Position numbers and translations under genes: made by a program
The notes under the pieces: model-generated
What the model was told of the DNA's origin: nothing
What the model saw: only the letters and a program-made list of their open reading frames with translations
Database searches by the model: none
IMG/VR virus record: IMGVR_UViG_3300018018_000001
Location: 96,001-160,000 of that record
Direction: 5' to 3' (one strand)
DNA length: 64,000 nucleotides
DNA from: a virus
Shown: one piece after another, positions 1-64,000 of the stretch
Layout of the letters: the number at the start of each line of letters is the position of its first letter
How positions within the stretch are numbered: the first letter of the stretch is position 1

Positions 1-486
1 ATCCATTTTCCAAGAAGGTTTATGGATCTGCATCAGGCCCCTAGCATCTTTTGGACTGACTGCATTAATCTTAAATTCTGATTCGGTAAGTATAACTGCG
101 GCTACCTCAAGAGGATCATGATGATTAGCCAAAGCCCACTTGGTTATTAGAAAAGCGAAAATGAATGACCTGTCTGGGTCTTGGTAAGCCACTTTGCTAA
201 TTGACTTCCGCAGAGAATCTACATCCTGGAAGGCTTTTTCCATAGCCGGTAGGGTAGTGGCCAGCATCTTAATATTTTCGGCCACATAATAATTGGAATT
301 AACTCCATCTGCTAAAACCCCCGCTGAAATGAAGGGTTGCAGGATAATCATAATAACAACAAGAAATTTGACTAAAGACATGTAGCTATTAATGACTATC
401 TTTAACCATTCTTTTTTATCATAATCCCAAGCATATTTCCTGAATAATTTTTCAGGACTGCATTTTATTAATTGTTTAGTGTTCAT
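1..486 (-). CDS. Lytic transglycosylase (SLT domain), 3' end outside window
   Basis: Not in the ORF track; translated by hand from ATG 486 (GGAGG upstream): ...AAVILTESEFKINAVSPKDARGLMQIHKPSW, the SLT catalytic ES and GLMQ motifs. Hydrophobic segment LVKFLVVIMIILQPFISAGVLA near the N-terminus. Confidence 0.85.
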   Translation of the reverse strand, partial: MNTKQLIKCSPEKLFRKYAWDYDKKEWLKIVINSYMSLVKFLVVIMIILQPFISAGVLADGVNSNYYVAENIKMLATTLPAMEKAFQDVDSLRKSISKVAYQDPDRSFIFAFLITKWALANHHDPLEVAAVILTESEFKINAVSPKDARGLMQIHKPSWKMD

Positions 487-1216
487 TTATAACCTCCAAG
501 TTTTTTAAATCTAAAATCCTCCTTTCTTTGTCTTTTCGGCAAGTCTGCAAATAATCTTTAGCTATTTATTCCAGAGTCAAATTTTTACTTTGGTCCCTGC
601 AATCTGAAATTACCTCTGATGATTCTTTGCATATCAGGGGGGAGTTTAAGTCCTGATTCCTTTAGCTTTATTTCTTCCTCAACGGCTTTCATTTTTTCTA
701 AAACTTCATTGACATTTTTCTTATAATCTATTTCTAATCTTTCAGAGACTTCCCCTTGGATTAGAGTATCATTTTCCAGAACACTCAAATTAGGGGCGAA
801 CTTTTGATCCTTGGTTGTGGAAAATAGAGGTCTTAGAACTGTTGCCTGTGTCATAAATATTACTTCTACAGGATTAATCCAGAACAAATCCCCATTCTTT
901 GTTTCCTCTATTTCGGTAATGATTGTTACTCCAGTTTTGAAATAGTATTGTTTAACCATAAAGACAAATTTCTCCTTTCTTATTTTATTATCCCTTTCTT
1001 TTGAACTTGCAACCGTCTAAGAGCATTTTTAACATCTTGGCTGATAAATTCTAGGGATTGACAATCATGAGATTTCAGGTAATAACTTCGGGATTTTCTC
1101 CCTATGAATCCTTGAGTGTATGTAACTACCATTCTTTGTATATTGGTCATGGTAGGTAGAGTCTTTTCCTTCTTTCCAAAAATTTCTTTAAAATGCTTAA
1201 ACATTGACCTGTCCTC

Positions 1217-3415
1217 CTATTTATGGGTTTTGTTTTTCTCTATTAATCCTGCTTGAATTAAAATTATGGTCCCCACCTTGCTCATTTTATCACGTGGAAA
1301 GTATTGAGAGATAAATTTCATTGTAGATCCTTTATCTTTCATTATGTCAAATCCTGCCAGGTTAGCTTTTGCCCAAACCTCATTAACCTCTTTGGCCAAT
1401 ATCATCCTCTCTCTGGCCCATTTCCAAGCTTTTTGGATCTTGGTTGCCGATTTGTTTATCAACTCATGGGAATATTCTTCCAAGAGAAGTGTTTCAAAAT
1501 TTGCAACAGTTGGATCTGAATTGTCTTCAAAGGTGTTGAGGGCTGTATTCTTTAATGCTATCATGGGAATAGAACCAGAAGCTGCCCAATGAATTTTTTC
1601 TATTTCCTCAGGTTTACAGTTATGGACTATACCGGCAGTTGTAACAAAATTATGTGTATCTTCAACATCTATGCAGTATAGTGATTTTTCTTTTTTAGGA
1701 AGAGTGGATTCAGTAACAATGGCTATATCTAATCCAGGTATTCCAAGACCAATATCATATACTTTGGGATTATATTTAGGAGCATCTTTTGTTACTTTTC
1801 TTCTCATGCAGGGAATGATATATGAACCTATTTTTTTCATTAATTCTCTTGTTCCATCTGCATTGAAAATGATAACATTTTGGGTAGTTATACTGCAACC
1901 ATTAATTCCATAATCAGATAATTTCTTTATCAAAAATTCAATTTCATCCTTGGAAAATCCCATTGTTGCTAATGTTGCGATTCTCCCCCCTGATAAACTT
2001 CCGTCATCCATGTACCAAATTGCTAACATTAAACTGGTTAATTCAATGTCTTTCGGAACCATTTTTTTACCATTTGGATACCATTTTTCTCTTAATTGAG
2101 AACACCATATGCAAGATTCTGTACTTACTTGCCATGAATTATTTGCTAGGCTTTCTCTATATTTTTGCATATCTAACTCAAATTCCGATTGAACAAATTC
2201 ATCTAATAATTTAGATTTAAGTTTGGAATAAAGAATATCAGTTTGAGAGAAACGTAATCTTCTTTCTCCTTTGGATATGGAAGCATCCCCAAGTAAGGTT
2301 CCAATAACAATTTCCATCTGTTTTTTATTAGGAGCTAATTCTCCGGTATAGACTACTCTATTGCTTAATTCACCAGCGGGAATTTCTCCTTCTGGAGTAA
2401 TCCATTTATGGTCAACAGTTGAATTAACTCCTCTATAACCCAAAGAAGTTTTAACAGAATTTTTTAATCTGACACGGCACATCTCTCTACCTTCAAGTTT
2501 TGATTTGTGCCAACCATTTACAAATCTCCACCCTAAAGATCCATCATTTAATAAAGTTGCAACCTCTATTCTTAACTTATTTTGAACAATTACACCTAGT
2601 TTTATCCATCCATTTCTTGTCAAAACTGAGGTTCTATAATCTAAACACTTATACATCCTCCAGGATGCTCCCCCGATATAAGCATATATTACCATACCTT
2701 CAGTGAAAAGTCCATCAATATTTTTTATGGACATAGATTCTCTGAAATTATTATACATTGTGGTCAGGACTTCACTTGAGAGTATGGCCTTTCCGTAAGA
2801 TCCCCCTACAGGTAATTTTGTACCACTAACCAAATTAAGCATATTTGGAGGATTAACTTCGGCATCCCATATCTTTACCCCGAATAGGAAATTAACATCC
2901 AGAGGAACAGAATACTGGATTGTTATCTGATTTCTGAAACCAAATAACTCAAAGGAAAGATTGTATTCTGGGTTTGACAGGATTAACCGCATGATCCAGG
3001 AATTTTCTTGTAGACACTCAACCCACATTTGCTTAAATGGGTTGAATTGTGAATCTTGAATAACAGGGGTTAGTCTTGTTTTGTAGGTTATGTATTTTTT
3101 ATTTTGATACCAATAGGCATATGCCAAAACATTGGTTCCATCCAGTTTGTCCCATATCCTTATCTCATGAATATCAGGCCATTGGTAAGTCCCATTTTTG
3201 TCAAAGGGATAGTGAAGCTTTGGGGTTCCATAAATGACTTGTTCACATGCTTCACCATTCACTCTAAAGATTACTAAGGCCCCATATCTGTGATCTCCCC
3301 GGTTACAAAGATATCCATAAAGCCGATTGGGGGAATTAAAGGTATCCTCTACCTCAAATTCCTTCAAGTCTTTGGGGTTATCCAGGCCAAGTAATTCAAG
3401 AGCACGATTAATCAT
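1217..3415 (-). CDS. ATP-dependent RNA ligase-family nucleotidyltransferase containing an intein
   Basis: Motif I KLDGT, motif III FELFG, motif IV EGMVIY; motif V YK-C-K is interrupted by an intein. No DNA-ligase OB domain recognised. Confidence 0.7.
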   Translation of the reverse strand: MINRALELLGLDNPKDLKEFEVEDTFNSPNRLYGYLCNRGDHRYGALVIFRVNGEACEQVIYGTPKLHYPFDKNGTYQWPDIHEIRIWDKLDGTNVLAYAYWYQNKKYITYKTRLTPVIQDSQFNPFKQMWVECLQENSWIMRLILSNPEYNLSFELFGFRNQITIQYSVPLDVNFLFGVKIWDAEVNPPNMLNLVSGTKLPVGGSYGKAILSSEVLTTMYNNFRESMSIKNIDGLFTEGMVIYAYIGGASWRMYKCLDYRTSVLTRNGWIKLGVIVQNKLRIEVATLLNDGSLGWRFVNGWHKSKLEGREMCRVRLKNSVKTSLGYRGVNSTVDHKWITPEGEIPAGELSNRVVYTGELAPNKKQMEIVIGTLLGDASISKGERRLRFSQTDILYSKLKSKLLDEFVQSEFELDMQKYRESLANNSWQVSTESCIWCSQLREKWYPNGKKMVPKDIELTSLMLAIWYMDDGSLSGGRIATLATMGFSKDEIEFLIKKLSDYGINGCSITTQNVIIFNADGTRELMKKIGSYIIPCMRRKVTKDAPKYNPKVYDIGLGIPGLDIAIVTESTLPKKEKSLYCIDVEDTHNFVTTAGIVHNCKPEEIEKIHWAASGSIPMIALKNTALNTFEDNSDPTVANFETLLLEEYSHELINKSATKIQKAWKWARERMILAKEVNEVWAKANLAGFDIMKDKGSTMKFISQYFPRDKMSKVGTIILIQAGLIEKNKTHK
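1619..2647 (-). mobile_element. Intein with LAGLIDADG homing endonuclease (343 aa) in the RNA ligase
   Basis: Starts CLDYRTSVLTRNGW, ends HNFVTTAGIVHN followed by Cys+1; LAGLIDADG helices IGTLLGDAS and LAIWYMDDGS. Confidence 0.92.
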
Positions 3416-3878
3416 TTGTTATTCCTCAAATATTGATTTGAAAACTTTCTTTATTAATTCAGCAAAATATTCTTCTGCTACTTTCCAAGTTTCTTTTCTG
3501 GTTTCCCTTGTGTATTCAAATTCCCTAACCTCAGGCCAAAATATTTCATTCTGTCCTTTCTTTTCAAAAATCTTAATTCTTGGACCATAATATCCTTGTG
3601 ATCCACGTGCTACCCAAGTCATATGGCCTTTACTGTATGCCATTAGGTAATGCTCTGTTTCGTGAATAATCTGTAAGGGAACACCAAAATCAACTCCACC
3701 TGTTGTAAAGACAGGTTTTCCCTTATCATCGTCAAATCTGGTCATTGGTAATGGTTGACTAAACATTCTTACCTCATTAATACGGGAGCCAGGGTGTCTA
3801 AACCTCCCATAGTCTGGAATCTTGGGAATTCCCCGCACCAGAAAAGAGGTAATTCCCCGGCTCCTAACCATTAAAAGT

Positions 3879-3948
3879 GGGGAGCAGGATCTTGATAAAG
3901 GGATTTCAGCAAAAACTGAGTATTCTTTACTCTAAGATCCCCATCCCC
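3879..3948 (-). other. Long imperfect intergenic hairpin
   Basis: Nested complementary blocks GGGGA/TCCCC, GGATCTT/AAGATCC, TAAAG/CTTTA and TCAG/CTGA around a 6-nt loop. Confidence 0.6.
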
Positions 3949-3988
3949 TTGTAATAGTCTCTTCGGCAAATCTTCAGAAATAGTTTAG

Positions 3989-4264
3989 CTACTTTTTAAC
4001 AGCATCCAAAGAATTTTTATAGCAGGAGATTGTACCCTCTAACTCCTTGGAATATTTGACGATAGCATTCATATTGTCCAGGACTTGGTTGAAATTGTCC
4101 GGGTGAGCTATCGTTTTGTTCATGTCCAATGGTTTGGGTGTCGGTTTCAATGGGACTGGGCATTGGGGGATTGGACATTGCACTTGGCTTATTTTTGGGC
4201 TGCAACTCGCTAGAATTAAACCACAAAATAACGTCATTGTAAATACCCTTAGCTTCCTTTTCAT
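3989..4264 (-). CDS. o-spanin (Rz1-like outer-membrane lipoprotein)
   Basis: MKRK + hydrophobic stretch + lipobox LAS-C, then a Pro-rich mature region; almost fully overlapped by the upstream TM/coiled-coil gene in another frame; GGAGG 8 nt before ATG 4264. Confidence 0.75.
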   Translation of the reverse strand: MKRKLRVFTMTLFCGLILASCSPKISQVQCPIPQCPVPLKPTPKPLDMNKTIAHPDNFNQVLDNMNAIVKYSKELEGTISCYKNSLDAVKK

Positions 4265-4748
4265 AATCATATCCTCCAAAGTAGTAAGTTTCTGGCACTG
4301 GTGGGCCAGTTATTGTCCCTGTCTCAGGGGCAGGGGTTGTTTCTACAGGCTTATTTCCCTCTTGGGTAGGGGGTGTAGCCACTCCAGGGGTAGATATGAT
4401 TCCAGGGGCTGCTGGAGGCGTTGGCTTAACCACTACTCCAGGAACAGGCTTAGCACAAGTCTTTTTCAAGGCATCAATCCTATTTTGAAGATCTTGGGCC
4501 TTTTTCTCAATATCCTGAAGGTTTTGAATCTGAATCAACAAGGCATCCCGATTTTGGGTCAATTCCTGATTGACTTTCTTTTGAGCTTCCAGGCTACTTG
4601 TTAGGGTAAGTACCTGATTTTGTAACTTTACTATATCCCCTTTCTCATAAAGATGAAGGGCTCCTAAATACCCACTGGCTGCCAAGAGAAGAACAATAAT
4701 AATGTTCTTAGGATTTTTCAAAATATTGAGTATCATTGTCATCCACAT
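4017..4748 (-). CDS. i-spanin (Rz-like)
   Basis: N-terminal TM (IIIVLLLAASGYLGAL), coiled coil, Pro/Thr-rich linker; overlaps the lipoprotein gene. Confidence 0.7.
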   Translation of the reverse strand: MWMTMILNILKNPKNIIIVLLLAASGYLGALHLYEKGDIVKLQNQVLTLTSSLEAQKKVNQELTQNRDALLIQIQNLQDIEKKAQDLQNRIDALKKTCAKPVPGVVVKPTPPAAPGIISTPGVATPPTQEGNKPVETTPAPETGTITGPPVPETYYFGGYDYEKEAKGIYNDVILWFNSSELQPKNKPSAMSNPPMPSPIETDTQTIGHEQNDSSPGQFQPSPGQYECYRQIFQGVRGYNLLL

Positions 4749-4769
4749 ATCTTTTCTCCTTTACAATTA

Positions 4770-4799
4770 TGTAAGAAAAATTACCTATTTTTTCTTACA
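4770..4799. promoter_or_regulatory. Perfect 11-bp inverted repeat upstream of the spanin genes
   Basis: TGTAAGAAAAA-ttacctat-TTTTTCTTACA fills most of the gap between the GT gene and the i-spanin RBS; operator or weak hairpin. Confidence 0.45.
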
Positions 4800-4801
4800 A
4801 T

Positions 4802-7051
4802 TTATTTTGGTGATTCTGTTTTCACTATATCTTTTTGAAGAAATCTGAGTAATTCTCCCTGAAATTTTTCTACTGTGGGGAGATTAAGGCATCGGGGTTC
4901 ATGAAGTAAGCAAGTTTCCCACCACCCCTCCCCCACTACGGCATTCCAGAAACAAGGATCACAGGCCCCTGTGTGAAGAAGAATATCATTGGAATTCTTG
5001 TAGAAGAACAACTCTGGAGGAGTGCATGTTTGCCATACCATTGATGGGGTTCCTACAGAGTGAGCAAGATGATAAAGAAATCCCTCTAATCCAAAATATA
5101 AGCTGGCTCTTTTGAGCACATTGGCCGAATCCATAATGCTCAATCCTCTGAAATCAAGGTCTACATCCTTAATCAAATCATCATCTTTTGGTCCCAATTG
5201 GGCTATGGGATAAACCCCTTTGGCTATTCTTAAAATTTCACTTAGTTCTTCATCTTTGATGCATTTCAAGTTTCCTACTGTTCCTACATTATTATGGACT
5301 ACAATAAACTTTTCGGGTAAGGTATCCACGCCATTTGGCAGTTTAGTAGATTTATAATCTATATCAAAGGATAAATCTTTGATACTTGCATACTTTTCCA
5401 ATCCACAACTCTTTAACATCAAGTCAATTACGTGCATTCCAAGTTGTTTCAATCGGCAATTGGAAAAGGCCCACCCATTGTAAAATTCAATATACTTATT
5501 GGCAAATTCATTATTCTCTTCTCCATAGACTCTACTGACATATCGAACATCATAAAGAGTATCGAAAGTATGCAAAAGAGATTTCAGGACAGTGTTGTAA
5601 TGGACTCCTTTTTCCAGAGTAACATAGTCTACTAATCCAGGTTGAGTTAATAGAATCTCATCCCCCTTTTCAATGATCGCCACAACCCATGCTTTGGGAT
5701 GCTTTCTCCGGATTCCCTTTAATACAGGGATAAGCTGAAGAGTATCACCATACCCACCTAATTTGATTACCCCGATATACTTTCTTCCTTTCAATAATTT
5801 CTTGGCTTCTAAAGCCATGGTCCTAAGAGGTACATTTATTGGGGCAAAGAAATAGGGTCTAACAGGTTCCAGTTTAACTTTGGATAAATTATCTACCTCT
5901 TCTTTCAATTTCTCATAAGAGGCTTCCCAAGAATATTTCTGGACCCACTCATAAGCCGTATCTGTTATTTTCTTGGCCCTTTTCCCCTCTTTGTATTTCC
6001 AATCATCATACAAATCATTCAGAGTATTTACTATTTTTTGCTCAGAAGGGATAGCCATTTTCTGTCCTTGATCCCCTGTTATCCAAGCGGCTACATCAAT
6101 CAAACAACCTCTACCCTCAGACAAAATTTCTGTTCCTGAGGTATAATCGGTTCCTATTGCTACTATCTTTGCAGCCATGGCTTCCAGGTAGGGTAATCCT
6201 AATCCCTCACAAGAGCTATTCAGAAGAAGGGCATGAGATTGAGCATAGATTTTGGCCAATATATCATCCTTTAGAATTTTTCCTGTTCCTGAAGCATCTA
6301 CTAAGTTAATCTTTAATCTCAGGCCGGGGTAATGGGGGATTATATCCAGAAGATCATACCCCTCAGGATCACGGGCTGCGGTGACTAAATACAAAACTGT
6401 ATCATCCTTTTTCTGTGAAAATTTGTGAAATGCCTCAAGGCTTAGGGGTATCTGCTTTCTTACACAATTTTTGGATACTACCAGGACCGTAAACTTATTG
6501 GATTTTGTTTGTTCTTTTACAGCCTTGTCAAATAGATCCAAATCAACCCCATGATATATGACTTTAATATTTCCATTATCAGCATTAACTTTGGAAGGGT
6601 AATCTTTTAGAACTCTAGCTCCCCAGTAAGAAGTAGTTACAACTTTATCAAAAGAATCAAGAATTTCACAGTAAGCAAGACTCAAGGGAGAGGAATCTAT
6701 GTTAATATATCCTAAAACTTTCATTCTCTTATCCCTGTGGTCCCTTGATAGGTTATATTCATTCTTTATGGAGGGTAGGATTCCGAAATGCCAAAGATCT
6801 CCATGACAGAATAAAATATCAGGGGCTATCCTTAGAATATGGCCAGTAAGGGCATCCCTGTCTAATCGGCTACCTATTGGGTGAGTTACATAGGGTAATT
6901 TTATATCAGTTTGTTTATAATTGTATCCAGTACACTCCACATGATACCCATCCCTATGAAATCTGTTAGCCAATTCCCGACAAGTTTTTCCCATTCCCGA
7001 ATAGCTTTGAGGGGAATCAGTCACGAAAAGAATTTTAGCTTTTTTATCCAT
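4802..7051 (-). CDS. Two-domain glycosyltransferase: GT4-like + GT9 (heptosyltransferase-like)
   Basis: N-terminal GT-B with GMGK, HGVD and EGLGLPYLEAMAA; C-terminal IKLGGYGDTLQLIPVLKGIRRKHPKA and EGFLYHLAHSVGTPS typical of GT9. Confidence 0.85.
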   Translation of the reverse strand: MDKKAKILFVTDSPQSYSGMGKTCRELANRFHRDGYHVECTGYNYKQTDIKLPYVTHPIGSRLDRDALTGHILRIAPDILFCHGDLWHFGILPSIKNEYNLSRDHRDKRMKVLGYINIDSSPLSLAYCEILDSFDKVVTTSYWGARVLKDYPSKVNADNGNIKVIYHGVDLDLFDKAVKEQTKSNKFTVLVVSKNCVRKQIPLSLEAFHKFSQKKDDTVLYLVTAARDPEGYDLLDIIPHYPGLRLKINLVDASGTGKILKDDILAKIYAQSHALLLNSSCEGLGLPYLEAMAAKIVAIGTDYTSGTEILSEGRGCLIDVAAWITGDQGQKMAIPSEQKIVNTLNDLYDDWKYKEGKRAKKITDTAYEWVQKYSWEASYEKLKEEVDNLSKVKLEPVRPYFFAPINVPLRTMALEAKKLLKGRKYIGVIKLGGYGDTLQLIPVLKGIRRKHPKAWVVAIIEKGDEILLTQPGLVDYVTLEKGVHYNTVLKSLLHTFDTLYDVRYVSRVYGEENNEFANKYIEFYNGWAFSNCRLKQLGMHVIDLMLKSCGLEKYASIKDLSFDIDYKSTKLPNGVDTLPEKFIVVHNNVGTVGNLKCIKDEELSEILRIAKGVYPIAQLGPKDDDLIKDVDLDFRGLSIMDSANVLKRASLYFGLEGFLYHLAHSVGTPSMVWQTCTPPELFFYKNSNDILLHTGACDPCFWNAVVGEGWWETCLLHEPRCLNLPTVEKFQGELLRFLQKDIVKTESPK

Positions 7052-7590
7052 TATTTTACTCCTTTCAAATTTAAAGAAAACGAAATTTGATTTCCTTGAT
7101 TATCTGGTAGCCACCCCCCTGAAACATCCATTCCTTTTCCAGTGGAACTTTCTACCCAAGGTTTAAATCTTTCAACATTTTTAAGTCCAGCCTCTTCCAT
7201 AAGATTAAATAGAGAAAGGCTTGTATATCCCCATTTGTGGATATCCCAAATATTGACTTGCCAGCCATACATGATTTTAATCCAATCATTTTTCAATATT
7301 GGGTCTATTGCATCATTAACCATCCTGGATACAGTTTCAATATCCGGGACCGCTAACCACAAAGTACCTCCATCTTTAAGCATTTTTACCCACCTGAATA
7401 CTAATTCTTCTCCTATATCCCTGGAAAAATGTTCAAGAAGGTGACTGGAATAGATTTCTTCACATGATCCCTCAGGCATTATGAAATCAATTGCATTTGA
7501 GCAAATATCAGGTTTTAAGCTTGGATCTATATCTACTAAAGTCCAATCGGGTCCGGGTCGATGGGTTGATGATCCTAAACTGATTTTCAT
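7051..7590 (-). CDS. SAM-dependent methyltransferase (type 11-like)
   Basis: ISLGSS...EIYSSHLLEHF...LKDGGTLWLAVPD. Confidence 0.8.
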   Translation of the reverse strand: MKISLGSSTHRPGPDWTLVDIDPSLKPDICSNAIDFIMPEGSCEEIYSSHLLEHFSRDIGEELVFRWVKMLKDGGTLWLAVPDIETVSRMVNDAIDPILKNDWIKIMYGWQVNIWDIHKWGYTSLSLFNLMEEAGLKNVERFKPWVESSTGKGMDVSGGWLPDNQGNQISFSLNLKGVK

Positions 7591-7601
7591 ACTATTTCCT
7601 T

Positions 7602-8210
7602 TTATTTTAATACAGTATAACAGACAAGTGATTTTTCAAATGATATAACATCCATTTTGGTGGCTATTTCATTTTTGATATACTTAGTTATTAAATGCCA
7701 AGGTTCATTATCACTTAGGGAATAGATAAAGTCATGCCAAGCTATTATTTTAGGGGGTGGGGCATTACTTTTTTTTAATCCCTCTAACGCTAACTCTGAG
7801 TCTGCTTTTGCCCCATTATAGGTATGATCACCATCTATGTATACCATAGCAAGATTGGTAAATGTTTCATAATTTAAGGTTTTAGAATCACATTGGATCA
7901 TTGACACATTTCTTGCATTTTTACACCATTTGCCTCTTTCAGTTCCGGGCCAATCTATTCTTTGATCCTTATGCATTACGACAGGATCAGGGCAATCAAC
8001 AGTGTATATATGTTTGTTAGGATTATACTTAGCTAATAGACAAGTTGTATGACCAAATTGTGTTCCAATTTCTAATATGTTTCCACTTATCTGTTTGGAT
8101 AGCCATATAAGTACTTTAACATCAATAAGAGGGGTGCTTGTATGTACCTCTTTAAGTAGTTCTACGTCAGAATTTAAAATTTCTTCTGGGTAAGGGTGTA
8201 TAAGTAGCAT
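7602..8210 (-). CDS. Class I SAM methyltransferase (Methyltransf_24-like)
   Basis: ILEIGTQFGHT, YIDGDHTY, AWHD. Confidence 0.8.
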   Translation of the reverse strand: MLLIHPYPEEILNSDVELLKEVHTSTPLIDVKVLIWLSKQISGNILEIGTQFGHTTCLLAKYNPNKHIYTVDCPDPVVMHKDQRIDWPGTERGKWCKNARNVSMIQCDSKTLNYETFTNLAMVYIDGDHTYNGAKADSELALEGLKKSNAPPPKIIAWHDFIYSLSDNEPWHLITKYIKNEIATKMDVISFEKSLVCYTVLK

Positions 8211-8215
8211 AGTAG

Positions 8216-9004
8216 TTATTCCTCCTCTTTTTCTATACGATGTTTATCTTCAAAAATATCACAAGGATTGCAATATCCTACATCTGGACATAGCATACTT
8301 GTTATTCCTTCTTGTAACCAATCATCAAGTAAATTTCCTTTTATTCCTTTTTTAGACTGGGTATACATAAAGTAATGGCAAAAGTAAATATCACCAAGTG
8401 GAGATACTATATCTTCACCAAATGTAAAGCATTTGGCAGCAGGTTGTTTTTCATTATTACACCTATAAACCAGATGATGAGGATTAAATGAACCATCTGG
8501 TCGATATCCTATTCTTGGTAAGAAGCTATTACCAAAGTATTCAAATTCTTCCTTATCTGTTATAGGATCTACTAAAGCTGAATAGTGAGTTCCAACACTC
8601 TTAAATTTGGATCTTAGTAAAGATATTTTTTCACAATGTTCTTTAAATCCAATTTGGGTAGAATGATATGATAATTGGAATCGTTGAATGCTGTTTGGAT
8701 TCAGTTTCATTAAGGTATTCACCCCCTGATCTGAGGTATTGGAAGCTATGTCAATCTCTTTAAATTTGCTATAATCAATACTATTGACAATCTCAACAAA
8801 CCCCTCATGTAGAGTAGGTTGACCTCCTGTAATAACTAATTTGTCAACCCCGGATAGCTTATTTATGGCGGTTATCCAATCCTTAGCATCTCTTCTAGGA
8901 TAGTTACGTTTATATCCTTTATTAAACTTATTAATACAATAAGAACAATTAAAATTGCAGTCCAAAACCAGAAATAAATGACAGACACTTGATGGAAATT
9001 TCAT
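8216..9004 (-). CDS. Radical SAM protein with C-terminal Cys-rich (SPASM/twitch-like) region
   Basis: CNFNCSYC, ITGGQPTL, C-terminal GDIYFC and CPDVGYCNPC. Confidence 0.85.
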   Translation of the reverse strand: MKFPSSVCHLFLVLDCNFNCSYCINKFNKGYKRNYPRRDAKDWITAINKLSGVDKLVITGGQPTLHEGFVEIVNSIDYSKFKEIDIASNTSDQGVNTLMKLNPNSIQRFQLSYHSTQIGFKEHCEKISLLRSKFKSVGTHYSALVDPITDKEEFEYFGNSFLPRIGYRPDGSFNPHHLVYRCNNEKQPAAKCFTFGEDIVSPLGDIYFCHYFMYTQSKKGIKGNLLDDWLQEGITSMLCPDVGYCNPCDIFEDKHRIEKEEE

Positions 9005-9675
9005 TTAGAATCTCCTTGTTTTTTCTTGATTATCATAAAATTCCTAAGGGACTTGGTAACACTGTAGGAATCTATATCACTTATTAGGTTTCTTCCAATT
9101 ACTTCGTCAATATCTTTAGCAACATGAGGGAAATCAACATAATTGTAGTCATGAATAGTCATAAATTTTAAAGTGACGGGCCAAAATCTAAGGATGTCTT
9201 TTTTTGCTTGAGACTCCCCATGAGCACCATCTATATGAATCCAATCATATGTTCTTTGAAATACTGGGCTGTTAGTTTGTCCCTCAGGCATAGTATCTAA
9301 ATTAAAAATGGACCATAGTATATTATCTAAATGAGGAAATTTACTGGAGTGAAGATTTTTGAAGCTATTTATAAGCCTTCTGGCTATATCATTTGAGTTT
9401 TCAATATAGGATTCATTATCTATACCTATATACTCCTTTAACCTGTGAGATCCTAACATAATGGCGCAAGCCGACATTCCTTTGTATACTCCTATTTCTA
9501 ATACAGATTCAGGATTAATCATATAAGCAATGTTGTAATAAGCTTCATATTCTATGTCAATAGTCTCACTAGTAATTGACAAACCCATTCCCTTATGAAT
9601 AATCTTAAATTTTTCTACTTCTGCAGAAAGAATTTCAAAGGATGCTTCTTTCAATAAATCATTGATAATAGCCAT
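9001..9675 (-). CDS. Class I SAM methyltransferase (Methyltransf_24-like)
   Basis: VLEIGVYKGMS, WIHIDGAHG, IHDY. Confidence 0.8.
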   Translation of the reverse strand: MAIINDLLKEASFEILSAEVEKFKIIHKGMGLSITSETIDIEYEAYYNIAYMINPESVLEIGVYKGMSACAIMLGSHRLKEYIGIDNESYIENSNDIARRLINSFKNLHSSKFPHLDNILWSIFNLDTMPEGQTNSPVFQRTYDWIHIDGAHGESQAKKDILRFWPVTLKFMTIHDYNYVDFPHVAKDIDEVIGRNLISDIDSYSVTKSLRNFMIIKKKQGDSK

Positions 9676-9701
9676 ATAAGTTCTCCATAAGTTTTAAAAT
9701 G

Positions 9702-10553
9702 TTACCTGATGTATTTATTTCCTTCTTCAATCATAAGTTTGATCTCTTCACGAATCTCCTTGATTGTAAGTTCAAGAAGTTTGTTAAATACTATGTCATT
9801 TTTGATAAGAGATCTAAATGTTCTAAAGAAATTAATTTGATCATTAGCTTGACTATGAGGATTAAATAATATTTTCCAATATCCTGGTTCTCTTGAGTTA
9901 CCAAGATGGAGGCCAGAAGTTCCTAACCATAGACCCTTTGTTATAGGGATTCCAGCTTCTTCCACCATTTTAGTAAATGCCCATAAATTAGTAAATTTCT
10001 TAGTAATGGGATTATTAAATTCCTCAGGTATTCTACCAGTTTTTCTTATTTTGTCCCTATATTTGACAAGAGTGGGCCATATAGCGTTATACCACTCTTT
10101 CCTTTTGCAGAAATGAATTCCGGTCATTTTCTCAATTCCATCTATATCAGTAAAGGTGCCATTTGAATAGAAAGTATCAAATTCATTCATTCTGGCCAAA
10201 TGACTCTCCATCAAACTTGGTTTTTGTTTCATTATGAATATATCAATATCTCCATAATAAAGATATTCAAACTGATCTGTATGGTCATTTCTTACAATCC
10301 ACCGTAATATTTTAGTAAATTCACTATATATTGGATAGTCTTGAAATTCTATCTCTATCTTGTAGTTTTTATTATCAACAAGAGGGAGCATTTGATCTTT
10401 AACTACTCCACATAATGGTTGCCTTATGGCTATGTAGGTATTGATATTTGGATAAGCCTTACCAAGAAAATATAAGAAAAATGGTATATAATGCTCATAC
10501 CTTTCTGTAACTACATAGTAGATAAGACATAGTTTACTTTCATCTTCTTTCAC
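9702..10553 (-). CDS. Putative GT-A fold glycosyltransferase
   Basis: YLYYGDIDIF DxD motif; located inside the GT cluster. Confidence 0.45.
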   Translation of the reverse strand: MKEDESKLCLIYYVVTERYEHYIPFFLYFLGKAYPNINTYIAIRQPLCGVVKDQMLPLVDNKNYKIEIEFQDYPIYSEFTKILRWIVRNDHTDQFEYLYYGDIDIFIMKQKPSLMESHLARMNEFDTFYSNGTFTDIDGIEKMTGIHFCKRKEWYNAIWPTLVKYRDKIRKTGRIPEEFNNPITKKFTNLWAFTKMVEEAGIPITKGLWLGTSGLHLGNSREPGYWKILFNPHSQANDQINFFRTFRSLIKNDIVFNKLLELTIKEIREEIKLMIEEGNKYIR

Positions 10554-11101
10554 TTTTCTTTTTCCTTATAAATGAAAGTCATGGGAATCCATGAATTTGG
10601 GAATTCTTTAATCTTATCCCATCCATTGTCACAGATAATTTGATGACACCTAGGATTATTATAAATAATAAATCTTTCCTTTTTTAATCCCTTCTGTTGA
10701 TTTATTTTATGCATTACTCCTGTTACAATTTGACAGGGGAAGGGATTATACATATAAAAATAATTATATTCAGAATAATTAGGAAAGGTAATAGCATTCT
10801 GGTTATAGATTATGCACCTATTATCCCTTAAAATCCTAAAATTGTTTTCTGCTCTCTTTGCAATACATTCAGAGATTTCTATTCCTGCAATTTTCTTGAA
10901 AGAAAATCTAAGCATTATTGACATTGCACTTCCTAAGCCACATCCTATGTCAATGATGGTATCTTCCTTTGTAATTTTTAAATCCATTAGTACGTTAGCC
11001 AGGAATTCATTGCCGGACGGTGAAGAGCGATTTACAAGATTTGGATCTAATCCCACCTCTTGTGGCTCTATTACTGATTCAAAATCTACTTTTCTATTCA
11101 T
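10550..11101 (-). CDS. Class I SAM methyltransferase
   Basis: IIDIGCGLG, IAGIE, YFYMYNPF. Confidence 0.8.
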   Translation of the reverse strand: MNRKVDFESVIEPQEVGLDPNLVNRSSPSGNEFLANVLMDLKITKEDTIIDIGCGLGSAMSIMLRFSFKKIAGIEISECIAKRAENNFRILRDNRCIIYNQNAITFPNYSEYNYFYMYNPFPCQIVTGVMHKINQQKGLKKERFIIYNNPRCHQIICDNGWDKIKEFPNSWIPMTFIYKEKEK

Positions 11102-11876
11102 GTTTCAATATCATTTCTTTAGAAACTATTTTAGAATCTAAAAATAATTGATCCTTATAAATTCCATATGTTCCACTGATACTGGAATCTATAGATTTTT
11201 TCCCATTTAAACAGCAATATTTAATCCAAAGAGTTAACATATAGAGTCCTATCCGATCTTTGTTAATAACGGAAGCTAAACCCCATAAGGATTGACTAAT
11301 ACCATCATCTATCATTGAACCAATTCCAATAACATTCCCATCTACGGTTAAAGTCATCATTTTGAACCATTGTGGGGGAATTTTAGAATATGGTTGGCGA
11401 ATACCATTTATGAATTCATTTCCGTTTGAATGAGACTGTCTACGTAGTTTATCATAAATTTCCTTAAAAATAAAATCGTTAAAAATAGTTATGGATAAGC
11501 AACCATGAAGTTTCTCATCCTTTTTCTTAAAAGTTTGCCTTGTGGGAAAATGTTTATTTGGTTTTTTACTAAGAATACTCCTTCGATCTAAGAAATCCTC
11601 AAATGTTGTTAGTCTACAAAACCAAAATGGATTTTGTCCAACCTTTCTATCAGGTAATTCTATACTACTATCATTTGTAAAAATAGGTAGTGGAGACCAT
11701 TGATGAATTAGGTTAGGGGCATACAAATAAACTTTTTTGTCAATTTCTTCAAGAATCATATGGCTATAAAAATATTCTATGTTAAACGAATAGTGCCATA
11801 AGTTACAGACTGGAAAAAGTTTTTTCTGTTCTATTATTTTTTTGGATTCAGCAATAGAGACAAGTGTTTCAAGCAT
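11094..11876 (-). CDS. Hypothetical protein, possible C-terminal GNAT-like fold
   Basis: Beta-strand pattern MMTLTVDGNVIGIG...RIGLYMLTLWIKYC resembles acyltransferases; weak. Confidence 0.35.
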   Translation of the reverse strand: MLETLVSIAESKKIIEQKKLFPVCNLWHYSFNIEYFYSHMILEEIDKKVYLYAPNLIHQWSPLPIFTNDSSIELPDRKVGQNPFWFCRLTTFEDFLDRRSILSKKPNKHFPTRQTFKKKDEKLHGCLSITIFNDFIFKEIYDKLRRQSHSNGNEFINGIRQPYSKIPPQWFKMMTLTVDGNVIGIGSMIDDGISQSLWGLASVINKDRIGLYMLTLWIKYCCLNGKKSIDSSISGTYGIYKDQLFLDSKIVSKEMILKHE

Positions 11877-12385
11877 TTTTCTAAATCCTCTCTTTTATAC
11901 CATTTATCAAATCTCCAGCTATGAAGGTATGCTATTTCATCCCTTAATGTATCATTTCCCATCATAACTATCTCAAGATTAGTCGTTTCCCCTGAAATTT
12001 TTAGTCCCTCAATAGTTTCAGGATAATTGCCTTCATTGAATGGGATAACGAAATAATCTGGTCTTAGACCCCAATAGCTTAGAAGTTCTTTCCCTCTTGT
12101 TATCTCTTCTTTTGAAGGAACATGGGTATGGTACAATCCATGTAAGCCTATAATGTCAGCCCTGGTTGTGAGGTAATCATAAACTCTTTCATTGTCTCTA
12201 AAGACATGAATACCAGAAATTCTTTTGATTTCATCATTATCCATTTTTACGTTTATCGGAATGACAGATCCTATTGGGGTAATTGCTTGGATAATTTTGA
12301 ATCCGTACCCATCGCAAAGTTCACAAAACCATTTGATATTATCTAAATTAGCATCGTAGGCTACATCGTCATTTCTTATGAGCAT
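11834..12385 (-). CDS. Polysaccharide deacetylase-like (NodB/CE4 fold)
   Basis: IRNDDV catalytic motif, IGLHGLYH metal-binding motif, YFVIPFNE. Confidence 0.7.
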   Translation of the reverse strand: MLIRNDDVAYDANLDNIKWFCELCDGYGFKIIQAITPIGSVIPINVKMDNDEIKRISGIHVFRDNERVYDYLTTRADIIGLHGLYHTHVPSKEEITRGKELLSYWGLRPDYFVIPFNEGNYPETIEGLKISGETTNLEIVMMGNDTLRDEIAYLHSWRFDKWYKREDLEKCLKHLSLLLNPKK

Positions 12386-12843
12386 ATCACTCTCCAGTCT
12401 CTTTCAGGGACATGACTTACATGTTCTTTAGTGAAGTTAAGATTCTTGAATCCACAGACTAACAACAAGTTTTTAAGTTCTTCTTTTTCATAAACATAAT
12501 GATGGGTTACACAATGGGGTATTGCCTTGTCCTGATTTCCATATATTCCCCACATCCCATAAATATTTCCCTTAAGGTATAAGTTTATTGCAGCCGTTAA
12601 TTCTGTAAATTCTATAATCAGTTTTCCTCCCGGCATTAGAGCCCTTCTCCAATCTTTAAGGATAGCAGGAAATTCCCATTTGTAAAAAGATTCAATGACA
12701 TGAATGGCTACTATTTCTTCAACTGATCCATCTGGGTAAGGTAAGGTATTATATAAATCAAACTTAACATCAGCACCCTCACAAAGATCCAAGTTTAAAA
12801 ATCCAGAAATTTTTAAGCTTCCTCCACCCAAATTCAGTTTCAT
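12376..12843 (-). CDS. SAM-dependent methyltransferase (type 11-like)
   Basis: KLNLGGG, EEIVAIHVIE, LMPGGKL. Confidence 0.8.
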   Translation of the reverse strand: MKLNLGGGSLKISGFLNLDLCEGADVKFDLYNTLPYPDGSVEEIVAIHVIESFYKWEFPAILKDWRRALMPGGKLIIEFTELTAAINLYLKGNIYGMWGIYGNQDKAIPHCVTHHYVYEKEELKNLLLVCGFKNLNFTKEHVSHVPERDWRVICS

Positions 12844-12844
12844 G

Positions 12845-14233
12845 CTATTTCCTTTCCGCTTTGGCTATCAAGACTTTATAATTTTCATCGTTAGTATGTT
12901 CCCATTTGGTAATGTTGCAATTCTTGGATAACAATTTCTCTATTTCTTTTTCCTGAATTTGGAAATCATGGCCTAAATTTAACTGTTCTATAGTCCTTAA
13001 GTGAACCCAGATACATAATGATCCCCCAGGCTTGAGCATGGATACCATGTTATTTACCGCTTTCTCTACAAGATTCACGTTAAATTGAGTGCTATGATCT
13101 AATGCATTTATTGAAAAAATATAATCGCATGGTGGGACCGAATCAAGAGGTACATCCTCTATGGACATGGGTATTTTTTGTACTTCTTTTTTAAGTTTCA
13201 ATAAATTGTCTTTTTCATAATAGTCAAACATTGGATCTACTGCAATGGATTCTAGGAAAGAAGAGTTTAGGCAAGTTATTCCCCCAAATGGACCTGATCC
13301 GGCATCTAATATTACTTTTCCACTTAAATCTTCAGGAGTAAGTCCAAAACTGTTTAATAATTTAGTGTAGAGTTTAATGGGATCTAAGTATTGACCTGTT
13401 TTTAGCCAGTAATACATTTCATATCTTGTTTTGTCATTTATTATTTCACTCATCATATCCTCATACAGTTTTTTGAATTGTAAACAGACGTTCTTCCAGG
13501 AATACTCTTTTACTTGAGGGTATGTATAAAATTTTCCAATTCCTTTCTTAATCCCCTCTAAGGATCTCTCACATTTATGAATATTGTGTAAACTTGGGAC
13601 TCCAACATCAGTAGTAAGAACTGGCTTATTCATAGCTAAACATTCCATTACTGGATTGGCAAATCCTTCCTGATATGAAGCGCATACATACAAATCTATT
13701 GATTTATAATAATCAGGCATTTTATCAGGGGGTATGCCCCATGCTGGCTTGAATCTAGCTCCTAACTCATCACAAGCCTTTTTTATCAGATTGAAACCTT
13801 TATAATCGTCTTGAACCCCTGCAAAGCCCACAGTAAATTCATGTTGGGGGATATATTGGTCAAAAATACCATCAGGAATGTAAACGGAATTGGGAATCTT
13901 GGCAAGAAGTTCAGGATGAAGCACGTGAACCCTCTTAACCCTTGTTGACCATACAGGAAATAACTCTGGTGGGTATCGGAATGACCTGATTGACATTAAT
14001 GTTTTGTATCCTAATTCCTTTAAACCCTCTGGAAAAAAGACAACACCCCAATTCTGAAAATGAATTAAATCATGTTGAAATCCCAAGTCCAGAAATTCCT
14101 CTTTACTAATACTTAGAGGGGTATTATGAAGATAGCATTTTTTTGTAAACTCAAATGGAATGCCTTCAATCATTCTATCAGTTATCCTGCCTATAATCCA
14201 ACCGGGTTCATCAGCAAGAATGAGTATCTTCAT
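12845..14233 (-). CDS. GT4 glycosyltransferase fused to a C-terminal class I methyltransferase
   Basis: EGFANPVMECLAMNKPVLTTDVG; C-terminal VILDAGSGPFGG, INALDH, LKPGG. Confidence 0.85.
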   Translation of the reverse strand: MKILILADEPGWIIGRITDRMIEGIPFEFTKKCYLHNTPLSISKEEFLDLGFQHDLIHFQNWGVVFFPEGLKELGYKTLMSIRSFRYPPELFPVWSTRVKRVHVLHPELLAKIPNSVYIPDGIFDQYIPQHEFTVGFAGVQDDYKGFNLIKKACDELGARFKPAWGIPPDKMPDYYKSIDLYVCASYQEGFANPVMECLAMNKPVLTTDVGVPSLHNIHKCERSLEGIKKGIGKFYTYPQVKEYSWKNVCLQFKKLYEDMMSEIINDKTRYEMYYWLKTGQYLDPIKLYTKLLNSFGLTPEDLSGKVILDAGSGPFGGITCLNSSFLESIAVDPMFDYYEKDNLLKLKKEVQKIPMSIEDVPLDSVPPCDYIFSINALDHSTQFNVNLVEKAVNNMVSMLKPGGSLCIWVHLRTIEQLNLGHDFQIQEKEIEKLLSKNCNITKWEHTNDENYKVLIAKAERK

Positions 14234-15030
14234 TTTGTTCCTTTTACTAACTCTTCATATAATTTTTTGAATTGCAAGCAAATATTTTCCCAAGTATATC
14301 CCCTAACCTGAGGATATGTACAGAATTTTTCAATTCCATTTTTAATTGACTCTATAGATCTCTCACAAGTATGAACATTAAGGAGTCTAGGTATGCCAAC
14401 ATTAGTGGTTAAAACAGGTTTGTTCATGGATAAACATTCCATCACAGGGGTTGACATTCCCTCCGCTATTGAGGCACAGACATAAAGATCTATTGAGTTA
14501 TAGTAAGCTAACATATCCTTGGGTTGAATACCCCAAGCTGGTTTGAATTTTACCCCTAATTCGATACAAGCTTGCTTTATTAAAGGGAACCCTTTATAAT
14601 CTCCCTGGACCCCTGCAAAGCCCACAGTAAATTCATGGTCTGGTCTGAACTGTTCAGAAATACCGTTTGGAATGTAAACAGAATTAGGAATTAGTTTAAT
14701 AAGATCCGGGTGAATTACATGGATTTTCTTAACAATTATTGACCATTTGGGAAACATATCTTGTGGATATCTGAATGATCTTACTGATAGTAATGTTTTA
14801 TGTCCTAATTTTTTTAAACCTTCTTCATGATAAAAAACGCCCCAATTTTGGAAATGGATTAGATCATTCTGTGATCCCAAATCCATGAATTCTTCATGGC
14901 TAATACTGTAGCAAGAATTTCCAAGATGGTATCTTTTTGTAAATTCAAATGATGGGATACCAGCAATTATTTTGTCGGTTACTCTATTTATAATCCAATT
15001 GGGTTCATCGGCAAGGATAAATATTTTCAT
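14230..15030 (-). CDS. GT4 glycosyltransferase, paralog of the N-terminal half of 12845-14233
   Basis: EGMSTPVMECLSMNKPVLTTNVG; near-colinear similarity to the neighbouring gene. Confidence 0.85.
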   Translation of the reverse strand: MKIFILADEPNWIINRVTDKIIAGIPSFEFTKRYHLGNSCYSISHEEFMDLGSQNDLIHFQNWGVFYHEEGLKKLGHKTLLSVRSFRYPQDMFPKWSIIVKKIHVIHPDLIKLIPNSVYIPNGISEQFRPDHEFTVGFAGVQGDYKGFPLIKQACIELGVKFKPAWGIQPKDMLAYYNSIDLYVCASIAEGMSTPVMECLSMNKPVLTTNVGIPRLLNVHTCERSIESIKNGIEKFCTYPQVRGYTWENICLQFKKLYEELVKGTK

Positions 15031-17610
15031 TATATTATTTCTCTCATTTTAAAAATTTGTTCACGTATAAATTTATCAAGAGTTTCATTAATTTCTATTA
15101 AATCTCCTATACTAAAGTATCCAAGATTTATGGTATGCCTCTTAGGATGTTCGGGGGTTGGTTCCACTGGCCCTGTCATTTCAACAACTTGTAAATCATG
15201 AATATCTGGTAGAATATGTTCTGATTCAAGAGTTATTGAAAGAAGGTCAGGGGTCAACTCATTAATCCAAGCCCGTTTTAGATTGTCCATACTATTCCTC
15301 TTTTAATGATTCTAATCTAACATAAGGATGTTCATTTCCTTTCTCCATAGAGTCACAATTTGCTTCAGGTGTTACAATTGGTGGGCAGAAGGTTTCTATC
15401 CGTTTGCTGTCGTTCTTTATTCTTTCCCAAGTGGATGAAATTTCTTCCAATATACCTTTCCCTATCTTTACATTTGGATTACTAAAATTATTATCTTCAA
15501 TTAGAATCTTTTTTACTTTAGCCATCAATTGATTCATATATCCAAATCTTTTTTCTAATTTATGTTTACTCATTTTATTCTTCTTTTTCCTCCTTATTCT
15601 TTTTTTCTCCATCATGTAATTCTCTATGACAGTTAGAACAAAGAGGAGTAGTCTTTTTTAATTCTTCAATTCTTTCCGGTGTTATTATTGTATTCAATAA
15701 GTTACCAATATTAAACTTTTTTTCTTTTGGATCAGAATGATGAAAGTCAATAGCAGCAAAACATCTGTTATATCTACATTTAGAACATTTATCCATTCCC
15801 AATTCATGAATTAAAATCATCCATTTTTCTCTTTTAATTTTTTCTCTTAATTTTAATTCTTTTCTATGATTTTGATAATAACTTTTCATATAAGTCTTAT
15901 CCTTAGGGTGTAATTTTTCATATTTTTTATTACATTCTCTTATTTCTTTTTTGTGCTCTTTACGATATTTTTCTATGTAAATTTTCTCTTCCCTTGAATT
16001 CAATTTATGATATTTTTTATTTAAAATACTTTTTTCTTTTAAATGAAATTTACGGTATTCTTTATTGTAATCTTTAATCTTTCTTTTATTTAATTGATAA
16101 TATTTTTGATTATAGATCCTTATTTCTTCTTTAGTCACCTCAGTTATTAGCCTCCCCCCACAAGTTAATTGTCTTTGTTGGTTCATCAAATATTAAATCC
16201 GCTCTATCTCTCATAACCCCTTCGCAGAATAGACATATCCTTTTCTTAACTCCACCTTTAACAAAAGTCCAGGTTGAAGGTACACCCTCTTTTTCACAAT
16301 GCCCACAAATTATAATTTCAATTTTGCTGAGGTCAGCTAATTCCACATTCATTCCCTTTTCCAAAATTAAGACAGGGATTTGAGGATACCCCGCAGCTTT
16401 CAGGAAATTTTTGAATCCTCTGGTCATGGCTTCATAGAGTTGCTTGTCAACAAATTGGTCTACTCTAACAATAAAGATTTCCCCTGGCTTTAATTCCAGT
16501 TTGGCAACATCAAAATTTCCGGTGAAATTTAGGTTAGCATCCATTATTTTTTCTCCTCTGGAATATTTTCAATGAAAAAGTCAATTAACCAGTCCTTGGG
16601 GTTCCCTTCTTGTTTTCCTACAACAACAGCGATAGCCCCAGATTTATCCCCATTCTCTCCAAACAGCCCATTAAGTAAGCCGATTGGACCCAAGGATGGA
16701 TTAGGATCTCCTTCATATTGGGAATATGCATGGACCTGGACCGTGGGGTGGTTGACAATTTCATCATTTATTGATGTTCTGGTTAGACAAAATTTACTTA
16801 TTCCCTTCCTATCCAGCCTGAGGATTTCATTAAGAATATCGACAGTCTCTTTCAGGGTTATAGTTTTTTTCATAGCTACCTCTTACTTCTGGTTGATGTA
16901 GCTATTAACAAGAAACAGGATTTCTTGATCCTCACTTCTGAAATTGGTCTTGGCCGATGCCACTATGGTTTTCATTAAATCCTCATGGCCAGTGAAGTCC
17001 AATTCTATCTTTTTGTTAACATTCTCTACTGGCTTGACTCCCTTATCCCTTGCCCTCTTGTTCTTACTTCTGGTTATAACCATCTTGGCAATCCTTTCAT
17101 TAATACAATCTTGGCAAACAAGACGGTTGGGATTAGACTTGGATGGGATAAGAAAAACATTGTGTACTTCACACTTTTTTGGATCTTCTACTTTGTCACT
17201 CATGGTTTTCTCCTTTTAATATTGAGTCATTTTATCAGCAAGATATTTAGGTATTCTTACTTTGACAGGTTCAATGCTAGAAAACATACGCTGTTTTCTT
17301 GCTCTTTCCCTTGTTAGAAAAAAAGCAGGGTACATTTCATTTCCCGCTAAAAAAACCTTCTTAGCAGAAAAGGAAATATCAAATCCGACCCATCTTGTAA
17401 CCATTTTAACTCTCATCTTTTCCTCCCTTTCTTCTTGAAATCTAATTTGAGTTCTATATCCTCTCTCTCCAGTGATTTTAATAATTTGTCCATAAATTCA
17501 TCGGTGTTTCCGTACAGATTTCCGCTAACCCCCTTAATGGCATGGTCTGTTTTTAATTCCGAAAATAATTTATCAGAAAGGATAAGCTTAATTTCTCTCA
17601 TAATGGACAA
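15030..17610 (-). other. Run of small hypothetical proteins (15030-15290, 15292-15615, 16140-16544, 16544-16873, 16883-17203, 17216-17416, 17413-17610)
   Basis: Abutting or overlapping co-oriented ORFs; no recognised family. Confidence 0.6.
15575..16189 (-). CDS. HNH endonuclease (true start probably GTG 16138)
   Basis: CSKC...IDFHH...CSNCHRELH preceded by a basic helical repeat region. Confidence 0.75.
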   Translation of the reverse strand: MMNQQRQLTCGGRLITEVTKEEIRIYNQKYYQLNKRKIKDYNKEYRKFHLKEKSILNKKYHKLNSREEKIYIEKYRKEHKKEIRECNKKYEKLHPKDKTYMKSYYQNHRKELKLREKIKREKWMILIHELGMDKCSKCRYNRCFAAIDFHHSDPKEKKFNIGNLLNTIITPERIEELKKTTPLCSNCHRELHDGEKKNKEEKEE

Positions 17611-20063
17611 TACTCATCATCACATTTGGTTCTGGTTGTAGCAACCCAAGCACCTTCAATAGATCCATCCCGAAAGACAGTAACCCCCTTAACCCCCATT
17701 TTCCAGGCTTTGACAAATATCTGTTTTATATCATCCGCTCCGATATCATTAGGGACGTTTACAGTCTTGCTCACTCCTGAATCTATGAATGATTGAAATT
17801 TGGCCTGTACTTTTAAATGCCATTCAGGGGTAATTTCATGGGCAGTCCTGCAGAATTCGGATTTGTAAATATCCCTTTTCTCTTCTATAATTCTGTCTAC
17901 CAAATGCCTCTCAAATGATTCTGCGAATATTGGTTCAATGGAAGCGGAACAATCGGCCATGATTGACAAAGATCCGGTAGGGGCGATTGACCTTTTGGTA
18001 AATGAGTCCGGGGCCACCTCTTCAGAGGCTTTGACATAGGGTTTGGATAATTTATCTATGAAATCCAGGCATTCTTGAGAGTCATATTTTATTCCAAGCA
18101 TTATCAAAGCATCGGCAAATCCCATGATTCCTATACCAATACTATTCAAATCTCTCATTAACTTGGTTATCTGAGGTAAGGGATACCAATTGATTGTGTT
18201 GATATTTAATAAAGCCCTTCCTGCTAATTTTACAGTATCATAAAATTTTTCAAAGTTAAAATTGGTTCCCTCTACAAATTTACTTACATTTATACTTCCC
18301 AAACAGCAAGCCCCAAATTCAGGGAGGGGCTGTTCTCCACAGGGATTTGTACAAGTGATTTTGGTTTCAGGAAATAGTTTGTTATCCTTATTTATTCGGT
18401 CATAGAAAAGGACTCCAGGATCTCCTGATACCCAGGCCCCTAAAGTTATCAGGTCTAGGATATCTCTTGCCCTAACCGATTTATAAACAACATCTTCATG
18501 AACCAAATCCACCTTTCCATTACTGGTAGTAGCCTTTTCCATAAATTCATCTGTTACCATGACTGAAAGGTTAAAGTTTGTCAACTTTCCGCTTAGCTTG
18601 GCTCTGCAGAAATCTAATATTTCTGGGTGATTATGATTAAGAGCACCCAGGCAATTTCCAGTGATTGATACATGACCTTCACTTAGATTAACCCAAAATC
18701 CATTTTCTACTGTTGGGCACCAAACAGTACCTTTATAGTATCCCTTAGTTTCATTTTTTAAATCACAAAAATGTCTTTTGAAATTAATTAAAACATCCCA
18801 CCATATATATTTATCCCTTGTACTTTTTTTATAGGAGCATCTAAATCCAAGAAGTGTTGAAAGCATTAAAAATCTTTCAGCCATACATTCATTAGCTGTT
18901 GTAAATTTTCCCCATGTTTTTGTTCTACTACCATCACCTTTCATTAAGGTGTCAAATAATATTGTTAATTGCCTCATAGAGAACTTATTAAAAACCCAGA
19001 TTGGTATTATCTTATGATTTTCTTCAAGTTCAAATATATTCCTAGTTTCATAAGCAGGAACATACCAGGATCTTTCTCCTCTCTCAAAGTAATGCTTATT
19101 ATTCTCTGGATATTTGGTATATTTCCACCCTAAATCGTCCCAAAGTTTATCTATTTCTTCACAATTTGATTTGTTAGCTCTTTCACTTTGGGATATATTA
19201 AATCCGTTAAAGTTCAAGTTTTTGGGGTCTTTTCTGCTTCCTTCAGCAATTATCCAAGCCATAACTTTAATTAAATTGTCAGTAATTCCTATATAATCTT
19301 CTCTATTAAGTTGAGTTTCAAAGGAAAGAGGGATATATTTATCCTCTTTTGGTAAATCTTCAGCAGGGGCTATGTTATAATATTTCTCAATCATTGAAGC
19401 CTTAAAAATAACTCTATGATCAGGAGTAACAGATAAGTCTAAGAATTTACTATTTAGAGTGATTATCTCTCCATTATAATCAAAGATGTTCATTTTTAGA
19501 ATTGGTTGAAATTCACATATTTGTTTTTCTGGATTAAAAGTTAATATTCTATCTCCAATTTTTAAATTAGAATATAATTTCCACCCTTCTTCAGTCAGAG
19601 CTTTTACGTCAGAAGTGCAGCAAGCCCCACGGCGGAACCCACCCTGCTTAACGGTATTGATAATGGCATCGAACACACTCATGAAACTTAAAGCCCCACT
19701 GGATGATCCCCCTGAGGATAGTGGGGCATTTTTGGGACGCAAAGCGGAAAAATTGATTCCACATCCCCCACCTCTTTGAAATATTGAGGCCATATTCTTT
19801 GCACATTCGAAGATACTTACTACGCTATCCTCAAGAGGAAGGACGAAACACGCTGAAAGACTACCTTTCTTTGAACCTGCATTTCTTATGGCCGGAGAAT
19901 TAGGAAGAAATATTCCATTGACCATTGCATCATATAATTCTTTTTCAAATTTTTCATCTCTGATTGAGATGTGTTTAGCAACTCTTTTTAGGACACCATC
20001 AGCAGTTTCTTTTTTATGGGCATAACGTGTAACTAAAAGATCCTCAGCAGCTTTTGATAACAT
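17598..20063 (-). CDS. nrdJ: Class II (B12-dependent) ribonucleotide reductase with an intein
   Basis: PNSP, SACFVL, GGGCG, QGGFRRGA, TNPCGEQPL, CCLGSIN, IAPTGS, KGVTVFRDGS (no class I YY motif); C-terminal CDDEYC. Confidence 0.92.
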   Translation of the reverse strand: MLSKAAEDLLVTRYAHKKETADGVLKRVAKHISIRDEKFEKELYDAMVNGIFLPNSPAIRNAGSKKGSLSACFVLPLEDSVVSIFECAKNMASIFQRGGGCGINFSALRPKNAPLSSGGSSSGALSFMSVFDAIINTVKQGGFRRGACCTSDVKALTEEGWKLYSNLKIGDRILTFNPEKQICEFQPILKMNIFDYNGEIITLNSKFLDLSVTPDHRVIFKASMIEKYYNIAPAEDLPKEDKYIPLSFETQLNREDYIGITDNLIKVMAWIIAEGSRKDPKNLNFNGFNISQSERANKSNCEEIDKLWDDLGWKYTKYPENNKHYFERGERSWYVPAYETRNIFELEENHKIIPIWVFNKFSMRQLTILFDTLMKGDGSRTKTWGKFTTANECMAERFLMLSTLLGFRCSYKKSTRDKYIWWDVLINFKRHFCDLKNETKGYYKGTVWCPTVENGFWVNLSEGHVSITGNCLGALNHNHPEILDFCRAKLSGKLTNFNLSVMVTDEFMEKATTSNGKVDLVHEDVVYKSVRARDILDLITLGAWVSGDPGVLFYDRINKDNKLFPETKITCTNPCGEQPLPEFGACCLGSINVSKFVEGTNFNFEKFYDTVKLAGRALLNINTINWYPLPQITKLMRDLNSIGIGIMGFADALIMLGIKYDSQECLDFIDKLSKPYVKASEEVAPDSFTKRSIAPTGSLSIMADCSASIEPIFAESFERHLVDRIIEEKRDIYKSEFCRTAHEITPEWHLKVQAKFQSFIDSGVSKTVNVPNDIGADDIKQIFVKAWKMGVKGVTVFRDGSIEGAWVATTRTKCDDEYCPL
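18654..19622 (-). mobile_element. Intein with LAGLIDADG endonuclease (323 aa) in NrdJ
   Basis: RRGA|CCTSDVKALTEEGW ... VWCPTVENGFW...ITGN|CLG; helices MAWIIAEGS and FDTLMKGDGS. Confidence 0.9.
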
Positions 20064-20509
20064 CTATTTTTATACCTCTTTCTTTTTTTAATTGTTCAAA
20101 ATATTTTTCGTCAATATCATATTCACCATTATCCTTTCGGATAATTGGTATTAAATGACCATTATGGCATCGAACTTCGTAACCCCGCTTATCAGAATAG
20201 GCATTTGAATCAGTAAGCATGGGTTCACAGAATAACATTCCCCCACAATTATCCCATGGACATTTTTTATTCTTCAACAGCTTTATCAGGCTGGGGGAGC
20301 TACAAATCGGTTTTCTTTTTGTTTTCAAAGTCTTCCTCTAAAATAAGCTTGTCAACAGCTTCCCATACCGTGGTTCCATTTTCCAAAAGTAAACTGACAT
20401 ATTGTTCGTTGTCAGACATCATTCCAATCGTAGCTTTAAATTTGGGGCCAAAATCTTTCCTCAGTATGAGGATATGACCCGCTAAGGAAGAAAAGTCTCT
20501 TTTTGGCAT
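20044..20509 (-). other. Two hypothetical proteins (20044-20328, Cys-containing; 20300-20509)
   Basis: First genes of the leftward operon. Confidence 0.55.
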
Positions 20510-20528
20510 ATTTTTTCTCCTGTTACTC

Positions 20529-20562
20529 TATAATAACACCAAAGTGCCTTTACTATTACACC
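20529..20562 (-). promoter_or_regulatory. Class II phage promoter-like motif, copy 1
   Basis: GGTGTAATAGTAAAGGCACTTTGGTGTTATTATA on the minus strand; identical to 37851-37884; heads the leftward operon. Confidence 0.8.
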
Positions 20563-20587
20563 CTTTTTTAAAAAAAGTAAAAATAGC

Positions 20588-20615
20588 TAAACTTTTTCTA
20601 AACTCCAGCCGATAA
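20588..20615 (+). promoter_or_regulatory. sigma28-like promoter P1
   Basis: TAAA-N16-GCCGATAA upstream of ORF 20662. Confidence 0.8.
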
Positions 20616-20872
20616 GATTATCAAAGACTTTAACTAAATGTTATCCAAAGGAGAATAACTTATGGAAAAGAATAAGAAAATGTATGAAATTCCATGCCTT
20701 AGGTGCCAAAAAGACTTTAAATATTCAGAAGATGAGATTCCAATTCCCCACCTCTGTGAAGTATGCACCAAGTTTTTTAAGGACTTTAACAGCCAATTGA
20801 ATAAAAAGATTCATAAGATTATTCCCAAGAAAGTGACGGAAAATGTCACTCCAAAAGAGGATAAAAAATAAC

Positions 20873-20900
20873 TAAACTTTTTCTATCCTCCTGCCGATAA
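20873..20900 (+). promoter_or_regulatory. sigma28-like promoter P2
   Basis: TAAA-N16-GCCGATAA upstream of ORF 20926. Confidence 0.8.
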
Positions 20901-21164
20901 GATAATTAGAGGCAAGGAGGGAAAGGTGAAAAAATTTTTTATAATTCTCTTGATATTAGGATTTATTGCAAATTGGGTGTATAATCATGATTGGCATATA
21001 AGTCCTGAAAAAATTCACTATGTTGTAGTAAAAGACCAATTCACAGGAGAAGCATACTTATTAAATACGAAAACTGGAAGAGAGTATAAATTACCTAATG
21101 AAATTTATTCTGTAGACGATCTTATAGGGAATGCAATAACAAAATTTAAAATGGAAAGAACAAA

Positions 21165-21887
21165 ATGATTTGTGAATATGGCTGTGGTCAGGAAGGTGTA
21201 TATCAACTTAAGAATGGTAAATGGTGCTGTAACCTTAGCCAAAATTCCTGCCCAGAAATAATAAAGAAATTAAGTAGAGCAGCAGAAGGAAGAAAACACT
21301 CTGTAGACACGTTAAGAAAAATGGGTGATTCCCATAGAGGAATAAAAAGACCTGATCACTCCGCTTTAATGAAACAGAAAATGTTGGGTGAAAATAACCC
21401 AAATTTTGGAAAAACAGGTAATAAAAGCCCAAGATTTGGTAAACCCGGTTATTGGAAAGGTAAAAAGAGACCGGATCTTTCTGGTGAAAATAATCCTTGG
21501 TTTGAAATAAAAAGACCTGATATTGCTGAAATAATGAAACAAAGAATTGGTGATAAACATCCTTTATTTGGTAAGACAGGAGAGCTTAGTCCAGGATGGA
21601 AAGGTGGAATTTCTAAAGATCCATACCCTATAGAGTTTAAAAGAATAAGAGGATATATCAGGGAAAAGTTTAATTATGAGTGTGTTCTATGTGGAATAAC
21701 TGAGGATAAAATTGGAAGGAAACATTCTTGTCATCATGTTGATTATGATAAGAGTAATATTTCTGAAGAAAACCTTACTTTATTATGCCAGGGGGATAAT
21801 GCTAGAGTAAATACTGATAGAGGCTTTTGGGAAACCCAATTCAAGATACTTAATGGGGTATTTGATCCTAAATTTTTAGGGCTATAA
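21165..21887 (+). CDS. HNH homing endonuclease with NUMOD3-like repeats (paralog 1 of 4)
   Basis: CEYGCG, GE-NP-FG repeats, CVLCG...HHVDYDKSN...NLTLLC. Confidence 0.8.
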   Translation: MICEYGCGQEGVYQLKNGKWCCNLSQNSCPEIIKKLSRAAEGRKHSVDTLRKMGDSHRGIKRPDHSALMKQKMLGENNPNFGKTGNKSPRFGKPGYWKGKKRPDLSGENNPWFEIKRPDIAEIMKQRIGDKHPLFGKTGELSPGWKGGISKDPYPIEFKRIRGYIREKFNYECVLCGITEDKIGRKHSCHHVDYDKSNISEENLTLLCQGDNARVNTDRGFWETQFKILNGVFDPKFLGL

Positions 21888-21899
21888 AAGGGGGGTAAG

Positions 21900-22091
21900 G
21901 TGCTTATAAACCAGAAAAAAGTAAAAGCCTACATTAAGGAACTGAACCCAGATACCCAAGTAGCCACTGACATTTGGCCTACAATCAATGAACAGGTTAA
22001 GACCCTTATCAGGTTAGCCCTGAAGCGTAATGGGACCCACAAGAGGCTTACTACAGGGGAATTTGCGATTCTGGACCCATTAAAGTATTAG
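21900..22091 (+). CDS. Putative single histone-fold protein
   Basis: 63 aa; L-x3-KVK-x-YIKE (alpha1), long amphipathic helix, HKRLTTGEF aligning with the RKTVxxxDI loop/alpha3 of prokaryotic histones; by-eye alignment only. Confidence 0.5.
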   Translation: MLINQKKVKAYIKELNPDTQVATDIWPTINEQVKTLIRLALKRNGTHKRLTTGEFAILDPLKY

Positions 22092-22612
22092 GAGGATAAA
22101 ATGATAATCCCGGAATATTTCTATTATCGTGCATTGAATAATGGAGAGGTTCATGTCTTTTACAAAGAGACAAGAATCTTTATCATGAAGAAGAAATGGA
22201 TAAAGGATGGATCAGGATTTACTATGGACTACTGGACTTGCAAATCCACCCTGTCCTATGTCCCTTCATTTAAAGAACCGGATTTTGATAAGGCTAAAGC
22301 AATGATTATGAAAGAACTGGAAAAATTCCTTAACCTATTTTCGGAGGATAAATAATCATGAGATTAAAAAACCATTTCGAGAAAATGTTTGACGGTATTT
22401 ATTTAAGCTATAAATCCATATCCATAACCGATGATGGTAGACTGATTATGAAGACTGTCGGTTGCGGATGCTGCTCTGATGTGGAACCAGTGGATACGGA
22501 TAACCTCCTGAAGGCGATTACTGAAACTGAGCACTACCTGAACCATCTTAAGGAATTAAAAAACAGGATTAAGAAAAATGCCCCTCTTCCGAAATTAAAG
22601 GAGAAATATAGT

Positions 22613-22640
22613 TAAACTTTTTATATGTTCCCGCCGATAA
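22613..22640 (+). promoter_or_regulatory. sigma28-like promoter P3
   Basis: TAAA-N16-GCCGATAA upstream of ATG 22663. Confidence 0.8.
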
Positions 22641-22931
22641 GATAATTAAAGGGAGGAATATTATGAACTTAGTAGAATTCTTTGACCCAAGAAACCTGGA
22701 CCATATTAAGGCTTACAAACATCTTTGTGATAAAGGAAAATATGGAAAGAACAAAAGGAATAAAACATAAATGGAAAAAAGAAAGAAAAATAACTAATGA
22801 AATGATTTTAAAAATCACGGAGTTAAGAAAGAATGGTAAAAAATTAAAAGAAATAAAAAATGAAACAGGAATAAATACCTGTACTATCAGCTTAATTTGC
22901 AATAAAAAATATAGATTTAGTTAAAAAAGAC

Positions 22932-22959
22932 TAAACTATTTCTATATCCTTGCCGAAGA
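22932..22959 (+). promoter_or_regulatory. sigma28-like promoter P4
   Basis: TAAA-N16-GCCGAAGA upstream of the AAA ATPase. Confidence 0.7.
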
Positions 22960-23001
22960 GATATATAAAGAGGCACTAAAAACGCAAGGAGGAAAAGGAA
23001 A

Positions 23002-24477
23002 ATGGCTTCAAAATTCAATCAATATCTTAAAGCGGGGTATCCGGCCATTTGGATTGAAACTCATGAAGAATTCAGGGCTATTGCCACCCTAGCTTTTGAG
23101 TCAAATGGATATTCGGTTTTCTCATGGGATGTAGTCACTGGCCAACGGGACCATGCCACTGATAAGTATACAAAGGAATCCCCTGAAACCCCGATGAAAG
23201 AGATTGGCCGAATTCTCCAGATGAAACCCGGTAGTGTAGTATTTCTTAAGGATTTTCCCAAGTTTTTTAACAATATTGAAGTCCTTCGTTCAATTAAAAA
23301 TCTCATTTCTGAGATTAAAGCTGATGACAGGCATATTATTTTTATCAGTCCTGCGGTAAATATCCCCATTGAATTGGAAAAGGATGTAACCGTATTGCCC
23401 TTTACCCTTCCTACCGTTGATGAATTGGTCCAGGTAGCGGAGAAGATAGTAAAAGATAACAAGTTTGATTCAGATAAATTTGATAAGAATAATAAACTGA
23501 TTTCTAAAAAAGTAGAAGTGGACCGTAAAACCATTTCAGTGGCCAAAGGGTTAACCCTACAAGAGGCCGAAAATGCAATGGCCAGATCCATAGTGGAAGA
23601 AAAGGGATTTTCCCGAAAGATCCTGGAAGAAGAAAAACTCCAGTGCATTAAGAAGTCAGGCATGATGGAACTCTTTGAACCCATGCCCGAAGCCGAATTG
23701 GTTATGGATGGATTGAAAATGTATATCCATAGGAGAGTCAAGGGTTTTGAGCCTGATTCTACTATGCCCACTCCTAAGGGAATTCTCTTGGTGGGTATTC
23801 CAGGTGGTGGGAAGTCATTGGCCTCTAAGGTTATCGCCAGTGTTCTGGGTTGCCCTCTGGTTCGTGTAGACATTGGGGCCTTAAAGGGTAGCAAGGTGGG
23901 GGAATCCGAAGCCCGTATGAGACAGTGTTTAGCCCAAATTGATGCCTTAGGATTCTGTGTAGTGTGGATGGATGAGATTGAAAAAGTCCTGAGCGGTGTT
24001 CAATCCAGTGGCCAATCGGATGCAGGGACAACCTCTACCATGTTTGGAACCCTGTTAACCTGGATGCAAGAATCAAAATTCCCCCATTACATTGTGGCCA
24101 CCTGTAATGAAATTCAAGACTTACTGGCCATTTCCCAAGGTGCCTTGTTAAGACGGTTTGATGATATCTTTTTTGTAGATCTTCCTTCTAAAGAAGAACG
24201 TGAAGAAATTATTAAGATTATGAATAAGAGATACAGCACTAAATTAAATGGAAATTTAGCGGAAAGAACTCAGGGATGGACTGGAGCAGAAATTGAAAAA
24301 TATGTTATAGCCAGTATTTATGATGGAGAAGAAGAAGCTTTCAATAATGTCCATCCAATTAGTGAACAGAACAAAGAGATCATTGAAAATGCCCGGAAAT
24401 GGTCTTTACAAAATGCACGTATCGCTAATTCAAGAAAAGTGGAAATTAAACCTGAAGGAAGAAAGATTAGAGTGTAG
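23002..24477 (+). CDS. Ycf46-like AAA+ ATPase
   Basis: N-terminal inactive AAA-like domain (YPAIWIETHEE, FLKDF, IPIELEKD), Walker A GIPGGGKS, Walker B WMDEIEK, RRFDDIFFVDLP. Confidence 0.85.
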   Translation: MASKFNQYLKAGYPAIWIETHEEFRAIATLAFESNGYSVFSWDVVTGQRDHATDKYTKESPETPMKEIGRILQMKPGSVVFLKDFPKFFNNIEVLRSIKNLISEIKADDRHIIFISPAVNIPIELEKDVTVLPFTLPTVDELVQVAEKIVKDNKFDSDKFDKNNKLISKKVEVDRKTISVAKGLTLQEAENAMARSIVEEKGFSRKILEEEKLQCIKKSGMMELFEPMPEAELVMDGLKMYIHRRVKGFEPDSTMPTPKGILLVGIPGGGKSLASKVIASVLGCPLVRVDIGALKGSKVGESEARMRQCLAQIDALGFCVVWMDEIEKVLSGVQSSGQSDAGTTSTMFGTLLTWMQESKFPHYIVATCNEIQDLLAISQGALLRRFDDIFFVDLPSKEEREEIIKIMNKRYSTKLNGNLAERTQGWTGAEIEKYVIASIYDGEEEAFNNVHPISEQNKEIIENARKWSLQNARIANSRKVEIKPEGRKIRV

Positions 24478-24486
24478 AGAATTAAT

Positions 24487-25116
24487 ATGATTATTTCTAA
24501 ACTTTGTGAATGTAATTGTGGCCAATATGCTAAACCTGGAAATAGATTTATTCTTGGTCATAATACAAAAGGGAAAAAGAATCTTACTCTCTCTGAAAGA
24601 AATAAGAAACGAAATATGAAGGGTGAGAATAACCCTATGTTTGGAAATAAAAATCCAATTCGTTCCGAAATGAATAAACAAAATGTGGGTGAAAAGAATC
24701 CTTGTTTTAAGAGAAAACATACTGAAGATGAATTAAGAAATCTTAGTAAGCTTAATAAAGGTAAAAAGAGACCTTATGTTTCCGAAAGAAATAAAAAATT
24801 GGTAGGTAACAAGAATCCAATATTTGGTAAGAAGGGTGAACTTAGTCCAAATTGGAAAGGAGGAATCTCTTTTGAACTTTATGGTCTTGGATTTAATAAA
24901 GAGTTAAAGAAATATATTAGAGAGAAATTTAATCATACTTGTGTTCTTTGCGGTGAGTTTGCAAAGATCCCCCATCATATAGATTATAATAAGAGGAATA
25001 ATCAGGAAGATAATTTTGTCCTTTTATGTAATTCATGTAATTCCAAAGTTAATAAGAATAGAATCCAATGGGAAATTTATTTTAGATCATATATTCTAAG
25101 ATTAAAGGAGGAATAA
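24487..25116 (+). CDS. HNH homing endonuclease with NUMOD3-like repeats (paralog 2)
   Basis: CECNCG, NPMFG repeats, CVLCG...HHIDYNK...LCNSCN. Confidence 0.8.
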   Translation: MIISKLCECNCGQYAKPGNRFILGHNTKGKKNLTLSERNKKRNMKGENNPMFGNKNPIRSEMNKQNVGEKNPCFKRKHTEDELRNLSKLNKGKKRPYVSERNKKLVGNKNPIFGKKGELSPNWKGGISFELYGLGFNKELKKYIREKFNHTCVLCGEFAKIPHHIDYNKRNNQEDNFVLLCNSCNSKVNKNRIQWEIYFRSYILRLKEE

Positions 25117-25117
25117 A

Positions 25118-25880
25118 ATGCCAAGGGAAGTATTAAGAGATGAAGTAGAACATGTGGAATTAGAGGTAAGTCAACTGGAGAAAGAGCGGAAAGAACTCAA
25201 TGCCGAAGCTGAATTTGAACTTGAGGTTGATTCCTTGACTTTTGAAATAGCGTGGTCCACAAATTTACCTTATGAAGAAGCCAGAAAACAGGCTCTTAAA
25301 AAATTAATGAGTAAGGGGGTTTAAGAGGAAGTAACATGGAGGCAATATATATTTATGTAAGTACGTTGTTCTTTATTTTTGCCGGATTCGTGGTTAAGTG
25401 GTCTGCAGGATGGGGGAATACGTTTGTAAGGTTTATCGCAATCCTGCTGGCTATCTCAGGGATAGTCTTATCCTTGGCTAAACTGGGGTTTATGCTTCCC
25501 CCTCTGATACATCCATAAGGAGAAAAATCACTATGAAATTTGCAAGTCCAGAACAATACCTTACCGCAGGATGCCTTTTCTTGGTGGGAGAAAAAAAGAA
25601 CCAAACAATATTCAATGGTCTTCATGAAAATACAAATGGAAGTATCTGTGAGACTGGTTGCGCCTACATTGATAAATGCCAGGCTTATAGGATTCTTTCC
25701 TCAAGGCTCACTGAAACCCCTGAGGAAAAGAAAATACCCATGCCTACCAATGCCCAGATAGCCGCTAAGCTGGGGGTAACAAAAAGGCAGGTGTCCAAGA
25801 TGAGAATCAAAGGAACTCTTAAGGCTGAAATCCTTAAGAGGGGTTTGGAAAACGAATTTAGTAATCTATCACTGATTTAG
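25118..25880 (+). other. Hypothetical proteins 25118-25324, 25336-25518 (2 TM) and 25533-25880 (C-terminal HTH)
   Basis: TNAQIAAKLGVTKRQVSKM is a helix-turn-helix signature. Confidence 0.6.
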
Positions 25881-26010
25881 TGGATTCTCAGGAATACCTA
25901 GAAGGTGAGAAAACGGGATGGGAACCGGAGACCCAGAATAACTACTCGAAGGGCTGATTCCCGTATCTGTAGGTCCTTTATCCCTGTGATTTCCTATTAG
26001 AGGGTAGAAT

Positions 26011-26091
26011 GATAAGGTAGCCCAGTGGGGAAGGGCAGCAGACTGTAAATTTGTGGCTTCGGCTGTGTAGGTTCAAATCCTACCCTTATCA
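26011..26091 (+). tRNA. trnY: tRNA-Tyr(GTA), no encoded CCA
   Basis: Acceptor GATAAGG/CCTTATC + A73, D stem GCCC/GGGC, anticodon loop CTGTAAA, long variable arm GGCTTCGGCT, T arm GTAGG-TTCAAAT-CCTAC. Confidence 0.9.
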
Positions 26092-26138
26092 TTCTGCTCT
26101 TTATTTAATGACATTTTATGTCACCATTAAAAAATAAC

Positions 26139-26165
26139 TAAACTTTTTCCAGGAATAGCCGATAA
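26139..26165 (+). promoter_or_regulatory. sigma28-like promoter P5
   Basis: TAAA-N15-GCCGATAA; palindrome TGACATTTTATGTCA at 26109-26123. Confidence 0.8.
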
Positions 26166-26203
26166 GATATTTAGAGGCAAGAAAATAACAAGGAGGTAAG
26201 AGA

Positions 26204-26353
26204 GTGAAGATTGTTAAACCCATCGGATACTTTGAGGACCATCGGCAGAAGAAGTTATTTCTGTTAGACAAAGCCACTTTAACCTTGACTCAGGTTCAGG
26301 AAACCATGTTTAAAAAGTGGAAGGCCATAATTGAGCAAAGGATGGAAAGGTAG
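26204..26353 (+). CDS. 49-aa hypothetical protein (not in the ORF track)
   Basis: AGGAGG RBS, GTG start, first ORF after P5. Confidence 0.55.
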   Translation: MKIVKPIGYFEDHRQKKLFLLDKATLTLTQVQETMFKKWKAIIEQRMER

Positions 26354-26870
26354 GAATTTGAAAGAGATTCCTCTAATCCCATTAGTCCCTGAAATGGGCA
26401 ACCAAAAAGCGATTGTTGACGATGAGGATTATGATCGTCTTATAAAATACAAGTGGTATTTGAATGCTCAGGGATACGCAGTCCGGTATATTGAGAAGGA
26501 TGGGAAGCGGGTCTACATCCGTATGCACAGGGAAATCTTTAATACCCCTGAAGGTTTGGATACTGACCATAAAGAGAGGAATAATAGGACAGACAACAGG
26601 AAGGAAAATCTGAGGTCATGTACCCGTGGGGATAATTCAAAAAATTCTAACCCTTGGAGTACTGACAGTAAATTTTGCTCTATTTATAAGGGAGTTACCT
26701 GGCATAATAGGAAAAAACATCCTTGGGTAGCAAGGATTAGGGTTAATAGGAAATATATTCATCTTGGGGTATTCAAAACAGAGATTGAGGCTGCTTTAGC
26801 CTATAATGAGGCAGCCAGGAAGTATTTTAAAGAGTTTGCCTACCAAAATGACATAAAATGTCAACCTTAA
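26331..26870 (+). CDS. HNH + AP2 domain homing endonuclease
   Basis: MHREI...TDHKERNNRTDNRKENLR; AP2 signature YKGVTW...WVARI...HLGVF...AALAYNEAA. Confidence 0.9.
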   Translation: MSKGWKGRNLKEIPLIPLVPEMGNQKAIVDDEDYDRLIKYKWYLNAQGYAVRYIEKDGKRVYIRMHREIFNTPEGLDTDHKERNNRTDNRKENLRSCTRGDNSKNSNPWSTDSKFCSIYKGVTWHNRKKHPWVARIRVNRKYIHLGVFKTEIEAALAYNEAARKYFKEFAYQNDIKCQP

Positions 26871-26877
26871 AAATAAC

Positions 26878-26904
26878 TAAACTTTTTCTAACTTCTGTCG
26901 ATAA
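26878..26904 (+). promoter_or_regulatory. sigma28-like promoter P6
   Basis: TAAA-N15-GTCGATAA; palindrome TGACATAAAATGTCA at 26849-26863. Confidence 0.75.
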
Positions 26905-26949
26905 GATCTATAGAAGTAAGCAAAATAAAAGACAAAGGAGGGTACTACA

Positions 26950-27312
26950 ATTTCTCATACAATGAACATCAGAACTGAGATAAGGGACCGGATAGCTCTT
27001 GAAGCTGCCTGTAAGGAATTGGGCATCAAGATCCTTGAAGGTAATAGCCACCATCTTTATGGTGGAACTGAATATGGAATTGGCCTTAAAATCCCTGGCT
27101 GGAATTACCCGGTAGTAGTCAAGGATAATGGGACCTTGGCCTTTGACGATTATAAAGGGTCTTGGGGTAACAAGCAGGACCTTACCAAACTTATGGCCTA
27201 TTATGGCCTTGAGAAGTCTAAGGCTGAAGCTGAGGATCAGGGTTACACAGTAGAGGAAAGTTATAATTCCCAAACTCAAGAATTAGAACTTGAAATCACA
27301 GTGGAGGAATAA
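26950..27312 (+). CDS. DUF1257 (Ycf35)-like protein, probable AUU start
   Basis: SH-x3-I-x-TEI-x-D...L..A...LG pattern; Y.LEK.KAEAE..GY; AGGAGG lies 8 nt before ATT-TCT-CAT. Confidence 0.7.
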   Translation: MSHTMNIRTEIRDRIALEAACKELGIKILEGNSHHLYGGTEYGIGLKIPGWNYPVVVKDNGTLAFDDYKGSWGNKQDLTKLMAYYGLEKSKAEAEDQGYTVEESYNSQTQELELEITVEE

Positions 27313-27314
27313 TC

Positions 27315-27521
27315 ATGTCTAAAAAAATCAAAATGAGATTTGATCTGAGAACGGGAGAAATAAAGGTGGAAGCAGAAGGATTTATAGGCCCTTCTTGCCA
27401 AAAGGCCACTGAATTTCTTAAAAATACCCTTGGGGAAGTAACCGATTTTACCCAAAAATCGGAATGGTTCGAAGAAAACCTTCAGTTATCTGGCTGTATT
27501 GATACTGATCTTTGTGGGTAA
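27315..27521 (+). CDS. DUF2997-like protein
   Basis: GEIKVEAEGFIGPSC...T..L...LG...K.E motif. Confidence 0.8.
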   Translation: MSKKIKMRFDLRTGEIKVEAEGFIGPSCQKATEFLKNTLGEVTDFTQKSEWFEENLQLSGCIDTDLCG

Positions 27522-27524
27522 GAT

Positions 27525-28148
27525 ATGAATATTTGTGATCATGGTTGCGGACAAGAAGCTAAGTATTATTCTCAACAAACTAAAAAATGGCGTTGTAGTA
27601 AATGGCCTAGCTCTTGCCCAGAACTTAGAAGAAAAGATAGTGAGTCCCATAAAAAGCCTAAACCAGATCTTAAATTATGTGAATGTGGCTGTGGGAATTT
27701 TGCTAAGCCGGGTAAGAGATTTATACATTGGCATCATACAAGAGGAAAGAAAAGACTTGACTTGGCTGGCAAAAAAAGACCAGATCATTCTATCAAAATG
27801 ACAGGTGAAGGAAATCCAAGGTTTGGCCAACCTGGTTATTGGAGAGATAAAAATAGGCCAGAATTTTCTGGTGAAAATCATCCTAATTGGCAAGGTGGCG
27901 TCTCTTTTGAACCTTATTCTCCTAAATTTAATAAACAATTTAAGACTATAATAAGAGAAAGAGATAATTACACTTGTCAACTATGTGGAGAATATGGAAA
28001 CTTTGTTCACCACATAGATTACAACAAGGAAAATACCAATCCTAATAATGCATTAACTTTATGCAATCCCGATAATTCTAAGGTAAATTTCAATAGGGAC
28101 CAGTGGGAAACTTATTTTAGGCTTTATTTATTGATAAAAAAGAACTAA
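27525..28148 (+). CDS. HNH homing endonuclease with NUMOD3-like repeats (paralog 3)
   Basis: CDHGCG, CECGCG, GGVSFEPY, CQLCG...HHIDYNK. Confidence 0.8.
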   Translation: MNICDHGCGQEAKYYSQQTKKWRCSKWPSSCPELRRKDSESHKKPKPDLKLCECGCGNFAKPGKRFIHWHHTRGKKRLDLAGKKRPDHSIKMTGEGNPRFGQPGYWRDKNRPEFSGENHPNWQGGVSFEPYSPKFNKQFKTIIRERDNYTCQLCGEYGNFVHHIDYNKENTNPNNALTLCNPDNSKVNFNRDQWETYFRLYLLIKKN

Positions 28149-28172
28149 AGTTTTTTAAAAAACTGACGATAA
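28146..28172 (+). promoter_or_regulatory. sigma28-like promoter P7
   Basis: TAAAGTTT-N11-GACGATAA upstream of ORF 28200. Confidence 0.75.
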
Positions 28173-28199
28173 GATATATAAACAAAAGGAGGAAACAAA

Positions 28200-29060
28200 A
28201 TGGAAACTAACATGCAGGAAAGGGTACTTGTTGTAAGACTACATATTAGTAGATGGTGTCCCTGGGGTTACGATCAAAAAAAGGCTGCAGAGGTAGCTAC
28301 CCAAGAGGGTTCCAAGAAGGAAGATACCCATGTTACCAAGCGGAAAATCAGCAAAGATGCCCTGAAGGATATCAATGATTTGCTGAATCAGGCTTATACC
28401 TATCATATCAGTGTCACGATGCCCTCAGGTGCTGATGGAGATCGGCTGATTACTACCGACCTCTACACCGAATATTGCACCAAGATGAATGAGTTTGAAA
28501 CCAAGATACCGGCAGCTTTGGATAAATTCCTTTCTGAATATCCCACGTGGAAAGAAGAAGCCAGGACCCGCCTCCAGGGATTATTCAAGGAAACCGATTA
28601 TCCCTCAGTGGAAGAAGTCAAGAAGAAATTTTCTATCCGCTATTCTTTCCTGCCTCTCCCCTCAGTCAATAACATTGTGGTCAAGTTAGTCAACGGGGAT
28701 TTGGCCAACGTCCGTAAGAACGTGGAAGAGGAAATGTCTAAGATGTCCGAAATCGCCATGAAAAGCCTGTGGGACAAAACCTATGATGCAGTGGCTCACA
28801 TGGCAGAGATCCTTGGTTCTGATGCCCGTTTACACAAGTCCATGCTGGACAACATGAATGGTCTTTGTAATGTCCTGAAGTCCCTGAATTTCACCAACAA
28901 CCCTGAATTGGAAGAGATGAGGTTAAAGATTTCAGTCCGTTTGGTTGGCCTTGACCCCAATGACCTTCGTAAATCCAGGAGTGTTAGAGAGGAGGTGGCC
29001 CGGGAAGCCAAGTCAATAGCTTTGGAAATATCACAGAAACGTATGATTCGCCTTGAGTAG
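28200..29060 (+). CDS. DUF3150-like helical phage protein
   Basis: LVVRLHISRW N-terminus, F..EYP....EA..RL..LF..DYP, NFTNNPELE; family assignment from memory. Confidence 0.55.
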   Translation: METNMQERVLVVRLHISRWCPWGYDQKKAAEVATQEGSKKEDTHVTKRKISKDALKDINDLLNQAYTYHISVTMPSGADGDRLITTDLYTEYCTKMNEFETKIPAALDKFLSEYPTWKEEARTRLQGLFKETDYPSVEEVKKKFSIRYSFLPLPSVNNIVVKLVNGDLANVRKNVEEEMSKMSEIAMKSLWDKTYDAVAHMAEILGSDARLHKSMLDNMNGLCNVLKSLNFTNNPELEEMRLKISVRLVGLDPNDLRKSRSVREEVAREAKSIALEISQKRMIRLE

Positions 29061-29870
29061 TTTACTGAGTATGGGGAGGGGCCTCCAGAGGTCTCTCAAG
29101 AGGGTATCCCCTTCAGTACCAAAGGATTTGCCCCTCCCCATTTTTTTAGACCAATTTAAAGATGCATTCGATAGGGAGGAACACCTTGTTTCGGCTATTA
29201 AGCAATACCTCAGGACAGAAGAACAGAGGAAATGGCTTTATGATCATGATCTTTCAATTGAGGATTGTTTGAATGGAAGGTATCCTGGGGATCTTGAAGA
29301 AGAAGTGGCTGAGGTTTTATATAAACCCTGGAATGAGATTTTAGGATTTCGTGAGTTTGGATCTTAACAATGTTTTCTTATATTTTTTATATATCTCTTG
29401 GAATAATTCTTATACTGGGAGTAATAGTTATTCCGATTTATGTGAATTTGTCTGAGTCTATTAAAGAAGAGTTAGAAAAGTTAGTTAAAACATCAGAGAG
29501 GATTAAAAATATTCCAAAAGAGGTTACAAAAAATCCAAAGATAGATCGTAAGATCAGATTGGACTAAAAAGGAGAATGAAATGGCAAAGAGACCCACTTT
29601 GAAAGACAAAATTGAGGAAGTCAAGAAACTGAAGGAAATGAAACCTCATGTGCTCAGGCAGAGTATATTTGGGGATGACCATCATGCCGCTATTGACGCC
29701 CAGATTGAAGTCATAGATGAATACATGGGACAGGATGACATTGAAGATAGATTCAGTGGTGAGCCAGAAAATGTTTACACAGCGGCTATGGATGCAGCCA
29801 TATGGTTAGAGGGGGAAGAGATAGACGATTTTACAACCCCATCCGAATCCTGGAAAGAACTGGTGAGGAT

Positions 29871-30116
29871 ATGATAACAAATGCATTTCGACTTCAACCG
29901 CAAGAAACACCAGGAGGGATTGAAGATGTTATTATATTTATTATCATGTGGTTTATTTTTGTTGCAATATATCTTCTCCCGACCATTGTTTCTGTCATAA
30001 GAAAACACAGGAACATGACCGCTATCTTTATCCTGAATGTCTTACTTGGTTGGACATTCTTTGGGTGGGTAGTTGCTCTTATTTGGTCAGTATTTAAAGA
30101 AAAACCAAAAGATTAA
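29871..30116 (+). CDS. Superinfection immunity protein (T4 Imm-like)
   Basis: YLLPTIV...RKH.N..AIFILNVLLGWTFFGWVVALIWS. Confidence 0.9.
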   Translation: MITNAFRLQPQETPGGIEDVIIFIIMWFIFVAIYLLPTIVSVIRKHRNMTAIFILNVLLGWTFFGWVVALIWSVFKEKPKD

Positions 30117-30484
30117 TGATAACACTAAATGAAGCTATAAAGCTTTTGAATAAATATGCACCTTTGGGAACCCCGGAAGAGATTGAGAGGGCCATATACA
30201 AAGCGGAAGAGATTATAGGTGAATATAAATCTTTGTGATCTCCTGAGGAAATACAGGAAGCTTTGGAAGGGGCTAGTAATCTTCTTGAAAGATATAAGAC
30301 TTTTGGAACCCCTGATGAGATTGAAGAGGCTTTTGATTTGGCCAAACAAGCCCTTGGGGATTTAAAAAGCTTGGATGGATATTTAAAGAGTCAGGGGATA
30401 CAGACCCCAAGAGATCCAGTTATTCCCAAGACTGCCAAGGAAGTAATTGAAATGATTTCTAAAAGAAAGATCATTTTAGACTAA
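30116..30484 (+). pseudogene. Three-repeat (Y-x-x-L-G-T-P-E-E-I) protein interrupted by an in-frame TGA at 30236-30238
   Basis: The frame continues across the TGA, which occupies the Gly (GGA) position of repeat 2. Confidence 0.75.
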
Positions 30485-30509
30485 ACTTTTTTTGTCTTTC
30501 TGCCGATAA
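30482..30509 (+). promoter_or_regulatory. sigma28-like promoter P8
   Basis: TAAA-N16-GCCGATAA upstream of ORF 30529. Confidence 0.8.
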
Positions 30510-31469
30510 GATAGTTAGAGAGGGAATTATGAAAATAAGATGGGGAATTCAAATTAGGGATAAGGGACAGGTGGTTAGTATAAATCAATTCTTTTTGGAT
30601 ATCCCTGATGAAGAATTAGCAGTTTGTGAGACTACAGAGGAAAAGACTTCTTTGATTGAGTATTATGTAAATAAAGAATTTGAATGTAATTCCAATACTT
30701 TTTGGGAAGAAGTATGAATGTCATTAATACCATAAATGTCTATCCCCTTCTTGGATTATTGATACTGAGTGGTCTGTTAATCATCTATGGGATAGCCAAG
30801 ATAATAACCTATTTCATTAATAGGAGGTAACTGTGTCAAGAGCATTGGTCTACAATAATGCTTCGTGTCTTAAATGTGATTGCATAGAGAAAAGAATGGT
30901 CAAGATTGGTGCTTTCATCATGTGTAACAAATGCTTTGCGGAGGAATTTATAACCTCTGATCCTGTCTGCCAAGAGCGTAAATTATATCTCAAATGGCTA
31001 GAGGTCTACAAAAATAAAATAGAGGAGGAAGAGAGGGGAAGGTCATGAAAATCAACGGGAAGATTACTCTTTTGTGTGAAGGGGATAGTGTAAAACTTGA
31101 ATTGCATGATGATGATTCCAGCATAACCTTTGTTAGGGTTGAGCTTACTACTAAACAGTTTACCCAAGCTTTGGGCAGACTGGCCCATACTCCATGTAAG
31201 TCAATGGAAGTTAGGGGCCTAGAGCGGGTAGGGACAAAAATGGAAAATAAGGAATTTATTTTTGAGGTTCCTGAGGAATTACCCTATGAGAGAGCAGAAC
31301 GTAACAAGATCCTTATTCCCATTTTGTATAAAATCATTCCTGAAAGTTGGATTGCTGATATGGGTTTCAATTCTCAGAATTCCTTCTTTATGAATAAGGG
31401 GAAAAATTTTGCCAGTACCACAATTAGGAGATGGGTTAAGATCCCCCTACCTGAAAAGGAATAGGGTAA

Positions 31470-31877
31470 ATGATTTTTGAGAAAACTAAAAATTCCTGTT
31501 TGTTCCTGGGGGATTCTATAGAAGTCATGAGGGATAATTTCCCCTCTAATTCCATTGATGGGATAGTTTGTGATCCCCCCTATGGACTAAAATTTATGGG
31601 TAAAGGATGGGATTATGGGATTCCGGGGATTCCCTATTGGACTGAAATACTTAGAGTGGCCAAGCCCGGGGCATACCTTTTAGCCTTTGGGGGAACCCGT
31701 AAGTATCATAGGCTTGCTTGTGCTATAGAGGATGCTGGTTTTGAGATAAGAGACTGTTTAATGTGGGTATATGGGTCTGGATTCCCCAAGTCCATGGACA
31801 TAAGCAAGGCGATTAAAAAGGATATAGAGGACCAATTAAGAACTCAGGGAGTAATAGGAGAAATTCAGTGGAAATAA
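31470..31877 (+). CDS. N6/N4 DNA methyltransferase, N-terminal part
   Basis: GDSIEVM, CDPPYGL, AFGGTR.YHR, GFEIRD, YGSGFPKS. Confidence 0.85.
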   Translation: MIFEKTKNSCLFLGDSIEVMRDNFPSNSIDGIVCDPPYGLKFMGKGWDYGIPGIPYWTEILRVAKPGAYLLAFGGTRKYHRLACAIEDAGFEIRDCLMWVYGSGFPKSMDISKAIKKDIEDQLRTQGVIGEIQWK

Positions 31878-32320
31878 TCTGTGATAATAAGCTTTGCGGA
31901 AAAATTTTTAAATATAAATATGGACTAGCACACTTTAAAAAAAGTTTATCTCATTGTTGCTCAAGAAAATGTCAAAATACTACTCATGGATTGACAGGAA
32001 CTAAATATAAGGAAATTTGGGATCGTACAAAGAGAAGAGCTAAAAAGAACGAAGTTATTTTTACTTTGACTATCTATGATATCCCCCCAATTCCAGAGAG
32101 ATGCCCAATTTTAGGTATTAAAATTGTAGCAAATACGAAAGCGGGACCAATTGATTCCAGCCCTTCAATAGATAGAATTATACCTTCTTTTGGATATATT
32201 CCTGGAAATGTCAGAATCATAAGTAATAGAGCTAATAGAATACGTTCTGATGCTACTTCTAAAGAATTACATTTACTTGCAGAGGATCTTGAAAGGATAG
32301 AATGTCAATATTTAAAGTAA
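31868..32320 (+). mobile_element. HNH-like homing endonuclease ORF inserted in the methyltransferase gene
   Basis: CPILG...SPSIDRIIP..GY..GNV.IIS..AN; N-terminal CxxxxC...CCSRKC. Confidence 0.75.
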
Positions 32321-33360
32321 CTATTTTTGGAAAAGATTATGAAATTAAGCAAGATTCAGATGGTAAGTTTATAATGCCTGAGGAATTAAGACAGGAAGGA
32401 AAAGGTACTGGGCTGAAGCCAGGATGGGAACCTATCATCCTTGCCCGTAAGCCTGTGGAAGGGACGGTAGCGGAGAATATCCTCAAGTGGGGAACAGGAG
32501 GATTGAATATTGATGCTTGTCGAATTTCGGGAGAAACACCCTCTGTAGAGAGAAGGAAAAATAAGGCACCAGGGGAAAGTATTGGATCAACTGGATGGAT
32601 AACCCCAGCTAGACCAGAATCTTATAATGAACAAAGACCTGGAGAACAATTAGGACGTTTCCCTGCCAATTTACTTCTTGACTGTATTTGTAATGAGGTA
32701 ATTGAGACTGAAGAGATAAGGGTAGAGGGTAGGACAATCAGGACTCACAATAAAATCTATGGGGGTGGGAAGGGAACAAATGTAGGGGATGACCCCGGCC
32801 ACAAAATAAATAATAAGGTTTTGATTCATACCAATCCCGATTGCCCTTGTTATATGGTGGATAAACAAGGTTATGAAATGGGAGTCCATAATGCTGGCCA
32901 TGAAAGACATGGTATGAGAGATATAACAGGAGAAACTAAAGGAATATTTCCTGCCCATGGAAAGGGTGGTCATAGATTTGGGGATTCAGGTGGTGCCTCT
33001 AGGTTTTTCTACAGTTCCAAGTCCAGTAGGACAGAGAGGAATCAGGGAACAGAGGGTCTTTATTGGAAAAAGGCCGATAAATCGTTTATTAGGATTGAGG
33101 TAGGGGAATATGAGGGGTTAAGGGACGATTGTAGGGCCAGGGGCAACGTACACCCCACTGTTAAGCCAATTGGCCTCTGCCGATACCTCTGCCGATTGAT
33201 TATCCCTCCTGGGGGCATTATTTTGGACCCTTTCATGGGATCTGGGTCTACAGGGGTAGCCGCAGTCCAAGAAGGATTCAAGTTTGAGGGAATTGATAAT
33301 GATCCTGTGAGTTTCGAGATTTCTAAGGCCCGTATGCATTTTTTTGAAGAAAAGGTGTAA
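32302..33360 (+). CDS. N6/N4 DNA methyltransferase, C-terminal part
   Basis: GTGLKPGWEPIILARKP, GRFPAN, SRFFY, HPTVKP, ILDPFMGSGSTG. Confidence 0.85.
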   Translation: MSIFKVTIFGKDYEIKQDSDGKFIMPEELRQEGKGTGLKPGWEPIILARKPVEGTVAENILKWGTGGLNIDACRISGETPSVERRKNKAPGESIGSTGWITPARPESYNEQRPGEQLGRFPANLLLDCICNEVIETEEIRVEGRTIRTHNKIYGGGKGTNVGDDPGHKINNKVLIHTNPDCPCYMVDKQGYEMGVHNAGHERHGMRDITGETKGIFPAHGKGGHRFGDSGGASRFFYSSKSSRTERNQGTEGLYWKKADKSFIRIEVGEYEGLRDDCRARGNVHPTVKPIGLCRYLCRLIIPPGGIILDPFMGSGSTGVAAVQEGFKFEGIDNDPVSFEISKARMHFFEEKV

Positions 33361-33387
33361 TAGTAAGACCACTTTGGTGTTATTATA
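33354..33387 (+). promoter_or_regulatory. Class II promoter-like motif, copy 2
   Basis: GGTGTAATAGTAAGACCACTTTGGTGTTATTATA upstream of the sbcDC operon. Confidence 0.8.
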
Positions 33388-33418
33388 TAGGGTAGACTAA
33401 AAAATTAAGGGAGGATTT

Positions 33419-33616
33419 ATGAAGACCATTTACAAAGTAGTGCCGATGGAAACAGATGGATCAGTTCTGGATACTGAGAAATTCTTTAATGAATTCGGTG
33501 CCACTGGGTGGGAATTGCAGCATATAAAGACAGATCGGACAGATGAAAAGGGCAAGCCGATTGAGGATCTTTGCGTATTTATGAAACGTGTCAAAACAGA
33601 GGAAAAGAAAGCCTAA
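33419..33616 (+). CDS. DUF4177-like small protein
   Basis: YKVV...LNxxGxxGWEL-type pattern (FNEFGATGWEL) and FMKR end. Confidence 0.6.
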   Translation: MKTIYKVVPMETDGSVLDTEKFFNEFGATGWELQHIKTDRTDEKGKPIEDLCVFMKRVKTEEKKA

Positions 33617-34629
33617 TGAAAATACTTGCATATGCCGACCAACATTTCAGAGAGTTTGGTTCTTTTGCTCCTTGGAACCGGGTAGACTCCAACGGCCTAA
33701 CTCCTGAACTTAATAACTTAATCAAGGGTTGCCGTTTTGTGGCTAATATGATTGCCGAATTGCAACCAGACATGGTTGTAAACCTGGGAGATATAATTAA
33801 TAACCAAGAAACTGTGAGCGTGAAAACTTTGCATGGTATTCATCTTGGCCTGAAAATGATTAATAAAGCATGCGGGAAAACTCCCCATTATTGTATTCCA
33901 GGCCAACACGATTGCCTTAGCGAAACTCAAGGCATATATTCAATTAGCCCTTTGGTAGGATACTTTACCGACATTTTTACTGAGGTCATGCATGTAATCA
34001 TGAAGGATGGTAGGACAGTAGCTTTCATTCCTTACATGTCTGATCCAGAAAAGATGTATAAGACTTTAGTTTCTTTGCCCTCAGAAATCAAGCTTGTCTT
34101 TTGCCACCATGATTTTGCTGGAGCTAAATATGAAAATGGGCATGAATCAGAATCAGCAACCTCTTCTGATTTCCCATTTACGATAATCGCAGGGGATATT
34201 CATTTGCCCCAATCAGTGGGATCTGTAATCTATGCAGGATCTTTAGTCCAAAACAAGTTTCAGCAGTACAAGCTTAATGATAATGGTGTTCTTCTTTATG
34301 ATACTGAAACTAGGCTCTATAATCGGTTCCAAAATACAATGAGCAAACACTACGTTGTGGTTAATGACCTGGAAAGCCTGGGAAACCTTGATCCTGATAA
34401 AGCCATTCTGAAGGTGGTTTCAGATATTCCCAAAGAGGAAATAGAAAAGATTCTCTCAAAGTATGAATATGTATATTTCCCTCACAAGACCAAAGAGGAA
34501 GGTGATGGTGAGCGGTCGTATTCAGAATTGAATGTGGAGAATCCGGTAGAAGCCCTGCGGAATTTTATTTCTCAGGATAAACCTGAAGCCCTTGAAACAT
34601 TTAATAAGATAGTAAGAAAGGAGAAGTAA
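33616..34629 (+). CDS. sbcD: SbcD/Mre11 (gp47-like) nuclease
   Basis: ADQH, NLGD, GQHD, CHHD, GDIH phosphoesterase motifs; TAATG coupling. Confidence 0.88.
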   Translation: MKILAYADQHFREFGSFAPWNRVDSNGLTPELNNLIKGCRFVANMIAELQPDMVVNLGDIINNQETVSVKTLHGIHLGLKMINKACGKTPHYCIPGQHDCLSETQGIYSISPLVGYFTDIFTEVMHVIMKDGRTVAFIPYMSDPEKMYKTLVSLPSEIKLVFCHHDFAGAKYENGHESESATSSDFPFTIIAGDIHLPQSVGSVIYAGSLVQNKFQQYKLNDNGVLLYDTETRLYNRFQNTMSKHYVVVNDLESLGNLDPDKAILKVVSDIPKEEIEKILSKYEYVYFPHKTKEEGDGERSYSELNVENPVEALRNFISQDKPEALETFNKIVRKEK

Positions 34630-34630
34630 T

Positions 34631-34960
34631 ATGATTCATAGAATGGATTTCATTAACCCTGAATTTTATCCAGGAATAGGTGTCTCTGTCAGAAGAGGGG
34701 ATAAGTGGTACAATAAAGCCAGGGTTGGGGATACTGTAGAATTGACACTAAAGGGATGTGAAAATCCAGTAAATTCCGCTAAGATTGTGGGAATAGCCTA
34801 TCTCCCCTTTATTTTGATTCCAGAACAATTCCTTTCCTATGAGCATGACTTGACTTGTGATAACTTTGTGGGCCTATTAGAGGCCATGAAGAAGGCTTAT
34901 CCCGATTTCTCAGCAGAGGAATTAGTGACAATAGTTATATTCATGATTGATTCTGAATGA
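34631..34960 (+). CDS. Hypothetical protein, PUA/ASCH-like
   Basis: SVRRGDKW...VGDTVEL...MKKAYPDF. Confidence 0.45.
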   Translation: MIHRMDFINPEFYPGIGVSVRRGDKWYNKARVGDTVELTLKGCENPVNSAKIVGIAYLPFILIPEQFLSYEHDLTCDNFVGLLEAMKKAYPDFSAEELVTIVIFMIDSE

Positions 34961-35235
34961 TCTTGAAAGACGGGCTCTATCGGGTAGTAACCGATTATTT
35001 TGTAGCTGGATTCATTATCAAGAATGGGAGGGTAATAAAGTGGGCTCCTATTCTTAATAGGAAAATTGACTACTGGATCTTTCAAGCGGAATGGGTTTGT
35101 GATTAATGAATAAAGTTGATAAAGAAATATTTAGATTTAGTGGTTGGTGTTTTATTATTGGAGCCTTTGTTATAGGAATAATTTTATTTATTGTTAATTT
35201 CATAATTTTAGCTACCTAATAATGGGGAGGAAAAA

Positions 35236-35520
35236 ATGATTATTGAAAACTCTTATGGAAATGGACCAAATAAAATGCACTCCTTAAAAACAGAGCACTC
35301 TTGTTGGAGAGCTATTTATGATGGTATAAAATCATTTGAATATAGAAAGAATGATCGAAACTATAAAGTAGGGGATACACTCCTTCTTATGGATTACTAC
35401 CCTGAAACAGAGAGCACTGGTGGAGAAATTCATGCTGATATAACATATATCCTTTACGGGGGAAAACTTGGAATACCAGAAGGGTATTGTATTATGCAAC
35501 TAAAAATTATTGCTAAGTAA
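35236..35520 (+). CDS. DUF3850/ASCH-domain protein
   Basis: HSLKT...G.KSFEYRKNDRNYKVGD. Confidence 0.85.
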   Translation: MIIENSYGNGPNKMHSLKTEHSCWRAIYDGIKSFEYRKNDRNYKVGDTLLLMDYYPETESTGGEIHADITYILYGGKLGIPEGYCIMQLKIIAK

Positions 35521-35538
35521 AGAGAGAAAATAATAAAA

Positions 35539-37317
35539 TTGATTAAGTTTCGTGAATTTGGGGGTAAGGATGTATTCCAGTATGAGAATTTTAATCTAAA
35601 AATTACTCCTGGGAAACATCTTATCATTGGTAAGAATCTATCTGAAGCTAACGCAAATTCCAATGGATCTGGAAAATCCTCTATTCCTGAAACCCTTGAT
35701 TGGATTTTGTTTAAGAAATCTTCTGAAGGTGCAGGGAAAGATGGGATGGATATTTCCAGGAATTGGAAGGGAGGTTCTTCAGGTTCAGTAAAATTCTTTG
35801 CCAATGAGCATAACTATGAAATTGATAGATATGGAAAGGCTAAAGGAAAAGACAAATGCTTGGACAATGCCGTTAAGCTTTTGGAAGATGGTGACGATAT
35901 CTCCCAAAGGCTACCTACCCAAGTTGATGATGAGATAATTAAACTCATTGGAATGGATTATGATATCGCCTCTATGACCATTACTGTCCTGCAGGGTCTA
36001 CCATCCAATTTCTCTACCCTTATGCCTACTGTCCGTAAGGGATATATTGAAAACATGGTGGGGTTTTCTGTTTGGGATGATATTAAGAAACTCCTGGATA
36101 AATTCCTATCAGCCGAAAATGTTAAGATAGATGACAAGACAAGTAAATTCCAGGCTGAGCGTGAAAAAATGATCAACCTGAATTCGAGACTCCAAGCCTT
36201 GAAGGATGCCGGGAAAACCCAAAAAGATCAAATCATGGCCGATATAAAGAAGATCAAAGCGGATTTATTCCCTGTCCTTACGGCTTTAGAAGGAATTGCC
36301 AAGGATAGAGTTGAAATTTCCAAAAAGTTTTTGGGGGAACAGAAAACTGAAGAATTGAAAAAGACTAAGCTTTTCGGAATGACTATCCTAAACGAATCCA
36401 AATCTACAATATCTAATTTGGATTCTACTATTATGTCTTTATCCAGTAGAGCAAATGATTTTCGTAAAATACTTAGCACTAAAATATGTCCAACTTGTAA
36501 ACAAAATTTTCCTGAATCCACAATTAAGGATGCAGAAGAATCAGTTATTGAACTTGATGCCAAAAATGAGAGGGTAAAGAGTACCAAACCTTTCTTTGTT
36601 GAAATCAGGGATAAGCTTGAGATTATCGAGAGAGAGGATACCAAGCTGAGCACTACCAAGACCATGCTTGAAAACCAGATCCTTTCTTTGGTCAGTTCAT
36701 TGGAAAAGGAGGATGAGACAGGGGAGATTTCTAAGCTGGAAACCGCTCTTACTGCTCTTACTGATACGGTTAACTTGATTAGCGTTAGCATGGCCGAAAT
36801 CAACAAGGAAATTGGCTACCTCACTTACCTGAGTGACTTGCTCAAGCCTTCCTCCAAGTTTCGGAGTTCTACCCTGGAAAAATATTTAAAGTATATAAAT
36901 TCAGATATTTTGGGCCGAATTTGCCCAATTATACTTGACAAAATAGGGGTTGATCTGGTAATATCAACTGATAAGCGTGGATCAGGGGTTGACCTCCAGA
37001 TTACAAAAGATGGTAAGGTAATCCCATATAAATCCAGGTCAGGGGGAGAGAAAAGGAGAATTGACGTTGCTCTTATCCTTGCCTTCCAAAGATTCCTTTT
37101 GGAAATCTACTCAGTATCTACTAACCTACTTTTCTTCGATGAAATTATGGACCCTTTGGACAATAGAGGGGTTGAGACAGTTTTGAATTGCATCGACATT
37201 CTCTTTCCAGAAAACATGGCTATCTATATCATAACCCATAAAGAGGCTTTCAAAGATCTTTTTGACGATGTGATAACGGTAGTTAAACAGAATGATATAA
37301 GCAAAATAGAGGGGTGA
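35539..37317 (+). CDS. sbcC: SbcC/Rad50 (gp46-like) ATPase
   Basis: Walker A NGSGKSS, coiled coil with zinc hook CPTC, signature SGGEKRR, Walker B FFDE. Confidence 0.92.
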   Translation: MIKFREFGGKDVFQYENFNLKITPGKHLIIGKNLSEANANSNGSGKSSIPETLDWILFKKSSEGAGKDGMDISRNWKGGSSGSVKFFANEHNYEIDRYGKAKGKDKCLDNAVKLLEDGDDISQRLPTQVDDEIIKLIGMDYDIASMTITVLQGLPSNFSTLMPTVRKGYIENMVGFSVWDDIKKLLDKFLSAENVKIDDKTSKFQAEREKMINLNSRLQALKDAGKTQKDQIMADIKKIKADLFPVLTALEGIAKDRVEISKKFLGEQKTEELKKTKLFGMTILNESKSTISNLDSTIMSLSSRANDFRKILSTKICPTCKQNFPESTIKDAEESVIELDAKNERVKSTKPFFVEIRDKLEIIEREDTKLSTTKTMLENQILSLVSSLEKEDETGEISKLETALTALTDTVNLISVSMAEINKEIGYLTYLSDLLKPSSKFRSSTLEKYLKYINSDILGRICPIILDKIGVDLVISTDKRGSGVDLQITKDGKVIPYKSRSGGEKRRIDVALILAFQRFLLEIYSVSTNLLFFDEIMDPLDNRGVETVLNCIDILFPENMAIYIITHKEAFKDLFDDVITVVKQNDISKIEG

Positions 37318-37320
37318 GGT

Positions 37321-37857
37321 ATGCCAAAAAAAGGGGCTCAGACAGGAAATCAGTTTGAAAGGGATATTGCCAGAAAATTGGGGGAGGCAATCTATAAGGA
37401 TAAGGATGCTATTTGGAGGACACACGGTAGCGGTGGTTGGAAGAGGGCAAAAGATAATAAGAGTGGGATTCATCCAGGAGATCTTTATCCAGTAAAACAG
37501 GTTCCCTTCCCCTTCGAGTTTGTGGTAGAATGCAAAGACCGAAGAGGGTGGTCCCTGGATGACTTCATGAATCTTAACAAAAAGAATAAGATTCTTTCAT
37601 GGTGGGAAAAGCTGCTAAATGATATTCAACTTGCCGGGGAACAATACCTATCCCATTATCCAGTGATCATTATAACCAAGCCCTATTTTGCTGAATTAGC
37701 TATCCTTTCTCTGAATGAACACCAGTATCCGTTTGATAATTTAAGTTTTCATCATATGCGCTTTGATCGTTTTATTATTATGTTTTTCAATGACTTTTGC
37801 AATTTCTTAGAAAAAAGATACAAAGAAAAATTTACTCCAACTGAAGAAAAGGTGTAA
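37321..37857 (+). CDS. Holliday junction resolvase (Hjc-type PD-(D/E)xK)
   Basis: G..FER.IA..L, SGG, GDL, VECK. Confidence 0.8.
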   Translation: MPKKGAQTGNQFERDIARKLGEAIYKDKDAIWRTHGSGGWKRAKDNKSGIHPGDLYPVKQVPFPFEFVVECKDRRGWSLDDFMNLNKKNKILSWWEKLLNDIQLAGEQYLSHYPVIIITKPYFAELAILSLNEHQYPFDNLSFHHMRFDRFIIMFFNDFCNFLEKRYKEKFTPTEEKV

Positions 37858-37884
37858 TAGTAAAGGCACTTTGGTGTTATTATA
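37851..37884 (+). promoter_or_regulatory. Class II promoter-like motif, copy 3
   Basis: Identical to copy 1; upstream of the SSB/recA operon. Confidence 0.8.
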
Positions 37885-37913
37885 TAGTATGGAAAAAATA
37901 AAGGGAGGTAGAT

Positions 37914-38453
37914 ATGGACACAGATAGGTATGAGGAAGTGCAACCAGCGGATTATACTCTGTTAACAAAAGTCAGGGAAGAGAAATTTGCATTCTTGAAT
38001 GATGCCAATATCAAGATTCTCCTTGACACAAAGAAAAAGATTTCCGAAAAGAAGCTTGTCCTGGCCAAAATTCACAAGCCCAATGAATTGGTTAAACATT
38101 TTGTTGAGGAAGGGGTTAACTACATTATCATAGCGGATAAGGTAGTTTGGGATGTAGCCCCTGAAATGGATAAGATAAGGCTCTTTCGACATGAGCTTAG
38201 ACATGCTTACATTTCGGCTACTGGCGGCTTCGATTTAGTAGGACATGACTTTGAGGATTTCTATGAGGAAGCCAAACTGAATTCCGATGATCCCGATTGG
38301 AAACGAAGAATTGCCACCCTTGCGGAAGATATTTATACCCAAAGGGAAGAGCAAGCAAAGGCAGCTAAAAAGTCAGGAAGGAAACCTGGAAGGCCCCGAA
38401 AAGAGGAATCTAAGAGTGCTGAACAGAGTGCTCAGGAAAAGATGTTCACGTAG
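37914..38453 (+). CDS. Putative phage metallopeptidase
   Basis: HELRH (HExxH) and HDFEDF; basic C-terminal tail. Confidence 0.7.
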   Translation: MDTDRYEEVQPADYTLLTKVREEKFAFLNDANIKILLDTKKKISEKKLVLAKIHKPNELVKHFVEEGVNYIIIADKVVWDVAPEMDKIRLFRHELRHAYISATGGFDLVGHDFEDFYEEAKLNSDDPDWKRRIATLAEDIYTQREEQAKAAKKSGRKPGRPRKEESKSAEQSAQEKMFT

Positions 38454-38462
38454 GGGGTCTAT

Positions 38463-38941
38463 TTGGAATACAACCTAAAGGGGGTTATAGATTTAATTCC
38501 CCTGGAAATTAGAAAGAAAACTCCAGGAATTGGAAAGGTGGTATCTCTCATTCTCTCTTTGATTGTTAGTTTAAAGGATGGAGATAGGATTTCAATTCCT
38601 GGGATTACCATGGAAAAGTATTTGGATAACTTACTGGTTATTGATTCAAAAGTAAGTCCAATGGACATGCTAAAAACCTTTGAGGAAAACAATCTTCTGG
38701 GCGGGAATGATAAGAGGTTAATGTCATGAAAATATTAATTGCATTATTTTTTAGTCTTTTAATTATTTATTCCTGTTCTGGTGGGGTAACAAAAGATGGG
38801 ATAGACAAAGCTGAAAAGCTTTGTAAAGATCATGGTGGCATTAATAATTTAGAATCATTTCTATTAACTGACTCAGACAATTCGATTGTCTATTGTAAGG
38901 ATGGGGTTGTATTCAAGGCTTGGTATAATTATAAAAAATAA
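38463..38941 (+). other. Hypothetical protein 38463-38729 and lipoprotein-like 38726-38941
   Basis: The second has a signal peptide with IYS-C. Confidence 0.55.
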
Positions 38942-38957
38942 AGGGAGGGTGTAAAAG

Positions 38958-39977
38958 ATGGACATTGAAAAAGCAAGACAGCAGTTAGCCGAAAGGCAAA
39001 AGAGACAGAAGGAAGAGGGCAGGGGTAGAACTTTCTATACTCTCCCAAAACAGGGAAGGGCTGTAGTCCGTTATTTGCCTCAACCCGATGGTGGTCTGGG
39101 TGTGGTTACGGGAGCACACTTTAACATTCCTGGAGTTGATAGGGGGTTGGCGCAATGCCTTAAAGAGCATTGGGGTAATCCTTGTCCTATCCATCAAGTT
39201 TGTGCTAACTTTGAGAAATTCATCGACCTGAAGGAATACCTTGTTAATGCTCAAGGATATGCCGCAGTCTTGGTTCTGGAAGATTCTGAAAATCCTCAAG
39301 CAGTAAATCCCAAGGTTCCCAAAATCATGAGACAGTCTTCTTTTGGGTATGAAACAATCTTGTCTTGGGTTTTGGATAAGTCAGTAAATGATATTACTGA
39401 TCCAAGAACTGGTTGTGCTGTAACTTATTCAAGGGAGAAAAAGAGTGATAAATGGGATAGGAAATATAATCGTGGTTCTTTTCCTATTGCTGCTACAGAG
39501 GAAGAGATTCAGGAAATTCTCAAGAAGGTTCCCGACCTGAGTAAAGTTATCAAGCCTCCTACAGATAAGGAAATTGAGACTTGTAAGAAGGGTGCGGAAG
39601 CCCTCTATGACTTATTGATGAAAAAAATGGGGGAAGCTAAAACTCAAGATGCCGCTAAATTTTCTCCCCCTCCTGCCCAGCCCGTAAAGGCCCCTGAACA
39701 AGAAAAACCTGTAGCTGAAGTCCCAAAGCCTGTGGAAGCGGCTAAGCCCCCAGAGCCAGTAAAGCCTGTGGAGGTTACTCAACCTGTTCAAGAAGTGGCT
39801 AAAGCCTCTGAGGTTCCCCCTGTGGCCCCTACTGTATCCAAACCTGGGGTTGAGAAACCCAAAGGTGCTCCTGAGTGCTTTGGGAATAAAGTGGTTCATG
39901 ATGCTCCTGAGAATGCTAAGAAGTGTCTCTGTTGCATGAATGAGTTTCATTGCCAATTGGCTATTAAGCAAGCTTAA
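38958..39977 (+). CDS. Single-stranded DNA-binding protein (T4 gp32-like)
   Basis: F..L......VRYLP, HF...C....G.PCPI, PKI; Pro/Ala/Glu linker; located among recombination genes. Confidence 0.65.
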   Translation: MDIEKARQQLAERQKRQKEEGRGRTFYTLPKQGRAVVRYLPQPDGGLGVVTGAHFNIPGVDRGLAQCLKEHWGNPCPIHQVCANFEKFIDLKEYLVNAQGYAAVLVLEDSENPQAVNPKVPKIMRQSSFGYETILSWVLDKSVNDITDPRTGCAVTYSREKKSDKWDRKYNRGSFPIAATEEEIQEILKKVPDLSKVIKPPTDKEIETCKKGAEALYDLLMKKMGEAKTQDAAKFSPPPAQPVKAPEQEKPVAEVPKPVEAAKPPEPVKPVEVTQPVQEVAKASEVPPVAPTVSKPGVEKPKGAPECFGNKVVHDAPENAKKCLCCMNEFHCQLAIKQA

Positions 39978-39984
39978 TGATAAG

Positions 39985-40107
39985 GGAGAGGGATTCATAA
40001 GTCATTTTACACTATCAGAAGACCAAGCTACATGGTGGAGGACGTTTAGCAACTGCCAATACCAAAAAGCAATGGAATCCTGGAAGCATAGTGCAGAATC
40101 CCTCTCC
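39985..40107 (+). ncRNA. Candidate structured RNA closed by a perfect 12-bp stem
   Basis: GGAGAGGGATTC (39985-39996) / GAATCCCTCTCC (40096-40107); inner stem CACTAT/ATAGTG. Confidence 0.4.
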
Positions 40108-40404
40108 TGATTTAGGTGTATTTTATGAGTTGATGGTCTAAATTATGTTTTAGTTGGTGTGGAATATTCTTTATTCAAATATTCCTTGTTATACTAGGAG
40201 TTATTCCACTATCTAATACATGGTTTTTTATTAATTGGATAGGTTTTATGATAGTTTCTATTTCTTTATTGATACATAGATTAACTTTTGGTAAATATGT
40301 GCGGTGATAAGATGGATTTATTCTTTATGTTTATACTCCCATCAATAGGACTATTATCATGGGCTATCACTGCTTGTATTTTAGATTTTTATTAAGGAGA
40401 CAAC

Positions 40405-41715
40405 ATGATTCCTGAAACAATGTTTGAGGATAAAGATAAGAAATTGGGGGTCAAAACAGCAGAGGATGATTTATTCTCTGACGTTGCACGTATAATTCCT
40501 TTTAACGTGCCTACTTTGGATATTGTCTTGGGTGGCGGATTATACACAGGAAAAATCTATGAGGTTATGGGGTGGGAGTCAAGTGGTAAATCCACCCTTG
40601 CCCTGGAAGCTACCAAAGCCTTTTCCAAGTATTGGATTAGCCAGAAGGACAATAATTATCTAATCCTATGGATTGAAACCGAATCTGCAGTGGATAAGGC
40701 AAGAGCATTATTTATGGGTTGTGATTTGACCAATTTTCTCTTTCGTGAAGCTGAAACAGTAGAAGTTGGATTTGAAATTATGGATTATTATTTAAAGAAA
40801 TGCCAGCTTAACGGATTCCATTTACTTATTATTTGGGACACAATTGCCGCTGCTCCTACCAATGCTGAAATAGCAGAACCTACTAAAAAGAAATCCAAGG
40901 ATGAGGATGGGGAAGAGAAAGAAACATCAGGACAGTATCAAGGTGGGTTAGCAGAAAAAGCAAGAATTATTCGATACAATTTGAGAAAGCTTACTCAACC
41001 TTTAGCCCAAACAGATTCCATAATGTTTATTGTAAATCAACTCTATCATGTCCCTCAGAAGAGCAGATTCAAAGGGGCAGAGACAGAGAGATCCCCGGGT
41101 GGGGAAGGATTCCATTTCCATGCATCAGCCCGGTTGAAAACTACCAAGAAAGAGGATTTGACTAAGGTAGCCCCTGATGGTCAGACTTATTCTGAGGGAA
41201 TCCTTACAGAAGTATTTACTCATAAAAATAAATTGACTTTACCCAAGCAAAGGGCTATATTGGTTATGAAAGGGGAAACTGGAATTGACAAATTTGAAAC
41301 TCTGGTACGGTATCTCAGGACTGCTAAACTAATAGATATGTCTAAATCTCCTTGGGCTACTTTAAATTTCCCTACAGTAATCAAACATGAGGAAAAAATA
41401 GGAATAGAGGTAAAAGAAATCAAATTCCAGAATGCCAAGCAATTACAAGAAGTGGCCAATGAAACTCCTGGTTTGGAAGATTATATGGATTACTTGGTTT
41501 ACCGCTCTTACTCCTATATCAGTCCACTGATTAAGGTAAAGATTATCAGAAAGCTGTGGGGATATGAGGAAAGATTTTTGGGTAAACGGGAAACCCTTCT
41601 TACCGACAGAGAAAAAGAAGTGGCCATAATGCTGGATAAAATGAACCAAGAGGATTTTGGCCCTCAAATTGAGGAAGAGAAAACTAAGAAAAGGCGCAAA
41701 GGAAATGAAACTTAA
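40405..41715 (+). CDS. recA: RecA/UvsX-like recombinase
   Basis: LDIVLGGG, GWESSGKST, IETES, IIWDTIAA, IVNQ, PGGEGFHFHASARL. Confidence 0.92.
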   Translation: MIPETMFEDKDKKLGVKTAEDDLFSDVARIIPFNVPTLDIVLGGGLYTGKIYEVMGWESSGKSTLALEATKAFSKYWISQKDNNYLILWIETESAVDKARALFMGCDLTNFLFREAETVEVGFEIMDYYLKKCQLNGFHLLIIWDTIAAAPTNAEIAEPTKKKSKDEDGEEKETSGQYQGGLAEKARIIRYNLRKLTQPLAQTDSIMFIVNQLYHVPQKSRFKGAETERSPGGEGFHFHASARLKTTKKEDLTKVAPDGQTYSEGILTEVFTHKNKLTLPKQRAILVMKGETGIDKFETLVRYLRTAKLIDMSKSPWATLNFPTVIKHEEKIGIEVKEIKFQNAKQLQEVANETPGLEDYMDYLVYRSYSYISPLIKVKIIRKLWGYEERFLGKRETLLTDREKEVAIMLDKMNQEDFGPQIEEEKTKKRRKGNET

Positions 41716-42181
41716 AAATTATACTTCGGGGGTTTCGGCGGATAAATCAGTTGCCTCTATTGAAAAGATTCTAGTTCAACATGGGGCTATTAATATTATG
41801 AAAGAGTATGGACCCACTGGTGAGTTATCCGCTATTGCTTTCATGATTAAGGATGTAAAAATGAGATCCCTGGATAATCGGGAAGGTTTAATGTCTTTCA
41901 AACTCTATGCCCGGGCTGATGTAGTGGAAAAACTTTTGCGGGAGGAATATGTTAGACCAAGAAAAGGGACATTCAAAAAGATAGAGGAACAGGCAAGCAA
42001 GACTGCTTGGAAGATTCTTTATGATGCTGTTGCTGCTCAAATGGCTTTGGTAGATTTAGGACAAAGGGAGGTGTTAGCTGTTTTCCTTGCTGATTCCTAT
42101 GATACCAAGAAACGAATGACATTTTTTGAAAAGATACAAAGTGGCCAATTAAAACAACTCATGACAGGTACTGGGGAATAG
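41705..42181 (+). CDS. Conserved hypothetical phage protein
   Basis: ATG 41705 with RBS; KNYTS.V...KS...IE..L..HGA. Confidence 0.6.
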   Translation: MKLKNYTSGVSADKSVASIEKILVQHGAINIMKEYGPTGELSAIAFMIKDVKMRSLDNREGLMSFKLYARADVVEKLLREEYVRPRKGTFKKIEEQASKTAWKILYDAVAAQMALVDLGQREVLAVFLADSYDTKKRMTFFEKIQSGQLKQLMTGTGE

Positions 42182-42184
42182 AAT

Positions 42185-42676
42185 GTGCCTAAAAGTAAAT
42201 ATTATCAAAAAAATAAAAAGAAGAATTTAGATTATAGTAGAGAATGGAGAAAAAATAATCCAGGAAGAATGAGTGAATTATATAAAATATGGGCAGAAAA
42301 GAATCCAAATAAAATTAAAAACTATAAAGGAAAGTTCTATGAAAAAAATAAAGATTATGTAAATGAACGTCAGAAAGAAAATAATAAAATATTGTTTGAA
42401 AAGGTGTTAGATCATTATGGACACCAATGTTCTATACCAGAGTGTAGTAATACTGAAGATCTTTGTATAGATCATATTAATGGAGAAAATGTCGATTACA
42501 AATACAGATATGGTAGTAAGCTTTGGAGATGGATTATAAAAAATAATTTTCCTTCAGGATTTAGAATTCTTTGCCATTATTGTAATATTTTAGATGGTTA
42601 TCTTCGTAAACACCCTAAACTTAAAATTAATGGGATTGATGACTTAATAAAAAGGTGCTTTAAAAATGAGAGGTAG
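42185..42676 (+). CDS. HNH-like endonuclease (paralog of 59006-59509)
   Basis: HYGHQCS...C...IDHING...NNFP.GFRILC..CN. Confidence 0.75.
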   Translation: MPKSKYYQKNKKKNLDYSREWRKNNPGRMSELYKIWAEKNPNKIKNYKGKFYEKNKDYVNERQKENNKILFEKVLDHYGHQCSIPECSNTEDLCIDHINGENVDYKYRYGSKLWRWIIKNNFPSGFRILCHYCNILDGYLRKHPKLKINGIDDLIKRCFKNER

Positions 42677-44144
42677 AATTGATGGAAAAAGATTGATATT
42701 TACTAATTTTAGTTCTGATGAGATAGATAAAGTAAGATCTCTTCTTACATGGCCAGGAGATGAATATTCTGAAACCGAAACTATATTATTTGAGGAAAAT
42801 GGTACATTTTTTACTTTCTGGGGTCTTTATAATATCTTAAAAAATAAAGTAAAGCTGGAAGTCTTTGGGATTCCCGATTTAGACGTTGGAGAGTTTGGAG
42901 AAGTTCCCGAAGATATTCTCAAAGGAATTAAGCTTTATGATTTCCAAAGAGCGGCTATACGGAAGGGTCTTATCCTCAAAAGAGGGATAGAGGTAATCCC
43001 CACCTCAGGTGGTAAGACTGAAATAATTCTGGCCACTATTTCTATACTCTTTAATAGCAACAAAATAAGCAAGGTTTTAATTATCGTCCCTACAGTGTCA
43101 CTTGTGGAACAGTTCTATTCCAGAGCCCTTCTGCGGGGGTTCCCCCAAGGATCAGTGGGCAGGGTGCATGGAACCAACCAAGAATTGGACTGCCCAGTAA
43201 TTGTAGGGACGATAAACTCTTTAGTAAAAGGGTACAGAGAGGGTGGCAGGATAAAGGATTTTATAGAGAAAGCTGATGCTGCTTTCTTTGATGAATGTCA
43301 GCATATTCAGGCCCCAACCTGGATTGAGCTTGCTTTTGGTATAACCAATGCTCAATACACTCTTTGCTTTTCGGGATCTCCATTCCAGAATGATGACGAT
43401 ATTCTGGAACTATCTAGTGATACTCAGGTTTATGGAATTGCTGGTGCTCCTATATTTTCTATCCCTTTAAGCTACCTTGTCAGTCTGGGATTGGTGGCTG
43501 AACCTTTTGTATTTTTCAAATCCCTTCCTGGAAGGATTAGCAAGTTCCCTGGAAACTACCGAAAGATTTATAATCAAGGGATTAGTGAAAATAGCCAAAG
43601 AAATATACTGGTCCATGGGGCATCCCAAGTATTTAAGGAATATGGATTCCCTACTCTTATCCCTGTCCAGTTAAAGGAACATGCTCTTGAGTTGCTTTAT
43701 CGTCTGAAAGATCCAAGGGCAATTTATGTTTCAGGTGGTGCTCATGCTGTTACCTTTGATGACAATGCCAATGAGAATGAATTTATCATAGACTATAGTG
43801 CATTCAGAGAATCTTTTGAAGCCGGCCAGTATGATACCTTAATTGCCACAAAGGTATTCGGAGAGGGCATTGATCTTCCTGCTATCCAGGGAATGATTAT
43901 GGCCGGGGGTGGCGGTGGCAAACGTGGAAAGATTTCTTTACGTCAGTGGATAGGAAGGATAATCCGAAAGAAAAAAGACAAGGTTAACAGGGTCTATTGT
44001 TATGATTTTATTGACCGATATCATGTCTACCTCTATTCCCAATATCTGAGAAGGCGAAAGCTTTATGACGAATTAGGAATTAAGATAGTGGATGACGAAT
44101 TGACTTTCAACCGATTGTTGGCCAGTCATGCCGAAAAAAGATAA
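42666..44144 (+). CDS. SF2 helicase (UvsW-like)
   Basis: PTSGGKT, DECQH, SGS, GEGIDLP, QWIGR.IR. Confidence 0.9.
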   Translation: MRGRIDGKRLIFTNFSSDEIDKVRSLLTWPGDEYSETETILFEENGTFFTFWGLYNILKNKVKLEVFGIPDLDVGEFGEVPEDILKGIKLYDFQRAAIRKGLILKRGIEVIPTSGGKTEIILATISILFNSNKISKVLIIVPTVSLVEQFYSRALLRGFPQGSVGRVHGTNQELDCPVIVGTINSLVKGYREGGRIKDFIEKADAAFFDECQHIQAPTWIELAFGITNAQYTLCFSGSPFQNDDDILELSSDTQVYGIAGAPIFSIPLSYLVSLGLVAEPFVFFKSLPGRISKFPGNYRKIYNQGISENSQRNILVHGASQVFKEYGFPTLIPVQLKEHALELLYRLKDPRAIYVSGGAHAVTFDDNANENEFIIDYSAFRESFEAGQYDTLIATKVFGEGIDLPAIQGMIMAGGGGGKRGKISLRQWIGRIIRKKKDKVNRVYCYDFIDRYHVYLYSQYLRRRKLYDELGIKIVDDELTFNRLLASHAEKR

Positions 44145-44146
44145 AT

Positions 44147-45704
44147 ATGAATCCATTGGATTTGTGGTTTAATAAAATGCCAAAAGGAAAGAGAGTAAGA
44201 ATTAAAGGTCAATCTTATGTTAAATTAACTATGAAGTCACTATTAGGACATTTGGAAAATGATTTAAGGATAGGTATAAACGAGCATGTAATAGAGACTA
44301 AAATAACTAAGAAAGGTCATTACTTTGTTATTCGACCTTTATGCCAGTTAGAAATAAAATAAAAGTTAGTTGGGGAAAAAGGTTATTATGGTATGCTCCT
44401 TGTAAAAGATGCAAGCTTAAAGGAAAGTATAAAGATTGCACTTGTGGGGTTAGTCTTCGTGTTGATTGGATGCAAAGTCAAAAGTTACATTCAATAACTT
44501 GGAGGGGGATTGGACATAATAAAATTAAGAAATCATGTAAAATTATGCAAAAGGAATCTAAAATCAGATAAGGTTAAATGCTGCGCCACTTGCCCTTTTG
44601 AAGAAGATATACTACTTATTTACCCTGAATTAAAATCACTTTTTGAAAGAAAAAGAAAGTTTCTTAAAAAATGAAATCAGGTTTTTTGTTTAAATAGCCG
44701 AAAGTGGGTTGATTTCATTTGGATACTTCCTAAATCATGCCCACACTTAGAGGAGAAATGGTGTCAAGATGAAAAATGTGCATACTATGAGAATAGGGAA
44801 ATGTCCAAATATGCAAAAAGGAAACTTAAAATATTAAAGAGTTTTGGGAGGGAAAATGAATCAGAGCAGGGCTAAGAAAATAAGGAAAATGGTTTACAGG
44901 GGGAAGACCAAGGAGGAGAAAGTTACTGAGTATAAGGCTATTCAAAAAAATAAAGGGGTTCAGCTACTTTGTACTGGACTTAGAGAAATTTATAAAAAGC
45001 TAAAGAAGAGCACAAGGAGAAACTATGGAAGATGACAAAATCACCGATCTGTTGTTAAAGGTAACTGGAGTTTCTTTTCCCAATCTTGATGGTTCTTCCA
45101 GGCAGGAAATCCTGGGCAATATGTCTGACAATGCCTCCATATCTCTTGTACGTGAACCTGAGAATGAATATGACCCAAACGCCATTATGGTCATGGCTGA
45201 TAAGAAACAAGTGGGATACGTGAGCAAGGAAGAGAATATAATGATTGCCCCTTTGATGGATTCTGGTGCTTTATTTGAGGCAGAGGTTTGGGAAAAATCC
45301 CAGTATAAAGGGACATGGTATCTTCATATCATAATTCGTGAGGTTTAAAATGGCTACTATAATTACAAAATCTCCACTTGTCAGCAAATGCTGCAAAGCT
45401 TTGGTGTCCATTAAGCCAGATAAAGAATTTTATCATAGTGAGCAAGAAGCCCAAATTACAATGTGGCATGAATGTACCGCTTGCGGGAAACCCTGTGATG
45501 TGGAAGAGGTAGAAGATGAGAAAATCAGATAGAAAAATGTTTTGGTCAATGTTCTCTTTTATTGTAAATCTTTTGTGGGATATAAGAGATTATATATCTG
45601 TGATTCCCCCCCATCAAGACAATGGATGGCCAGTAAATCATTATTCCAAAAAAGAATATGATAAACTTGAATCAAAGTCCAGGGAATGGATTGAGGAGGA
45701 ATAG
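44147..45704 (+). other. Small hypothetical proteins (44147-44362, 44341-44571, 44844-45035, 45338-45532, 45516-45704)
   Basis: Packed short ORFs, several with CxxC. Confidence 0.5.
45025..45348 (+). CDS. HIRAN domain protein
   Basis: KVTGVSF, LVREPENEYDPNAIMV, VGYV. Confidence 0.9.
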   Translation: MEDDKITDLLLKVTGVSFPNLDGSSRQEILGNMSDNASISLVREPENEYDPNAIMVMADKKQVGYVSKEENIMIAPLMDSGALFEAEVWEKSQYKGTWYLHIIIREV

Positions 45705-46342
45705 TGATTTTTGGTAGAATTTATATAGTTACAAATAAAATAAATGGTAAGAATTATGTTGGTAAAACAACCAAAGAATTAAGATTTAGAAAGGCTGAAC
45801 ACTTTAGTTTCTCCAGAAATAGTAGTATGATTTTCCATAAAGCACTTAGAAAATATGGTAAGGAAAATTTTGAATGGGAAGAAATTTCTTGGGCAGGATC
45901 TATTGAGGAACTTAATAAATATGAAATAATAATGATTGATTTTTATAAAACTAAAGTACCTAATGGATATAATGTTACTGATGGTGGAGAAGGTGGTGGC
46001 TCAAATCCTTCAGAAGAAGTAAGAAAGAAAAGGGGCAGTGGGTGGAGAGGAAAAAAGAATCCAGATCAATCTATAAGAATGAGAGGAAATAAATTTTCCA
46101 AAGGAAAAAAGTTCCTTCATACTTCAGAAAGAAACAAAAAGCAAATTGGAGATAAGAATCCTTTTTATGGGAAATTTCATACTGAAGAAACCAAAGCAAT
46201 AAATAGAGATAAACATAAAGGTAAACACTCAAAAACAGAATTTAAGGGAGGTAGTGATCATCCATTTTTTGGAAAGAAAAGGCCAGAACATGCAGAAATA
46301 ATGAAAGAATATCATCGGAGGAGAAATGAAATTAATTCCTAG
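45704..46342 (+). CDS. GIY-YIG homing endonuclease with NUMOD3 repeats
   Basis: GRIY...NK.NGK.YVGKT, PNGYN, HTEETK, NPFYGK. Confidence 0.9.
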   Translation: MIFGRIYIVTNKINGKNYVGKTTKELRFRKAEHFSFSRNSSMIFHKALRKYGKENFEWEEISWAGSIEELNKYEIIMIDFYKTKVPNGYNVTDGGEGGGSNPSEEVRKKRGSGWRGKKNPDQSIRMRGNKFSKGKKFLHTSERNKKQIGDKNPFYGKFHTEETKAINRDKHKGKHSKTEFKGGSDHPFFGKKRPEHAEIMKEYHRRRNEINS

Positions 46343-46949
46343 CAAATTTTTATTGGATTCTATTAATATTATCCAAAAAGAATTGTTTAATAAAGATATT
46401 AAATTTATTATAAAGATATTTCCTTCTGATTCTTGGGGGTGTCCTAACAAAGTTCCTATTATTGGAGTTCACTATTCTTTTTATTATCCAATATTTAAAG
46501 CATTTGAAGAAGATGGAATTATCACTCAAAAAGAACCAATTCTAAAGATCATTCGTCATGAGGTTGGACATTGTATTAACTATGCTTATAAATTTTATGA
46601 GATGAAAGATTGGTCTGAAATTTTTGGAAATTTTAACAAGCCTTATAAACACCCTAATAGTCATTCTAATGAATTCAAACCTAATCTTAATTCTAGGGAT
46701 TTTGTTAAGAACTTAAGTGATTATAATTCCTGCTACTCTCAGATTCACCCTGATGAGGACTTTGCAGAAACTTTTGCTATTTGGTTGTCTAATACTGAAA
46801 ACTCATGGACTTGTAAGTATGCAGATTGGAAAGGGGCATTACATAAGCTTAACTACGTAAATTGTCTTATTAATAGTTGGAAAAATGCTAAACCCAAAGT
46901 TAAGAGCGGGAAGAAAGATAAACCCTATCGGTTTGTAAAACTGAGTTGA
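46326..46949 (+). CDS. Putative zinc-binding metallopeptidase
   Basis: RHEVGH, YSQIHPDEDFAETFA.WL. Confidence 0.8.
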   Translation: MKLIPSKFLLDSINIIQKELFNKDIKFIIKIFPSDSWGCPNKVPIIGVHYSFYYPIFKAFEEDGIITQKEPILKIIRHEVGHCINYAYKFYEMKDWSEIFGNFNKPYKHPNSHSNEFKPNLNSRDFVKNLSDYNSCYSQIHPDEDFAETFAIWLSNTENSWTCKYADWKGALHKLNYVNCLINSWKNAKPKVKSGKKDKPYRFVKLS

Positions 46950-46958
46950 GTGGAGAGC

Positions 46959-47033
46959 CAGGGTATAGCCTAAGCTGGCCGTAGGTCCTGGGTTTGGAAC
47001 CCAGTTACGGAGGTTCAATTCCTCCTGCCCTGA
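46959..47033 (+). tRNA. trnP: tRNA-Pro(TGG), no encoded CCA, A37
   Basis: Acceptor CAGGGTA/TGCCCTG with C1:G72 and A73, anticodon arm CTGGG-TTTGGAA-CCCAG, T arm GGAGG-TTCAATT-CCTCC. Confidence 0.85.
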
Positions 47034-47059
47034 CTGTCCACTTAAAAAGGAAACAGAAA

Positions 47060-47965
47060 ATGGCTTACCAATATTCTTTAGTAGATGCAAATTATTTAGC
47101 CCATAGGTCAGTCTATAAGGGTTCTCATTTACAAACCTCTCAAGGGATTCCTACAGGGGGGATTTTTATTTTTCTGAAGTCTCTTTGGTATCTGAGGGAA
47201 TTAGGTAATGAAATGATCCTTGTCTTTGACGGAGGGCATAGTCCCTACCGAAAAGTCCTTTACCTTGAGTACAAGGTAAGGGACGAAAAGGAACTCAAGA
47301 TTCAAAAGATTCTCAAGTTTACCTTTGACACTCTCATGGATATTACCCCTAAATTGGGTTTCCCTACCCTCAGAATGGAACAAACAGAGGCGGATGACGT
47401 TCTCTACCTCTTAGCCAAGCATATGCGAACCTGGGGCATTATAGCCTTGTCTGGGGATGATGATTTCCTACAATTGACCAAATTGGACATTGACGTTTAT
47501 AATCCCCGTACTGATGAGCACTGGAATAGGGAAAAATTCACCAAAGAGTGGGGATTTGCCCCTGAGTATTTCTCCCTTTGGAAATCTTTGGTGGGGGATG
47601 ATTCCGACAAAATTTTGGGAGTCCCAAGGTTAGGAATGGGTAAGAAATTTCCTGAGTTAGGTGATAAGTGGAAGGCTGCTCCATATATTATCAAACAGTT
47701 AAAAGAACCCTCCCTTTCGGGATTATATGACTGGGCTGTAGCCAATCCAGATCCCCTTGGTAACAAAATCATTAATCATTTCCAGATAGTAAAGAGAAAC
47801 TACCTCTTAATGGACTTGGATCATTGTGAGGTTTCCCTTGATTCAGTCCTGGAAGAACTTAAGATTTCTACCCAAAAAGCCGAAAAGAACCTTGGTTATA
47901 TTACAAAAATCTTTAAGGATCTTGAGTTCAAGGAGTTAGCCATGTGGTTAACTTACCTATCCTAA
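47060..47965 (+). CDS. 5'-3' exonuclease / flap endonuclease (T4 RNase H-like)
   Basis: VDANY..HR, FDGG, EYK, EADD, SGDDD, GDDSDKILGV. Confidence 0.9.
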   Translation: MAYQYSLVDANYLAHRSVYKGSHLQTSQGIPTGGIFIFLKSLWYLRELGNEMILVFDGGHSPYRKVLYLEYKVRDEKELKIQKILKFTFDTLMDITPKLGFPTLRMEQTEADDVLYLLAKHMRTWGIIALSGDDDFLQLTKLDIDVYNPRTDEHWNREKFTKEWGFAPEYFSLWKSLVGDDSDKILGVPRLGMGKKFPELGDKWKAAPYIIKQLKEPSLSGLYDWAVANPDPLGNKIINHFQIVKRNYLLMDLDHCEVSLDSVLEELKISTQKAEKNLGYITKIFKDLEFKELAMWLTYLS

Positions 47966-47972
47966 AGGGGGA

Positions 47973-48539
47973 ATGGTGAAAAAATATCAGGTAATGGTTA
48001 TTGATCCTCCGTGGAATATCAAGAAGTTAACCCGAAAAGTAAGGCCAAATCAAGTCAAGATGGACTATTCCACCATGACTGTTGATGAAATAGCCGCCTT
48101 GCCCCTTGCAGCAATTTCTGATGATTCATGTTGGTGCTTTCTCTGGACTATCCAAAAATTCCTATTCAATGCCAAACCCATCCTTGAGGGGTGGGGATTC
48201 AATCACCTTTTGACCATGACATGGGAAAAAACCTATGGCCGATCTGCAGGGATGCCCTTATATGGATTCCTATGGAATGTAGAATTTATCCTTGTTGGTT
48301 ACAAGAAGAAACCCGACCTCTGGCCAATCAGAAAATTAATACCCGCCGCTTTCAATGCAGAAAATATTAAGCATTCACAAAAGCCAGATAGATTTTATGA
48401 ATTAATTAATCCTTTGGGAGAAAATAGGATTGATATTTTTGCCAGAAAGAAACGTCCTGGGTGGGATACTATTGGGGATGGAATTAGCGGAAAAGATATT
48501 CGACAAGAGATAGCCGAATTATCAGGAGAGGTAAAATGA
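47973..48539 (+). CDS. MT-A70-family adenine methyltransferase
   Basis: IDPPW, Y.TM, FLW, WGF, HSQKP, IDIFARK..PGWD. Confidence 0.9.
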   Translation: MVKKYQVMVIDPPWNIKKLTRKVRPNQVKMDYSTMTVDEIAALPLAAISDDSCWCFLWTIQKFLFNAKPILEGWGFNHLLTMTWEKTYGRSAGMPLYGFLWNVEFILVGYKKKPDLWPIRKLIPAAFNAENIKHSQKPDRFYELINPLGENRIDIFARKKRPGWDTIGDGISGKDIRQEIAELSGEVK

Positions 48540-48543
48540 GGGG

Positions 48544-48761
48544 TGTAATGGAGCATTACACGTTACCTTTTTTAAACCCAAATCAGGTGTGTAATGGAGC
48601 ATTACACACTACCTTTTTTGACAAAATCAAGAGTGTAATGGAGCATTACAGTGTCTTTTTTGCAACAAAAATGAATGTAATGGAGCATTACATACCCAAA
48701 TTCAGGGGATTAAAAATGGACTGCGTAATAGCATTACACGAAGTTGTAATGCAGCATTACG
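48544..48761. repeat. Iteron-like array of the palindrome TGTAATG-GAG-CATTACA
   Basis: Exact copies at 48544, 48590, 48634 and 48676; variants at 48724 and 48745; half-site at 48815; related T-tract/A-tract spacers. Confidence 0.9.
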
Positions 48762-48945
48762 TAATGATTTTTAAAAATCAAAACTATATTAAAGAGTTAG
48801 AGAGTTCAGAAGCGTGTAATGAAATGAGTGCTTAATAGTATTATTATTAATAGTATATATTATTATATATACTCTCTAGTAATTACTAGTAACTACTATT
48901 ATATAGGTAGGTAGGATGGTAGGTATGGTAGTAGGTAGCTTCTAT
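48544..48945. other. Putative replication origin
   Basis: Iterons, then an extremely AT-rich tract with three palindromes (48832-48889) and GGTAG microrepeats, directly upstream of the primase-helicase. Confidence 0.7.
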
Positions 48946-48967
48946 ATATTAGCTGAAAGGGGATTGA

Positions 48968-50974
48968 GTGTATACAATAAAACCAAATTTTGAGAATATA
49001 GAATTAATATTCAAAGATGACTTGGATAAACCTATTTGGATTTGTTGGCAAGAGATTCCTCCCTCTGAGGCTGAAATTAAAAAGGCTGAAGTCCTAATGA
49101 GAGAAGCCAAGCCTGTTAAGATGCCGATTGATCCCAATACTGGATTCCAGGCAAAGACCAATGACGAAAAGACATGGGGAACATACTGGGTAGCGAAAGC
49201 ATATTACCAATCTAACCCTGATAAAATGTCCGGTTTAGGTCTAAATTATTATGGTAAGGGGGATAAGGATAAAAATTCTCATATCCTTTCTTTTGACCTG
49301 GATGACATTAAGAATGAATCAGGAGAGATTAAGGCTACCGTGATTAGGATTATTACTAAACTCTTGTCCTGGACTGAATTAACCCCTTCAGGAAAGGGGT
49401 GTAGGATCTATGTGAGAGAAAATTGGATGAAAGGAGGGAGAAAAGCAGGGATATTCAAAGATTTTAATGAAAAGGGGGAACCAGAAGAGCAGAAAATAGA
49501 ATTTTTTGGTGAGGGGAATCACTATGTAACAATTACGGGTGTTCCTATTCCTAAAATAAATGGATTTGATAACAATAAAATAGAAAAAAGACCAAAAGAT
49601 TTGACAGAGATGATTTATCAAAAAGTGTTCCCCCCTATTGTTAAATCCAATGAAGTTAAAGAGAAAGATGTAGAGATAACAGAATCCTATTTGGCCGAAG
49701 AACTTAGCTCTATTGGTTTTGAATATAAGCAAGAGTGGGGTATGGATCAGGGTGGAAAATCGGGATTCAAATTTAAGATTACTTGCCCTTGGGGATCAGA
49801 GGAGGGAACAGAACATGAAAGCGGTGTAAATAACTTAGGAGATGCTTTTATTTTTGTACCTGAAGACCATCGAAGGCCATGGTTTCATTGTTCCCACGCC
49901 ACTTGTAAAGATAAATATTCATGGGAAGACTTTTGTAGAAAAGTATTTGGCTATATTCTTTCCGATGGATCTTTGAATAGGAACATAATGTCCTGGATTA
50001 ATGATCATCCAGGGGAAATGTTTGACCATCGTTTTCTTCAAAATGAATTTCATATTTTTTCTGAAAGTGAAAAAAATAATTTACGTGTTACTTTGTTTAG
50101 AGCTAAGAAAGATAATATAATTGAACAACTTTCAAAATCCGGTAATTATCGGGTTATTTCAACAAAGGTGGTGGAAATGCCATTAGCTAAAAATGAGAAA
50201 AAGTCTTTTAAGATAGCTTTGCCATTGAATATTAATCTCTTAGGGACGTTTAAGCCTGAGAGGATTATTCTGGTACAAGGGGAAGTTAATGCAGGAAAAA
50301 CTGCTTTTAACTTTAGCCTTATTAAACCCAATTATAGGATAACTCCTATTCATTATTTTAGTAATTCCGAAATTGATGCAGAGGATATTGAAAGCAGAAT
50401 GGCTTATCTGTTTTGTGAGAAACCAATGGAATACTGGCAAGATAAAAATAATCTTAGTTTCCATAGAATAGAAATTGAAACTGAATTTGCTGATGTAGTT
50501 AGGTTGTATAAAGATTCCATTATTATTTGCGATTACTTTGATGCCTCAAAGGATTATACTCAAGCCGCTCATCAAATGGCCAGAATCCATGATAAGTTAC
50601 AAGGAACAGGGAATATGGCAATAGTGTCAGTCCAGATTAATATTAACAAAGAAGTCAAGGATAATTTTGCATTGAGGGCATATGGAGGACCAAGTTTGAC
50701 AACAAGACCTTCTACTGTCTTTAACTTAGTTAAAAGTAGTGGATACAATGTTCTTTATGTCCAAAAATTTAAACAAGTAGATCCTGTAGTCTACAAATTA
50801 TTCTATGACAACCGATGGTGCCGGCCGTATAGAGTTTATGCCGAAGGTGGATTTATTGAAAAGACAACAGAGTATTGGGAACACCGTGGAGATAAAGAAG
50901 ATGAGATCCCATTTAAACTATCTGACGATAAGGAGAATTGGGGAAAGACTCCACCCCAAGTTACGGGGGGATAA
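48968..50974 (+). CDS. Primase-polymerase (AEP, NrS-1-like N-terminus) fused to a Cys/His domain and a RecA-fold helicase
   Basis: P.DP.TG..A..ND..TW, FDLDD, TELTPSGKG, YVTITG; CPW...H...CSHATC; GEVNAGKT, IICDY. Confidence 0.8.
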   Translation: MYTIKPNFENIELIFKDDLDKPIWICWQEIPPSEAEIKKAEVLMREAKPVKMPIDPNTGFQAKTNDEKTWGTYWVAKAYYQSNPDKMSGLGLNYYGKGDKDKNSHILSFDLDDIKNESGEIKATVIRIITKLLSWTELTPSGKGCRIYVRENWMKGGRKAGIFKDFNEKGEPEEQKIEFFGEGNHYVTITGVPIPKINGFDNNKIEKRPKDLTEMIYQKVFPPIVKSNEVKEKDVEITESYLAEELSSIGFEYKQEWGMDQGGKSGFKFKITCPWGSEEGTEHESGVNNLGDAFIFVPEDHRRPWFHCSHATCKDKYSWEDFCRKVFGYILSDGSLNRNIMSWINDHPGEMFDHRFLQNEFHIFSESEKNNLRVTLFRAKKDNIIEQLSKSGNYRVISTKVVEMPLAKNEKKSFKIALPLNINLLGTFKPERIILVQGEVNAGKTAFNFSLIKPNYRITPIHYFSNSEIDAEDIESRMAYLFCEKPMEYWQDKNNLSFHRIEIETEFADVVRLYKDSIIICDYFDASKDYTQAAHQMARIHDKLQGTGNMAIVSVQININKEVKDNFALRAYGGPSLTTRPSTVFNLVKSSGYNVLYVQKFKQVDPVVYKLFYDNRWCRPYRVYAEGGFIEKTTEYWEHRGDKEDEIPFKLSDDKENWGKTPPQVTGG

Positions 50975-51711
50975 TGAAAACCAAAGAGTTTAAATTATGT
51001 GAATGCAATTGTGGTAATTATGCCAAACCAGGAAATAGATTTATTAATGGGCATAATAGAATAGGGAAGAAAAATATTGAAGCTGCTTCTAGGATAGGTA
51101 ATAAAAATCCAATGTTTGGTAGAACTGGTAAAAATAGTCCTATATTTAATAGGAAACATACTAAAGATGAATTGAGAGAGATGAGTGAATCTCAAAAAGG
51201 TGAGAAAGGTTATTGGTTTGGAAAGAAAAATTTTGATCATTCTGTTAGAATGTTAGGAGAGAAGAGTCCAAGATTTGGTAAACCTGGCTATTGGGCAGGA
51301 AAGAAAAGACCAGATATTTCAGCTAAACCTAGTCCTATGCTTGGAAAGAAAAATCCTATTGTTTCTATTTTAATGAAAGAAAAAACAGGTGATAAGAATA
51401 ATAATTGGAATGGAGGGTCCTCTTTTGAACCTTATAGTTTAGAGTGGACTAATGAATTAAAAAATAAAATTAGAGAAAGGGATCATTATATTTGTCAACT
51501 TTGTAAAAAATATGGAAATACTATTCATCATATTGATTATAATAAGAAGCATTGTGATTTTAGTAATTTAATTAATTTATGTAGAAGTTGCAATGTTAAA
51601 GTAAATAAGAATAGAATTCAATGGGAAATTTATTTTAGACTATATATGGTTATAAATCAGAAAGGAGAGAGAAATGAAAGTGGAACTCGAAGCACCAAAG
51701 AAAATTCTTGA
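50974..51711 (+). CDS. HNH homing endonuclease with NUMOD3-like repeats (paralog 4)
   Basis: CECNCG, GGSSFEPY, CQLC...HHIDYNK...LCRSCN; TAATG coupling. Confidence 0.8.
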   Translation: MKTKEFKLCECNCGNYAKPGNRFINGHNRIGKKNIEAASRIGNKNPMFGRTGKNSPIFNRKHTKDELREMSESQKGEKGYWFGKKNFDHSVRMLGEKSPRFGKPGYWAGKKRPDISAKPSPMLGKKNPIVSILMKEKTGDKNNNWNGGSSFEPYSLEWTNELKNKIRERDHYICQLCKKYGNTIHHIDYNKKHCDFSNLINLCRSCNVKVNKNRIQWEIYFRLYMVINQKGERNESGTRSTKENS

Positions 51712-52011
51712 GACAACGATTCCTGAATCCAGGCCCCATGGTGGTGTGGCTCCTATGTCTGGATGCCCTGTTTGTGAGGCGTTGGAAAAAATTTATCGCA
51801 AGGATAAGAAGAGAAAACCTTTTATGCCTGATAAGGATAGGGAGTAAATTTTGATTGTAAGAAACTCTATAGGAAATTTGGTTTGCCCAATGAAAAAGAT
51901 TCCATGCACCTACAAGAAGGGGAATGGTAGGTGTAAGAAATATTCCGTTAGGGTAAAAGAGATATTAGGGAAACAGGTTTGCCTCAATGTCAGAAAAAGA
52001 TCGATTAAGGA

Positions 52012-52551
52012 GTGTTCAATATGGGATCTGGAATAGGTGGTCATCAAAGAACGTATCAAGGTAGAACCAATGAATGGTTTACCCCGAAATGGATTATAGA
52101 CAAGCTTGGGCAATTTGATTTGGACCCCTGCTCCTCTGATAGAAGGCCATTTGATATTGCGCCTAGATGGTTTACAAAAGAGGATAATGGGTTGAGTAAG
52201 GAATGGCTTGGTATGGTATTTGTTAATCCACCTTATGGCCCTGAGACTAAGCTGTGGCTTAAAAAGCTTAAAGAGTATGGGAATGGGATAGCTCTTGTCT
52301 TTGCCCTGACTGAAACCAAAATGTTCTTTGACCATGTTTGGAATGACTGTTCTGCAATCCTGTTTATCAAAAAGAGGGTTTCCTTTACCGATTGCACAGG
52401 GGATGAAGGGCAGAGTTCCAATGGTGGCCCCTCTGTTTTGATTGCTTATGGAGAGCAAGCGGCTGAAAGATTGGAGAAATCAGGGATTGAGGGAAAGTTT
52501 ATTAATATGAAAAGAAAAGGATTATTTGAATTTAAGGTTAAGTTTCTATGA
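52012..52551 (+). CDS. Phage Dam-like N6-adenine methyltransferase
   Basis: EWFTP, FDLDPC, FVNPPYG. Confidence 0.85.
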   Translation: MFNMGSGIGGHQRTYQGRTNEWFTPKWIIDKLGQFDLDPCSSDRRPFDIAPRWFTKEDNGLSKEWLGMVFVNPPYGPETKLWLKKLKEYGNGIALVFALTETKMFFDHVWNDCSAILFIKKRVSFTDCTGDEGQSSNGGPSVLIAYGEQAAERLEKSGIEGKFINMKRKGLFEFKVKFL

Positions 52552-53156
52552 TTGATAAAAATTATCGTTTAAATGTAGGTAGGGCAGGTGAATTTTTAGT
52601 TGCTGCTGATTTAATTTTAAAGGGATTTAGGGCTTTCCCTACTTCTGAGGGTCTTTCTTATGATATTATTTTAGAAACTAAAAATCATATTTTTTTAAAA
52701 ATTCAAGTAAAGTCAACAATTGGAAAAAGAAAAAGAAGTAAACAGAATGGACAAAAGGGTGAATCTCCTTTTAGATATATTTTTCATGGAAAAAGAAGTG
52801 GAAAGCATGGAAAAAATTGTTATACAGATAAGGAAGTAGATATTTTTGCTTTTATTGCTCTTGATAGCAAAGAAATTGGTTATATTCCTATTGATTTTAT
52901 TCAAGATCAAATGCCTTTCCTTCCTGAGGGTTCAAAAGTTTCTAGGTCTGTTGATGATATAAAAATTAAAATATTTGAACTAAAGAGTAAAGGACTTACA
53001 CTAACTGAAATTTCTAAAAGATTGGGTAAACATATAAGCTGGGTTTGCAGGGTTTCTCAGGGTAAAGAAAATAATTCTATTAAGGAGAGACATTTATCTG
53101 ATTTTCCAATAGATAAAGCTGTTGAATATATCTTATCAAAGAAAGAGCATAAATAA
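52548..53156 (+). CDS. PD-(D/E)xK endonuclease with C-terminal HTH
   Basis: G..GE..V...L, YDII, IQVKS, VDIFA; LTEISKRLGKH.SWV. Confidence 0.75.
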   Translation: MIDKNYRLNVGRAGEFLVAADLILKGFRAFPTSEGLSYDIILETKNHIFLKIQVKSTIGKRKRSKQNGQKGESPFRYIFHGKRSGKHGKNCYTDKEVDIFAFIALDSKEIGYIPIDFIQDQMPFLPEGSKVSRSVDDIKIKIFELKSKGLTLTEISKRLGKHISWVCRVSQGKENNSIKERHLSDFPIDKAVEYILSKKEHK

Positions 53157-53671
53157 TGACTGCTAATGATATTATTAAGGAATTACCACGTTTAGGAAGT
53201 TATAGGTCTATTCTAATTCCTGAATTTACTTGGGGAGATCTTAGAATAGATGCTTTACTAATAAATTTTGATAAACGATTAATAAGAGGTTTTGAAATTA
53301 AAGTCAATAGGGGGGATTTTATTAAAGACGAAAAATGGGCTTTGTATTCTCAGTTCTGTTCATCCCTCATTATTGCTTGCCCCGCTGAATTGATAAAACC
53401 TGAAGAGGTTGAAAAGCCATTTGGATTACTTTGGGTTTATGAGAATATAGGACCCAGAGGAGTGGAATTTGATTGGATAAAGAGGCCAAAGAACTTTCAA
53501 AAAAGAAACTCCCTTGCATGGTTGTGGACTTATCTTAAAGTCATGGAGGAAGAGTTTCCAAGAATGTCTGAAGAGTTGGAAAGAGTAAAGAGGGATAATA
53601 AATATTTACAGAATGCACTAAACAAATTAGAGGATTTTGCCAATAAAAGAGAGGAGGAATCATGCCTATAA
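53156..53671 (+). CDS. MmcB-like PD-(D/E)xK protein
   Basis: RIDAL...GFEIKVNRGDF..D.KW..Y..FC. Confidence 0.65.
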   Translation: MTANDIIKELPRLGSYRSILIPEFTWGDLRIDALLINFDKRLIRGFEIKVNRGDFIKDEKWALYSQFCSSLIIACPAELIKPEEVEKPFGLLWVYENIGPRGVEFDWIKRPKNFQKRNSLAWLWTYLKVMEEEFPRMSEELERVKRDNKYLQNALNKLEDFANKREEESCL

Positions 53672-53970
53672 AATATAAAAGAATTGAAACTTTTATTTTA
53701 GAACCAGAGGAAAAGAAATGTAACCGATGTAAGAGAGCGTTTAAATATAATTCAGATAACATGATTGAATGGCAGGAATTTTTTCATGTTGAGTTTGAAG
53801 GTGGTTATGGTTCCATTTTTGGAGATGAAGCCAAAGTTACACTTGATCTTTGTCAAACTTGTGTTAGAGTGGTTTTAGGAGAATACCTTGAGGTTAGTTC
53901 TGATTGGATGGATCAAGTTAATCAAGATAGGGAACAAGAAGAAATAAAATTTAGAAGGGAAAATGGATGA
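53662..53970 (+). CDS. Hypothetical Zn-ribbon-like protein
   Basis: CNRC...GGYGSIFGD...DLCQ.C. Confidence 0.6.
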   Translation: MPIKYKRIETFILEPEEKKCNRCKRAFKYNSDNMIEWQEFFHVEFEGGYGSIFGDEAKVTLDLCQTCVRVVLGEYLEVSSDWMDQVNQDREQEEIKFRRENG

Positions 53971-54241
53971 TATTTATATTGGTCGTTGGAATCCAAGAAT
54001 TCCTATTGATAGTAAATATCGAAACCCTTTTAAGATAGGGATTGACGGTGATAGGTTGGAATGTCTTAAGAAGTTCAAGGAATATTTCTATTCCAATTCT
54101 GCTCTTATGATTGATGCAGTACAGGAACTTAAGGGAAAAATATTGGGTTGCTGGTGCAAAGAAGAGGGTAAGTCTGAAATGGAAACTCTTTGTCATGGGG
54201 ATATTCTTGCCGCTTATGTGGATAACTTTACGGAGGGTTAA
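53963..54241 (+). CDS. DUF4326-like protein
   Basis: IYIGR, Y.NPF.IG.DG.R, L.GK.LGCWC, CHGD.L. Confidence 0.85.
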   Translation: MDDIYIGRWNPRIPIDSKYRNPFKIGIDGDRLECLKKFKEYFYSNSALMIDAVQELKGKILGCWCKEEGKSEMETLCHGDILAAYVDNFTEG

Positions 54242-57200
54242 TGGGGAATTCACCTGCTATTTGTGATGATTGTGAAAAGTGTTTACTCTGTTATCAGGAT
54301 ATAAAGCATCCAGGTCTTGGTGGCCGTGGAAACTTAAATGATCCTATCCTTGTTGGGATTGGGGAGGCCCCTGGACCTGATGAGGATATAGAAGGAACAA
54401 TTTTCATTGGTAAAGCAGGGAAAGAGTTGGAATTGCTTTTGGGTGATAAACTTCCTCTGATATATCTTACTAATGCCTTAAAGTGTTTGCCCCTCAAGAG
54501 GTTTGATGATCCTTCACAAGGTTTCCGTACTCCTGAGGCTTTGGAAATCTTTTCTTGCCGCTCACTTTTATTCAAAGAGCTTAAGGCTTTTGATCCCAAT
54601 AAAGTTATCTTGATGCCAATGGGAGCAATAGCATATCAATCCATATTTGGTTTCCCTCCTGATCCTGGAATTCTGTCAGTAGCCGGGATGCCTATGAGAG
54701 TAAAAATAAATAACACAGAATTTTTGGTAGTACCTAATGTTCATCCCTCTTGGGTTGCCAGAGCCCCTAAAGAAAGAGAGGGAAAATTTAGAGGTATTTT
54801 GAACAGGGCTTGGGGCCTTGCTAAAGAAGGAAATTTATCAACTGTGAGTATCGAGAGTAAGGGAGCAGACTATGAAATTCTAAACCCTAATAGAGCTATC
54901 CAGGAACTTGAATTTATCCTGGCAAATAAAGAAAATCTTCCATACATAATAGTGGATTTGGAAACTACTTCTTTGGATTATTGGAAAGCCAAAATCCTTA
55001 TGATTAACTTTGCTCATTCTCTTAATCCCAAGGGGTTTTCAATACCGCTCAGAGTTACTAATGAAAATCATCATCCTGATAAATATCCATACCAGGTTCC
55101 AATAATTCCTTGGGATATTACTCCTGAACAGGTTTCTAAGATAATAGGGTTGTTTATAAAGATTCTTGAAAGTGTTCCTCTTGTCGGCCATAATCTCAAA
55201 TATGATTTGTTGATTCTGCTTTGGAATAAATGGATAGCAAATTTAGATAATGTTGTTGTGTTTGATGATACTATGATTCTTCTCCATTTGATTTACAATC
55301 AGAAATTAGGCAATTTGAAACTCAAGGATTGCTGTAAAAAATTGTTTAATATAGTAGATGATTGGGATAAGAAAGTTACAAGCTACCTGGAGTTGTTCCG
55401 ATTAAAGGAGGATAAAACTAACTATGCCCTTTTGCCTACGTCCATTCTTGGGGAATATGGGGCTTTGGATGCTTATTACAATCGGAAGTTACATGACCAT
55501 CTTCTTGAGGACTTCCCTAAGGATTTGACAGAGCTAAGAGAATTTATTACTTATCTAACAATTGTCTTGACCGAATCTGAGATTTCGGGAATAGCCTTGG
55601 ATGAGGATGTTCATAAATTCCTTGCGAACACCTATGGAGATATGCTGGATAAGATGTTTGACAAGGCTTTATCCTTTCCTATGGTTAAGAAATATATTGA
55701 GGCTAACATAGGTTCTGTGAGAGAGGCAAATGAAAAGCCTAGAAAGAAAAAGAAGCTATCCGAAGAGGAAATGGTAGCTGAAGTATTTACGATGACAAAA
55801 CGGTTGGCCCTTGTGGATGTAATGTATGACAAAGAATATTTGGGTATGCCTGTACTCAAGAAAACCAAGGGGGGAAAGGATAGGTCTGCCAAAGCCCCTT
55901 CCACTGACCAAGAAGCCGTGGAATTACTCCATCTTTATCCTAAGCTGAATGAGGACCAGAGAATCTTTATTGATAACCTGGCTGATTACCGAACCATAGA
56001 CAAATTGAAATCCACCTATGTAGATCCTGTCATGAACCAGTTTGTGGATAATCTTTACCGTCAAGAGTTCATGATTCCAGGGACCATAACTGGTAGACTT
56101 TGTTTAGTTGGTAGTACAAAAATTTCATTACTAAATGGTGAAGAAATAGAAATTGATAAATTACCAATAAATGAAAAAATATATTTATATGGTTGTCTTC
56201 AAGATGGTGGCATAATTCCTGTTGAAGCTATATCAATTGGGGAAACTAAGAAAGTTACTATTATTGCAGAAGTTATATTAGATAATGGTTGTATTGAAAG
56301 ATGCACTCTTGACCATTCTTGGATGTTAAGAGATGGGTCTTATAAAGAAGCCCAGTATCTTAATCCTGGTGATTCTTTAATGCCTTTATACAGAGAAACT
56401 AAAAAAATAGGAGAATATAAAGATTATGAAGTTATTATAAATAATAAAAATGGTAAAAAAATTCTTACTCATAAATTAGTAGCTAATTATTTTAATAGAG
56501 ATCAAAAATTGGAGGTTAGGAAAAATACCAAAGATAAATACTTGGTTATTCATCATGACGATTTTAATAGAAAAAATAATTACCCTAAAAATTTAATTTG
56601 GATGGGGGAACATGATCATTGGATACTTCACGCCTCTCTTGGTAAGGCGGACTTACTTCTAAAATATGTTTGTTCTGATGAGGGTAGAAAAAAATCTAGT
56701 GAAAGATTATTGAAAAGATGGTCTGACCTAGAATATAGAGAAAAACAAATAAAGATTCTTAGAAATAATGGTCTTAAAAGTTGGGAGTCAGAAGATAGAA
56801 GAAACAAGCAAGTCCAGATTGGTAGAAATAATGCCCATTTTATGCTTACCCCTAAATTTAGGGAAAAGTCTTTAAAATTATCTATTCCTATAAATTCTAA
56901 AAGATGGAAAGAGTTGTGGGGCATTGATGAAAAGTGGAGACAAGATTGTATTAATAGAATTAAAGAAATATGGAATAATGAAGAATATAGAGAAAAAATG
57001 TCTTCCATTGCTAAAGATACAATTAGGAAGCAACTTCAAGATCCTATATTTGTAGAAAAATCAAGATTAGCTGCTATAAAATGTGGTACTGAAGTGTTTA
57101 ATAGAGTAATAAATAAACTATGTCCTAAATGTGGTAAGATATTTGTTAAACAAGCAGCTTTAAATGGGCATCTTGGCTACTGTGGTAAAGGATTAAATAA

Positions 57201-58422
57201 TAAGAAAGATTATTTAAATGACGTTGTTAATCAGTCTTGCCCTAAATGTGGGAAAACTTTTTTAATTAAAGGCAGCTATATTGGGCATGTGAACAGTTGT
57301 AAACACAACCATAGAGTAGTGTCTGTCAAAATAATAAAATTAGAAAATCCCATCTCTGTTTATGAAATTGCTTATTCTAAAACAAATAATTTTGCACTTT
57401 CATCCGGAGTTTTTGTCCACAATTCTTCGGGATTCCATACTCTCCCCCGTGAGTCAGATATTAAGAGAATGTATACAAGTCGATGGAGGGAAAAAGGTGG
57501 CTTGATTTTGGGATTCGATTTTTCACAATTGGAACTGAGAGTTTTGGCCTGTCTATCCCAAGAGCCTAAAATGATTGAAGCTTTTATCAATCATGTGGAC
57601 ATTCATGCCAAGACAGGGGGGGAGATTGCGGGTAAGTCTTGGGATAAGATAACTCCTGATGAGCGTTCTATCGGAAAGACCACAAATTTTGCAATTGTGT
57701 ACGGAAAAACTGCTGATACCCTGAAAGATGACTTGCATGTGTCCAGGGAAAGAGCGCAGCAGATTATTGACAGTGTGCTAGGGGGTTATGATAAAGTAGC
57801 GTCCTGGATGGAAGCAAGGCACAAGGAACTGGAAAATATAGGGGGAATCAAGACGATTTTTGGTAGGGAGATTCCCATTCCAGAGTTCTACCTTCAGGGC
57901 AGAACCTTTGAGTTAGAGGCCCAGAGAAAGTCTGTAAATTATCCAATACAATCAACGGCTTCCGATTTGGCTAATAGTGGCTTAGTGAGATTATATAAGA
58001 AATTCAAGATGTTACATTTACAGAGTATAATTCTTGCCGCTATCCATGATGCTGCTTATTCCGATCTTAAGCCTGGAGAATTATTCGTTTCTATAGCCAT
58101 GATGAAGAAAATTCTTGAGGCTGAGACTATGAGGATGTATCCTTGGATTATTTGTCCTATTGAAATAGACATTTCTATGGGTACATCATTGGGAAGTTCT
58201 ATAAAATTAGAGGTAGAAGAACTTGAGGAAAATCGAGCACTTCTAAAGGGAAAGGGACTTAGGAAGGATTTTAATATGCTTATGAATGTGGGACAAGAGG
58301 CTTATAACATGAAATTCTACCTGGAAAAGGAAAAGCCTGTAGATTCAGATTACTTCACTTTAGATCGTGTCTTGGGGGATACTGTTGAGTGGAAAGGAAG
58401 GCTAGAAGTATCCAATAAATGA
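54241..58422 (+). CDS. polA: Family A DNA polymerase with an N-terminal family-4 UDG domain, 3'-5' exonuclease and an intein
   Basis: GEAPG..ED...F.GKAG, TNALKC, HPS; DLETT, GHNLKYD, YGALDA; TGRL|SS, DFSQLELR, K..NF..VYG, NYPIQS, IHDA. Confidence 0.93.
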   Translation: MGNSPAICDDCEKCLLCYQDIKHPGLGGRGNLNDPILVGIGEAPGPDEDIEGTIFIGKAGKELELLLGDKLPLIYLTNALKCLPLKRFDDPSQGFRTPEALEIFSCRSLLFKELKAFDPNKVILMPMGAIAYQSIFGFPPDPGILSVAGMPMRVKINNTEFLVVPNVHPSWVARAPKEREGKFRGILNRAWGLAKEGNLSTVSIESKGADYEILNPNRAIQELEFILANKENLPYIIVDLETTSLDYWKAKILMINFAHSLNPKGFSIPLRVTNENHHPDKYPYQVPIIPWDITPEQVSKIIGLFIKILESVPLVGHNLKYDLLILLWNKWIANLDNVVVFDDTMILLHLIYNQKLGNLKLKDCCKKLFNIVDDWDKKVTSYLELFRLKEDKTNYALLPTSILGEYGALDAYYNRKLHDHLLEDFPKDLTELREFITYLTIVLTESEISGIALDEDVHKFLANTYGDMLDKMFDKALSFPMVKKYIEANIGSVREANEKPRKKKKLSEEEMVAEVFTMTKRLALVDVMYDKEYLGMPVLKKTKGGKDRSAKAPSTDQEAVELLHLYPKLNEDQRIFIDNLADYRTIDKLKSTYVDPVMNQFVDNLYRQEFMIPGTITGRLCLVGSTKISLLNGEEIEIDKLPINEKIYLYGCLQDGGIIPVEAISIGETKKVTIIAEVILDNGCIERCTLDHSWMLRDGSYKEAQYLNPGDSLMPLYRETKKIGEYKDYEVIINNKNGKKILTHKLVANYFNRDQKLEVRKNTKDKYLVIHHDDFNRKNNYPKNLIWMGEHDHWILHASLGKADLLLKYVCSDEGRKKSSERLLKRWSDLEYREKQIKILRNNGLKSWESEDRRNKQVQIGRNNAHFMLTPKFREKSLKLSIPINSKRWKELWGIDEKWRQDCINRIKEIWNNEEYREKMSSIAKDTIRKQLQDPIFVEKSRLAAIKCGTEVFNRVINKLCPKCGKIFVKQAALNGHLGYCGKGLNNKKDYLNDVVNQSCPKCGKTFLIKGSYIGHVNSCKHNHRVVSVKIIKLENPISVYEIAYSKTNNFALSSGVFVHNSSGFHTLPRESDIKRMYTSRWREKGGLILGFDFSQLELRVLACLSQEPKMIEAFINHVDIHAKTGGEIAGKSWDKITPDERSIGKTTNFAIVYGKTADTLKDDLHVSRERAQQIIDSVLGGYDKVASWMEARHKELENIGGIKTIFGREIPIPEFYLQGRTFELEAQRKSVNYPIQSTASDLANSGLVRLYKKFKMLHLQSIILAAIHDAAYSDLKPGELFVSIAMMKKILEAETMRMYPWIICPIEIDISMGTSLGSSIKLEVEELEENRALLKGKGLRKDFNMLMNVGQEAYNMKFYLEKEKPVDSDYFTLDRVLGDTVEWKGRLEVSNK
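56101..57423 (+). mobile_element. Intein (441 aa) with an HNH endonuclease and two C2H2/C2HC-like zinc fingers
   Basis: CLVGSTKISLLNG ... NNFALSSGVFVHN|S; THKLVA...IHHDDFNRKNN...NL; CPKCGK...H..C twice. Confidence 0.92.
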
Positions 58423-58423
58423 C

Positions 58424-58451
58424 TAAACTTTCCCCCTTATTATGCCGAAGA
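58424..58451 (+). promoter_or_regulatory. sigma28-like promoter P9
   Basis: TAAA-N16-GCCGAAGA just after polA, upstream of ATG 58473. Confidence 0.7.
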
Positions 58452-58472
58452 GATAATCAAAGGGAGGGACCA

Positions 58473-58999
58473 ATGGCAAACTCAAACAAAATGAATATCG
58501 AATGGCATAAGGCGTGTTTGTATAATTCCATGATTACCGAAAATAATCTTGTAAAGGAAATTGAGAGAAGGCAAGCAGAGTTAAAAAGAACACATGAGAG
58601 TAATTTGTTTTATGCCCACCAGATTGCAACTGCTGAGGCAGAGAAAAGGGATTCTTTTGATCGTGACAGATTCATGGTAAAAAGGGGAACCAAATGAGTA
58701 GCAATATTGTTGGTTTTATACTTTTTGTCTTGAATTTTTTTGACGGTATTGCAACCTATGGTATGGTAAAGCAATTTGGTTTAATGACAGAAATGAATCC
58801 TTTAATGAGATCTCTGATGGTTATTTTATCTCCTGAGGGGTGGTTACCACTTAAAATTATGGTGGGTTTCTTGTTGTGGTGTTACTTGTCTTTTAGGTGT
58901 AATAGATTATCTTTTATTCCTACAGTAGGCTTTGGTATTGCTGCACTAGCTCTTTCTGTTGTTGATTCTATCCATGTTTTAAATTTTCTTTTTCCTTGA
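58473..58999 (+). other. Hypothetical protein 58473-58697 and DUF5658-like membrane protein 58694-58999
   Basis: LNFFDGIATY...EMNPLM and 3 TM segments in the second. Confidence 0.6.
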
Positions 59000-59005
59000 G
59001 GAAAT

Positions 59006-59509
59006 ATGCTAACCTTAGAAGAAAGAAGAAAATGGAGATTGGAAAATTTGGAAAAAGAAAGACTACGTGGTAGAAAATCATATTATAAGCATAAAAATAA
59101 AAGATCAGCCCAGAGTATTAAATGGAAGAAAGATAACCCAGGTAAAGTAAAAAGTTATCATTATAAGTATTATCAGGCGCATAAGGAAAAAAGAAAAATT
59201 ATAGTACAGGAAAAAAATAAAGAATTGTTTAATGAAATATTAAATTATTATGGTCATCAATGTTCTATAATTGATTGCGGGGGTATAGAAAATCTCCGTG
59301 TAGATCATATTGGTGGGAAGGATAATGGAGATGGATATTTGAAGGGGCATAAACTTTGGAGATGGTTGAAGAAAAACAATTTCCCTCCTGGATTTCGTAT
59401 CCTTTGTCAACGTTGTAATGCTTTAGATGGGTATCTTCGTAACTCACCATTTGGAATTAATGGGATTGATAAACTTATTGAATTGGTAAAAAACAATGAA
59501 AATAAATAA
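59006..59509 (+). CDS. HNH-like endonuclease (paralog of 42185-42676)
   Basis: YYGHQCS...VDHIGG...NNFPPGFRILC..CN. Confidence 0.75.
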   Translation: MLTLEERRKWRLENLEKERLRGRKSYYKHKNKRSAQSIKWKKDNPGKVKSYHYKYYQAHKEKRKIIVQEKNKELFNEILNYYGHQCSIIDCGGIENLRVDHIGGKDNGDGYLKGHKLWRWLKKNNFPPGFRILCQRCNALDGYLRNSPFGINGIDKLIELVKNNENK

Positions 59510-60860
59510 TCTTAGTCCATCAGCACTTAAAATTTTTGAAGTTCTTCATAAAAAAGGTTATGAAGCTTTTGTTGTTGGCGGTTTTGTTAGAGATTCTATT
59601 TTAAGAATTCCTTCCACTGATATAGATATTGTTACTTCAGCTTTACCAGATCAAATTATAGAATTATTCCCTAATGATAAAGTTGACTTGGTGGGTAAAT
59701 CTTTTGGAGTAGTATTAGTTAATGGTATTGAAGTGGCTTCCTATCGTAATGATAAATATTTTGGCTTATCTGATAAAAATTCAATTATAGAATTTGGTAC
59801 TCTTGATACTGATGCTGCAAGGCGTGATTTTACAATTAATTCAATATTTTTTGATCCAATTAGTGGAGTTATTTTTGATCCTAATAAGGGGATGAGAGAT
59901 ATTAGAAATAAAATAATCAAGTTTGTGGGAAATCCAAAAGATAGAATATTTGAGGACCCAAACCGCATGATAAGAGCCTGTCGATTTAGATCACAAATTG
60001 GTGGAATTTTTCATCCTGATACTTTTAATGCCCTAAGGGAGTTTGCTCACTTCTTAGATGCTCATGTGGCAGTAGAAAGGATTAGAATGGAAATTATAAA
60101 AGCTATGAAAACTAAAAAGTCAAGTGATTTCTTTAACGCTCTCAGAGAGATTGATGCCCTCCGGTATATATTTCCATCTCTTAATTCTTGTGTAGAAGTG
60201 GGAGGGGGAATTCATCATGGTGAAGATGTTTATACCCACAATTTAATTTCTGGTAATGACATTTCTCCTAAGTTCCCCCTTATTAAACTATCTGGATTTC
60301 TTCATGACGTAGGGAAGCCTATTTCCAAGCGATTAAACCCCAATACCGGGAATGTTTGGTTTGAAGGCCATGCTGACACAGGGGTTGAAATACTGGAACA
60401 GGAATTGAGAGACTTGACTTTTTCCAATGAGGAAATTGCCACGATTACTGGATTGGTGAAGCTTCATATGAGGATTTCTTTTGGTATGGGTCCTAAGGCT
60501 ATCCGTAAACTCCTCCGAAATTTGTGTGAGTCTGGATTGTCTTATAGGGATCTTCTTAGGCTTAGACATGCAGATATGGTGGCCAACCTTAGGAAATCTT
60601 TTAATCCCAAAAGCTTTAAGGACGCTGTGAGAAAGTTTAGGAGAGAGATTGTTGGAAACAAGAATGAACCCTTTAACTTAAAGTCCCTTAAGGTTAATGG
60701 AAAGGATGTAATGGATACTCTGAGTATCCAGCCCGGGCCAAATGTAGGAAAGATTCTCAATACCCTTTTTGAAGAAGTCCTGGAAGATCCTTCCAGGGAT
60801 GAAAAGGACTTCCTTATTGAGCGGATAAAGATTATTTGGGAAGAGTGGTGGAGAAAGTAA
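59496..60860 (+). CDS. CCA-adding / poly(A) polymerase-family tRNA nucleotidyltransferase with HD domain
   Basis: VGGFVRD, DIDIVT, RRDFTIN, EDPNRMIR, ERI..E, H...LHDVGK. Confidence 0.9.
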   Translation: MKINNLSPSALKIFEVLHKKGYEAFVVGGFVRDSILRIPSTDIDIVTSALPDQIIELFPNDKVDLVGKSFGVVLVNGIEVASYRNDKYFGLSDKNSIIEFGTLDTDAARRDFTINSIFFDPISGVIFDPNKGMRDIRNKIIKFVGNPKDRIFEDPNRMIRACRFRSQIGGIFHPDTFNALREFAHFLDAHVAVERIRMEIIKAMKTKKSSDFFNALREIDALRYIFPSLNSCVEVGGGIHHGEDVYTHNLISGNDISPKFPLIKLSGFLHDVGKPISKRLNPNTGNVWFEGHADTGVEILEQELRDLTFSNEEIATITGLVKLHMRISFGMGPKAIRKLLRNLCESGLSYRDLLRLRHADMVANLRKSFNPKSFKDAVRKFRREIVGNKNEPFNLKSLKVNGKDVMDTLSIQPGPNVGKILNTLFEEVLEDPSRDEKDFLIERIKIIWEEWWRK

Positions 60861-61102
60861 TGGAAACTGATGGATACGGGAATGTGAAATGTCCCAAATG
60901 TAAAAAATTTTATGCAGAGTCATTTGAAGAATGCCCTAATTGTTGCTCTCATGATGAATTAGAATTAGATGAAGAGTGGCAGGGGGATGATGATACTGGT
61001 GGGTGGGGGGTTAGTTTTGTGTGCTCTAGGTGTGGTAAAAATTATGATTGGGATAGGGATTATATAATTAATCACTATAAATTAGTCCGTAAGGAGAAAT
61101 AA
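60860..61102 (+). CDS. Small Zn-ribbon protein
   Basis: CPKC, CPNC, CSRC. Confidence 0.6.
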   Translation: METDGYGNVKCPKCKKFYAESFEECPNCCSHDELELDEEWQGDDDTGGWGVSFVCSRCGKNYDWDRDYIINHYKLVRKEK

Positions 61103-61710
61103 TGAATAGAGATGTGGTAAAGGAGTATCAGGGGGAAGTGGAATTTTTTTGTAAGAATATTAGGGGAGTTATTAATCACCTGGATTCTGTCTATTCCATG
61201 AAAGATATTGAGAATGACTTATGGGTATTAGTTTTTGAAACTGTCAGGGATTATGGGGATGCTGTGAATATATTCCTCATTAGAAAACGGTTCCGTAACC
61301 ATTTGATTAGACTTCTTAGGGGGCGTGCAGTCAGAATAAATGTCCTTCCCAAAATACAAGATAATGGAGAGATGGTAGACATTATTGAAAATTCAATTGA
61401 GGCTTTATACTCTCATTTTATCCATACCCCTGATGATATTTTTGATGGTAATGAACTCTTGAGGTTGGTTGACTCCTGGGTTTCGGAACAGGATGATAAT
61501 ACAAAGAGGGTTATAAGGGAACTCCTTACCCCCTCCCCTGAAGTTCTGGAGAAGTGGGAAGAGATAGCAAAAAAGACTAAGATGTATAGAAATTGTAAGA
61601 GAATTCCCGCTTCTGTAGTATCTAGGATTCTTGGAATAAAATTCAGGGAACATGTTAGAATAATGAGAAATATGAAAAACTATTTGAGAATGAAGGGTTA
61701 TGAGGTATGA
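61102..61710 (+). CDS. Putative phage sigma factor / sigma70 region 2 + HTH protein
   Basis: KDIENDLWV.VFE...Y...IRKRFRNHLI.LLR resembles region 2; C-terminal ASVVSRILGI HTH. Confidence 0.5.
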   Translation: MNRDVVKEYQGEVEFFCKNIRGVINHLDSVYSMKDIENDLWVLVFETVRDYGDAVNIFLIRKRFRNHLIRLLRGRAVRINVLPKIQDNGEMVDIIENSIEALYSHFIHTPDDIFDGNELLRLVDSWVSEQDDNTKRVIRELLTPSPEVLEKWEEIAKKTKMYRNCKRIPASVVSRILGIKFREHVRIMRNMKNYLRMKGYEV

Positions 61711-62458
61711 AATGATTGAAAAAATGAAACATGATAGTCTTGGGAATCGGATGAAGATGTATGAAAATACTTATCGCTATCATCTTCTCCGAAAAGTGCC
61801 TGTAATTGTTCGTGTAGATGGTAGAGCTTTTCATTCTCTTACCCGACATATGAGTAAACCTTTTGATCCTGGATTTATGGATTCAATGATTTCTGCTGCT
61901 ATCCATACTGCTGAGGGTATGCAGGGATTCAAGCTTGGTTACGTTCAATCTGATGAGTCTTCATTTCTTCTCCATGATTTTGACCATGATGAAACTGAGG
62001 CTTGGTTTGATTACAATATTAATAAGGTTGTTAGCATTTCAGCTTCTACAATGTCTGTTTATTTTAATTTAGCTTTGAGCCGTTATACCCAAGATTTTGG
62101 GAGTCTGGGGGTTTTTGACGGTCGATCTCATAATATTCCTAATGAAGATACTCCCAATTATTTCTTCTGGAGGTATCAGGATTGCAAGAGGAATAGCCTT
62201 CAGATGTATTGTCAGTCATTCTTTTCTCACAAGCAATTGCATGGTAAGGGGTGGTCAGATCAACATGTAATGCTTCATGGGATTGGAAAGAATTGGACTA
62301 CTGGCCTCTCTTGGAGAGAGAAAAATGGGACGTTCATTTTTCCAGGTGGGAAAACTTCAAATGACTTTGTAAATCCAAATTATTATGATATTGATTACAT
62401 GCAAATAGATAAATGGATTAATAAAAATCCTTTTAAGGTGGAGGCCAGTAATGGGTGA
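61700..62458 (+). CDS. thg1: tRNA(His) guanylyltransferase Thg1-like 3'-5' polymerase
   Basis: RMK.YE, IVRVDGRAFH, YVQSDESS, FDGR, YF.WRY.DC.RNS. Confidence 0.92.
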   Translation: MRYEMIEKMKHDSLGNRMKMYENTYRYHLLRKVPVIVRVDGRAFHSLTRHMSKPFDPGFMDSMISAAIHTAEGMQGFKLGYVQSDESSFLLHDFDHDETEAWFDYNINKVVSISASTMSVYFNLALSRYTQDFGSLGVFDGRSHNIPNEDTPNYFFWRYQDCKRNSLQMYCQSFFSHKQLHGKGWSDQHVMLHGIGKNWTTGLSWREKNGTFIFPGGKTSNDFVNPNYYDIDYMQIDKWINKNPFKVEASNG

Positions 62459-62675
62459 TGGTGCTGATGATGCAATGGAAAGGGATTTTGATTCCTATTG
62501 GGAAGAGGGTTTTCGTGATCCAGATGATTGCCCTGAATATGTTCCTTCCCAACCCCGTTATGCTGGTGATCCATGTCCCAAAGGTTGTGATGGTACTTTG
62601 GTATTGAGAAAGAATAGGACCACTGGGGTTGAATTTTTAGGATGTTCTTCATTCCCTAAGTGTAAGGGATATTAA
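62451..62675 (+). CDS. Topoisomerase C4-type zinc ribbon protein
   Basis: CPKGCDG.LV.R......FLGCSSFPKC. Confidence 0.8.
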   Translation: MGDGADDAMERDFDSYWEEGFRDPDDCPEYVPSQPRYAGDPCPKGCDGTLVLRKNRTTGVEFLGCSSFPKCKGY

Positions 62676-62691
62676 TAAAAAGGAGGAAAGT

Positions 62692-62907
62692 ATGGAAGGT
62701 ATGAAAAGAATTAAATTAGGAATGCTATGTGTTCTGTTGCTGGCCATGATGTTTATGGCTAACTCTTGTGGAAGCTGTTCAAGAGGAATAGCTAACCTTA
62801 CAGGCTATGATAAAATTTGTATAGATGGGGTGGAGTATCTTCAGTTTCCCTCTGGAGTTACCCCGGCATATTTCCCTGATGGAAGAATAAAGACTTGTGG
62901 TAAATGA
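62692..62907 (+). CDS. Small secreted/lipoprotein
   Basis: Signal peptide + C; CIDGVEY...GVTP. Confidence 0.55.
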   Translation: MEGMKRIKLGMLCVLLLAMMFMANSCGSCSRGIANLTGYDKICIDGVEYLQFPSGVTPAYFPDGRIKTCGK

Positions 62908-63290
62908 GAGTGGACTTACAAACTCTAAAAAATAAAGCCATAGAGATTTCTAAGGAATCTCCTCATCGAATAAAGATGGGAGCAGCTATCTTTAAGGGGA
63001 AGAGGTTAATATCCTTGGGGTATAATCATCCCTTGAAATCGGCTAAGCATCTTCATCCCCGATACCAGAGATGGAAGGGAAGTATTCACGCTGAGGTGGA
63101 TGCAATACTTAAAGCCAAGACTGATTTGACCCGTTGCAGTATTATAGTGGTTAGGGTTAATCGGTTTGGGATATTTAGGACTGCTAAGCCTTGTGAACGA
63201 TGCCTTTCATATATTGAGGCAGTGGGCATAAAGAAAGTTTATTACACAAGTAACTATTGTGAATTCTTTTTGGAAGAAATATCCTTATAG
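62904..63290 (+). CDS. Zn-dependent cytidine/dCMP deaminase-fold protein
   Basis: HAE and KPCERC motifs. Confidence 0.85.
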   Translation: MRVDLQTLKNKAIEISKESPHRIKMGAAIFKGKRLISLGYNHPLKSAKHLHPRYQRWKGSIHAEVDAILKAKTDLTRCSIIVVRVNRFGIFRTAKPCERCLSYIEAVGIKKVYYTSNYCEFFLEEISL

Positions 63291-63299
63291 GAGGGCAGA

Positions 63300-63542
63300 A
63301 TGAGATTTCAGGAAGCTAAAGAAAAATTGGAGTCCATGATTGGGGAAAGATATAGCCATATATCTTATAAGCTAACCTTTTGTAATAAATATAATCCCCC
63401 ACTTGTTGAATCTCAATGTGAGGTTTACGTGGAAGGTTTTGGGATAATTTTTGCACCTACTTGGGAAAAGGTTTTTGACCAATTGAATTCCGTTATGGAG
63501 GGAAGGAAACCACCCAAGACAGAAGAGATACCTGAAATATGA
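63300..63542 (+). CDS. Hypothetical protein
   Basis: ORF with GGAGG RBS. Confidence 0.55.
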   Translation: MRFQEAKEKLESMIGERYSHISYKLTFCNKYNPPLVESQCEVYVEGFGIIFAPTWEKVFDQLNSVMEGRKPPKTEEIPEI

Positions 63543-63889
63543 TTACCCAAATAACAAGATATAGGGGGGATAAAAGATTCCTCTCTAACTTTTATGAGAT
63601 TGGGATTTATTATAAGGGGGTTACTTATAAGACCCTTGAACATGCGTTCCAAGCACAAAAGACTTTGAGCCTATCCGAAAAGGCTTGGGTAGCAATAGCG
63701 GAAAAGCCTGGGGATGCCAAGTATAGAGGTAGCCAGGTTCATGTAAGAGAGGATTGGGATCAGGTTAAGGATGGGATCATGCTTGACCTCTTGAAAATAA
63801 AATTCTCTAATTCTGAATTGCTGAGGAAGCTTAAAGAGACAGGTAATTCCGAATTGATTGAGGGTAACTATTGGCATGATAATTGGTAA
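63539..63889 (+). CDS. NADAR (YbiA-like) protein, C-terminally truncated
   Basis: FLSNFY, EHAFQAQK, W...K..IM, KF, L..TG..ELIEGN.WHD; stops before the usual G.N.LG..LM segment. Confidence 0.8.
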   Translation: MITQITRYRGDKRFLSNFYEIGIYYKGVTYKTLEHAFQAQKTLSLSEKAWVAIAEKPGDAKYRGSQVHVREDWDQVKDGIMLDLLKIKFSNSELLRKLKETGNSELIEGNYWHDNW

Positions 63890-64000
63890 ATTGTTTGAGG
63901 TTCGTTCAAAAAGTTTAATAAAAAATCCTCATTATGATATTTTAAATTACCAAGGGTATAGTGAGGAGGAAGCTGTGGCTACTTTTATGGAAAGTGAGGA
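63876..64000 (+). CDS. ORF overlapping the NADAR end, runs off the window
   Basis: ATG 63876: MIIGKLFEVRSKSLIKNPHYDILNYQGYSEEEAVATFMESE, open to the window edge. Confidence 0.5.
   Translation, partial: MIIGKLFEVRSKSLIKNPHYDILNYQGYSEEEAVATFMESE

Follow-up and report, generated by a model that had tools for sequence, protein, structure and literature searches.

Sigma-28-type promoter motifs and a FliA/WhiG-family sigma factor gene in the genome of an uncultured peat phage

Sigma-28-dependent promoters combine TAAA at -35 with GCCGATAA at -10, the two boxes standing about 15 nt apart; C-13 and G-12 are essential. Transcription starts 7-8 nt past the -10 octamer and needs a factor of the sigma-28 family. 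FliA/WhiG-family sigmas are under the control of an anti-sigma factor (FlgM or RsiG), and the host sigma-28 is normally bound by FlgM. Known phage sigma factors, which are highly diverged or ECF-like, also organise a block of a genome together with a phage promoter class and, to our knowledge, those studied so far use phage-specific motifs. The N4 vRNAP is an RNA polymerase delivered by the virion. Virion RNA polymerases are likewise present in phiKZ-like giant phages (PMC9026906). In T4, capsid-targeting sequences (CTS) on internal proteins and on Alt are removed by the prohead protease gp21, which cuts at L/I-x-E, and Alt delivered through capsid targeting retunes the host RNA polymerase (PMC9026906). 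For phage SPO1, early genes are described as driven by host sigma-A, followed by middle and late transcription run by phage-encoded sigmas (PMC13401047). In the solved complex of P. aeruginosa sigma-28, GCCGATAA occupies -15 to -8 and TCTAAAG -36 to -30 (PMC12784957). Our literature search found no report of a phage FliA-family sigma or of phage promoters driven by sigma-28.

Twenty-one copies of a two-box motif

The window, i.e. the whole 64,000-nt stretch of DNA analysed, covers positions 96,001-160,000 of the 181,621-bp genome of an uncultured peat phage. The pattern TAAA-N14-17-GNCGAWR matched it 13 times against 1.3 expected, a number reached by none of 100 dinucleotide shuffles. The initial annotation had described a regulon of nine plus-strand sites, and all nine were recovered exactly where it had placed them; the minus-strand gene block contributes two further true copies, on that same strand (Table 1). 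The other two matches, at 7537 (+) and 38212 (-), look like chance occurrences. When the whole genome was scanned with a two-block position-weight matrix, 21 sites were obtained with scores of 32-50 bits, while unrelated sequence stayed below 21 bits. Ten of these sites lie beyond the window, where the plus-strand block runs on to genome position 178.8 kb. The regulon described at first was thus real in its sites but too small, since it comprises 21 sites on both strands. The bare hexamer CTAAAC was not enriched (40 found, 33 expected), and hence the signal is the two-box arrangement. Searching IMG/VR with the motif returned one match, a single copy in an unrelated 35.6-kb contig, which was taken as chance.

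Table 1. Candidate sigma-28-type promoters of the window, the gene block that they serve and the phage sigma gene (window positions unless otherwise indicated).
Feature	Position	Strand	Score (bits)	Remarks
Sigma-28-type promoter	533..560	-	32.2	spacer 16; -10 variant GCCGAAAA; next minus-strand gene 46 nt on
Sigma-28-type promoter	3960..3987	-	42.3	spacer 16; -10 variant GCCGAAGA; about 88 nt before ORF 3419-3871 (-)
Sigma-28-type promoter	20588..20615	+	44.7	first right of divergent point; 46 nt before ORF at 20662
Sigma-28-type promoter	20873..20900	+	50.0	best match of the genome; 25 nt before ORF at 20926
Sigma-28-type promoter	22613..22640	+	39.3	-35 TAAA includes stop codon of upstream gene
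Sigma-28-type promoter	22932..22959	+	42.5	before AAA-type ATPase gene (491 aa, 23002-24477)
Sigma-28-type promoter	26139..26165	+	43.0	spacer 15; just past tRNA-Tyr (26010-26092)
Sigma-28-type promoter	26878..26904	+	41.0	spacer 15; -10 GTCGATAA; about 57 nt before ORF 26962-27312
Sigma-28-type promoter	28146..28172	+	35.4	spacer 15; -35 TAAAGTTT; -10 GACGATAA; 27 nt before 286-aa ORF at 28200
Sigma-28-type promoter	30482..30509	+	43.6	19 nt before ORF at 30529
Sigma-28-type promoter	58424..58451	+	40.2	directly past DNA polymerase gene; opens tRNA-repair block (CCA-adding enzyme, Thg1-like enzyme)
Non-structural gene block served by the promoters	20662..64000	+		continues to genome 178.8 kb
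FliA/WhiG-family sigma gene	genome 28,570-29,313 (outside window)	+		247 aa

The TAAA-N15/16 geometry claimed for the nine sites holds for the complete set: TAAA is followed, after 16 nt (16 sites) or 15 nt (5 sites), by GCCGA(T/A)(A/G)A. With base numbering taken from the P. aeruginosa sigma-28 complex (PMC12784957), every one of the 21 sites has TAAA, C-13, G-12, A-11, A-8, G-7, A-6 and an A at the predicted +1, and 20 have a pyrimidine at -1. Twenty of the 21 sites are intergenic and 20 are co-oriented with their flanking genes; one copy lies within the 3' part of an ORF. At six of the intergenic sites, the TAA stop codon of the upstream gene forms part of the -35 TAAA. About 15 sites are followed, 19-46 nt downstream, by a start codon with an AGGAGG-type ribosome-binding site. 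All sites but one belong to the non-structural half of the genome, the exception being an antisense copy beside the head protease gene.

All 21 sites conform to the sigma-28 promoter consensus. As in the class-3 flagellar promoters that are read by sigma-28 (FliA of E. coli and P. aeruginosa, SigD of B. subtilis, WhiG of Streptomyces), CTAAA is found at -35 and GCCGATAA at -15 to -8, with the critical C-13 and G-12. Unlike in the flagellar promoters, the main spacer is 16 nt and G-7, A-6 and A+1 are additional invariant bases. Judged from these features, the motif most likely represents a class of sigma-28-type (FliA/SigD/WhiG) promoters. Sigma-70-type sites were not in excess in the 19.5-32 kb region of the window (28 found, 37 expected) and none stood at a gene front. 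Copies of the T4 late motif TATAAATA were not positioned upstream of genes either. Instead of a promoter, the two-box motif might be a regulator site, a target of recombination or of a homing endonuclease, or a mobile cassette present in several copies. Repeated cassettes are plausible given the very high density of homing endonuclease genes in the genome, and a distinct 44-bp repeat is also present. Such a non-promoter role is nevertheless highly improbable, because two conserved boxes keep a fixed spacing across a spacer of variable sequence, orientation and distance to the ribosome-binding sites are fixed, and the agreement with a known promoter consensus is base for base. Moreover, conservation in the flanks is limited to an upstream A-rich tract and the first few transcribed bases.

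The block served by these promoters contains small ORFans, the AAA-type ATPase (assigned through matches to phrog_8638 and phrog_10401), a DNA methylase, SbcCD, a RusA-like resolvase, an SSB and a UvsX-like recombinase, and further on a helicase, a primase, the DNA polymerase and tRNA repair. Replication, recombination, methylase and tRNA-repair genes are all part of the regulon. The Imm protein that had been proposed behind the promoters was not found: the first genes there gave no significant Pfam or PHROG match, two of them having sub-threshold Pfam matches. No lysis genes were found behind the minus-strand promoters, and an Rfam search returned two tRNAs and nothing else. The densest cluster of sites fronts small ORFans beside the divergent point and looks like an immediate-early region. 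Megablast of the 20-32 kb part of the window against GenBank phages gave no match, and no related phage was found with the AAA ATPase as query. With the tail sheath as query, a single 16.9-kb structural fragment (75% identity) was retrieved, which says nothing about promoters.

A FliA/WhiG-family sigma factor encoded by the phage

The search for sigma factors proposed along with the nine sites yielded a single Sigma70_r2/r4 locus in the genome. Its product has the architecture of a group-3 sigma, with regions 2, 3 and 4 (Sigma70_r2 at 23-93, r3 at 103-141, r4 at 177-224) and no region 1.1. The best NCBIfam model was FliA_WhiG, at 174.1 bits versus 74 for SigB/F/G. As this score does not reach the curated cut-off of TIGR02479 (189.6 bits), we read the protein as a divergent rather than a clean member of the FliA/WhiG family. 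By sequence, the closest solved structures are E. coli FliA, S. venezuelae WhiG, Aquifex FliA and P. aeruginosa FliA (matches to 6pmi, 6pfv, 1rp3 and 9wsf, with E-values of 1e-27 to 3e-23), SigA following at 1.6e-14 or weaker. Structure prediction (pLDDT 81) gave an all-helical protein of three domains, for which Foldseek ranked B. subtilis SigD, Aquifex sigma-28 (1rp3), WhiG (6pfj) and P. aeruginosa sigma-28 (9wsm) at the top.

Key DNA-contact residues are kept. Four residues of the P. aeruginosa complex are identical in the phage sigma: R97 (R98 in the phage protein), which recognises the GC at -15/-14, Y76 (Y77) and D66 (D67), which secure the flipped -11A, and Q228 (Q213), which acts at the -35 box. 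S224, in contrast, is replaced by G209. Compared with the DNA contacts of E. coli FliA, five residues are identical (T69, R74, R84, R94, R220), two are conservative (R58 and R98, both lysine in the phage protein) and six are different (H26T, R34S, Q63R, Q73R, R95D, K208T). The linker between regions 3 and 4 is approximately 15-20 residues shorter than in bacterial FliA. Neither RNA polymerase subunit genes nor FlgM were detected in the phage by a six-frame search, a weak negative because the same search also missed Peptidase_S77, which was found by hmmscan on the protein.

Two orthologues of the phage sigma were found, P0002 at 68% and P0003 at 57% identity. A JGI metagenome search returned only two loci, at 26% identity, and IMG/VR searches with the single protein and with a three-orthologue alignment gave no relatives. 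Matches to bacterial FliA were all at or below 40% identity and were spread over many phyla. Like known phage sigmas, this one comes with a phage promoter class around which part of the genome, a whole block, is organised. In contrast to them, it belongs to a recognisable cellular family and is accompanied by that family's canonical promoter, so that each factor, host or phage, could act at the other's promoters.

The factor reading the sites

The initial annotation had left the choice between the host flagellar sigma and a phage FliA-like factor. The second alternative is supported because a FliA-like sigma gene exists in the same genome, and the tie to host sigma-28 and motility becomes the less likely branch. 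We infer, with a probability of roughly 65%, that the 21-promoter class is read by host core RNA polymerase together with the 247-aa phage sigma, the non-structural half of the genome being one sigma-specific regulon. The phage sigma would recognise CTAAAC at -35 and GCCGA(T/A)(A/G)A at -15 to -8, and transcription would start at the invariant A eight bases past the octamer, a position that receives indirect support from the invariance of this A and the pyrimidine at -1. The 21 promoters would then run the non-structural half as a single regulon, independently of the host flagellar state and of FlgM. Some features speak against this pairing, namely the score below the TIGR02479 cut-off, the six changed E. 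coli contacts, the glycine in place of S224, the main spacer of 16 nt versus the canonical 15, and the likelihood that these sites would also be read by a host sigma-28.

Alternatively, host sigma-28 (FliA/SigD) could fire the promoters, at least when infection begins, which would tie infection to motility and reduce the phage sigma to an auxiliary role (later takeover, competition with the host factor, or other sites). The sites do agree with the canonical consensus at every critical base, and the early-looking genes have no sigma-70-type promoters in front of them. We consider this unlikely, since the phage has its own sigma of exactly the same family, host sigma-28 is normally held by FlgM, and the sites look adapted to one particular factor by their 16-nt spacer and by the invariant G-7, A-6 and A+1, which go beyond the bacterial consensus.

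With the phage sigma as the reader, a phage would have adopted both a recognisable cellular sigma family and the canonical promoter of that family, and would have rebuilt about half of its own genome around the pair. Unlike the flagellar sigma-28, this factor is encoded by a lytic-type phage and would serve replication, recombination and tRNA repair rather than motility; its 3-4 linker is shorter, its score lies below the cut-off and the FlgM partner was not found. It would be a clean, testable case of a cellular regulatory module turned into a viral programme, and it raises the question of cross-talk with the host motility regulon and its anti-sigma factor. The sequencing runs in which the phage occurs are peat DNA metagenomes, with no RNA run among those listed.

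A shared N-terminal leader and the start of transcription

The sigma gene, which has no copy of the two-box motif upstream of it, is one of a series of closely spaced genes, and a leader of 13 residues is common to the N-termini of their products. Leaders of this kind, 10-13 residues long and ending in [LIVMF]-x-E, are common to about 35 otherwise unrelated proteins of the phage. Scored with a leader matrix built without it, the sigma reaches 17.6 bits, a value attained by 4e-5 of the internal positions in the phage's proteins. Among all start codons on both strands, 37 gave matches of at least 8 bits; 35 of them are clear members, with starts at 6.6-66 kb on the plus strand, and the other two are weak (9-10 bits). 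All leader-bearing genes map to the half of the genome that encodes head and cargo functions. The [LIVMF]-x-E motif occurs within residues 7-16 in 35 of 35 leader proteins, whose N-termini were read by eye, versus 18.5% of the other proteins. A prohead protease gene is present at genome position 57,817-59,403 (Peptidase_S77, 33.8 bits with a cut-off of 27; phrog_207).

A short shared leader, a protease motif at its end, a protease of the gp21 family and a location in the head and cargo half are all features of the T4 CTS proteins. As the leader ends in L/I-x-E and the phage has such a protease, it is possible that the sigma is carried in the virus particle. Along these lines, and tentatively, a sigma-28-type factor loaded into the head through a T4-like leader could be injected with the DNA and immediately redirect host core RNA polymerase to the 21 promoters, requiring neither new protein synthesis nor a host sigma; a virion-delivered sigma would then run an immediate-early regulon. 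Unlike the T4 CTS cargo, one of the tagged proteins is here a whole sigma factor. A packaged sigma would resemble the virion polymerases of phiKZ-like phages and N4 in that the particle brings what starts phage transcription, with the difference that only the specificity subunit for the host core enzyme would be delivered. If the leader were a genuine signal for capsid targeting, the phage would provide the first case of a particle-borne sigma factor in the literature that we searched. It would add a third way to start infection to host holoenzyme use and polymerase injection, and would provide a natural example of a transcription-reprogramming protein delivered with the DNA.

An ordinary cascade, which is compatible with the phage sigma as the reader of the sites, would do without delivery: the host primary sigma would transcribe the sigma gene, and the 21 promoters would then fire as a middle class. 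We give this order of events a little less than an even chance. It follows a known phage pattern, such as that described for SPO1 (PMC13401047), and a candidate start exists, an extended -10 promoter TGTGGTATAAT at genome position 24,818. This candidate has the orientation of the sigma gene, which begins 3.7 kb further downstream, and the interval contains no second promoter that could be recognised. However, a cascade leaves the conserved leader on the sigma unexplained, and the small ORFans at the divergent point behind the densest sites look like an immediate-early region. The TGNTATAAT pattern is also no commoner than chance genome-wide (13 found versus about 21 expected, as estimated from base composition), and two terminator-like hairpins, one with a perfect 14-bp stem, stand between the TGTGGTATAAT promoter and the sigma operon.

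Number, placement and anatomy of the sigma-28-type sites

Searching the window with the pattern TAAA-N14-17-GNCGAWR returned 13 matches against 1.3 expected, a count reached in none of 100 shuffles. The nine sites of the initial annotation were all recovered among them, with exact coordinates, and two further true sites were found on the minus strand. When the whole genome was scanned with a two-block weight matrix, the copy number rose from nine to 21 sites scoring 32–50 bits, the best unrelated position genome-wide remaining below 21 bits. Twenty of the 21 are intergenic and 20 of the 21 are co-oriented with the flanking genes, in agreement with the placement first proposed. At six of the 20 intergenic sites the TAA stop codon of the upstream gene is part of the -35 box, and about 15 of the 21 lie 19–46 nt 5' of a start codon that has a strong ribosome-binding site. 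The non-structural part of the genome (96–179 kb) holds all sites except for one antisense copy at 57,677(-). This site adjoins the head protease gene and is directed away from it into a homing-endonuclease gene; the sole ORF behind it has 25 codons. Its product may be an antisense or non-coding transcript across late genes.

The sites consist of an A-rich tract 5' of the -35 box, then CTAAAC and a T-rich run; 16 of them have 16 nt between TAAA and the G of the -10 box, the other 5 have 15 nt. The -10 box reads tGCCGA(T/A)(A/G)A, followed by GA(T/C)A. Numbered as in the solved P. aeruginosa complex, where GCCGATAA spans -15 to -8 (PMC12784957), C-13, G-12, A-11, A-8, G-7 and A-6 are invariant (21/21). 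C-13 and G-12 distinguish sigma-28 from sigma-70 promoters (bioRxiv 10.1101/2020.01.02.893370). The predicted +1 is an A in every site, preceded by a pyrimidine in 20 of 21; judged from the sequence, this invariant A is an internal check for the sigma-28 promoter register. Two -10 subclasses are seen, one in which T-10 is always paired with A-9 (13 sites) and one in which A-10 is followed by G-9 (6 sites) or A-9 (2 sites); among the 21 sites no obvious link to gene type was seen. Sigma-70-type sites are not enriched in the 19.5–32 kb region of the window (28 found versus 37 expected), and none fronts a gene there.

Behind the promoters lie small ORFans with no significant family match; the Imm protein initially named was not confirmed. 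The AAA module was found as an AAA-type ATPase; also fronted are DNA methylase, SbcC, RusA-like resolvase, SSB, UvsX-like recombinase, helicase, primase, the DNA polymerase block, the CCA-adding and Thg1-like enzymes, RNA ligase, nucleotidyltransferase and many homing endonucleases. The minus-strand promoters precede the genes of a 732-aa protein with an intein and of a methyltransferase, and ORFans.

A phage sigma factor of the FliA/WhiG type

The initial annotation had proposed that either the host flagellar sigma or a phage-encoded FliA-like factor reads these sites. Searching the genome for sigma factors retrieved a FliA/WhiG-type gene, the single Sigma70_r2 + r4 locus. Its 247-aa product contains regions 2, 3 and 4; FliA_WhiG is its top family model with 174 bits, 100 above SigB/F/G and under the curated cut-off of 189.6. 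The solved proteins nearest by sequence are E. coli FliA, S. venezuelae WhiG, Aquifex FliA and P. aeruginosa FliA, and Foldseek ranked B. subtilis SigD, Aquifex sigma-28, WhiG and P. aeruginosa sigma-28 highest (predicted model, pLDDT 81). Compared with P. aeruginosa, the arginine reading the extended -10 GC (R97) corresponds to R98, the tyrosine and aspartate holding the flipped -11A are retained (Y77, D67), as is the -35-reading glutamine (Q213). At the E. coli contact positions, 5 residues are identical, 2 conservative and 6 changed. In GenBank phages, the best tblastn matches were uncultured gut phages, with at most 35% identity. The phage sigma and its two metagenomic orthologues share a region 3-4 linker about 15–20 residues shorter than in bacterial FliA (residues ~145–170), DP after region 2.4 versus the conserved DW of bacteria, and a short C-terminal extension.

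The most economical reading, to which we give a probability of about 0.65, is that the host core enzyme carrying the phage sigma would read the 21 sites. A host sigma-28 could recognise these sites as well; that it does so is unlikely. Neither an RNA polymerase subunit nor FlgM was detected in the phage genome; both negatives are weak, since a search of this type missed the protease. The logic resembles the phage sigma cascades of SPO1, phiEco32 and T4 gp55; unlike in these, factor and promoter are here both recognisably of a cellular family, and a full-text literature search found no paper describing such a phage pair.

The N-terminal leader and the timing of sigma action

With a matrix built from 22 leaders, the sigma being left out, its N-terminus scored 17.6 bits, a value reached at internal positions at a frequency of 4e-5. 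Scoring all start codons on both strands gave 37 matches of at least 8 bits, of which 35 are clear (starts 6.6–66 kb, plus strand) and 2 weak (9–10 bits); the sigma-28-served half contains no match save one weak at 181.2 kb. Tagged genes flank the sigma gene on either side in a tight, translationally coupled run. The motif [LIVMF]-x-E is present in residues 7–16 of all 35 leaders (by eye) versus 18.5% of other proteins, and the phage encodes a Peptidase_S77 protease (33.8 bits). In T4, gp21 cuts the same motif, ten such residues suffice for foreign proteins to be loaded into the head and delivered at infection, and the leader-type cargo Alt modifies host RNA polymerase (PMC9026906). The leader is retained in both orthologous sigmas from other metagenomes (68% and 57% identity); the bacterial FliA proteins compared are without it. 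Together, leader, protease motif, Peptidase_S77, T4 precedent and retention in orthologues suggest possible packaging and injection of the sigma, in which case the 21 promoters would be immediate-early. Such delivery, proposed by analogy, is tentative, with the odds against it; if true, it would be new in kind.

An ordinary cascade could instead switch on the 21 promoters, at somewhat short of even odds. A good extended -10 promoter lies at genome 24,818, 3.7 kb 5' of the sigma gene, but the stretch from there to the sigma operon contains two terminator-like hairpins. The second, whose 14-bp stem is perfect, ends 24 nt 5' of the first gene's start codon; the pair may be a terminator, attenuator or processing site. 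Virion delivery and the cascade could coexist.

An exact repeat of ~85 nt within a run of small leader-bearing genes suggests that part of the array of cargo genes was recently duplicated.

Other promoter-like elements and genome layout

The genome has five copies of another promoter-like cassette, ~44 bp long, in which two GGTGT(A/T)AT half-repeats are spaced 22 bp apart and the extended -10-like TGTTATTATATAG forms the end. Behind it lie the ribonucleotide reductase operon and SbcD-like, 179-aa, 625-aa exonuclease-like and HNH genes. Its core ATTATATA also lies 25–60 nt 5' of the 919-aa tail-fibre gene, the head protease gene and a small gene, and three other structural-half genes have CAATATAA 26–50 nt upstream. 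These sites are candidates, with weak statistics, for a -10-only class of late promoters.

The IMG/VR record has 181,621 bp and 36.5% G+C, and the window takes up its bases 96,001–160,000. The 123-bp repeat at the ends of the record is an overlap from assembly, and the map is therefore effectively circular. Phage DNA is present in peat metagenomes of several studies, and no RNA sequencing run with this phage was found. A contractile tail (sheath, baseplate proteins, fibres) and a gp21-family head protease are encoded, and the large terminase gave a weak match only. Plus-strand genes run from ~116.6 kb through the record end to ~93 kb, and the minus-strand block covers 93.4–116.5 kb.

Positions of the features described. 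L001 and L005 are extracts of the same genome outside the window.
Feature	Position	Strand	Remark
Two further sigma-28-type sites	window 533-560; 3960-3987	-	
Sigma-28-type site within an ORF	genome 176,350		3' part of the ORF
Antisense sigma-28-type promoter	genome 57,650-57,677	-	full strength, 42 bits; L005
Sigma gene	genome 28,570-29,313	+	
Coupled gene run, starts	genome 27,490; 28,218; 28,570 (sigma); 29,576; 29,824		
Tandem terminator-like hairpins	genome 28,094-28,193		L001:958-1058; directly 5' of sigma operon
~44-bp cassette, in window	20526-20569 (-); 33347-33390 (+); 37844-37887 (+)		
~44-bp cassette, outside window	genome 21,990-22,033; 87,071-87,114		
Core ATTATATA	genome 17,102; 31,057; 57,760		also in the cassette
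Exact ~85-nt repeat	genome 16,320-16,406; 16,788-16,874		
Free-standing homing endonuclease genes (examples)	window 21165-21887; 24487-25116; 26331-26870; 27525-28148; 45704-46342		
732-aa protein gene	window 1217-3415	-	contains a LAGLIDADG intein
tRNA/RNA repair genes	window 59496-62458; genome 165,631-171,598		
AT-rich direct repeats, 132 bp	window 48836-48967		TAGTA, TATTA, GGTAG units

The density of free-standing homing endonuclease genes is unusually high throughout the genome (an HNH family with a common Cys-rich N-terminus, GIY-YIG types and one Vsr-like), and the 1393-aa DNA polymerase carries an HNH insert. The tRNA/RNA repair set consists of a CCA-adding enzyme, a Thg1-like tRNA-His guanylyltransferase, an RNA ligase and a nucleotidyltransferase, and tRNA-Tyr and tRNA-Pro genes are present. 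The very AT-rich repeat stretch directly precedes the 668-aa primase gene and could be a replication origin or iteron region.

Follow-up and report, generated by a model that had tools for sequence, protein, structure and literature searches.

Genes and features of the locus

The stretch of DNA analysed here (the window) comprises 64,000 nucleotides of a 181,621-bp phage genome, positions 96,001 to 160,000 of the IMG/VR record IMGVR_UViG_3300018018_000001. It was found that seven otherwise unrelated proteins of this genome have one common C-terminal peptide of five to six residues (Arg-Lys-Ile-Arg-Leu-Asp type). Four of them are encoded in the window, with the following features.

22609..22644, + strand: sigma-28-like promoter (TTAAACTTTTT-N11-GCCGATAAGATA; from the motif count), 5′ of the unit holding the AAA gene
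23002..24477, + strand: AAA+ ATPase, 491 aa (Pfam AAA, 2.3e-20), called Ycf46-type after the source label "SpoVK/Ycf46/Vps4 family" on its homologs; C-terminus GRKIRV*
24460..24474, + strand: ATPase tail R-K-I-R-V, residues 487-491 (from the homolog alignment)
26134..26169, + strand: sigma-28-like promoter (from the motif count), 5′ of a unit of AP2, DUF1257, DUF2997, DUF3150L and two small tail proteins
26962..27312, + strand: DUF1257-like (Ycf35-like) small protein, 116 aa, candidate receptor half (Pfam PF06868, 19.7 bits)
27315..27521, + strand: DUF2997 small protein, 68 aa, candidate receptor half (PF11211, 37.3 bits against a cut-off of 24.1)
28200..29060, + strand: divergent DUF3150-family protein (DUF3150-like), 286 aa, mostly helical; tail RMIRLE at 29040-29057, C-terminus KRMIRLE*
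29370..29567, + strand: 65-aa single-pass membrane protein; tail RKIRLD at 29547-29564, C-terminus DRKIRLD*
30263..30484, + strand: 73-aa protein, the second repeat of the frame starting at 30116; tail RKIILD at 30464-30481, C-terminus KRKIILD*

The other three tail proteins and one doubtful extra case lie outside the window (genome coordinates).

653-835: 60-aa tail protein, C-terminus ITRKVRMD*
3436-3642: 68-aa tail protein, C-terminus QERKIHIR*
26213-26785: 190-aa Cys-rich tail protein, C-terminus SRKIRLD*
61105-61509: doubtful extra case, C-terminus KRKRKVNAS*

A first-pass annotation of the window had noticed four near-identical endings, and all four were found as and where it had read them. 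Its "30116 repeat protein", however, is one frame broken by an in-frame TGA at 30236-30238. Thus, the tail product is either the 73-aa protein from TTG 30263 or a read-through form. In general form, the motif is R-[KR/M]-[ILV]-x-[ILVM]-(D/E), whose last residue is the C-terminus or the one before.

The tail codons vary (AGA/CGT/AGG, ATT/ATC/ATA, TTG/TTA/CTT/GTG), and the same codon is used at only 28 of the 67 tail positions with identical residues. The genes have three different stop codons and dissimilar downstream DNA, and a BLAST comparison of the tail proteins without their last eight residues gave no pair with E < 5. With such differences in codons and stop codons, and with protein bodies that are unrelated, it is the peptide and not a DNA motif that is under selection, as had been proposed in the first-pass annotation.

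The same annotation had called the four proteins co-regulated. In the window they do lie behind two adjacent sigma-28-like promoters, but the other three bearers are 93-118 kb away, and no such promoter was found near them. The sequence GCCGATAA occurs six times on the + strand of the window (0.56 expected), and the -35 box of another sigma-28-like promoter, at 30502, overlaps the GAC-TAA of the 30263 gene. The genes of three of the six bearers other than the ATPase are at most 7.5 kb away from that of the ATPase (P 1.3e-3). In a PADLOC search for known anti-phage defence systems, the ATPase matched only generic AAA models (IetA, TRIP13), and its six partner proteins matched no model.

Frequency of the tail

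All C-termini were scanned against shuffled controls, a check put forward with the original observation, and the tail was far above chance (6-8 observed, 0.25-0.34 expected). A regular expression built only from the AAA homologs matched 6 of the 323 C-termini, with 0.25 expected (Poisson P 3e-7), and a relaxed one matched eight, with 0.34 expected (P about 3e-9). When the last 40 residues were shuffled in 2000 runs, the mean number of matches was 0.34-0.41 and the maximum was four. Two controls gave one match each: C-termini searched with the motif reversed, and N-termini searched with it in forward orientation, where the match was a lipoprotein signal peptide. The motif occurs 28 times in the proteome, and eight of these occurrences end at most one residue from a C-terminus. 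In a narrower first scan of all 969 ORFs of at least 40 aa, the matches were all plausible genes, with no shadow ORF among them.

The ATPase and its partners

The N-terminal part of the ATPase (about residues 1-220) is a degenerate D1-like domain. It is followed by an active D2-like AAA domain, from which a flexible linker leads to the tail GRKIRV. The region of about 220 aa N-terminal to the AAA domain is conserved across 60 homologs and is modelled as a degenerate D1-like tier. The enzyme has the features of classical-clade AAA proteins: Walker A and B, sensor 1, and the Arg fingers are intact, and the catalytic motifs are complete (Walker A 265 GIPGGGKS, Walker B 320 VVWMDE, TCN 367, LRRFD 383). 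Its pore loop, SKVGESE, is of the conserved, non-aromatic family form S-[LK]-V-G-E-S-E. The best matches among PDB sequences were the D2 domains of VAT, Cdc48, and p97. The full-length AF2 model (pLDDT 91.5 overall) resembled the D1-D2 ATPases NVL (Z 23.3, 430 residues aligned, rmsd 5.4), Rix7 (Z 22.4), VAT (Z 21.4), and p97 (Z 21.4), and also Pex1/6. In this monomer model, the tail is without secondary structure (pLDDT 53-62) and is undocked in cis. Among 60 homologs with 47-72% identity, R487 is invariant while the preceding 11 residues are variable. The strict motif lies inside the last seven residues of 69 of the 119 ATPase homologs, and other endings, such as DRFSVN or DPSxN, are found at 80 of 147 loci, among distant members of the family.

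Judged from its sequence, the protein of 28200-29060 belongs to DUF3150 (PF11348). It gave no direct PF11348 match at E <= 0.01, but an hhalign comparison of its alignment with a bona fide DUF3150 protein (itself matching PF11348 at 4e-21) gave a probability of 97.2% and an E of 4e-11 over 230 columns, and its orthologs carry precomputed DUF3150 Pfam matches. All 14 full-length orthologs (43-75% identity) end with KRK[IL]R[LVI][ED], KRMIRLE, or RRKVRL, and R281 remains unchanged in sequences with as little as 19% identity. Among 148 representatives of the DUF3150 family at large, only 20 had the tail. In the AF2 model (pLDDT 83.5), tail residues 284-286 fall below 50 and are undocked in cis. 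Thus, both in the ATPase and in its DUF3150-family partner, the motif is a conserved flexible end.

The 65-aa protein has a transmembrane helix at residues 4-25 (hydropathy about 2.5 over residues 1-25) followed by a charged soluble part, and its ortholog at locus L165 (1288-1500) has the identical ending DRKIRLD. The same locus encodes an ortholog (2048-2191) of the 73-aa protein ending with NRKIIL. The sole homolog of the 190-aa protein (44% identity) has a 46-aa deletion but keeps EKIxRKIRLD, and a second tail protein is encoded alongside. The tail, whose conservation in homolog alignments the first-pass annotation had made a test of its idea, was thereby found to be kept in four independent families. 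For the three small proteins, the orthologs that keep it belong to related phages.

The DUF1257-like protein scores below the PF06868 cut-off of 22.2 bits, and six of its 18 aligned homologs match this family (best E 2.8e-9). Its C-terminal strand, QELELEITVEE, has alternating acidic and hydrophobic residues. This acidic strand may match the basic tails in charge, a correspondence seen at few loci and confounded with phylogeny. In DUF2997, G14, G22, G25, and C28 are invariant among 19 homologs. The tail itself was absent from all homologs of the two proteins (0 of 18 and 0 of 19, respectively), and a natural DUF1257-DUF2997 fusion exists at locus L026.

The module and the tail in relatives

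The tail is associated with the AAA/DUF1257/DUF2997 module at many phage and cellular loci. By phmmer, DUF1257-like genes were detected at 15 of the fetched loci and DUF2997 genes at 18 (L003 included), and at L002 and L004 the ATPase gene has the two as neighbours, as in the window. Thirteen non-AAA neighbours at 12 close loci carry the tail, with 0.62 expected (P 2e-13), and nine of these loci are involved. L004 holds a cellular operon of four genes for the AAA protein, a DUF1257-like protein of 120 aa, DUF2997, and a tail protein. The first-pass annotation had spoken of a phage system; this is too narrow, since bacterial chromosomal contigs such as L004 hold the same module and tail.

Phage and bacterial lineages each spell the tail in a way of their own, which the ATPase and its neighbours have in common, as in the following loci.

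L023: GRTLEL with PRTIEI and NRALEL
L030: GRTLDF with ERNIDI and ERNIDL
L059: VRAINLN with VRAVVLD and IRAVVLN
L060: PRKLKLK with KRKLTF (twice) and KRKIQF

In a permutation test of two variable positions over 19 partly dependent lineages, the agreement in spelling was 3.31, against -0.26 +/- 0.67 (P <= 5e-5). Corndog gp96 ends with KVRVLDL, and no tail was found in its 27 annotated neighbours. The bearers at other loci include DNA enzymes or binders (UDG plus 3′-5′ exonuclease, HHH_3, and WGR); no recognisable DNA-enzyme domain was found in the seven bearers of the phage genome. The motif has been transferred to a varying assortment of proteins that are otherwise unrelated.

Comparison with known systems

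The Synechocystis slr0373-slr0374-slr0376 stress operon, in which slr0374 is the Ycf46 gene, is of unknown function (PMC7496141). The Ycf46/Ycf35/DUF2997 set of cyanobacteria and plastids appears to be the same trio as in the window, a classical-clade AAA protein with DUF1257-like and DUF2997 neighbours. Unlike the cyanobacterial trio, the one described here is on a 181-kb phage, where it is accompanied by a partner of the DUF3150 family and by a number of small proteins with the tail. No paper describing a shared tail was found.

The flexible C-terminal tail of p97/Cdc48 is bound by PUB and PUL domains, and short motifs (VIM, VBM, and SHP) are common to unrelated cofactors of this ATPase. The phage ATPase is similar in its D1-D2 type AAA fold, in the flexible tail after D2, and in the occurrence of one short motif on unrelated proteins. 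In contrast, it has no N-domain and only a degenerate D1, its motif differs in sequence, and this motif is on the motor as well as on the partners, which is not known for p97. With a degenerate D1 where Cdc48 has its N-domain, the ATPase itself would offer cofactors no classical platform.

The HbYX/GQYL tails of proteasomal ATPases offer another parallel, since the phage AAA+ ring would likewise plug a conserved C-terminal tail into a partner. The last three residues here are IRV, RLD, RLE, or ILD, with no penultimate Tyr or any Tyr at all, which excludes an HbYX tail. Up to three residues follow the core, and, unlike HbYX, the tail is also carried by non-ATPase proteins. No proteasome or peptidase partner is encoded near the phage AAA gene.

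A phage precedent for unrelated proteins with one end peptide for one hub is the sliding clamp gp45 of T4, with its ligands gp43, gp33, and gp55; bacterial clamps bind a QL[SD]LF motif. The tails described here show no such Gln or Phe pattern and the candidate hub is not a clamp; with neither Gln nor a terminal Phe in the seven tails, the bacterial beta-clamp motif (Q-L-[SD]-L-F or QLxLxL) was also rejected. The SSB tail and ClpX C-motif 2 are likewise short terminal peptides addressing a hub or an AAA+ motor. The C-terminal RRKKAI of MuA, which is recognised by ClpX, begins with basic residues and goes on to hydrophobic ones, as do ERRIAI and RKIRV. In contrast to MuA and SSB, the element here encodes its own motor, the motor itself is tagged, and the tail often ends with Asp or Glu.

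Possible role of the tail

Since the peptide is the conserved tail of a Cdc48-like ATPase and of its partners, its most likely role is that of an address tag directing the bearers to one docking site. I consider it probable that the tail is a short linear docking motif of the Ycf46-type AAA+/DUF1257/DUF2997 module. All tails would plug into one receptor surface co-evolving with them, and the bearers may be gathered at, or handed to, the unfoldase.

The ATPase may instead read the tail directly, by its axial pore or its D1-like tier, as a substrate tag. The bearers would then be clients for unfolding or extraction, the ATPase's own tail would be a competing, autoinhibitory, or ring-to-ring ligand, and DUF1257 and DUF2997 would have another role. 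The ATPase is the one protein always found with the tail, whose spelling tracks that of the partners; it has all the catalytic motifs of a classical-clade unfoldase and the conserved non-aromatic pore loop; and the tail is disordered, as tags are, with MuA and ClpX as a precedent. However, a motor displaying its own degron on six flexible tails would be unusual, no docking in cis is seen in the AF2 model (a monomer model, and thus weak evidence), and DUF3150L resembles a dedicated, co-inherited partner rather than a client. Direct reading is rather unlikely.

It is far less likely still that the tail addresses a host machine (an AAA+ protease or a hub protein, for example) as a degron or docking signal, and is present on the phage AAA protein incidentally. 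Basic-hydrophobic C-termini are readable by host unfoldases, and three bearers are encoded far from the module. Yet the same tail logic accompanies the module in cellular operons and in hosts belonging to many phyla, the spelling varies together with the ATPase of the element itself and with no grouping by host seen, and the tail Arg is invariant in the 60 ATPase homologs. As for a constraint on the DNA (a promoter, terminator, or repeat over the gene ends) or chance, the overlap of the 30502 promoter with the end of the 30263 gene could be cited in favour, but both are refuted by the data: codons, stop codons, and downstream DNA are unlike among the seven tails, the observed number is many times that expected, and orthologs at 43-75% identity retain the peptide.

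For the docking motif, the preferred candidate receptor is, tentatively, the DUF1257-DUF2997 pair, because no other members of the module apart from the ATPase are invariant, and because the two proteins are never tailed and occur as natural fusions. The acidic C-terminal strand of DUF1257 and the missing N-domain of the ATPase are further hints. By analogy with PUB/PUL and the p97 tail, the pair may take up the tail as an additional edge strand. Through the membrane-anchored 65-aa bearer, part of the assembly would be located at the inner membrane. As a counterpoint, if there were one site on a monovalent adaptor, the AAA protein and the clients would compete for it and would not be bridged. 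The different endings of many distant ATPases, the untailed neighbours of Corndog gp96, and the low share of tailed proteins in DUF3150 at large also count against the docking motif.

Implications

The conservation of Ycf46, Ycf35 (DUF1257), and DUF2997 extends from cyanobacteria and plastids to phages and plasmids. The short, portable, lineage-specific tail on the motor and its partners offers a direct experimental handle: a nine-residue peptide may be used to find the receptor, and in each genome the proteins with the tail can be listed as probable partners or clients. As regards phage biology, the tail suggests that phages encode a remodelling machine like Cdc48, with a set of partners that is readable from sequence alone.

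More speculatively, the tail might be part of an address code used throughout prokaryotes and their mobile elements, and perhaps in plastids, though I hold this to be somewhat short of an even chance. A lineage-spelled five-residue tag would direct a freely varying set of proteins to a Ycf46-type unfoldase via DUF1257-DUF2997. DUF3150 would serve AAA+ motors as a general adaptor, and the motor would be chosen by the type of its tail, R-x-h-x-h for the Ycf46-type and M-x-G-Y-M-G for the MoxR-type. If true, such a code would provide a mechanism for the long-orphaned ycf46 and ycf35 genes. The kinds of bearer concerned are membrane anchors, Zn-ribbon proteins, and DNA enzymes.

A shared C-terminal tail in the phage genome

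The C-terminal tail of the Ycf46-type AAA+ ATPase (hereafter AAA) is a peptide-level, module-linked, and lineage-specific terminal motif on a flexible end. The window (bases 96001-160000) belongs to a single 181,621-bp contig with a G+C content of ~36% and a phage-like gene content, in which the module stretch lies on the + strand, directly past a strand switch near 20 kb of the window. The first-pass annotation had listed four similar C-termini, and reading out the sequence confirmed all of them. Three further clear bearers, all outside the window, came from scanning every ORF of the genome.

Proteins ending in the tail
Window 23002-24477, + strand, AAA, GRKIRV (read C-terminus)
Window 28200-29060, + strand, divergent DUF3150-family protein (DUF3150L), KRMIRLE (read C-terminus)
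Window 29370-29567, + strand, 65-aa membrane protein, DRKIRLD (read C-terminus)
Window 30263-30484, + strand, 73-aa repeat protein, KRKIILD (read C-terminus)
Genome 653-835, 60-aa protein, ITRKVRMD (all-ORF scan)
Genome 3436-3642, 68-aa protein, QERKIHIR (all-ORF scan)
Genome 26213-26785 (= L170 5214-5786), 190-aa Cys-rich protein, SRKIRLD (all-ORF scan)

Is this more than chance? The motif expression was derived solely from AAA homologs and is therefore independent of the other bearers. It matches 6 of the 323 C-termini where 0.25 would be expected (P 3e-7), and a relaxed form matches 8 of them against 0.34 expected (P 3e-9), which is far above chance; shuffling the last 40 residues gave four matches or fewer in any of 2000 runs. 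The reversed motif occurs at one C-terminus in the genome. No N-terminal copies of the tag were found in this genome, the sole forward-motif match being a lipoprotein signal peptide. A chance origin of the shared tail is excluded. The tail had also been ascribed to selection on the peptide and not on a DNA motif, and this holds. The same codon is used at only 28 of 67 identical-residue positions among the tails, the stop codons that follow include TGA, TAG, and TAA, the sequences 3′ of the tail genes differ from each other, and no similarity was found between the bodies of the tail proteins. These observations rule out a shared DNA element.

Conservation of the tail in homologs

The tail is conserved among homologs of its bearers. 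Nearly all of 119 AAA homologs (46-71% identity) end with (G/E)-R-[KR]-[ILV]-x-[ILV], followed by 0-2 further residues. An alignment of 60 sequences shows an invariant R487 that is preceded by a variable stretch of 11 residues, which follows A475. All 14 full-length DUF3150L orthologs (43-75% identity) end with KRK[IL]R[LVI][ED], KRMIRLE, or RRKVRL, and R281 is invariant down to 19% identity. In L165, a relative with 72% identity, DRKIRLD is kept unchanged at the end of the membrane protein's ortholog, and the ortholog of the 73-aa protein ends with NRKIIL. For the 190-aa protein a single homolog was found (P0137, 44% identity); despite a 46-aa internal deletion, it retains EKIERKIRLD together with both Cys regions, and a neighbouring gene encodes a second protein ending with EKITRKLRLD. 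The 190-aa protein itself combines a zinc-finger motif of the DnaJ type (CPVCRGW..CEACGGNG) with a C-terminal half rich in Cys. Distant AAA homologs have ends of the form R-x-[LIV]-[DE]-[LIV], such as GRTLDL, RALDL, and RKLEI, and gp96 of mycobacteriophage Corndog (28% identity to AAA) ends with KVRVLDL.

Link to the module and lineage-specific spellings

A viral-contig search with the single AAA sequence found no relatives; they were recovered by an alignment-based search. I compared 160 neighbourhoods, each around an AAA homolog. In the 12 closest loci, 13 genes other than AAA have the tail, compared with an expectation of 0.62 (P 2e-13), and these are spread over nine of the loci. On a bacterial contig of 353 kb (L004), the operon is reduced to four genes: AAA (ending with VRRVRV), a 120-aa gene that aligns with DUF1257-like proteins, DUF2997, and a gene for a protein of 201 aa with the end TRRIRVAG. 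The set of bearers differs between lineages and includes proteins of the DUF3150 family, two more unnamed families, DUF6744, WGR, HHH_3, and UDG + 3′-5′ exonuclease proteins. Two tail-bearing families of the relatives, MPNTxEHExxRF and WxITxGxKPRG, have no homologs in this genome. Tails on DNA-related proteins in other phage lineages, namely a UDG + 3′-5′ exonuclease protein (L060 5035-6579), an HHH_3 DNA binder (L030 7084-8487), and a WGR-domain protein (L023 9971-10708), hint that the module can act on DNA-bound proteins.

The tail is spelled differently from lineage to lineage, and within a lineage the ATPase and its neighbours have the spelling in common.

Tail spellings in compared loci from other genomes
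L023: ATPase GRTLEL; neighbours PRTIEI, NRALEL
L030: ATPase GRTLDF; neighbours ERNIDI, ERNIDL
L062: ATPase GRQLDL; neighbour GRNIDLAG
L059: ATPase VRAINLN; neighbours VRAVVLD, IRAVVLN
L060: ATPase PRKLKLK; neighbours KRKLTF (twice), KRKIQF

For the two variable core positions, permutation across 19 lineages gave 3.31 versus -0.26 +/- 0.67, and the observed value was not attained in any of 20,000 permutations; as the lineages are incompletely independent, the permutation P sets a floor for the real one. This confined test is decisive, unlike whole-tail BLOSUM similarity, in which the enrichment of same-locus over cross-locus pairs is only ~two-fold.

Anatomy of the ATPase and its partners

AAA has a complete set of catalytic motifs, and its conserved pore loop lacks an aromatic residue (SKVGESE in this protein, SLVGESE across the family). 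In the AF2 model (pLDDT 91.5), residues 2-470 align to D1-D2 ATPases: NVL (Z 23.3, 430 aligned, rmsd 5.4), Rix7 (Z 22.4), Pex1/6 (Z 21.5), and VAT (Z 21.4). From this alignment, the first 220 residues are predicted to be a degenerate D1-like tier and not a Cdc48 N-domain. Residues 472-491 are modelled at a pLDDT of 53-62 without secondary structure, which makes the tail a free, flexible end.

DUF3150L was tied to DUF3150 by hhalign with a probability of 97.2%. Its AF2 model (pLDDT 83.5) is helical, the last helix passing into a disordered tail. Foldseek against the PDB gave no match at E <= 0.001, and VIA-align found generic helical bundles only (Z <= 9.6), with no informative structural match. 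The 65-aa protein has a single N-terminal TM helix. The small tail proteins have no significant match in Pfam, PHROGs, NCBIfam, or PADLOC.

The DUF3150 family is very large (10,801 clusters at 50% identity), and an R-x-h-x-h end is present in only 20 of the 148 best-scoring representatives (a set that includes P0143-P0285). About a third (~48 of 148) have a Gly-Tyr/Phe or like pair near the end, usually as ..M-[SAK]-G-[YF]-[MIVL]-G... In an NCBI contig (GCA_003359175.1; region L174 116-3169), a gene of this kind is flanked by a MoxR/AAA_5-like ATPase on one side and a DUF2201 VWA/metallopeptidase-like protein on the other. Given the differing tails and this MoxR/AAA_5 neighbour at a single locus, DUF3150 proteins may serve as adaptors with tails matched to the type of AAA+ partner, and the tail type may thus select the motor.

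Possible receptor of the tail

The tail would dock into one receptor co-evolving with it. The favoured candidate is the DUF1257-DUF2997 pair (window 26962-27312 and 27315-27521), because the two are invariant companions that never have the tail themselves (0 of 18 DUF1257 and 0 of 19 DUF2997 homologs). They are naturally fused in L026; an apparent AAA-DUF1257 fusion in the same locus is an ORF-calling artefact of a high-GC contig. The C-terminal strand of DUF1257, QELELEITVEE, alternates acidic and hydrophobic residues, while the tails alternate basic and hydrophobic ones. This charge match is a weak hint, confounded with phylogeny. The main rival of the DUF1257-DUF2997 pair is the ATPase itself, which might read the tail directly. 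Dozens of AAA columns associate by charge with tail class at P < 1e-10, yet they are uninformative, since the division into two tail classes follows that into two clades.

Unrelated proteins with one terminal peptide for one hub are known from T4 clamp ligands, SSB tails, and HbYX tails, and the same principle is seen in p97 cofactor motifs, the PUB/PUL-bound tail of p97, and the ClpX tag on MuA. The tails of this genome fail the motif tests for both HbYX and beta-clamp binding at the sequence level. The module here corresponds to Ycf46/Ycf35/DUF2997, a set of unknown function according to PMC7496141. In the literature on DUF1257, DUF2997, DUF3150, Ycf46/Ycf35, and slr0373-0376, I found no paper describing the shared tail.

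Promoters and neighbouring genes

Nine near-identical promoters of the sigma-28/FliA type, CTAAACTTTTT-N11-GCCGATAAGATA, were predicted.

Predicted sigma-28/FliA-type promoters
In the window: 20608, 20893, 22633, 26158, 30502
Downstream of the window (genome): 165030, 166582, 174187, 176369

From these positions, the four window bearers fall into two adjacent units of one promoter class. The co-regulation proposed in the first-pass annotation holds only in part, as it does not extend to the other three bearers. The 3′ end of the 30263 gene, its final codon plus stop, overlaps with the -35 box of the 30502 promoter. A tRNA-Tyr (GTA) gene (26010-26092) follows the AAA transcription unit and precedes the 26158 promoter.

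Window 30116-30484 is one frame with two ~40-aa repeats (..GTPEEIE..A....G..KSL) and an in-frame TGA at 30236-30238. Its tail product would either start at TTG 30263 (73 aa) or arise by read-through; the L165 ortholog has the C-terminal part only. TGA recoding was rejected because TGA ends 78 of the 323 genes and is an ordinary stop here. A superinfection-immunity membrane protein (Imm_superinfect, PF14373, 9e-18) is encoded at 29802-30116 between the two small tail-bearing genes, a placement also kept in L165 and L167. In relatives, the slot between DUF2997 and DUF3150L has a tail-bearing MPNTxEHExxRF protein (L166 787-1224, L167 1687-2298, L002 13178-13681). The module contains two look-alike HNH endonuclease genes (window 24487-25116 and 27525-28148), both with the motifs CxCxCG..AKPG..F and HHIDYNK.

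Follow-up and report, generated by a model that had tools for sequence, protein, structure and literature searches.

How a DNA methyltransferase can persist in a phage whose methyltransferase gene is interrupted by the gene of a nuclease is the question raised by this locus, as the two remaining pieces could be the debris of an insertion, the parts of a spliced product or an enzyme working in two chains. The locus lies in the window, that is, the whole stretch of 64,000 nucleotides analysed here (positions 96,001 to 160,000 of the IMG/VR record IMGVR_UViG_3300018018_000001), and the window belongs to a virus record of 181.6 kb that is complete and has terminal repeats. A sequence-only reading had described it as a methyltransferase split in two by an overlapping HNH-like open reading frame (ORF), with neither intron nor intein, with both halves seemingly intact and bearing apparently new terminal sequences at the break, possibly an assembly interface, by analogy with the mobE-split nrdA gene of phage Aeh1.

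Organisation of the locus and place of the break

The locus (31470-33360) comprises three ORFs on the + strand, each in a different frame. The first (31470-31877, 135 aa) encodes the N-terminal half of the methyltransferase (N-half), running from motif IV DPPY to GFPKS and then into a conserved tail of 27 aa (31794-31874, MDISKAIKKDIEDQLRTQGVIGEIQWK). It is followed by a free-standing HNH-type nuclease ORF (31868-32320, 150 aa, GTG start) and by the C-terminal half (C-half; 32302-33360, 352 aa), which begins with a conserved head of 34 aa (32302-32403, MSIFKVTIFGKDYEIKQDSDGKFIMPEELRQEGK) and continues with GTGLKP..EPI..ARKP, a variable target-recognition region, HPTVKP and the SAM motif DPFMGSGS. 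The N-half and the HNH ORF overlap by 10 nt at junction 1 (31868-31877, GTGGAAATAA), read as W-K-stop in the frame of the N-half and as M-E-I in that of the HNH ORF, and, from the ORF coordinates, the 3' end of the HNH ORF and the start of the C-half overlap by 19 nt at junction 2 (32302-32320). Shine-Dalgarno-like motifs read from the sequence precede both internal starts: AGGAG (31856-31860), 7 nt upstream of the HNH GTG, and AAGGA (32293-32297), within the HNH ORF and 4 nt upstream of the C-half ATG. The ORFs make up a single translationally coupled unit, in which the N-half stop and the HNH start share 10 nt and the C-half begins within the 3' end of the HNH ORF. RNA folding at the HNH start yields no mobE-like hairpin over the HNH ribosome-binding site stronger than in shuffled sequence (z=0.69).

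The end of the methyltransferase operon carries a 38-nt promoter-like repeat (33349-33386, + strand, GAAAAGGTGTAATAGTAAGACCACTTTGGTGTTATTAT) that overlaps the C-half stop codon; a second copy, with 3 mismatches, is located at 37846-37883, the chance expectation being 0. The last residues of the C-half (EKV) are encoded within the apparent extended -10 promoter of this element.

Regarding family membership, the N-half matches positions 1-89 of the PF01555 (N6_N4_Mtase) profile (E 1e-5) and positions 121-237 of the phrog_67 DNA methyltransferase (E 1e-27), and the C-half matches positions 139-219 of PF01555 (E 1.5e-14) and 227-343 of phrog_67; no other PF01555 match exists anywhere in the 181.6-kb genome. 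With these matches, the three frames and the overlaps of 10 and 19 nt, the splitting of one methyltransferase by the HNH-like ORF, as first proposed, is borne out. DPPY occupies residues 35-38 of the N-half, D35 and P37 being invariant in the alignment of N-half homologues, and the SAM-binding motif I (DPFMGSGST) follows the target-recognition region in the C-half, with G313 and G315 invariant in the C-half alignment. The split gene, with its DPPY, is a beta-class N6/N4 orphan phage DNA methyltransferase gene, probably of N6-adenine specificity.

Uninterrupted single-gene alleles occur at the loci L001-L003, L007 and L008 and in many P-series matches; intact homologues are known in the deposited phages vir555, Pontimonas phiPsal1 and Pseudomonas PP9W2, as well as in the IMG/VR contigs L007 and L008. 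The N-half shares 55-63% identity with the N-terminal portions of intact phage methyltransferases, and the C-half is 43-46% identical to intact methyltransferases of 450-560 aa over 91% of its length. A tblastn search with both halves retrieves hundreds of Mycobacterium and Arthrobacter phage genes named 'DNA methylase', and the nearest solved relative of the intact homologue in L007 is CcrM (6pbd, 8.8e-24). When the insertion is mapped by alignment with the intact genes of L001, L002, L003, L007 and L008, as the sequence-only reading had recommended, GFPKSxDxSKA and GWGTALKP are seen to flank the break, which is thus placed in a variable linker, one that differs in length among intact homologues and sometimes contains extra domains. 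Modelled alone, the C-half reaches a mean pLDDT of 61, with the GTGLKP..ARKP segment below 50, as expected because it is only half a domain.

Additional in-frame insertions are seen directly after DPPYG in methyltransferases of the same family (L043:888-1397, L045:546-1184 and L003), that of L045 being a zinc-ribbon-like segment (CxxC...CxC). This position may be a second insertion hotspot in the methyltransferase gene.

Recurrence of the triad and behaviour of the cassette

The triad of N-half, HNH gene and C-half is not confined to the window. Through the genomic context of short N-half-like proteins and of close HNH relatives, the same triad was located in 15 distinct contigs with GC contents of 0.33-0.65, namely the window, L011, L014, L043, L045, L046, L050, L051, L052, L053, L054, L108, L110, L111 and L112; many uncultured, mutually unrelated phages carry the module. 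No description of such a split methyltransferase was found in the literature searched. In 15 of 15 triads, junction 1 has the form RTGGAARTRR with an overlap of exactly 10 nt, giving W-K-stop in one frame and M-E-I or M-E-V in the other, and the C-half starts with M..F.V...G..F.I.Q.xDG.F..P. Junction 2, in the relatives read, varies between a gap of 1 nt and overlaps of at most 29 nt.

For junction 1, programmed frameshifting was also weighed but discarded, there being no slippery heptamer and every copy having its own start codon.

The terminal sequences that had been noticed at the break, and suspected to be new, prove to be real conserved peptides. The search for short N-half-like proteins gave thousands of matches, and from the 120 matches listed and the loci at least 28 distinct N-half tails from other contigs share the consensus GFPKSlnigKa...k.iE..Lr.QGv.g.I.WK followed by a stop codon. 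The split form ends in ..K.IE.QLR.QGV.GEI.WK and a stop, compared to SKAIDKAAGAEREVVG... in the intact clade. On the other side of the HNH gene, 18 distinct C-half heads from other contigs align to the consensus m..fkv...g.ef.i.Qd.DG.Fi.Pe. The conserved residues of tail and head are encoded by varying synonymous codons, and the N-half stop can be TAA, TGA or TAG; since synonymous codons vary, conservation acts on the peptides and not on an RNA or DNA signal. In the lone C-half model, a beta hairpin (E2-8, E11-17) is predicted for the head, residues 1-30 having pLDDT 77-87. A regex scan of 240 homologues gave no intact methyltransferase with a fused tail-head linker.

Two short N-half-like proteins, P0020 and P0022, have tail-like linkers (…AALAEKGYTDVTWSTDHE and …TLESQGVAYQTGWWNATTYIQP, respectively) with different endings, possibly as ancestral or variant forms of the tail.

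Purifying selection is seen on each of the three ORFs: in comparisons between triads, the N-half, HNH and C-half genes all show saturated dS together with dN of 0.23-0.66, and their dN/dS, where computable, is 0.10-0.55.

In Mantel tests on the 11 complete triads, the HNH protein is correlated with the head (r=0.57, p=0.0003) and the tail with the head (r=0.46, p=0.0007), whereas no correlation is found of the HNH protein with the N-core (r=0.01) or with the C-body (r=-0.02), nor of the head with the C-body to which it is itself fused (r=0.03). In the N-core tree, whose resolution is poor (104 columns), split and intact forms are intermingled, and the AU test rejects the grouping of all split forms in one clade (p=0.018). 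A common topology for the HNH and C-half trees is likewise rejected (AU p=0.003 and 2.7e-7), a result that counts as supportive only, the groups having been picked after the trees were seen. The history of the HNH gene is independent of that of the host methyltransferase gene, which amounts to horizontal spread. Because the block of tail, HNH gene and head co-varies internally and independently of the methyltransferase bodies, it behaves as one mobile cassette moving between methyltransferase backbones. This pattern fits homing with short co-conversion tracts, and the recombination of the cassette also fits the within-gene recombination that has been reported in this methyltransferase family (PMC9957025).

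Explanations of the interrupted gene

The explanation in which we place good confidence is a homing-endonuclease 'genes-in-pieces' DNA methyltransferase, with the HNH gene seated in a variable surface linker. Since the triad and the conserved peptides at the break recur in many unrelated phages, the split methyltransferase is probably still in use. As judged from the topology of class-I methyltransferases, strands beta4-6 with the catalytic DPPY would come from the N-half, whereas beta7, the target-recognition region and the SAM-binding strands beta1-3 would come from the C-half, and the two would re-associate non-covalently into one Rossmann fold. The tail, an amphipathic helix plus a strand ending in W-K, and the head, a beta hairpin plus a strand, may help to clamp the halves. 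Meanwhile, the HNH protein would cut uninterrupted methyltransferase alleles of co-infecting phages, and repair from the occupied allele would then copy the cassette in.

A more tentative proposal, conceivable but on balance doubtful, is that tail and head form a portable pair of docking peptides carried on the endonuclease cassette, holding together the halves of any methyltransferase that is invaded. If true, such a pair would be a third way, besides introns and inteins, for homing endonucleases to reside inside a useful gene without destroying it, and it might be reusable as a natural split-protein complementation tag.

Regarding the nuclease, the HNH ORF matches phrog_3322 (endonuclease, 8e-27), phrog_1035 (endonuclease VII, 6e-15) and phrog_3118 (HNH endonuclease, 4e-6), with no match in Pfam or NCBIfam. 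It combines an N-terminal CxxC...CxxxC zinc ribbon, weakly resembling eL24/TRASH (E 0.08), with a putative C-terminal nuclease domain (SIDRI..GY..GNVRIIS.RANR). Because the nuclease motif is D-R..N..N, compared to the canonical D-H..N..N/H, the cleavage activity of the protein is only presumed from the conservation of the family. Its AlphaFold model (pLDDT 83.7) has as best fold match the HNH restriction endonuclease PacI (3ldy; probability 0.98, E 7e-3, TM only 0.41).

This structural match with a restriction enzyme favours a different explanation, a domesticated three-part system in which the HNH protein is a working partner of the methyltransferase, e.g., a restriction-like nuclease blocked by methylation and directed against host or competing phage DNA. 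In the same direction, the full-length HNH subtype with the CxxC...CxxxC ribbon is found only beside methyltransferase halves, except for the more distant copy in L020, and all 15 canonical triads have an intact HNH gene, on which purifying selection acts. Nevertheless, such a partnership is unlikely, as among the 30,215 cluster representatives (E<=1e-3) of the wider nuclease family other architectures prevail, in other contexts with no methyltransferase nearby, the HNH tree conflicts with the methyltransferase trees and one locus, L109, retains the split methyltransferase without the HNH gene. Moreover, a gene within a gene is the signature of a homing-endonuclease insertion, and this methyltransferase family is already known as a host of inteins and endonuclease insertions (PMC9957025).

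The HNH lineage moves, because copies are present at other sites: that of L020 (39% identical) is free-standing, upstream of a DNA polymerase A gene, and that of L044 (L044:1821-5428, 66% identical) is at a different site of a different methyltransferase. None of ten longer HNH-family proteins examined has a methyltransferase domain, and the deposited phage genomes (50,697 records) contain no full-length relative of the HNH gene; none of them carries the module. In L044, the upstream methyltransferase piece ends in ...ALKPAWESLVVGKKP and a stop, and the downstream piece (MIIITLARKPL...) begins ~2.1 kb later, past several unrelated ORFs; the ARKP motif stands on both sides, and a LAGLIDADG-like ORF lies immediately upstream on the opposite strand.

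Returning to the split enzyme itself, L109 (GC 0.26) lacks the HNH gene, and both its halves are intact, with tail and head kept, separated by only 131 nt; L112, which is syntenic with L109, carries the full HNH gene. The split has outlived the endonuclease in L109, which argues that the two-piece methyltransferase works. The gap of L109 holds a 24-codon ORF (L109:2893-2967, MAIVYRHIRLDKNEPFYIGIGKEI and a stop) starting in the same 10-nt overlap (ATGGCAATAG). Its resemblance to the first GIY-YIG motif is not significant (phrog_314, E 0.25), and the ORF may be what is left of another endonuclease once seated at this junction.

That the methyltransferase was simply broken by a selfish insertion, leaving halves without function, is very improbable. 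The gene is interrupted, and orphan phage methyltransferases are dispensable in many phages, both of which would suit a pseudogene. In addition, the C-half of L052 has a frame change (L052:3158-3164), being either a decaying copy or an assembly error, so some copies of the triad may be decaying. However, in 15 contigs with GC contents of 0.33-0.65 the halves are full-length and complete in their motifs, dN/dS lies clearly below 1 with dS saturated, tail and head are preserved through synonymous codon changes, the ORFs have matched ribosome-binding sites and overlaps, and L109 keeps both halves after the loss of the HNH gene. The description of both halves as intact holds.

Another kind of truncation or split may be represented by L016 (L016:3501-4546) and L017, where an N-half-like ORF of 118 aa with a different ending (GFPKSMDISKAIDILFKI and a stop) is followed by an unrelated 215-aa ORF, with no C-half within 3.5 kb.

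Phage homing endonuclease genes often reside in group I introns or inteins, which would lend some credit to hidden splicing, at the RNA or protein level, restoring one methyltransferase chain. Fractured genes with split inteins do exist (PMC2677866), but such splicing is barely credible here, in line with what had been read from the letters, as Rfam gives no intron family at E<=10 (31000-34000) nor, in the three relatives L011, L014 and L016, at E<=1, the HNH ORF leaves only ~90 nt of other sequence between the homology blocks, conservation of the junction segments is at the level of peptides and not of RNA, and an intein (N-terminal C/S, C-terminal HN plus C/S/T, at least ~130 aa) is excluded because of reading frames and size, the three ORFs being in three different frames and tail and head, ~60 aa together, being too small and having neither a C/S/T nucleophile nor an HN motif.

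The split methyltransferase among known systems

Homing-endonuclease 'genes-in-pieces' are the setting in which the preferred explanation has to be placed. To our knowledge, endonuclease-fractured genes without an intron or intein amount to a few cases only (Aeh1 nrdA, some gp43 polymerases and a putative sbcD). These earlier fractured genes look like isolated accidents, whereas here the same fracture is maintained and spread across many phage lineages. The methyltransferase as host gene, the wide distribution and the junction peptides belonging to the mobile cassette are new, and the cost-mitigation strategy of free-standing homing endonucleases becomes directly testable. As a warning for annotation, 'truncated' methylase genes of ~130 aa in phage metagenomes would often be half of a working pair.

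M.AquI and M.EcoHK31I are natural two-subunit DNA methyltransferases. By engineering, M.HhaI and M.SssI have also been turned into split enzymes (PMC3439449, PMC6298699). In all of them the methyltransferase fold is rebuilt from two polypeptides, as proposed here; however, they are C5-cytosine enzymes split at other points, and neither an intervening endonuclease gene nor a mobile cassette accompanies them. The phage enzyme would be a natural two-piece beta-class DNA methyltransferase, for study or as a tool.

Among insertions in related genes, Gosselin et al. (2023, PMC9957025) described an actinophage methylase family with an intein, an in-frame LAGLIDADG endonuclease and a 'ShiLan' domain, which probably belongs, as far as the sequences indicate, to the same broad methyltransferase family as that of the window. 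Unlike in the window, these insertions are in frame and leave a single polypeptide, and neither an HNH insertion nor a split gene is described in that paper. A similar gene order is that of the fractured genes in which a free-standing endonuclease gene separates halves that carry split inteins, found mostly in phage metagenomes by Dassa et al. (2009, PMC2677866). As in the triad, a half gene, an endonuclease gene and a half gene follow one another, the endonuclease overlaps the downstream half (by 6-69 bp in their loci) and control elements arrive with the endonuclease. Unlike those loci, the triad has no intein blocks, so its halves would stay separate; in addition, the endonucleases of Dassa et al. 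are GIY-YIG or Vsr-like, not HNH, and the eight enzyme types that they report do not include methyltransferases.

The ribonucleotide reductase of Aeromonas phage Aeh1, nrdA-a / mobE / nrdA-b, is the 'genes-in-pieces' case named as such (Friedrich et al. 2007; Gibb & Edgell 2007; both as cited through PMC2677866), and the analogy drawn in the sequence-only reading is apt. As far as Aeh1 is outlined there, in both systems a coding gene with neither intron nor intein is occupied by a free-standing gene of HNH type, here that of a putative homing endonuclease, all three genes belong to one operon, the 3' end of the endonuclease gene overlaps the downstream half and the halves act together in trans, which for the methyltransferase is an expectation only. 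Compared to that outline, the methyltransferase locus has no hairpin over the HNH ribosome-binding site, and the function of its split enzyme is putative. The host gene is here a DNA methyltransferase, the arrangement is present in many divergent phages and, unlike in Aeh1 as so described, the junction peptides are conserved and co-vary with the endonuclease.
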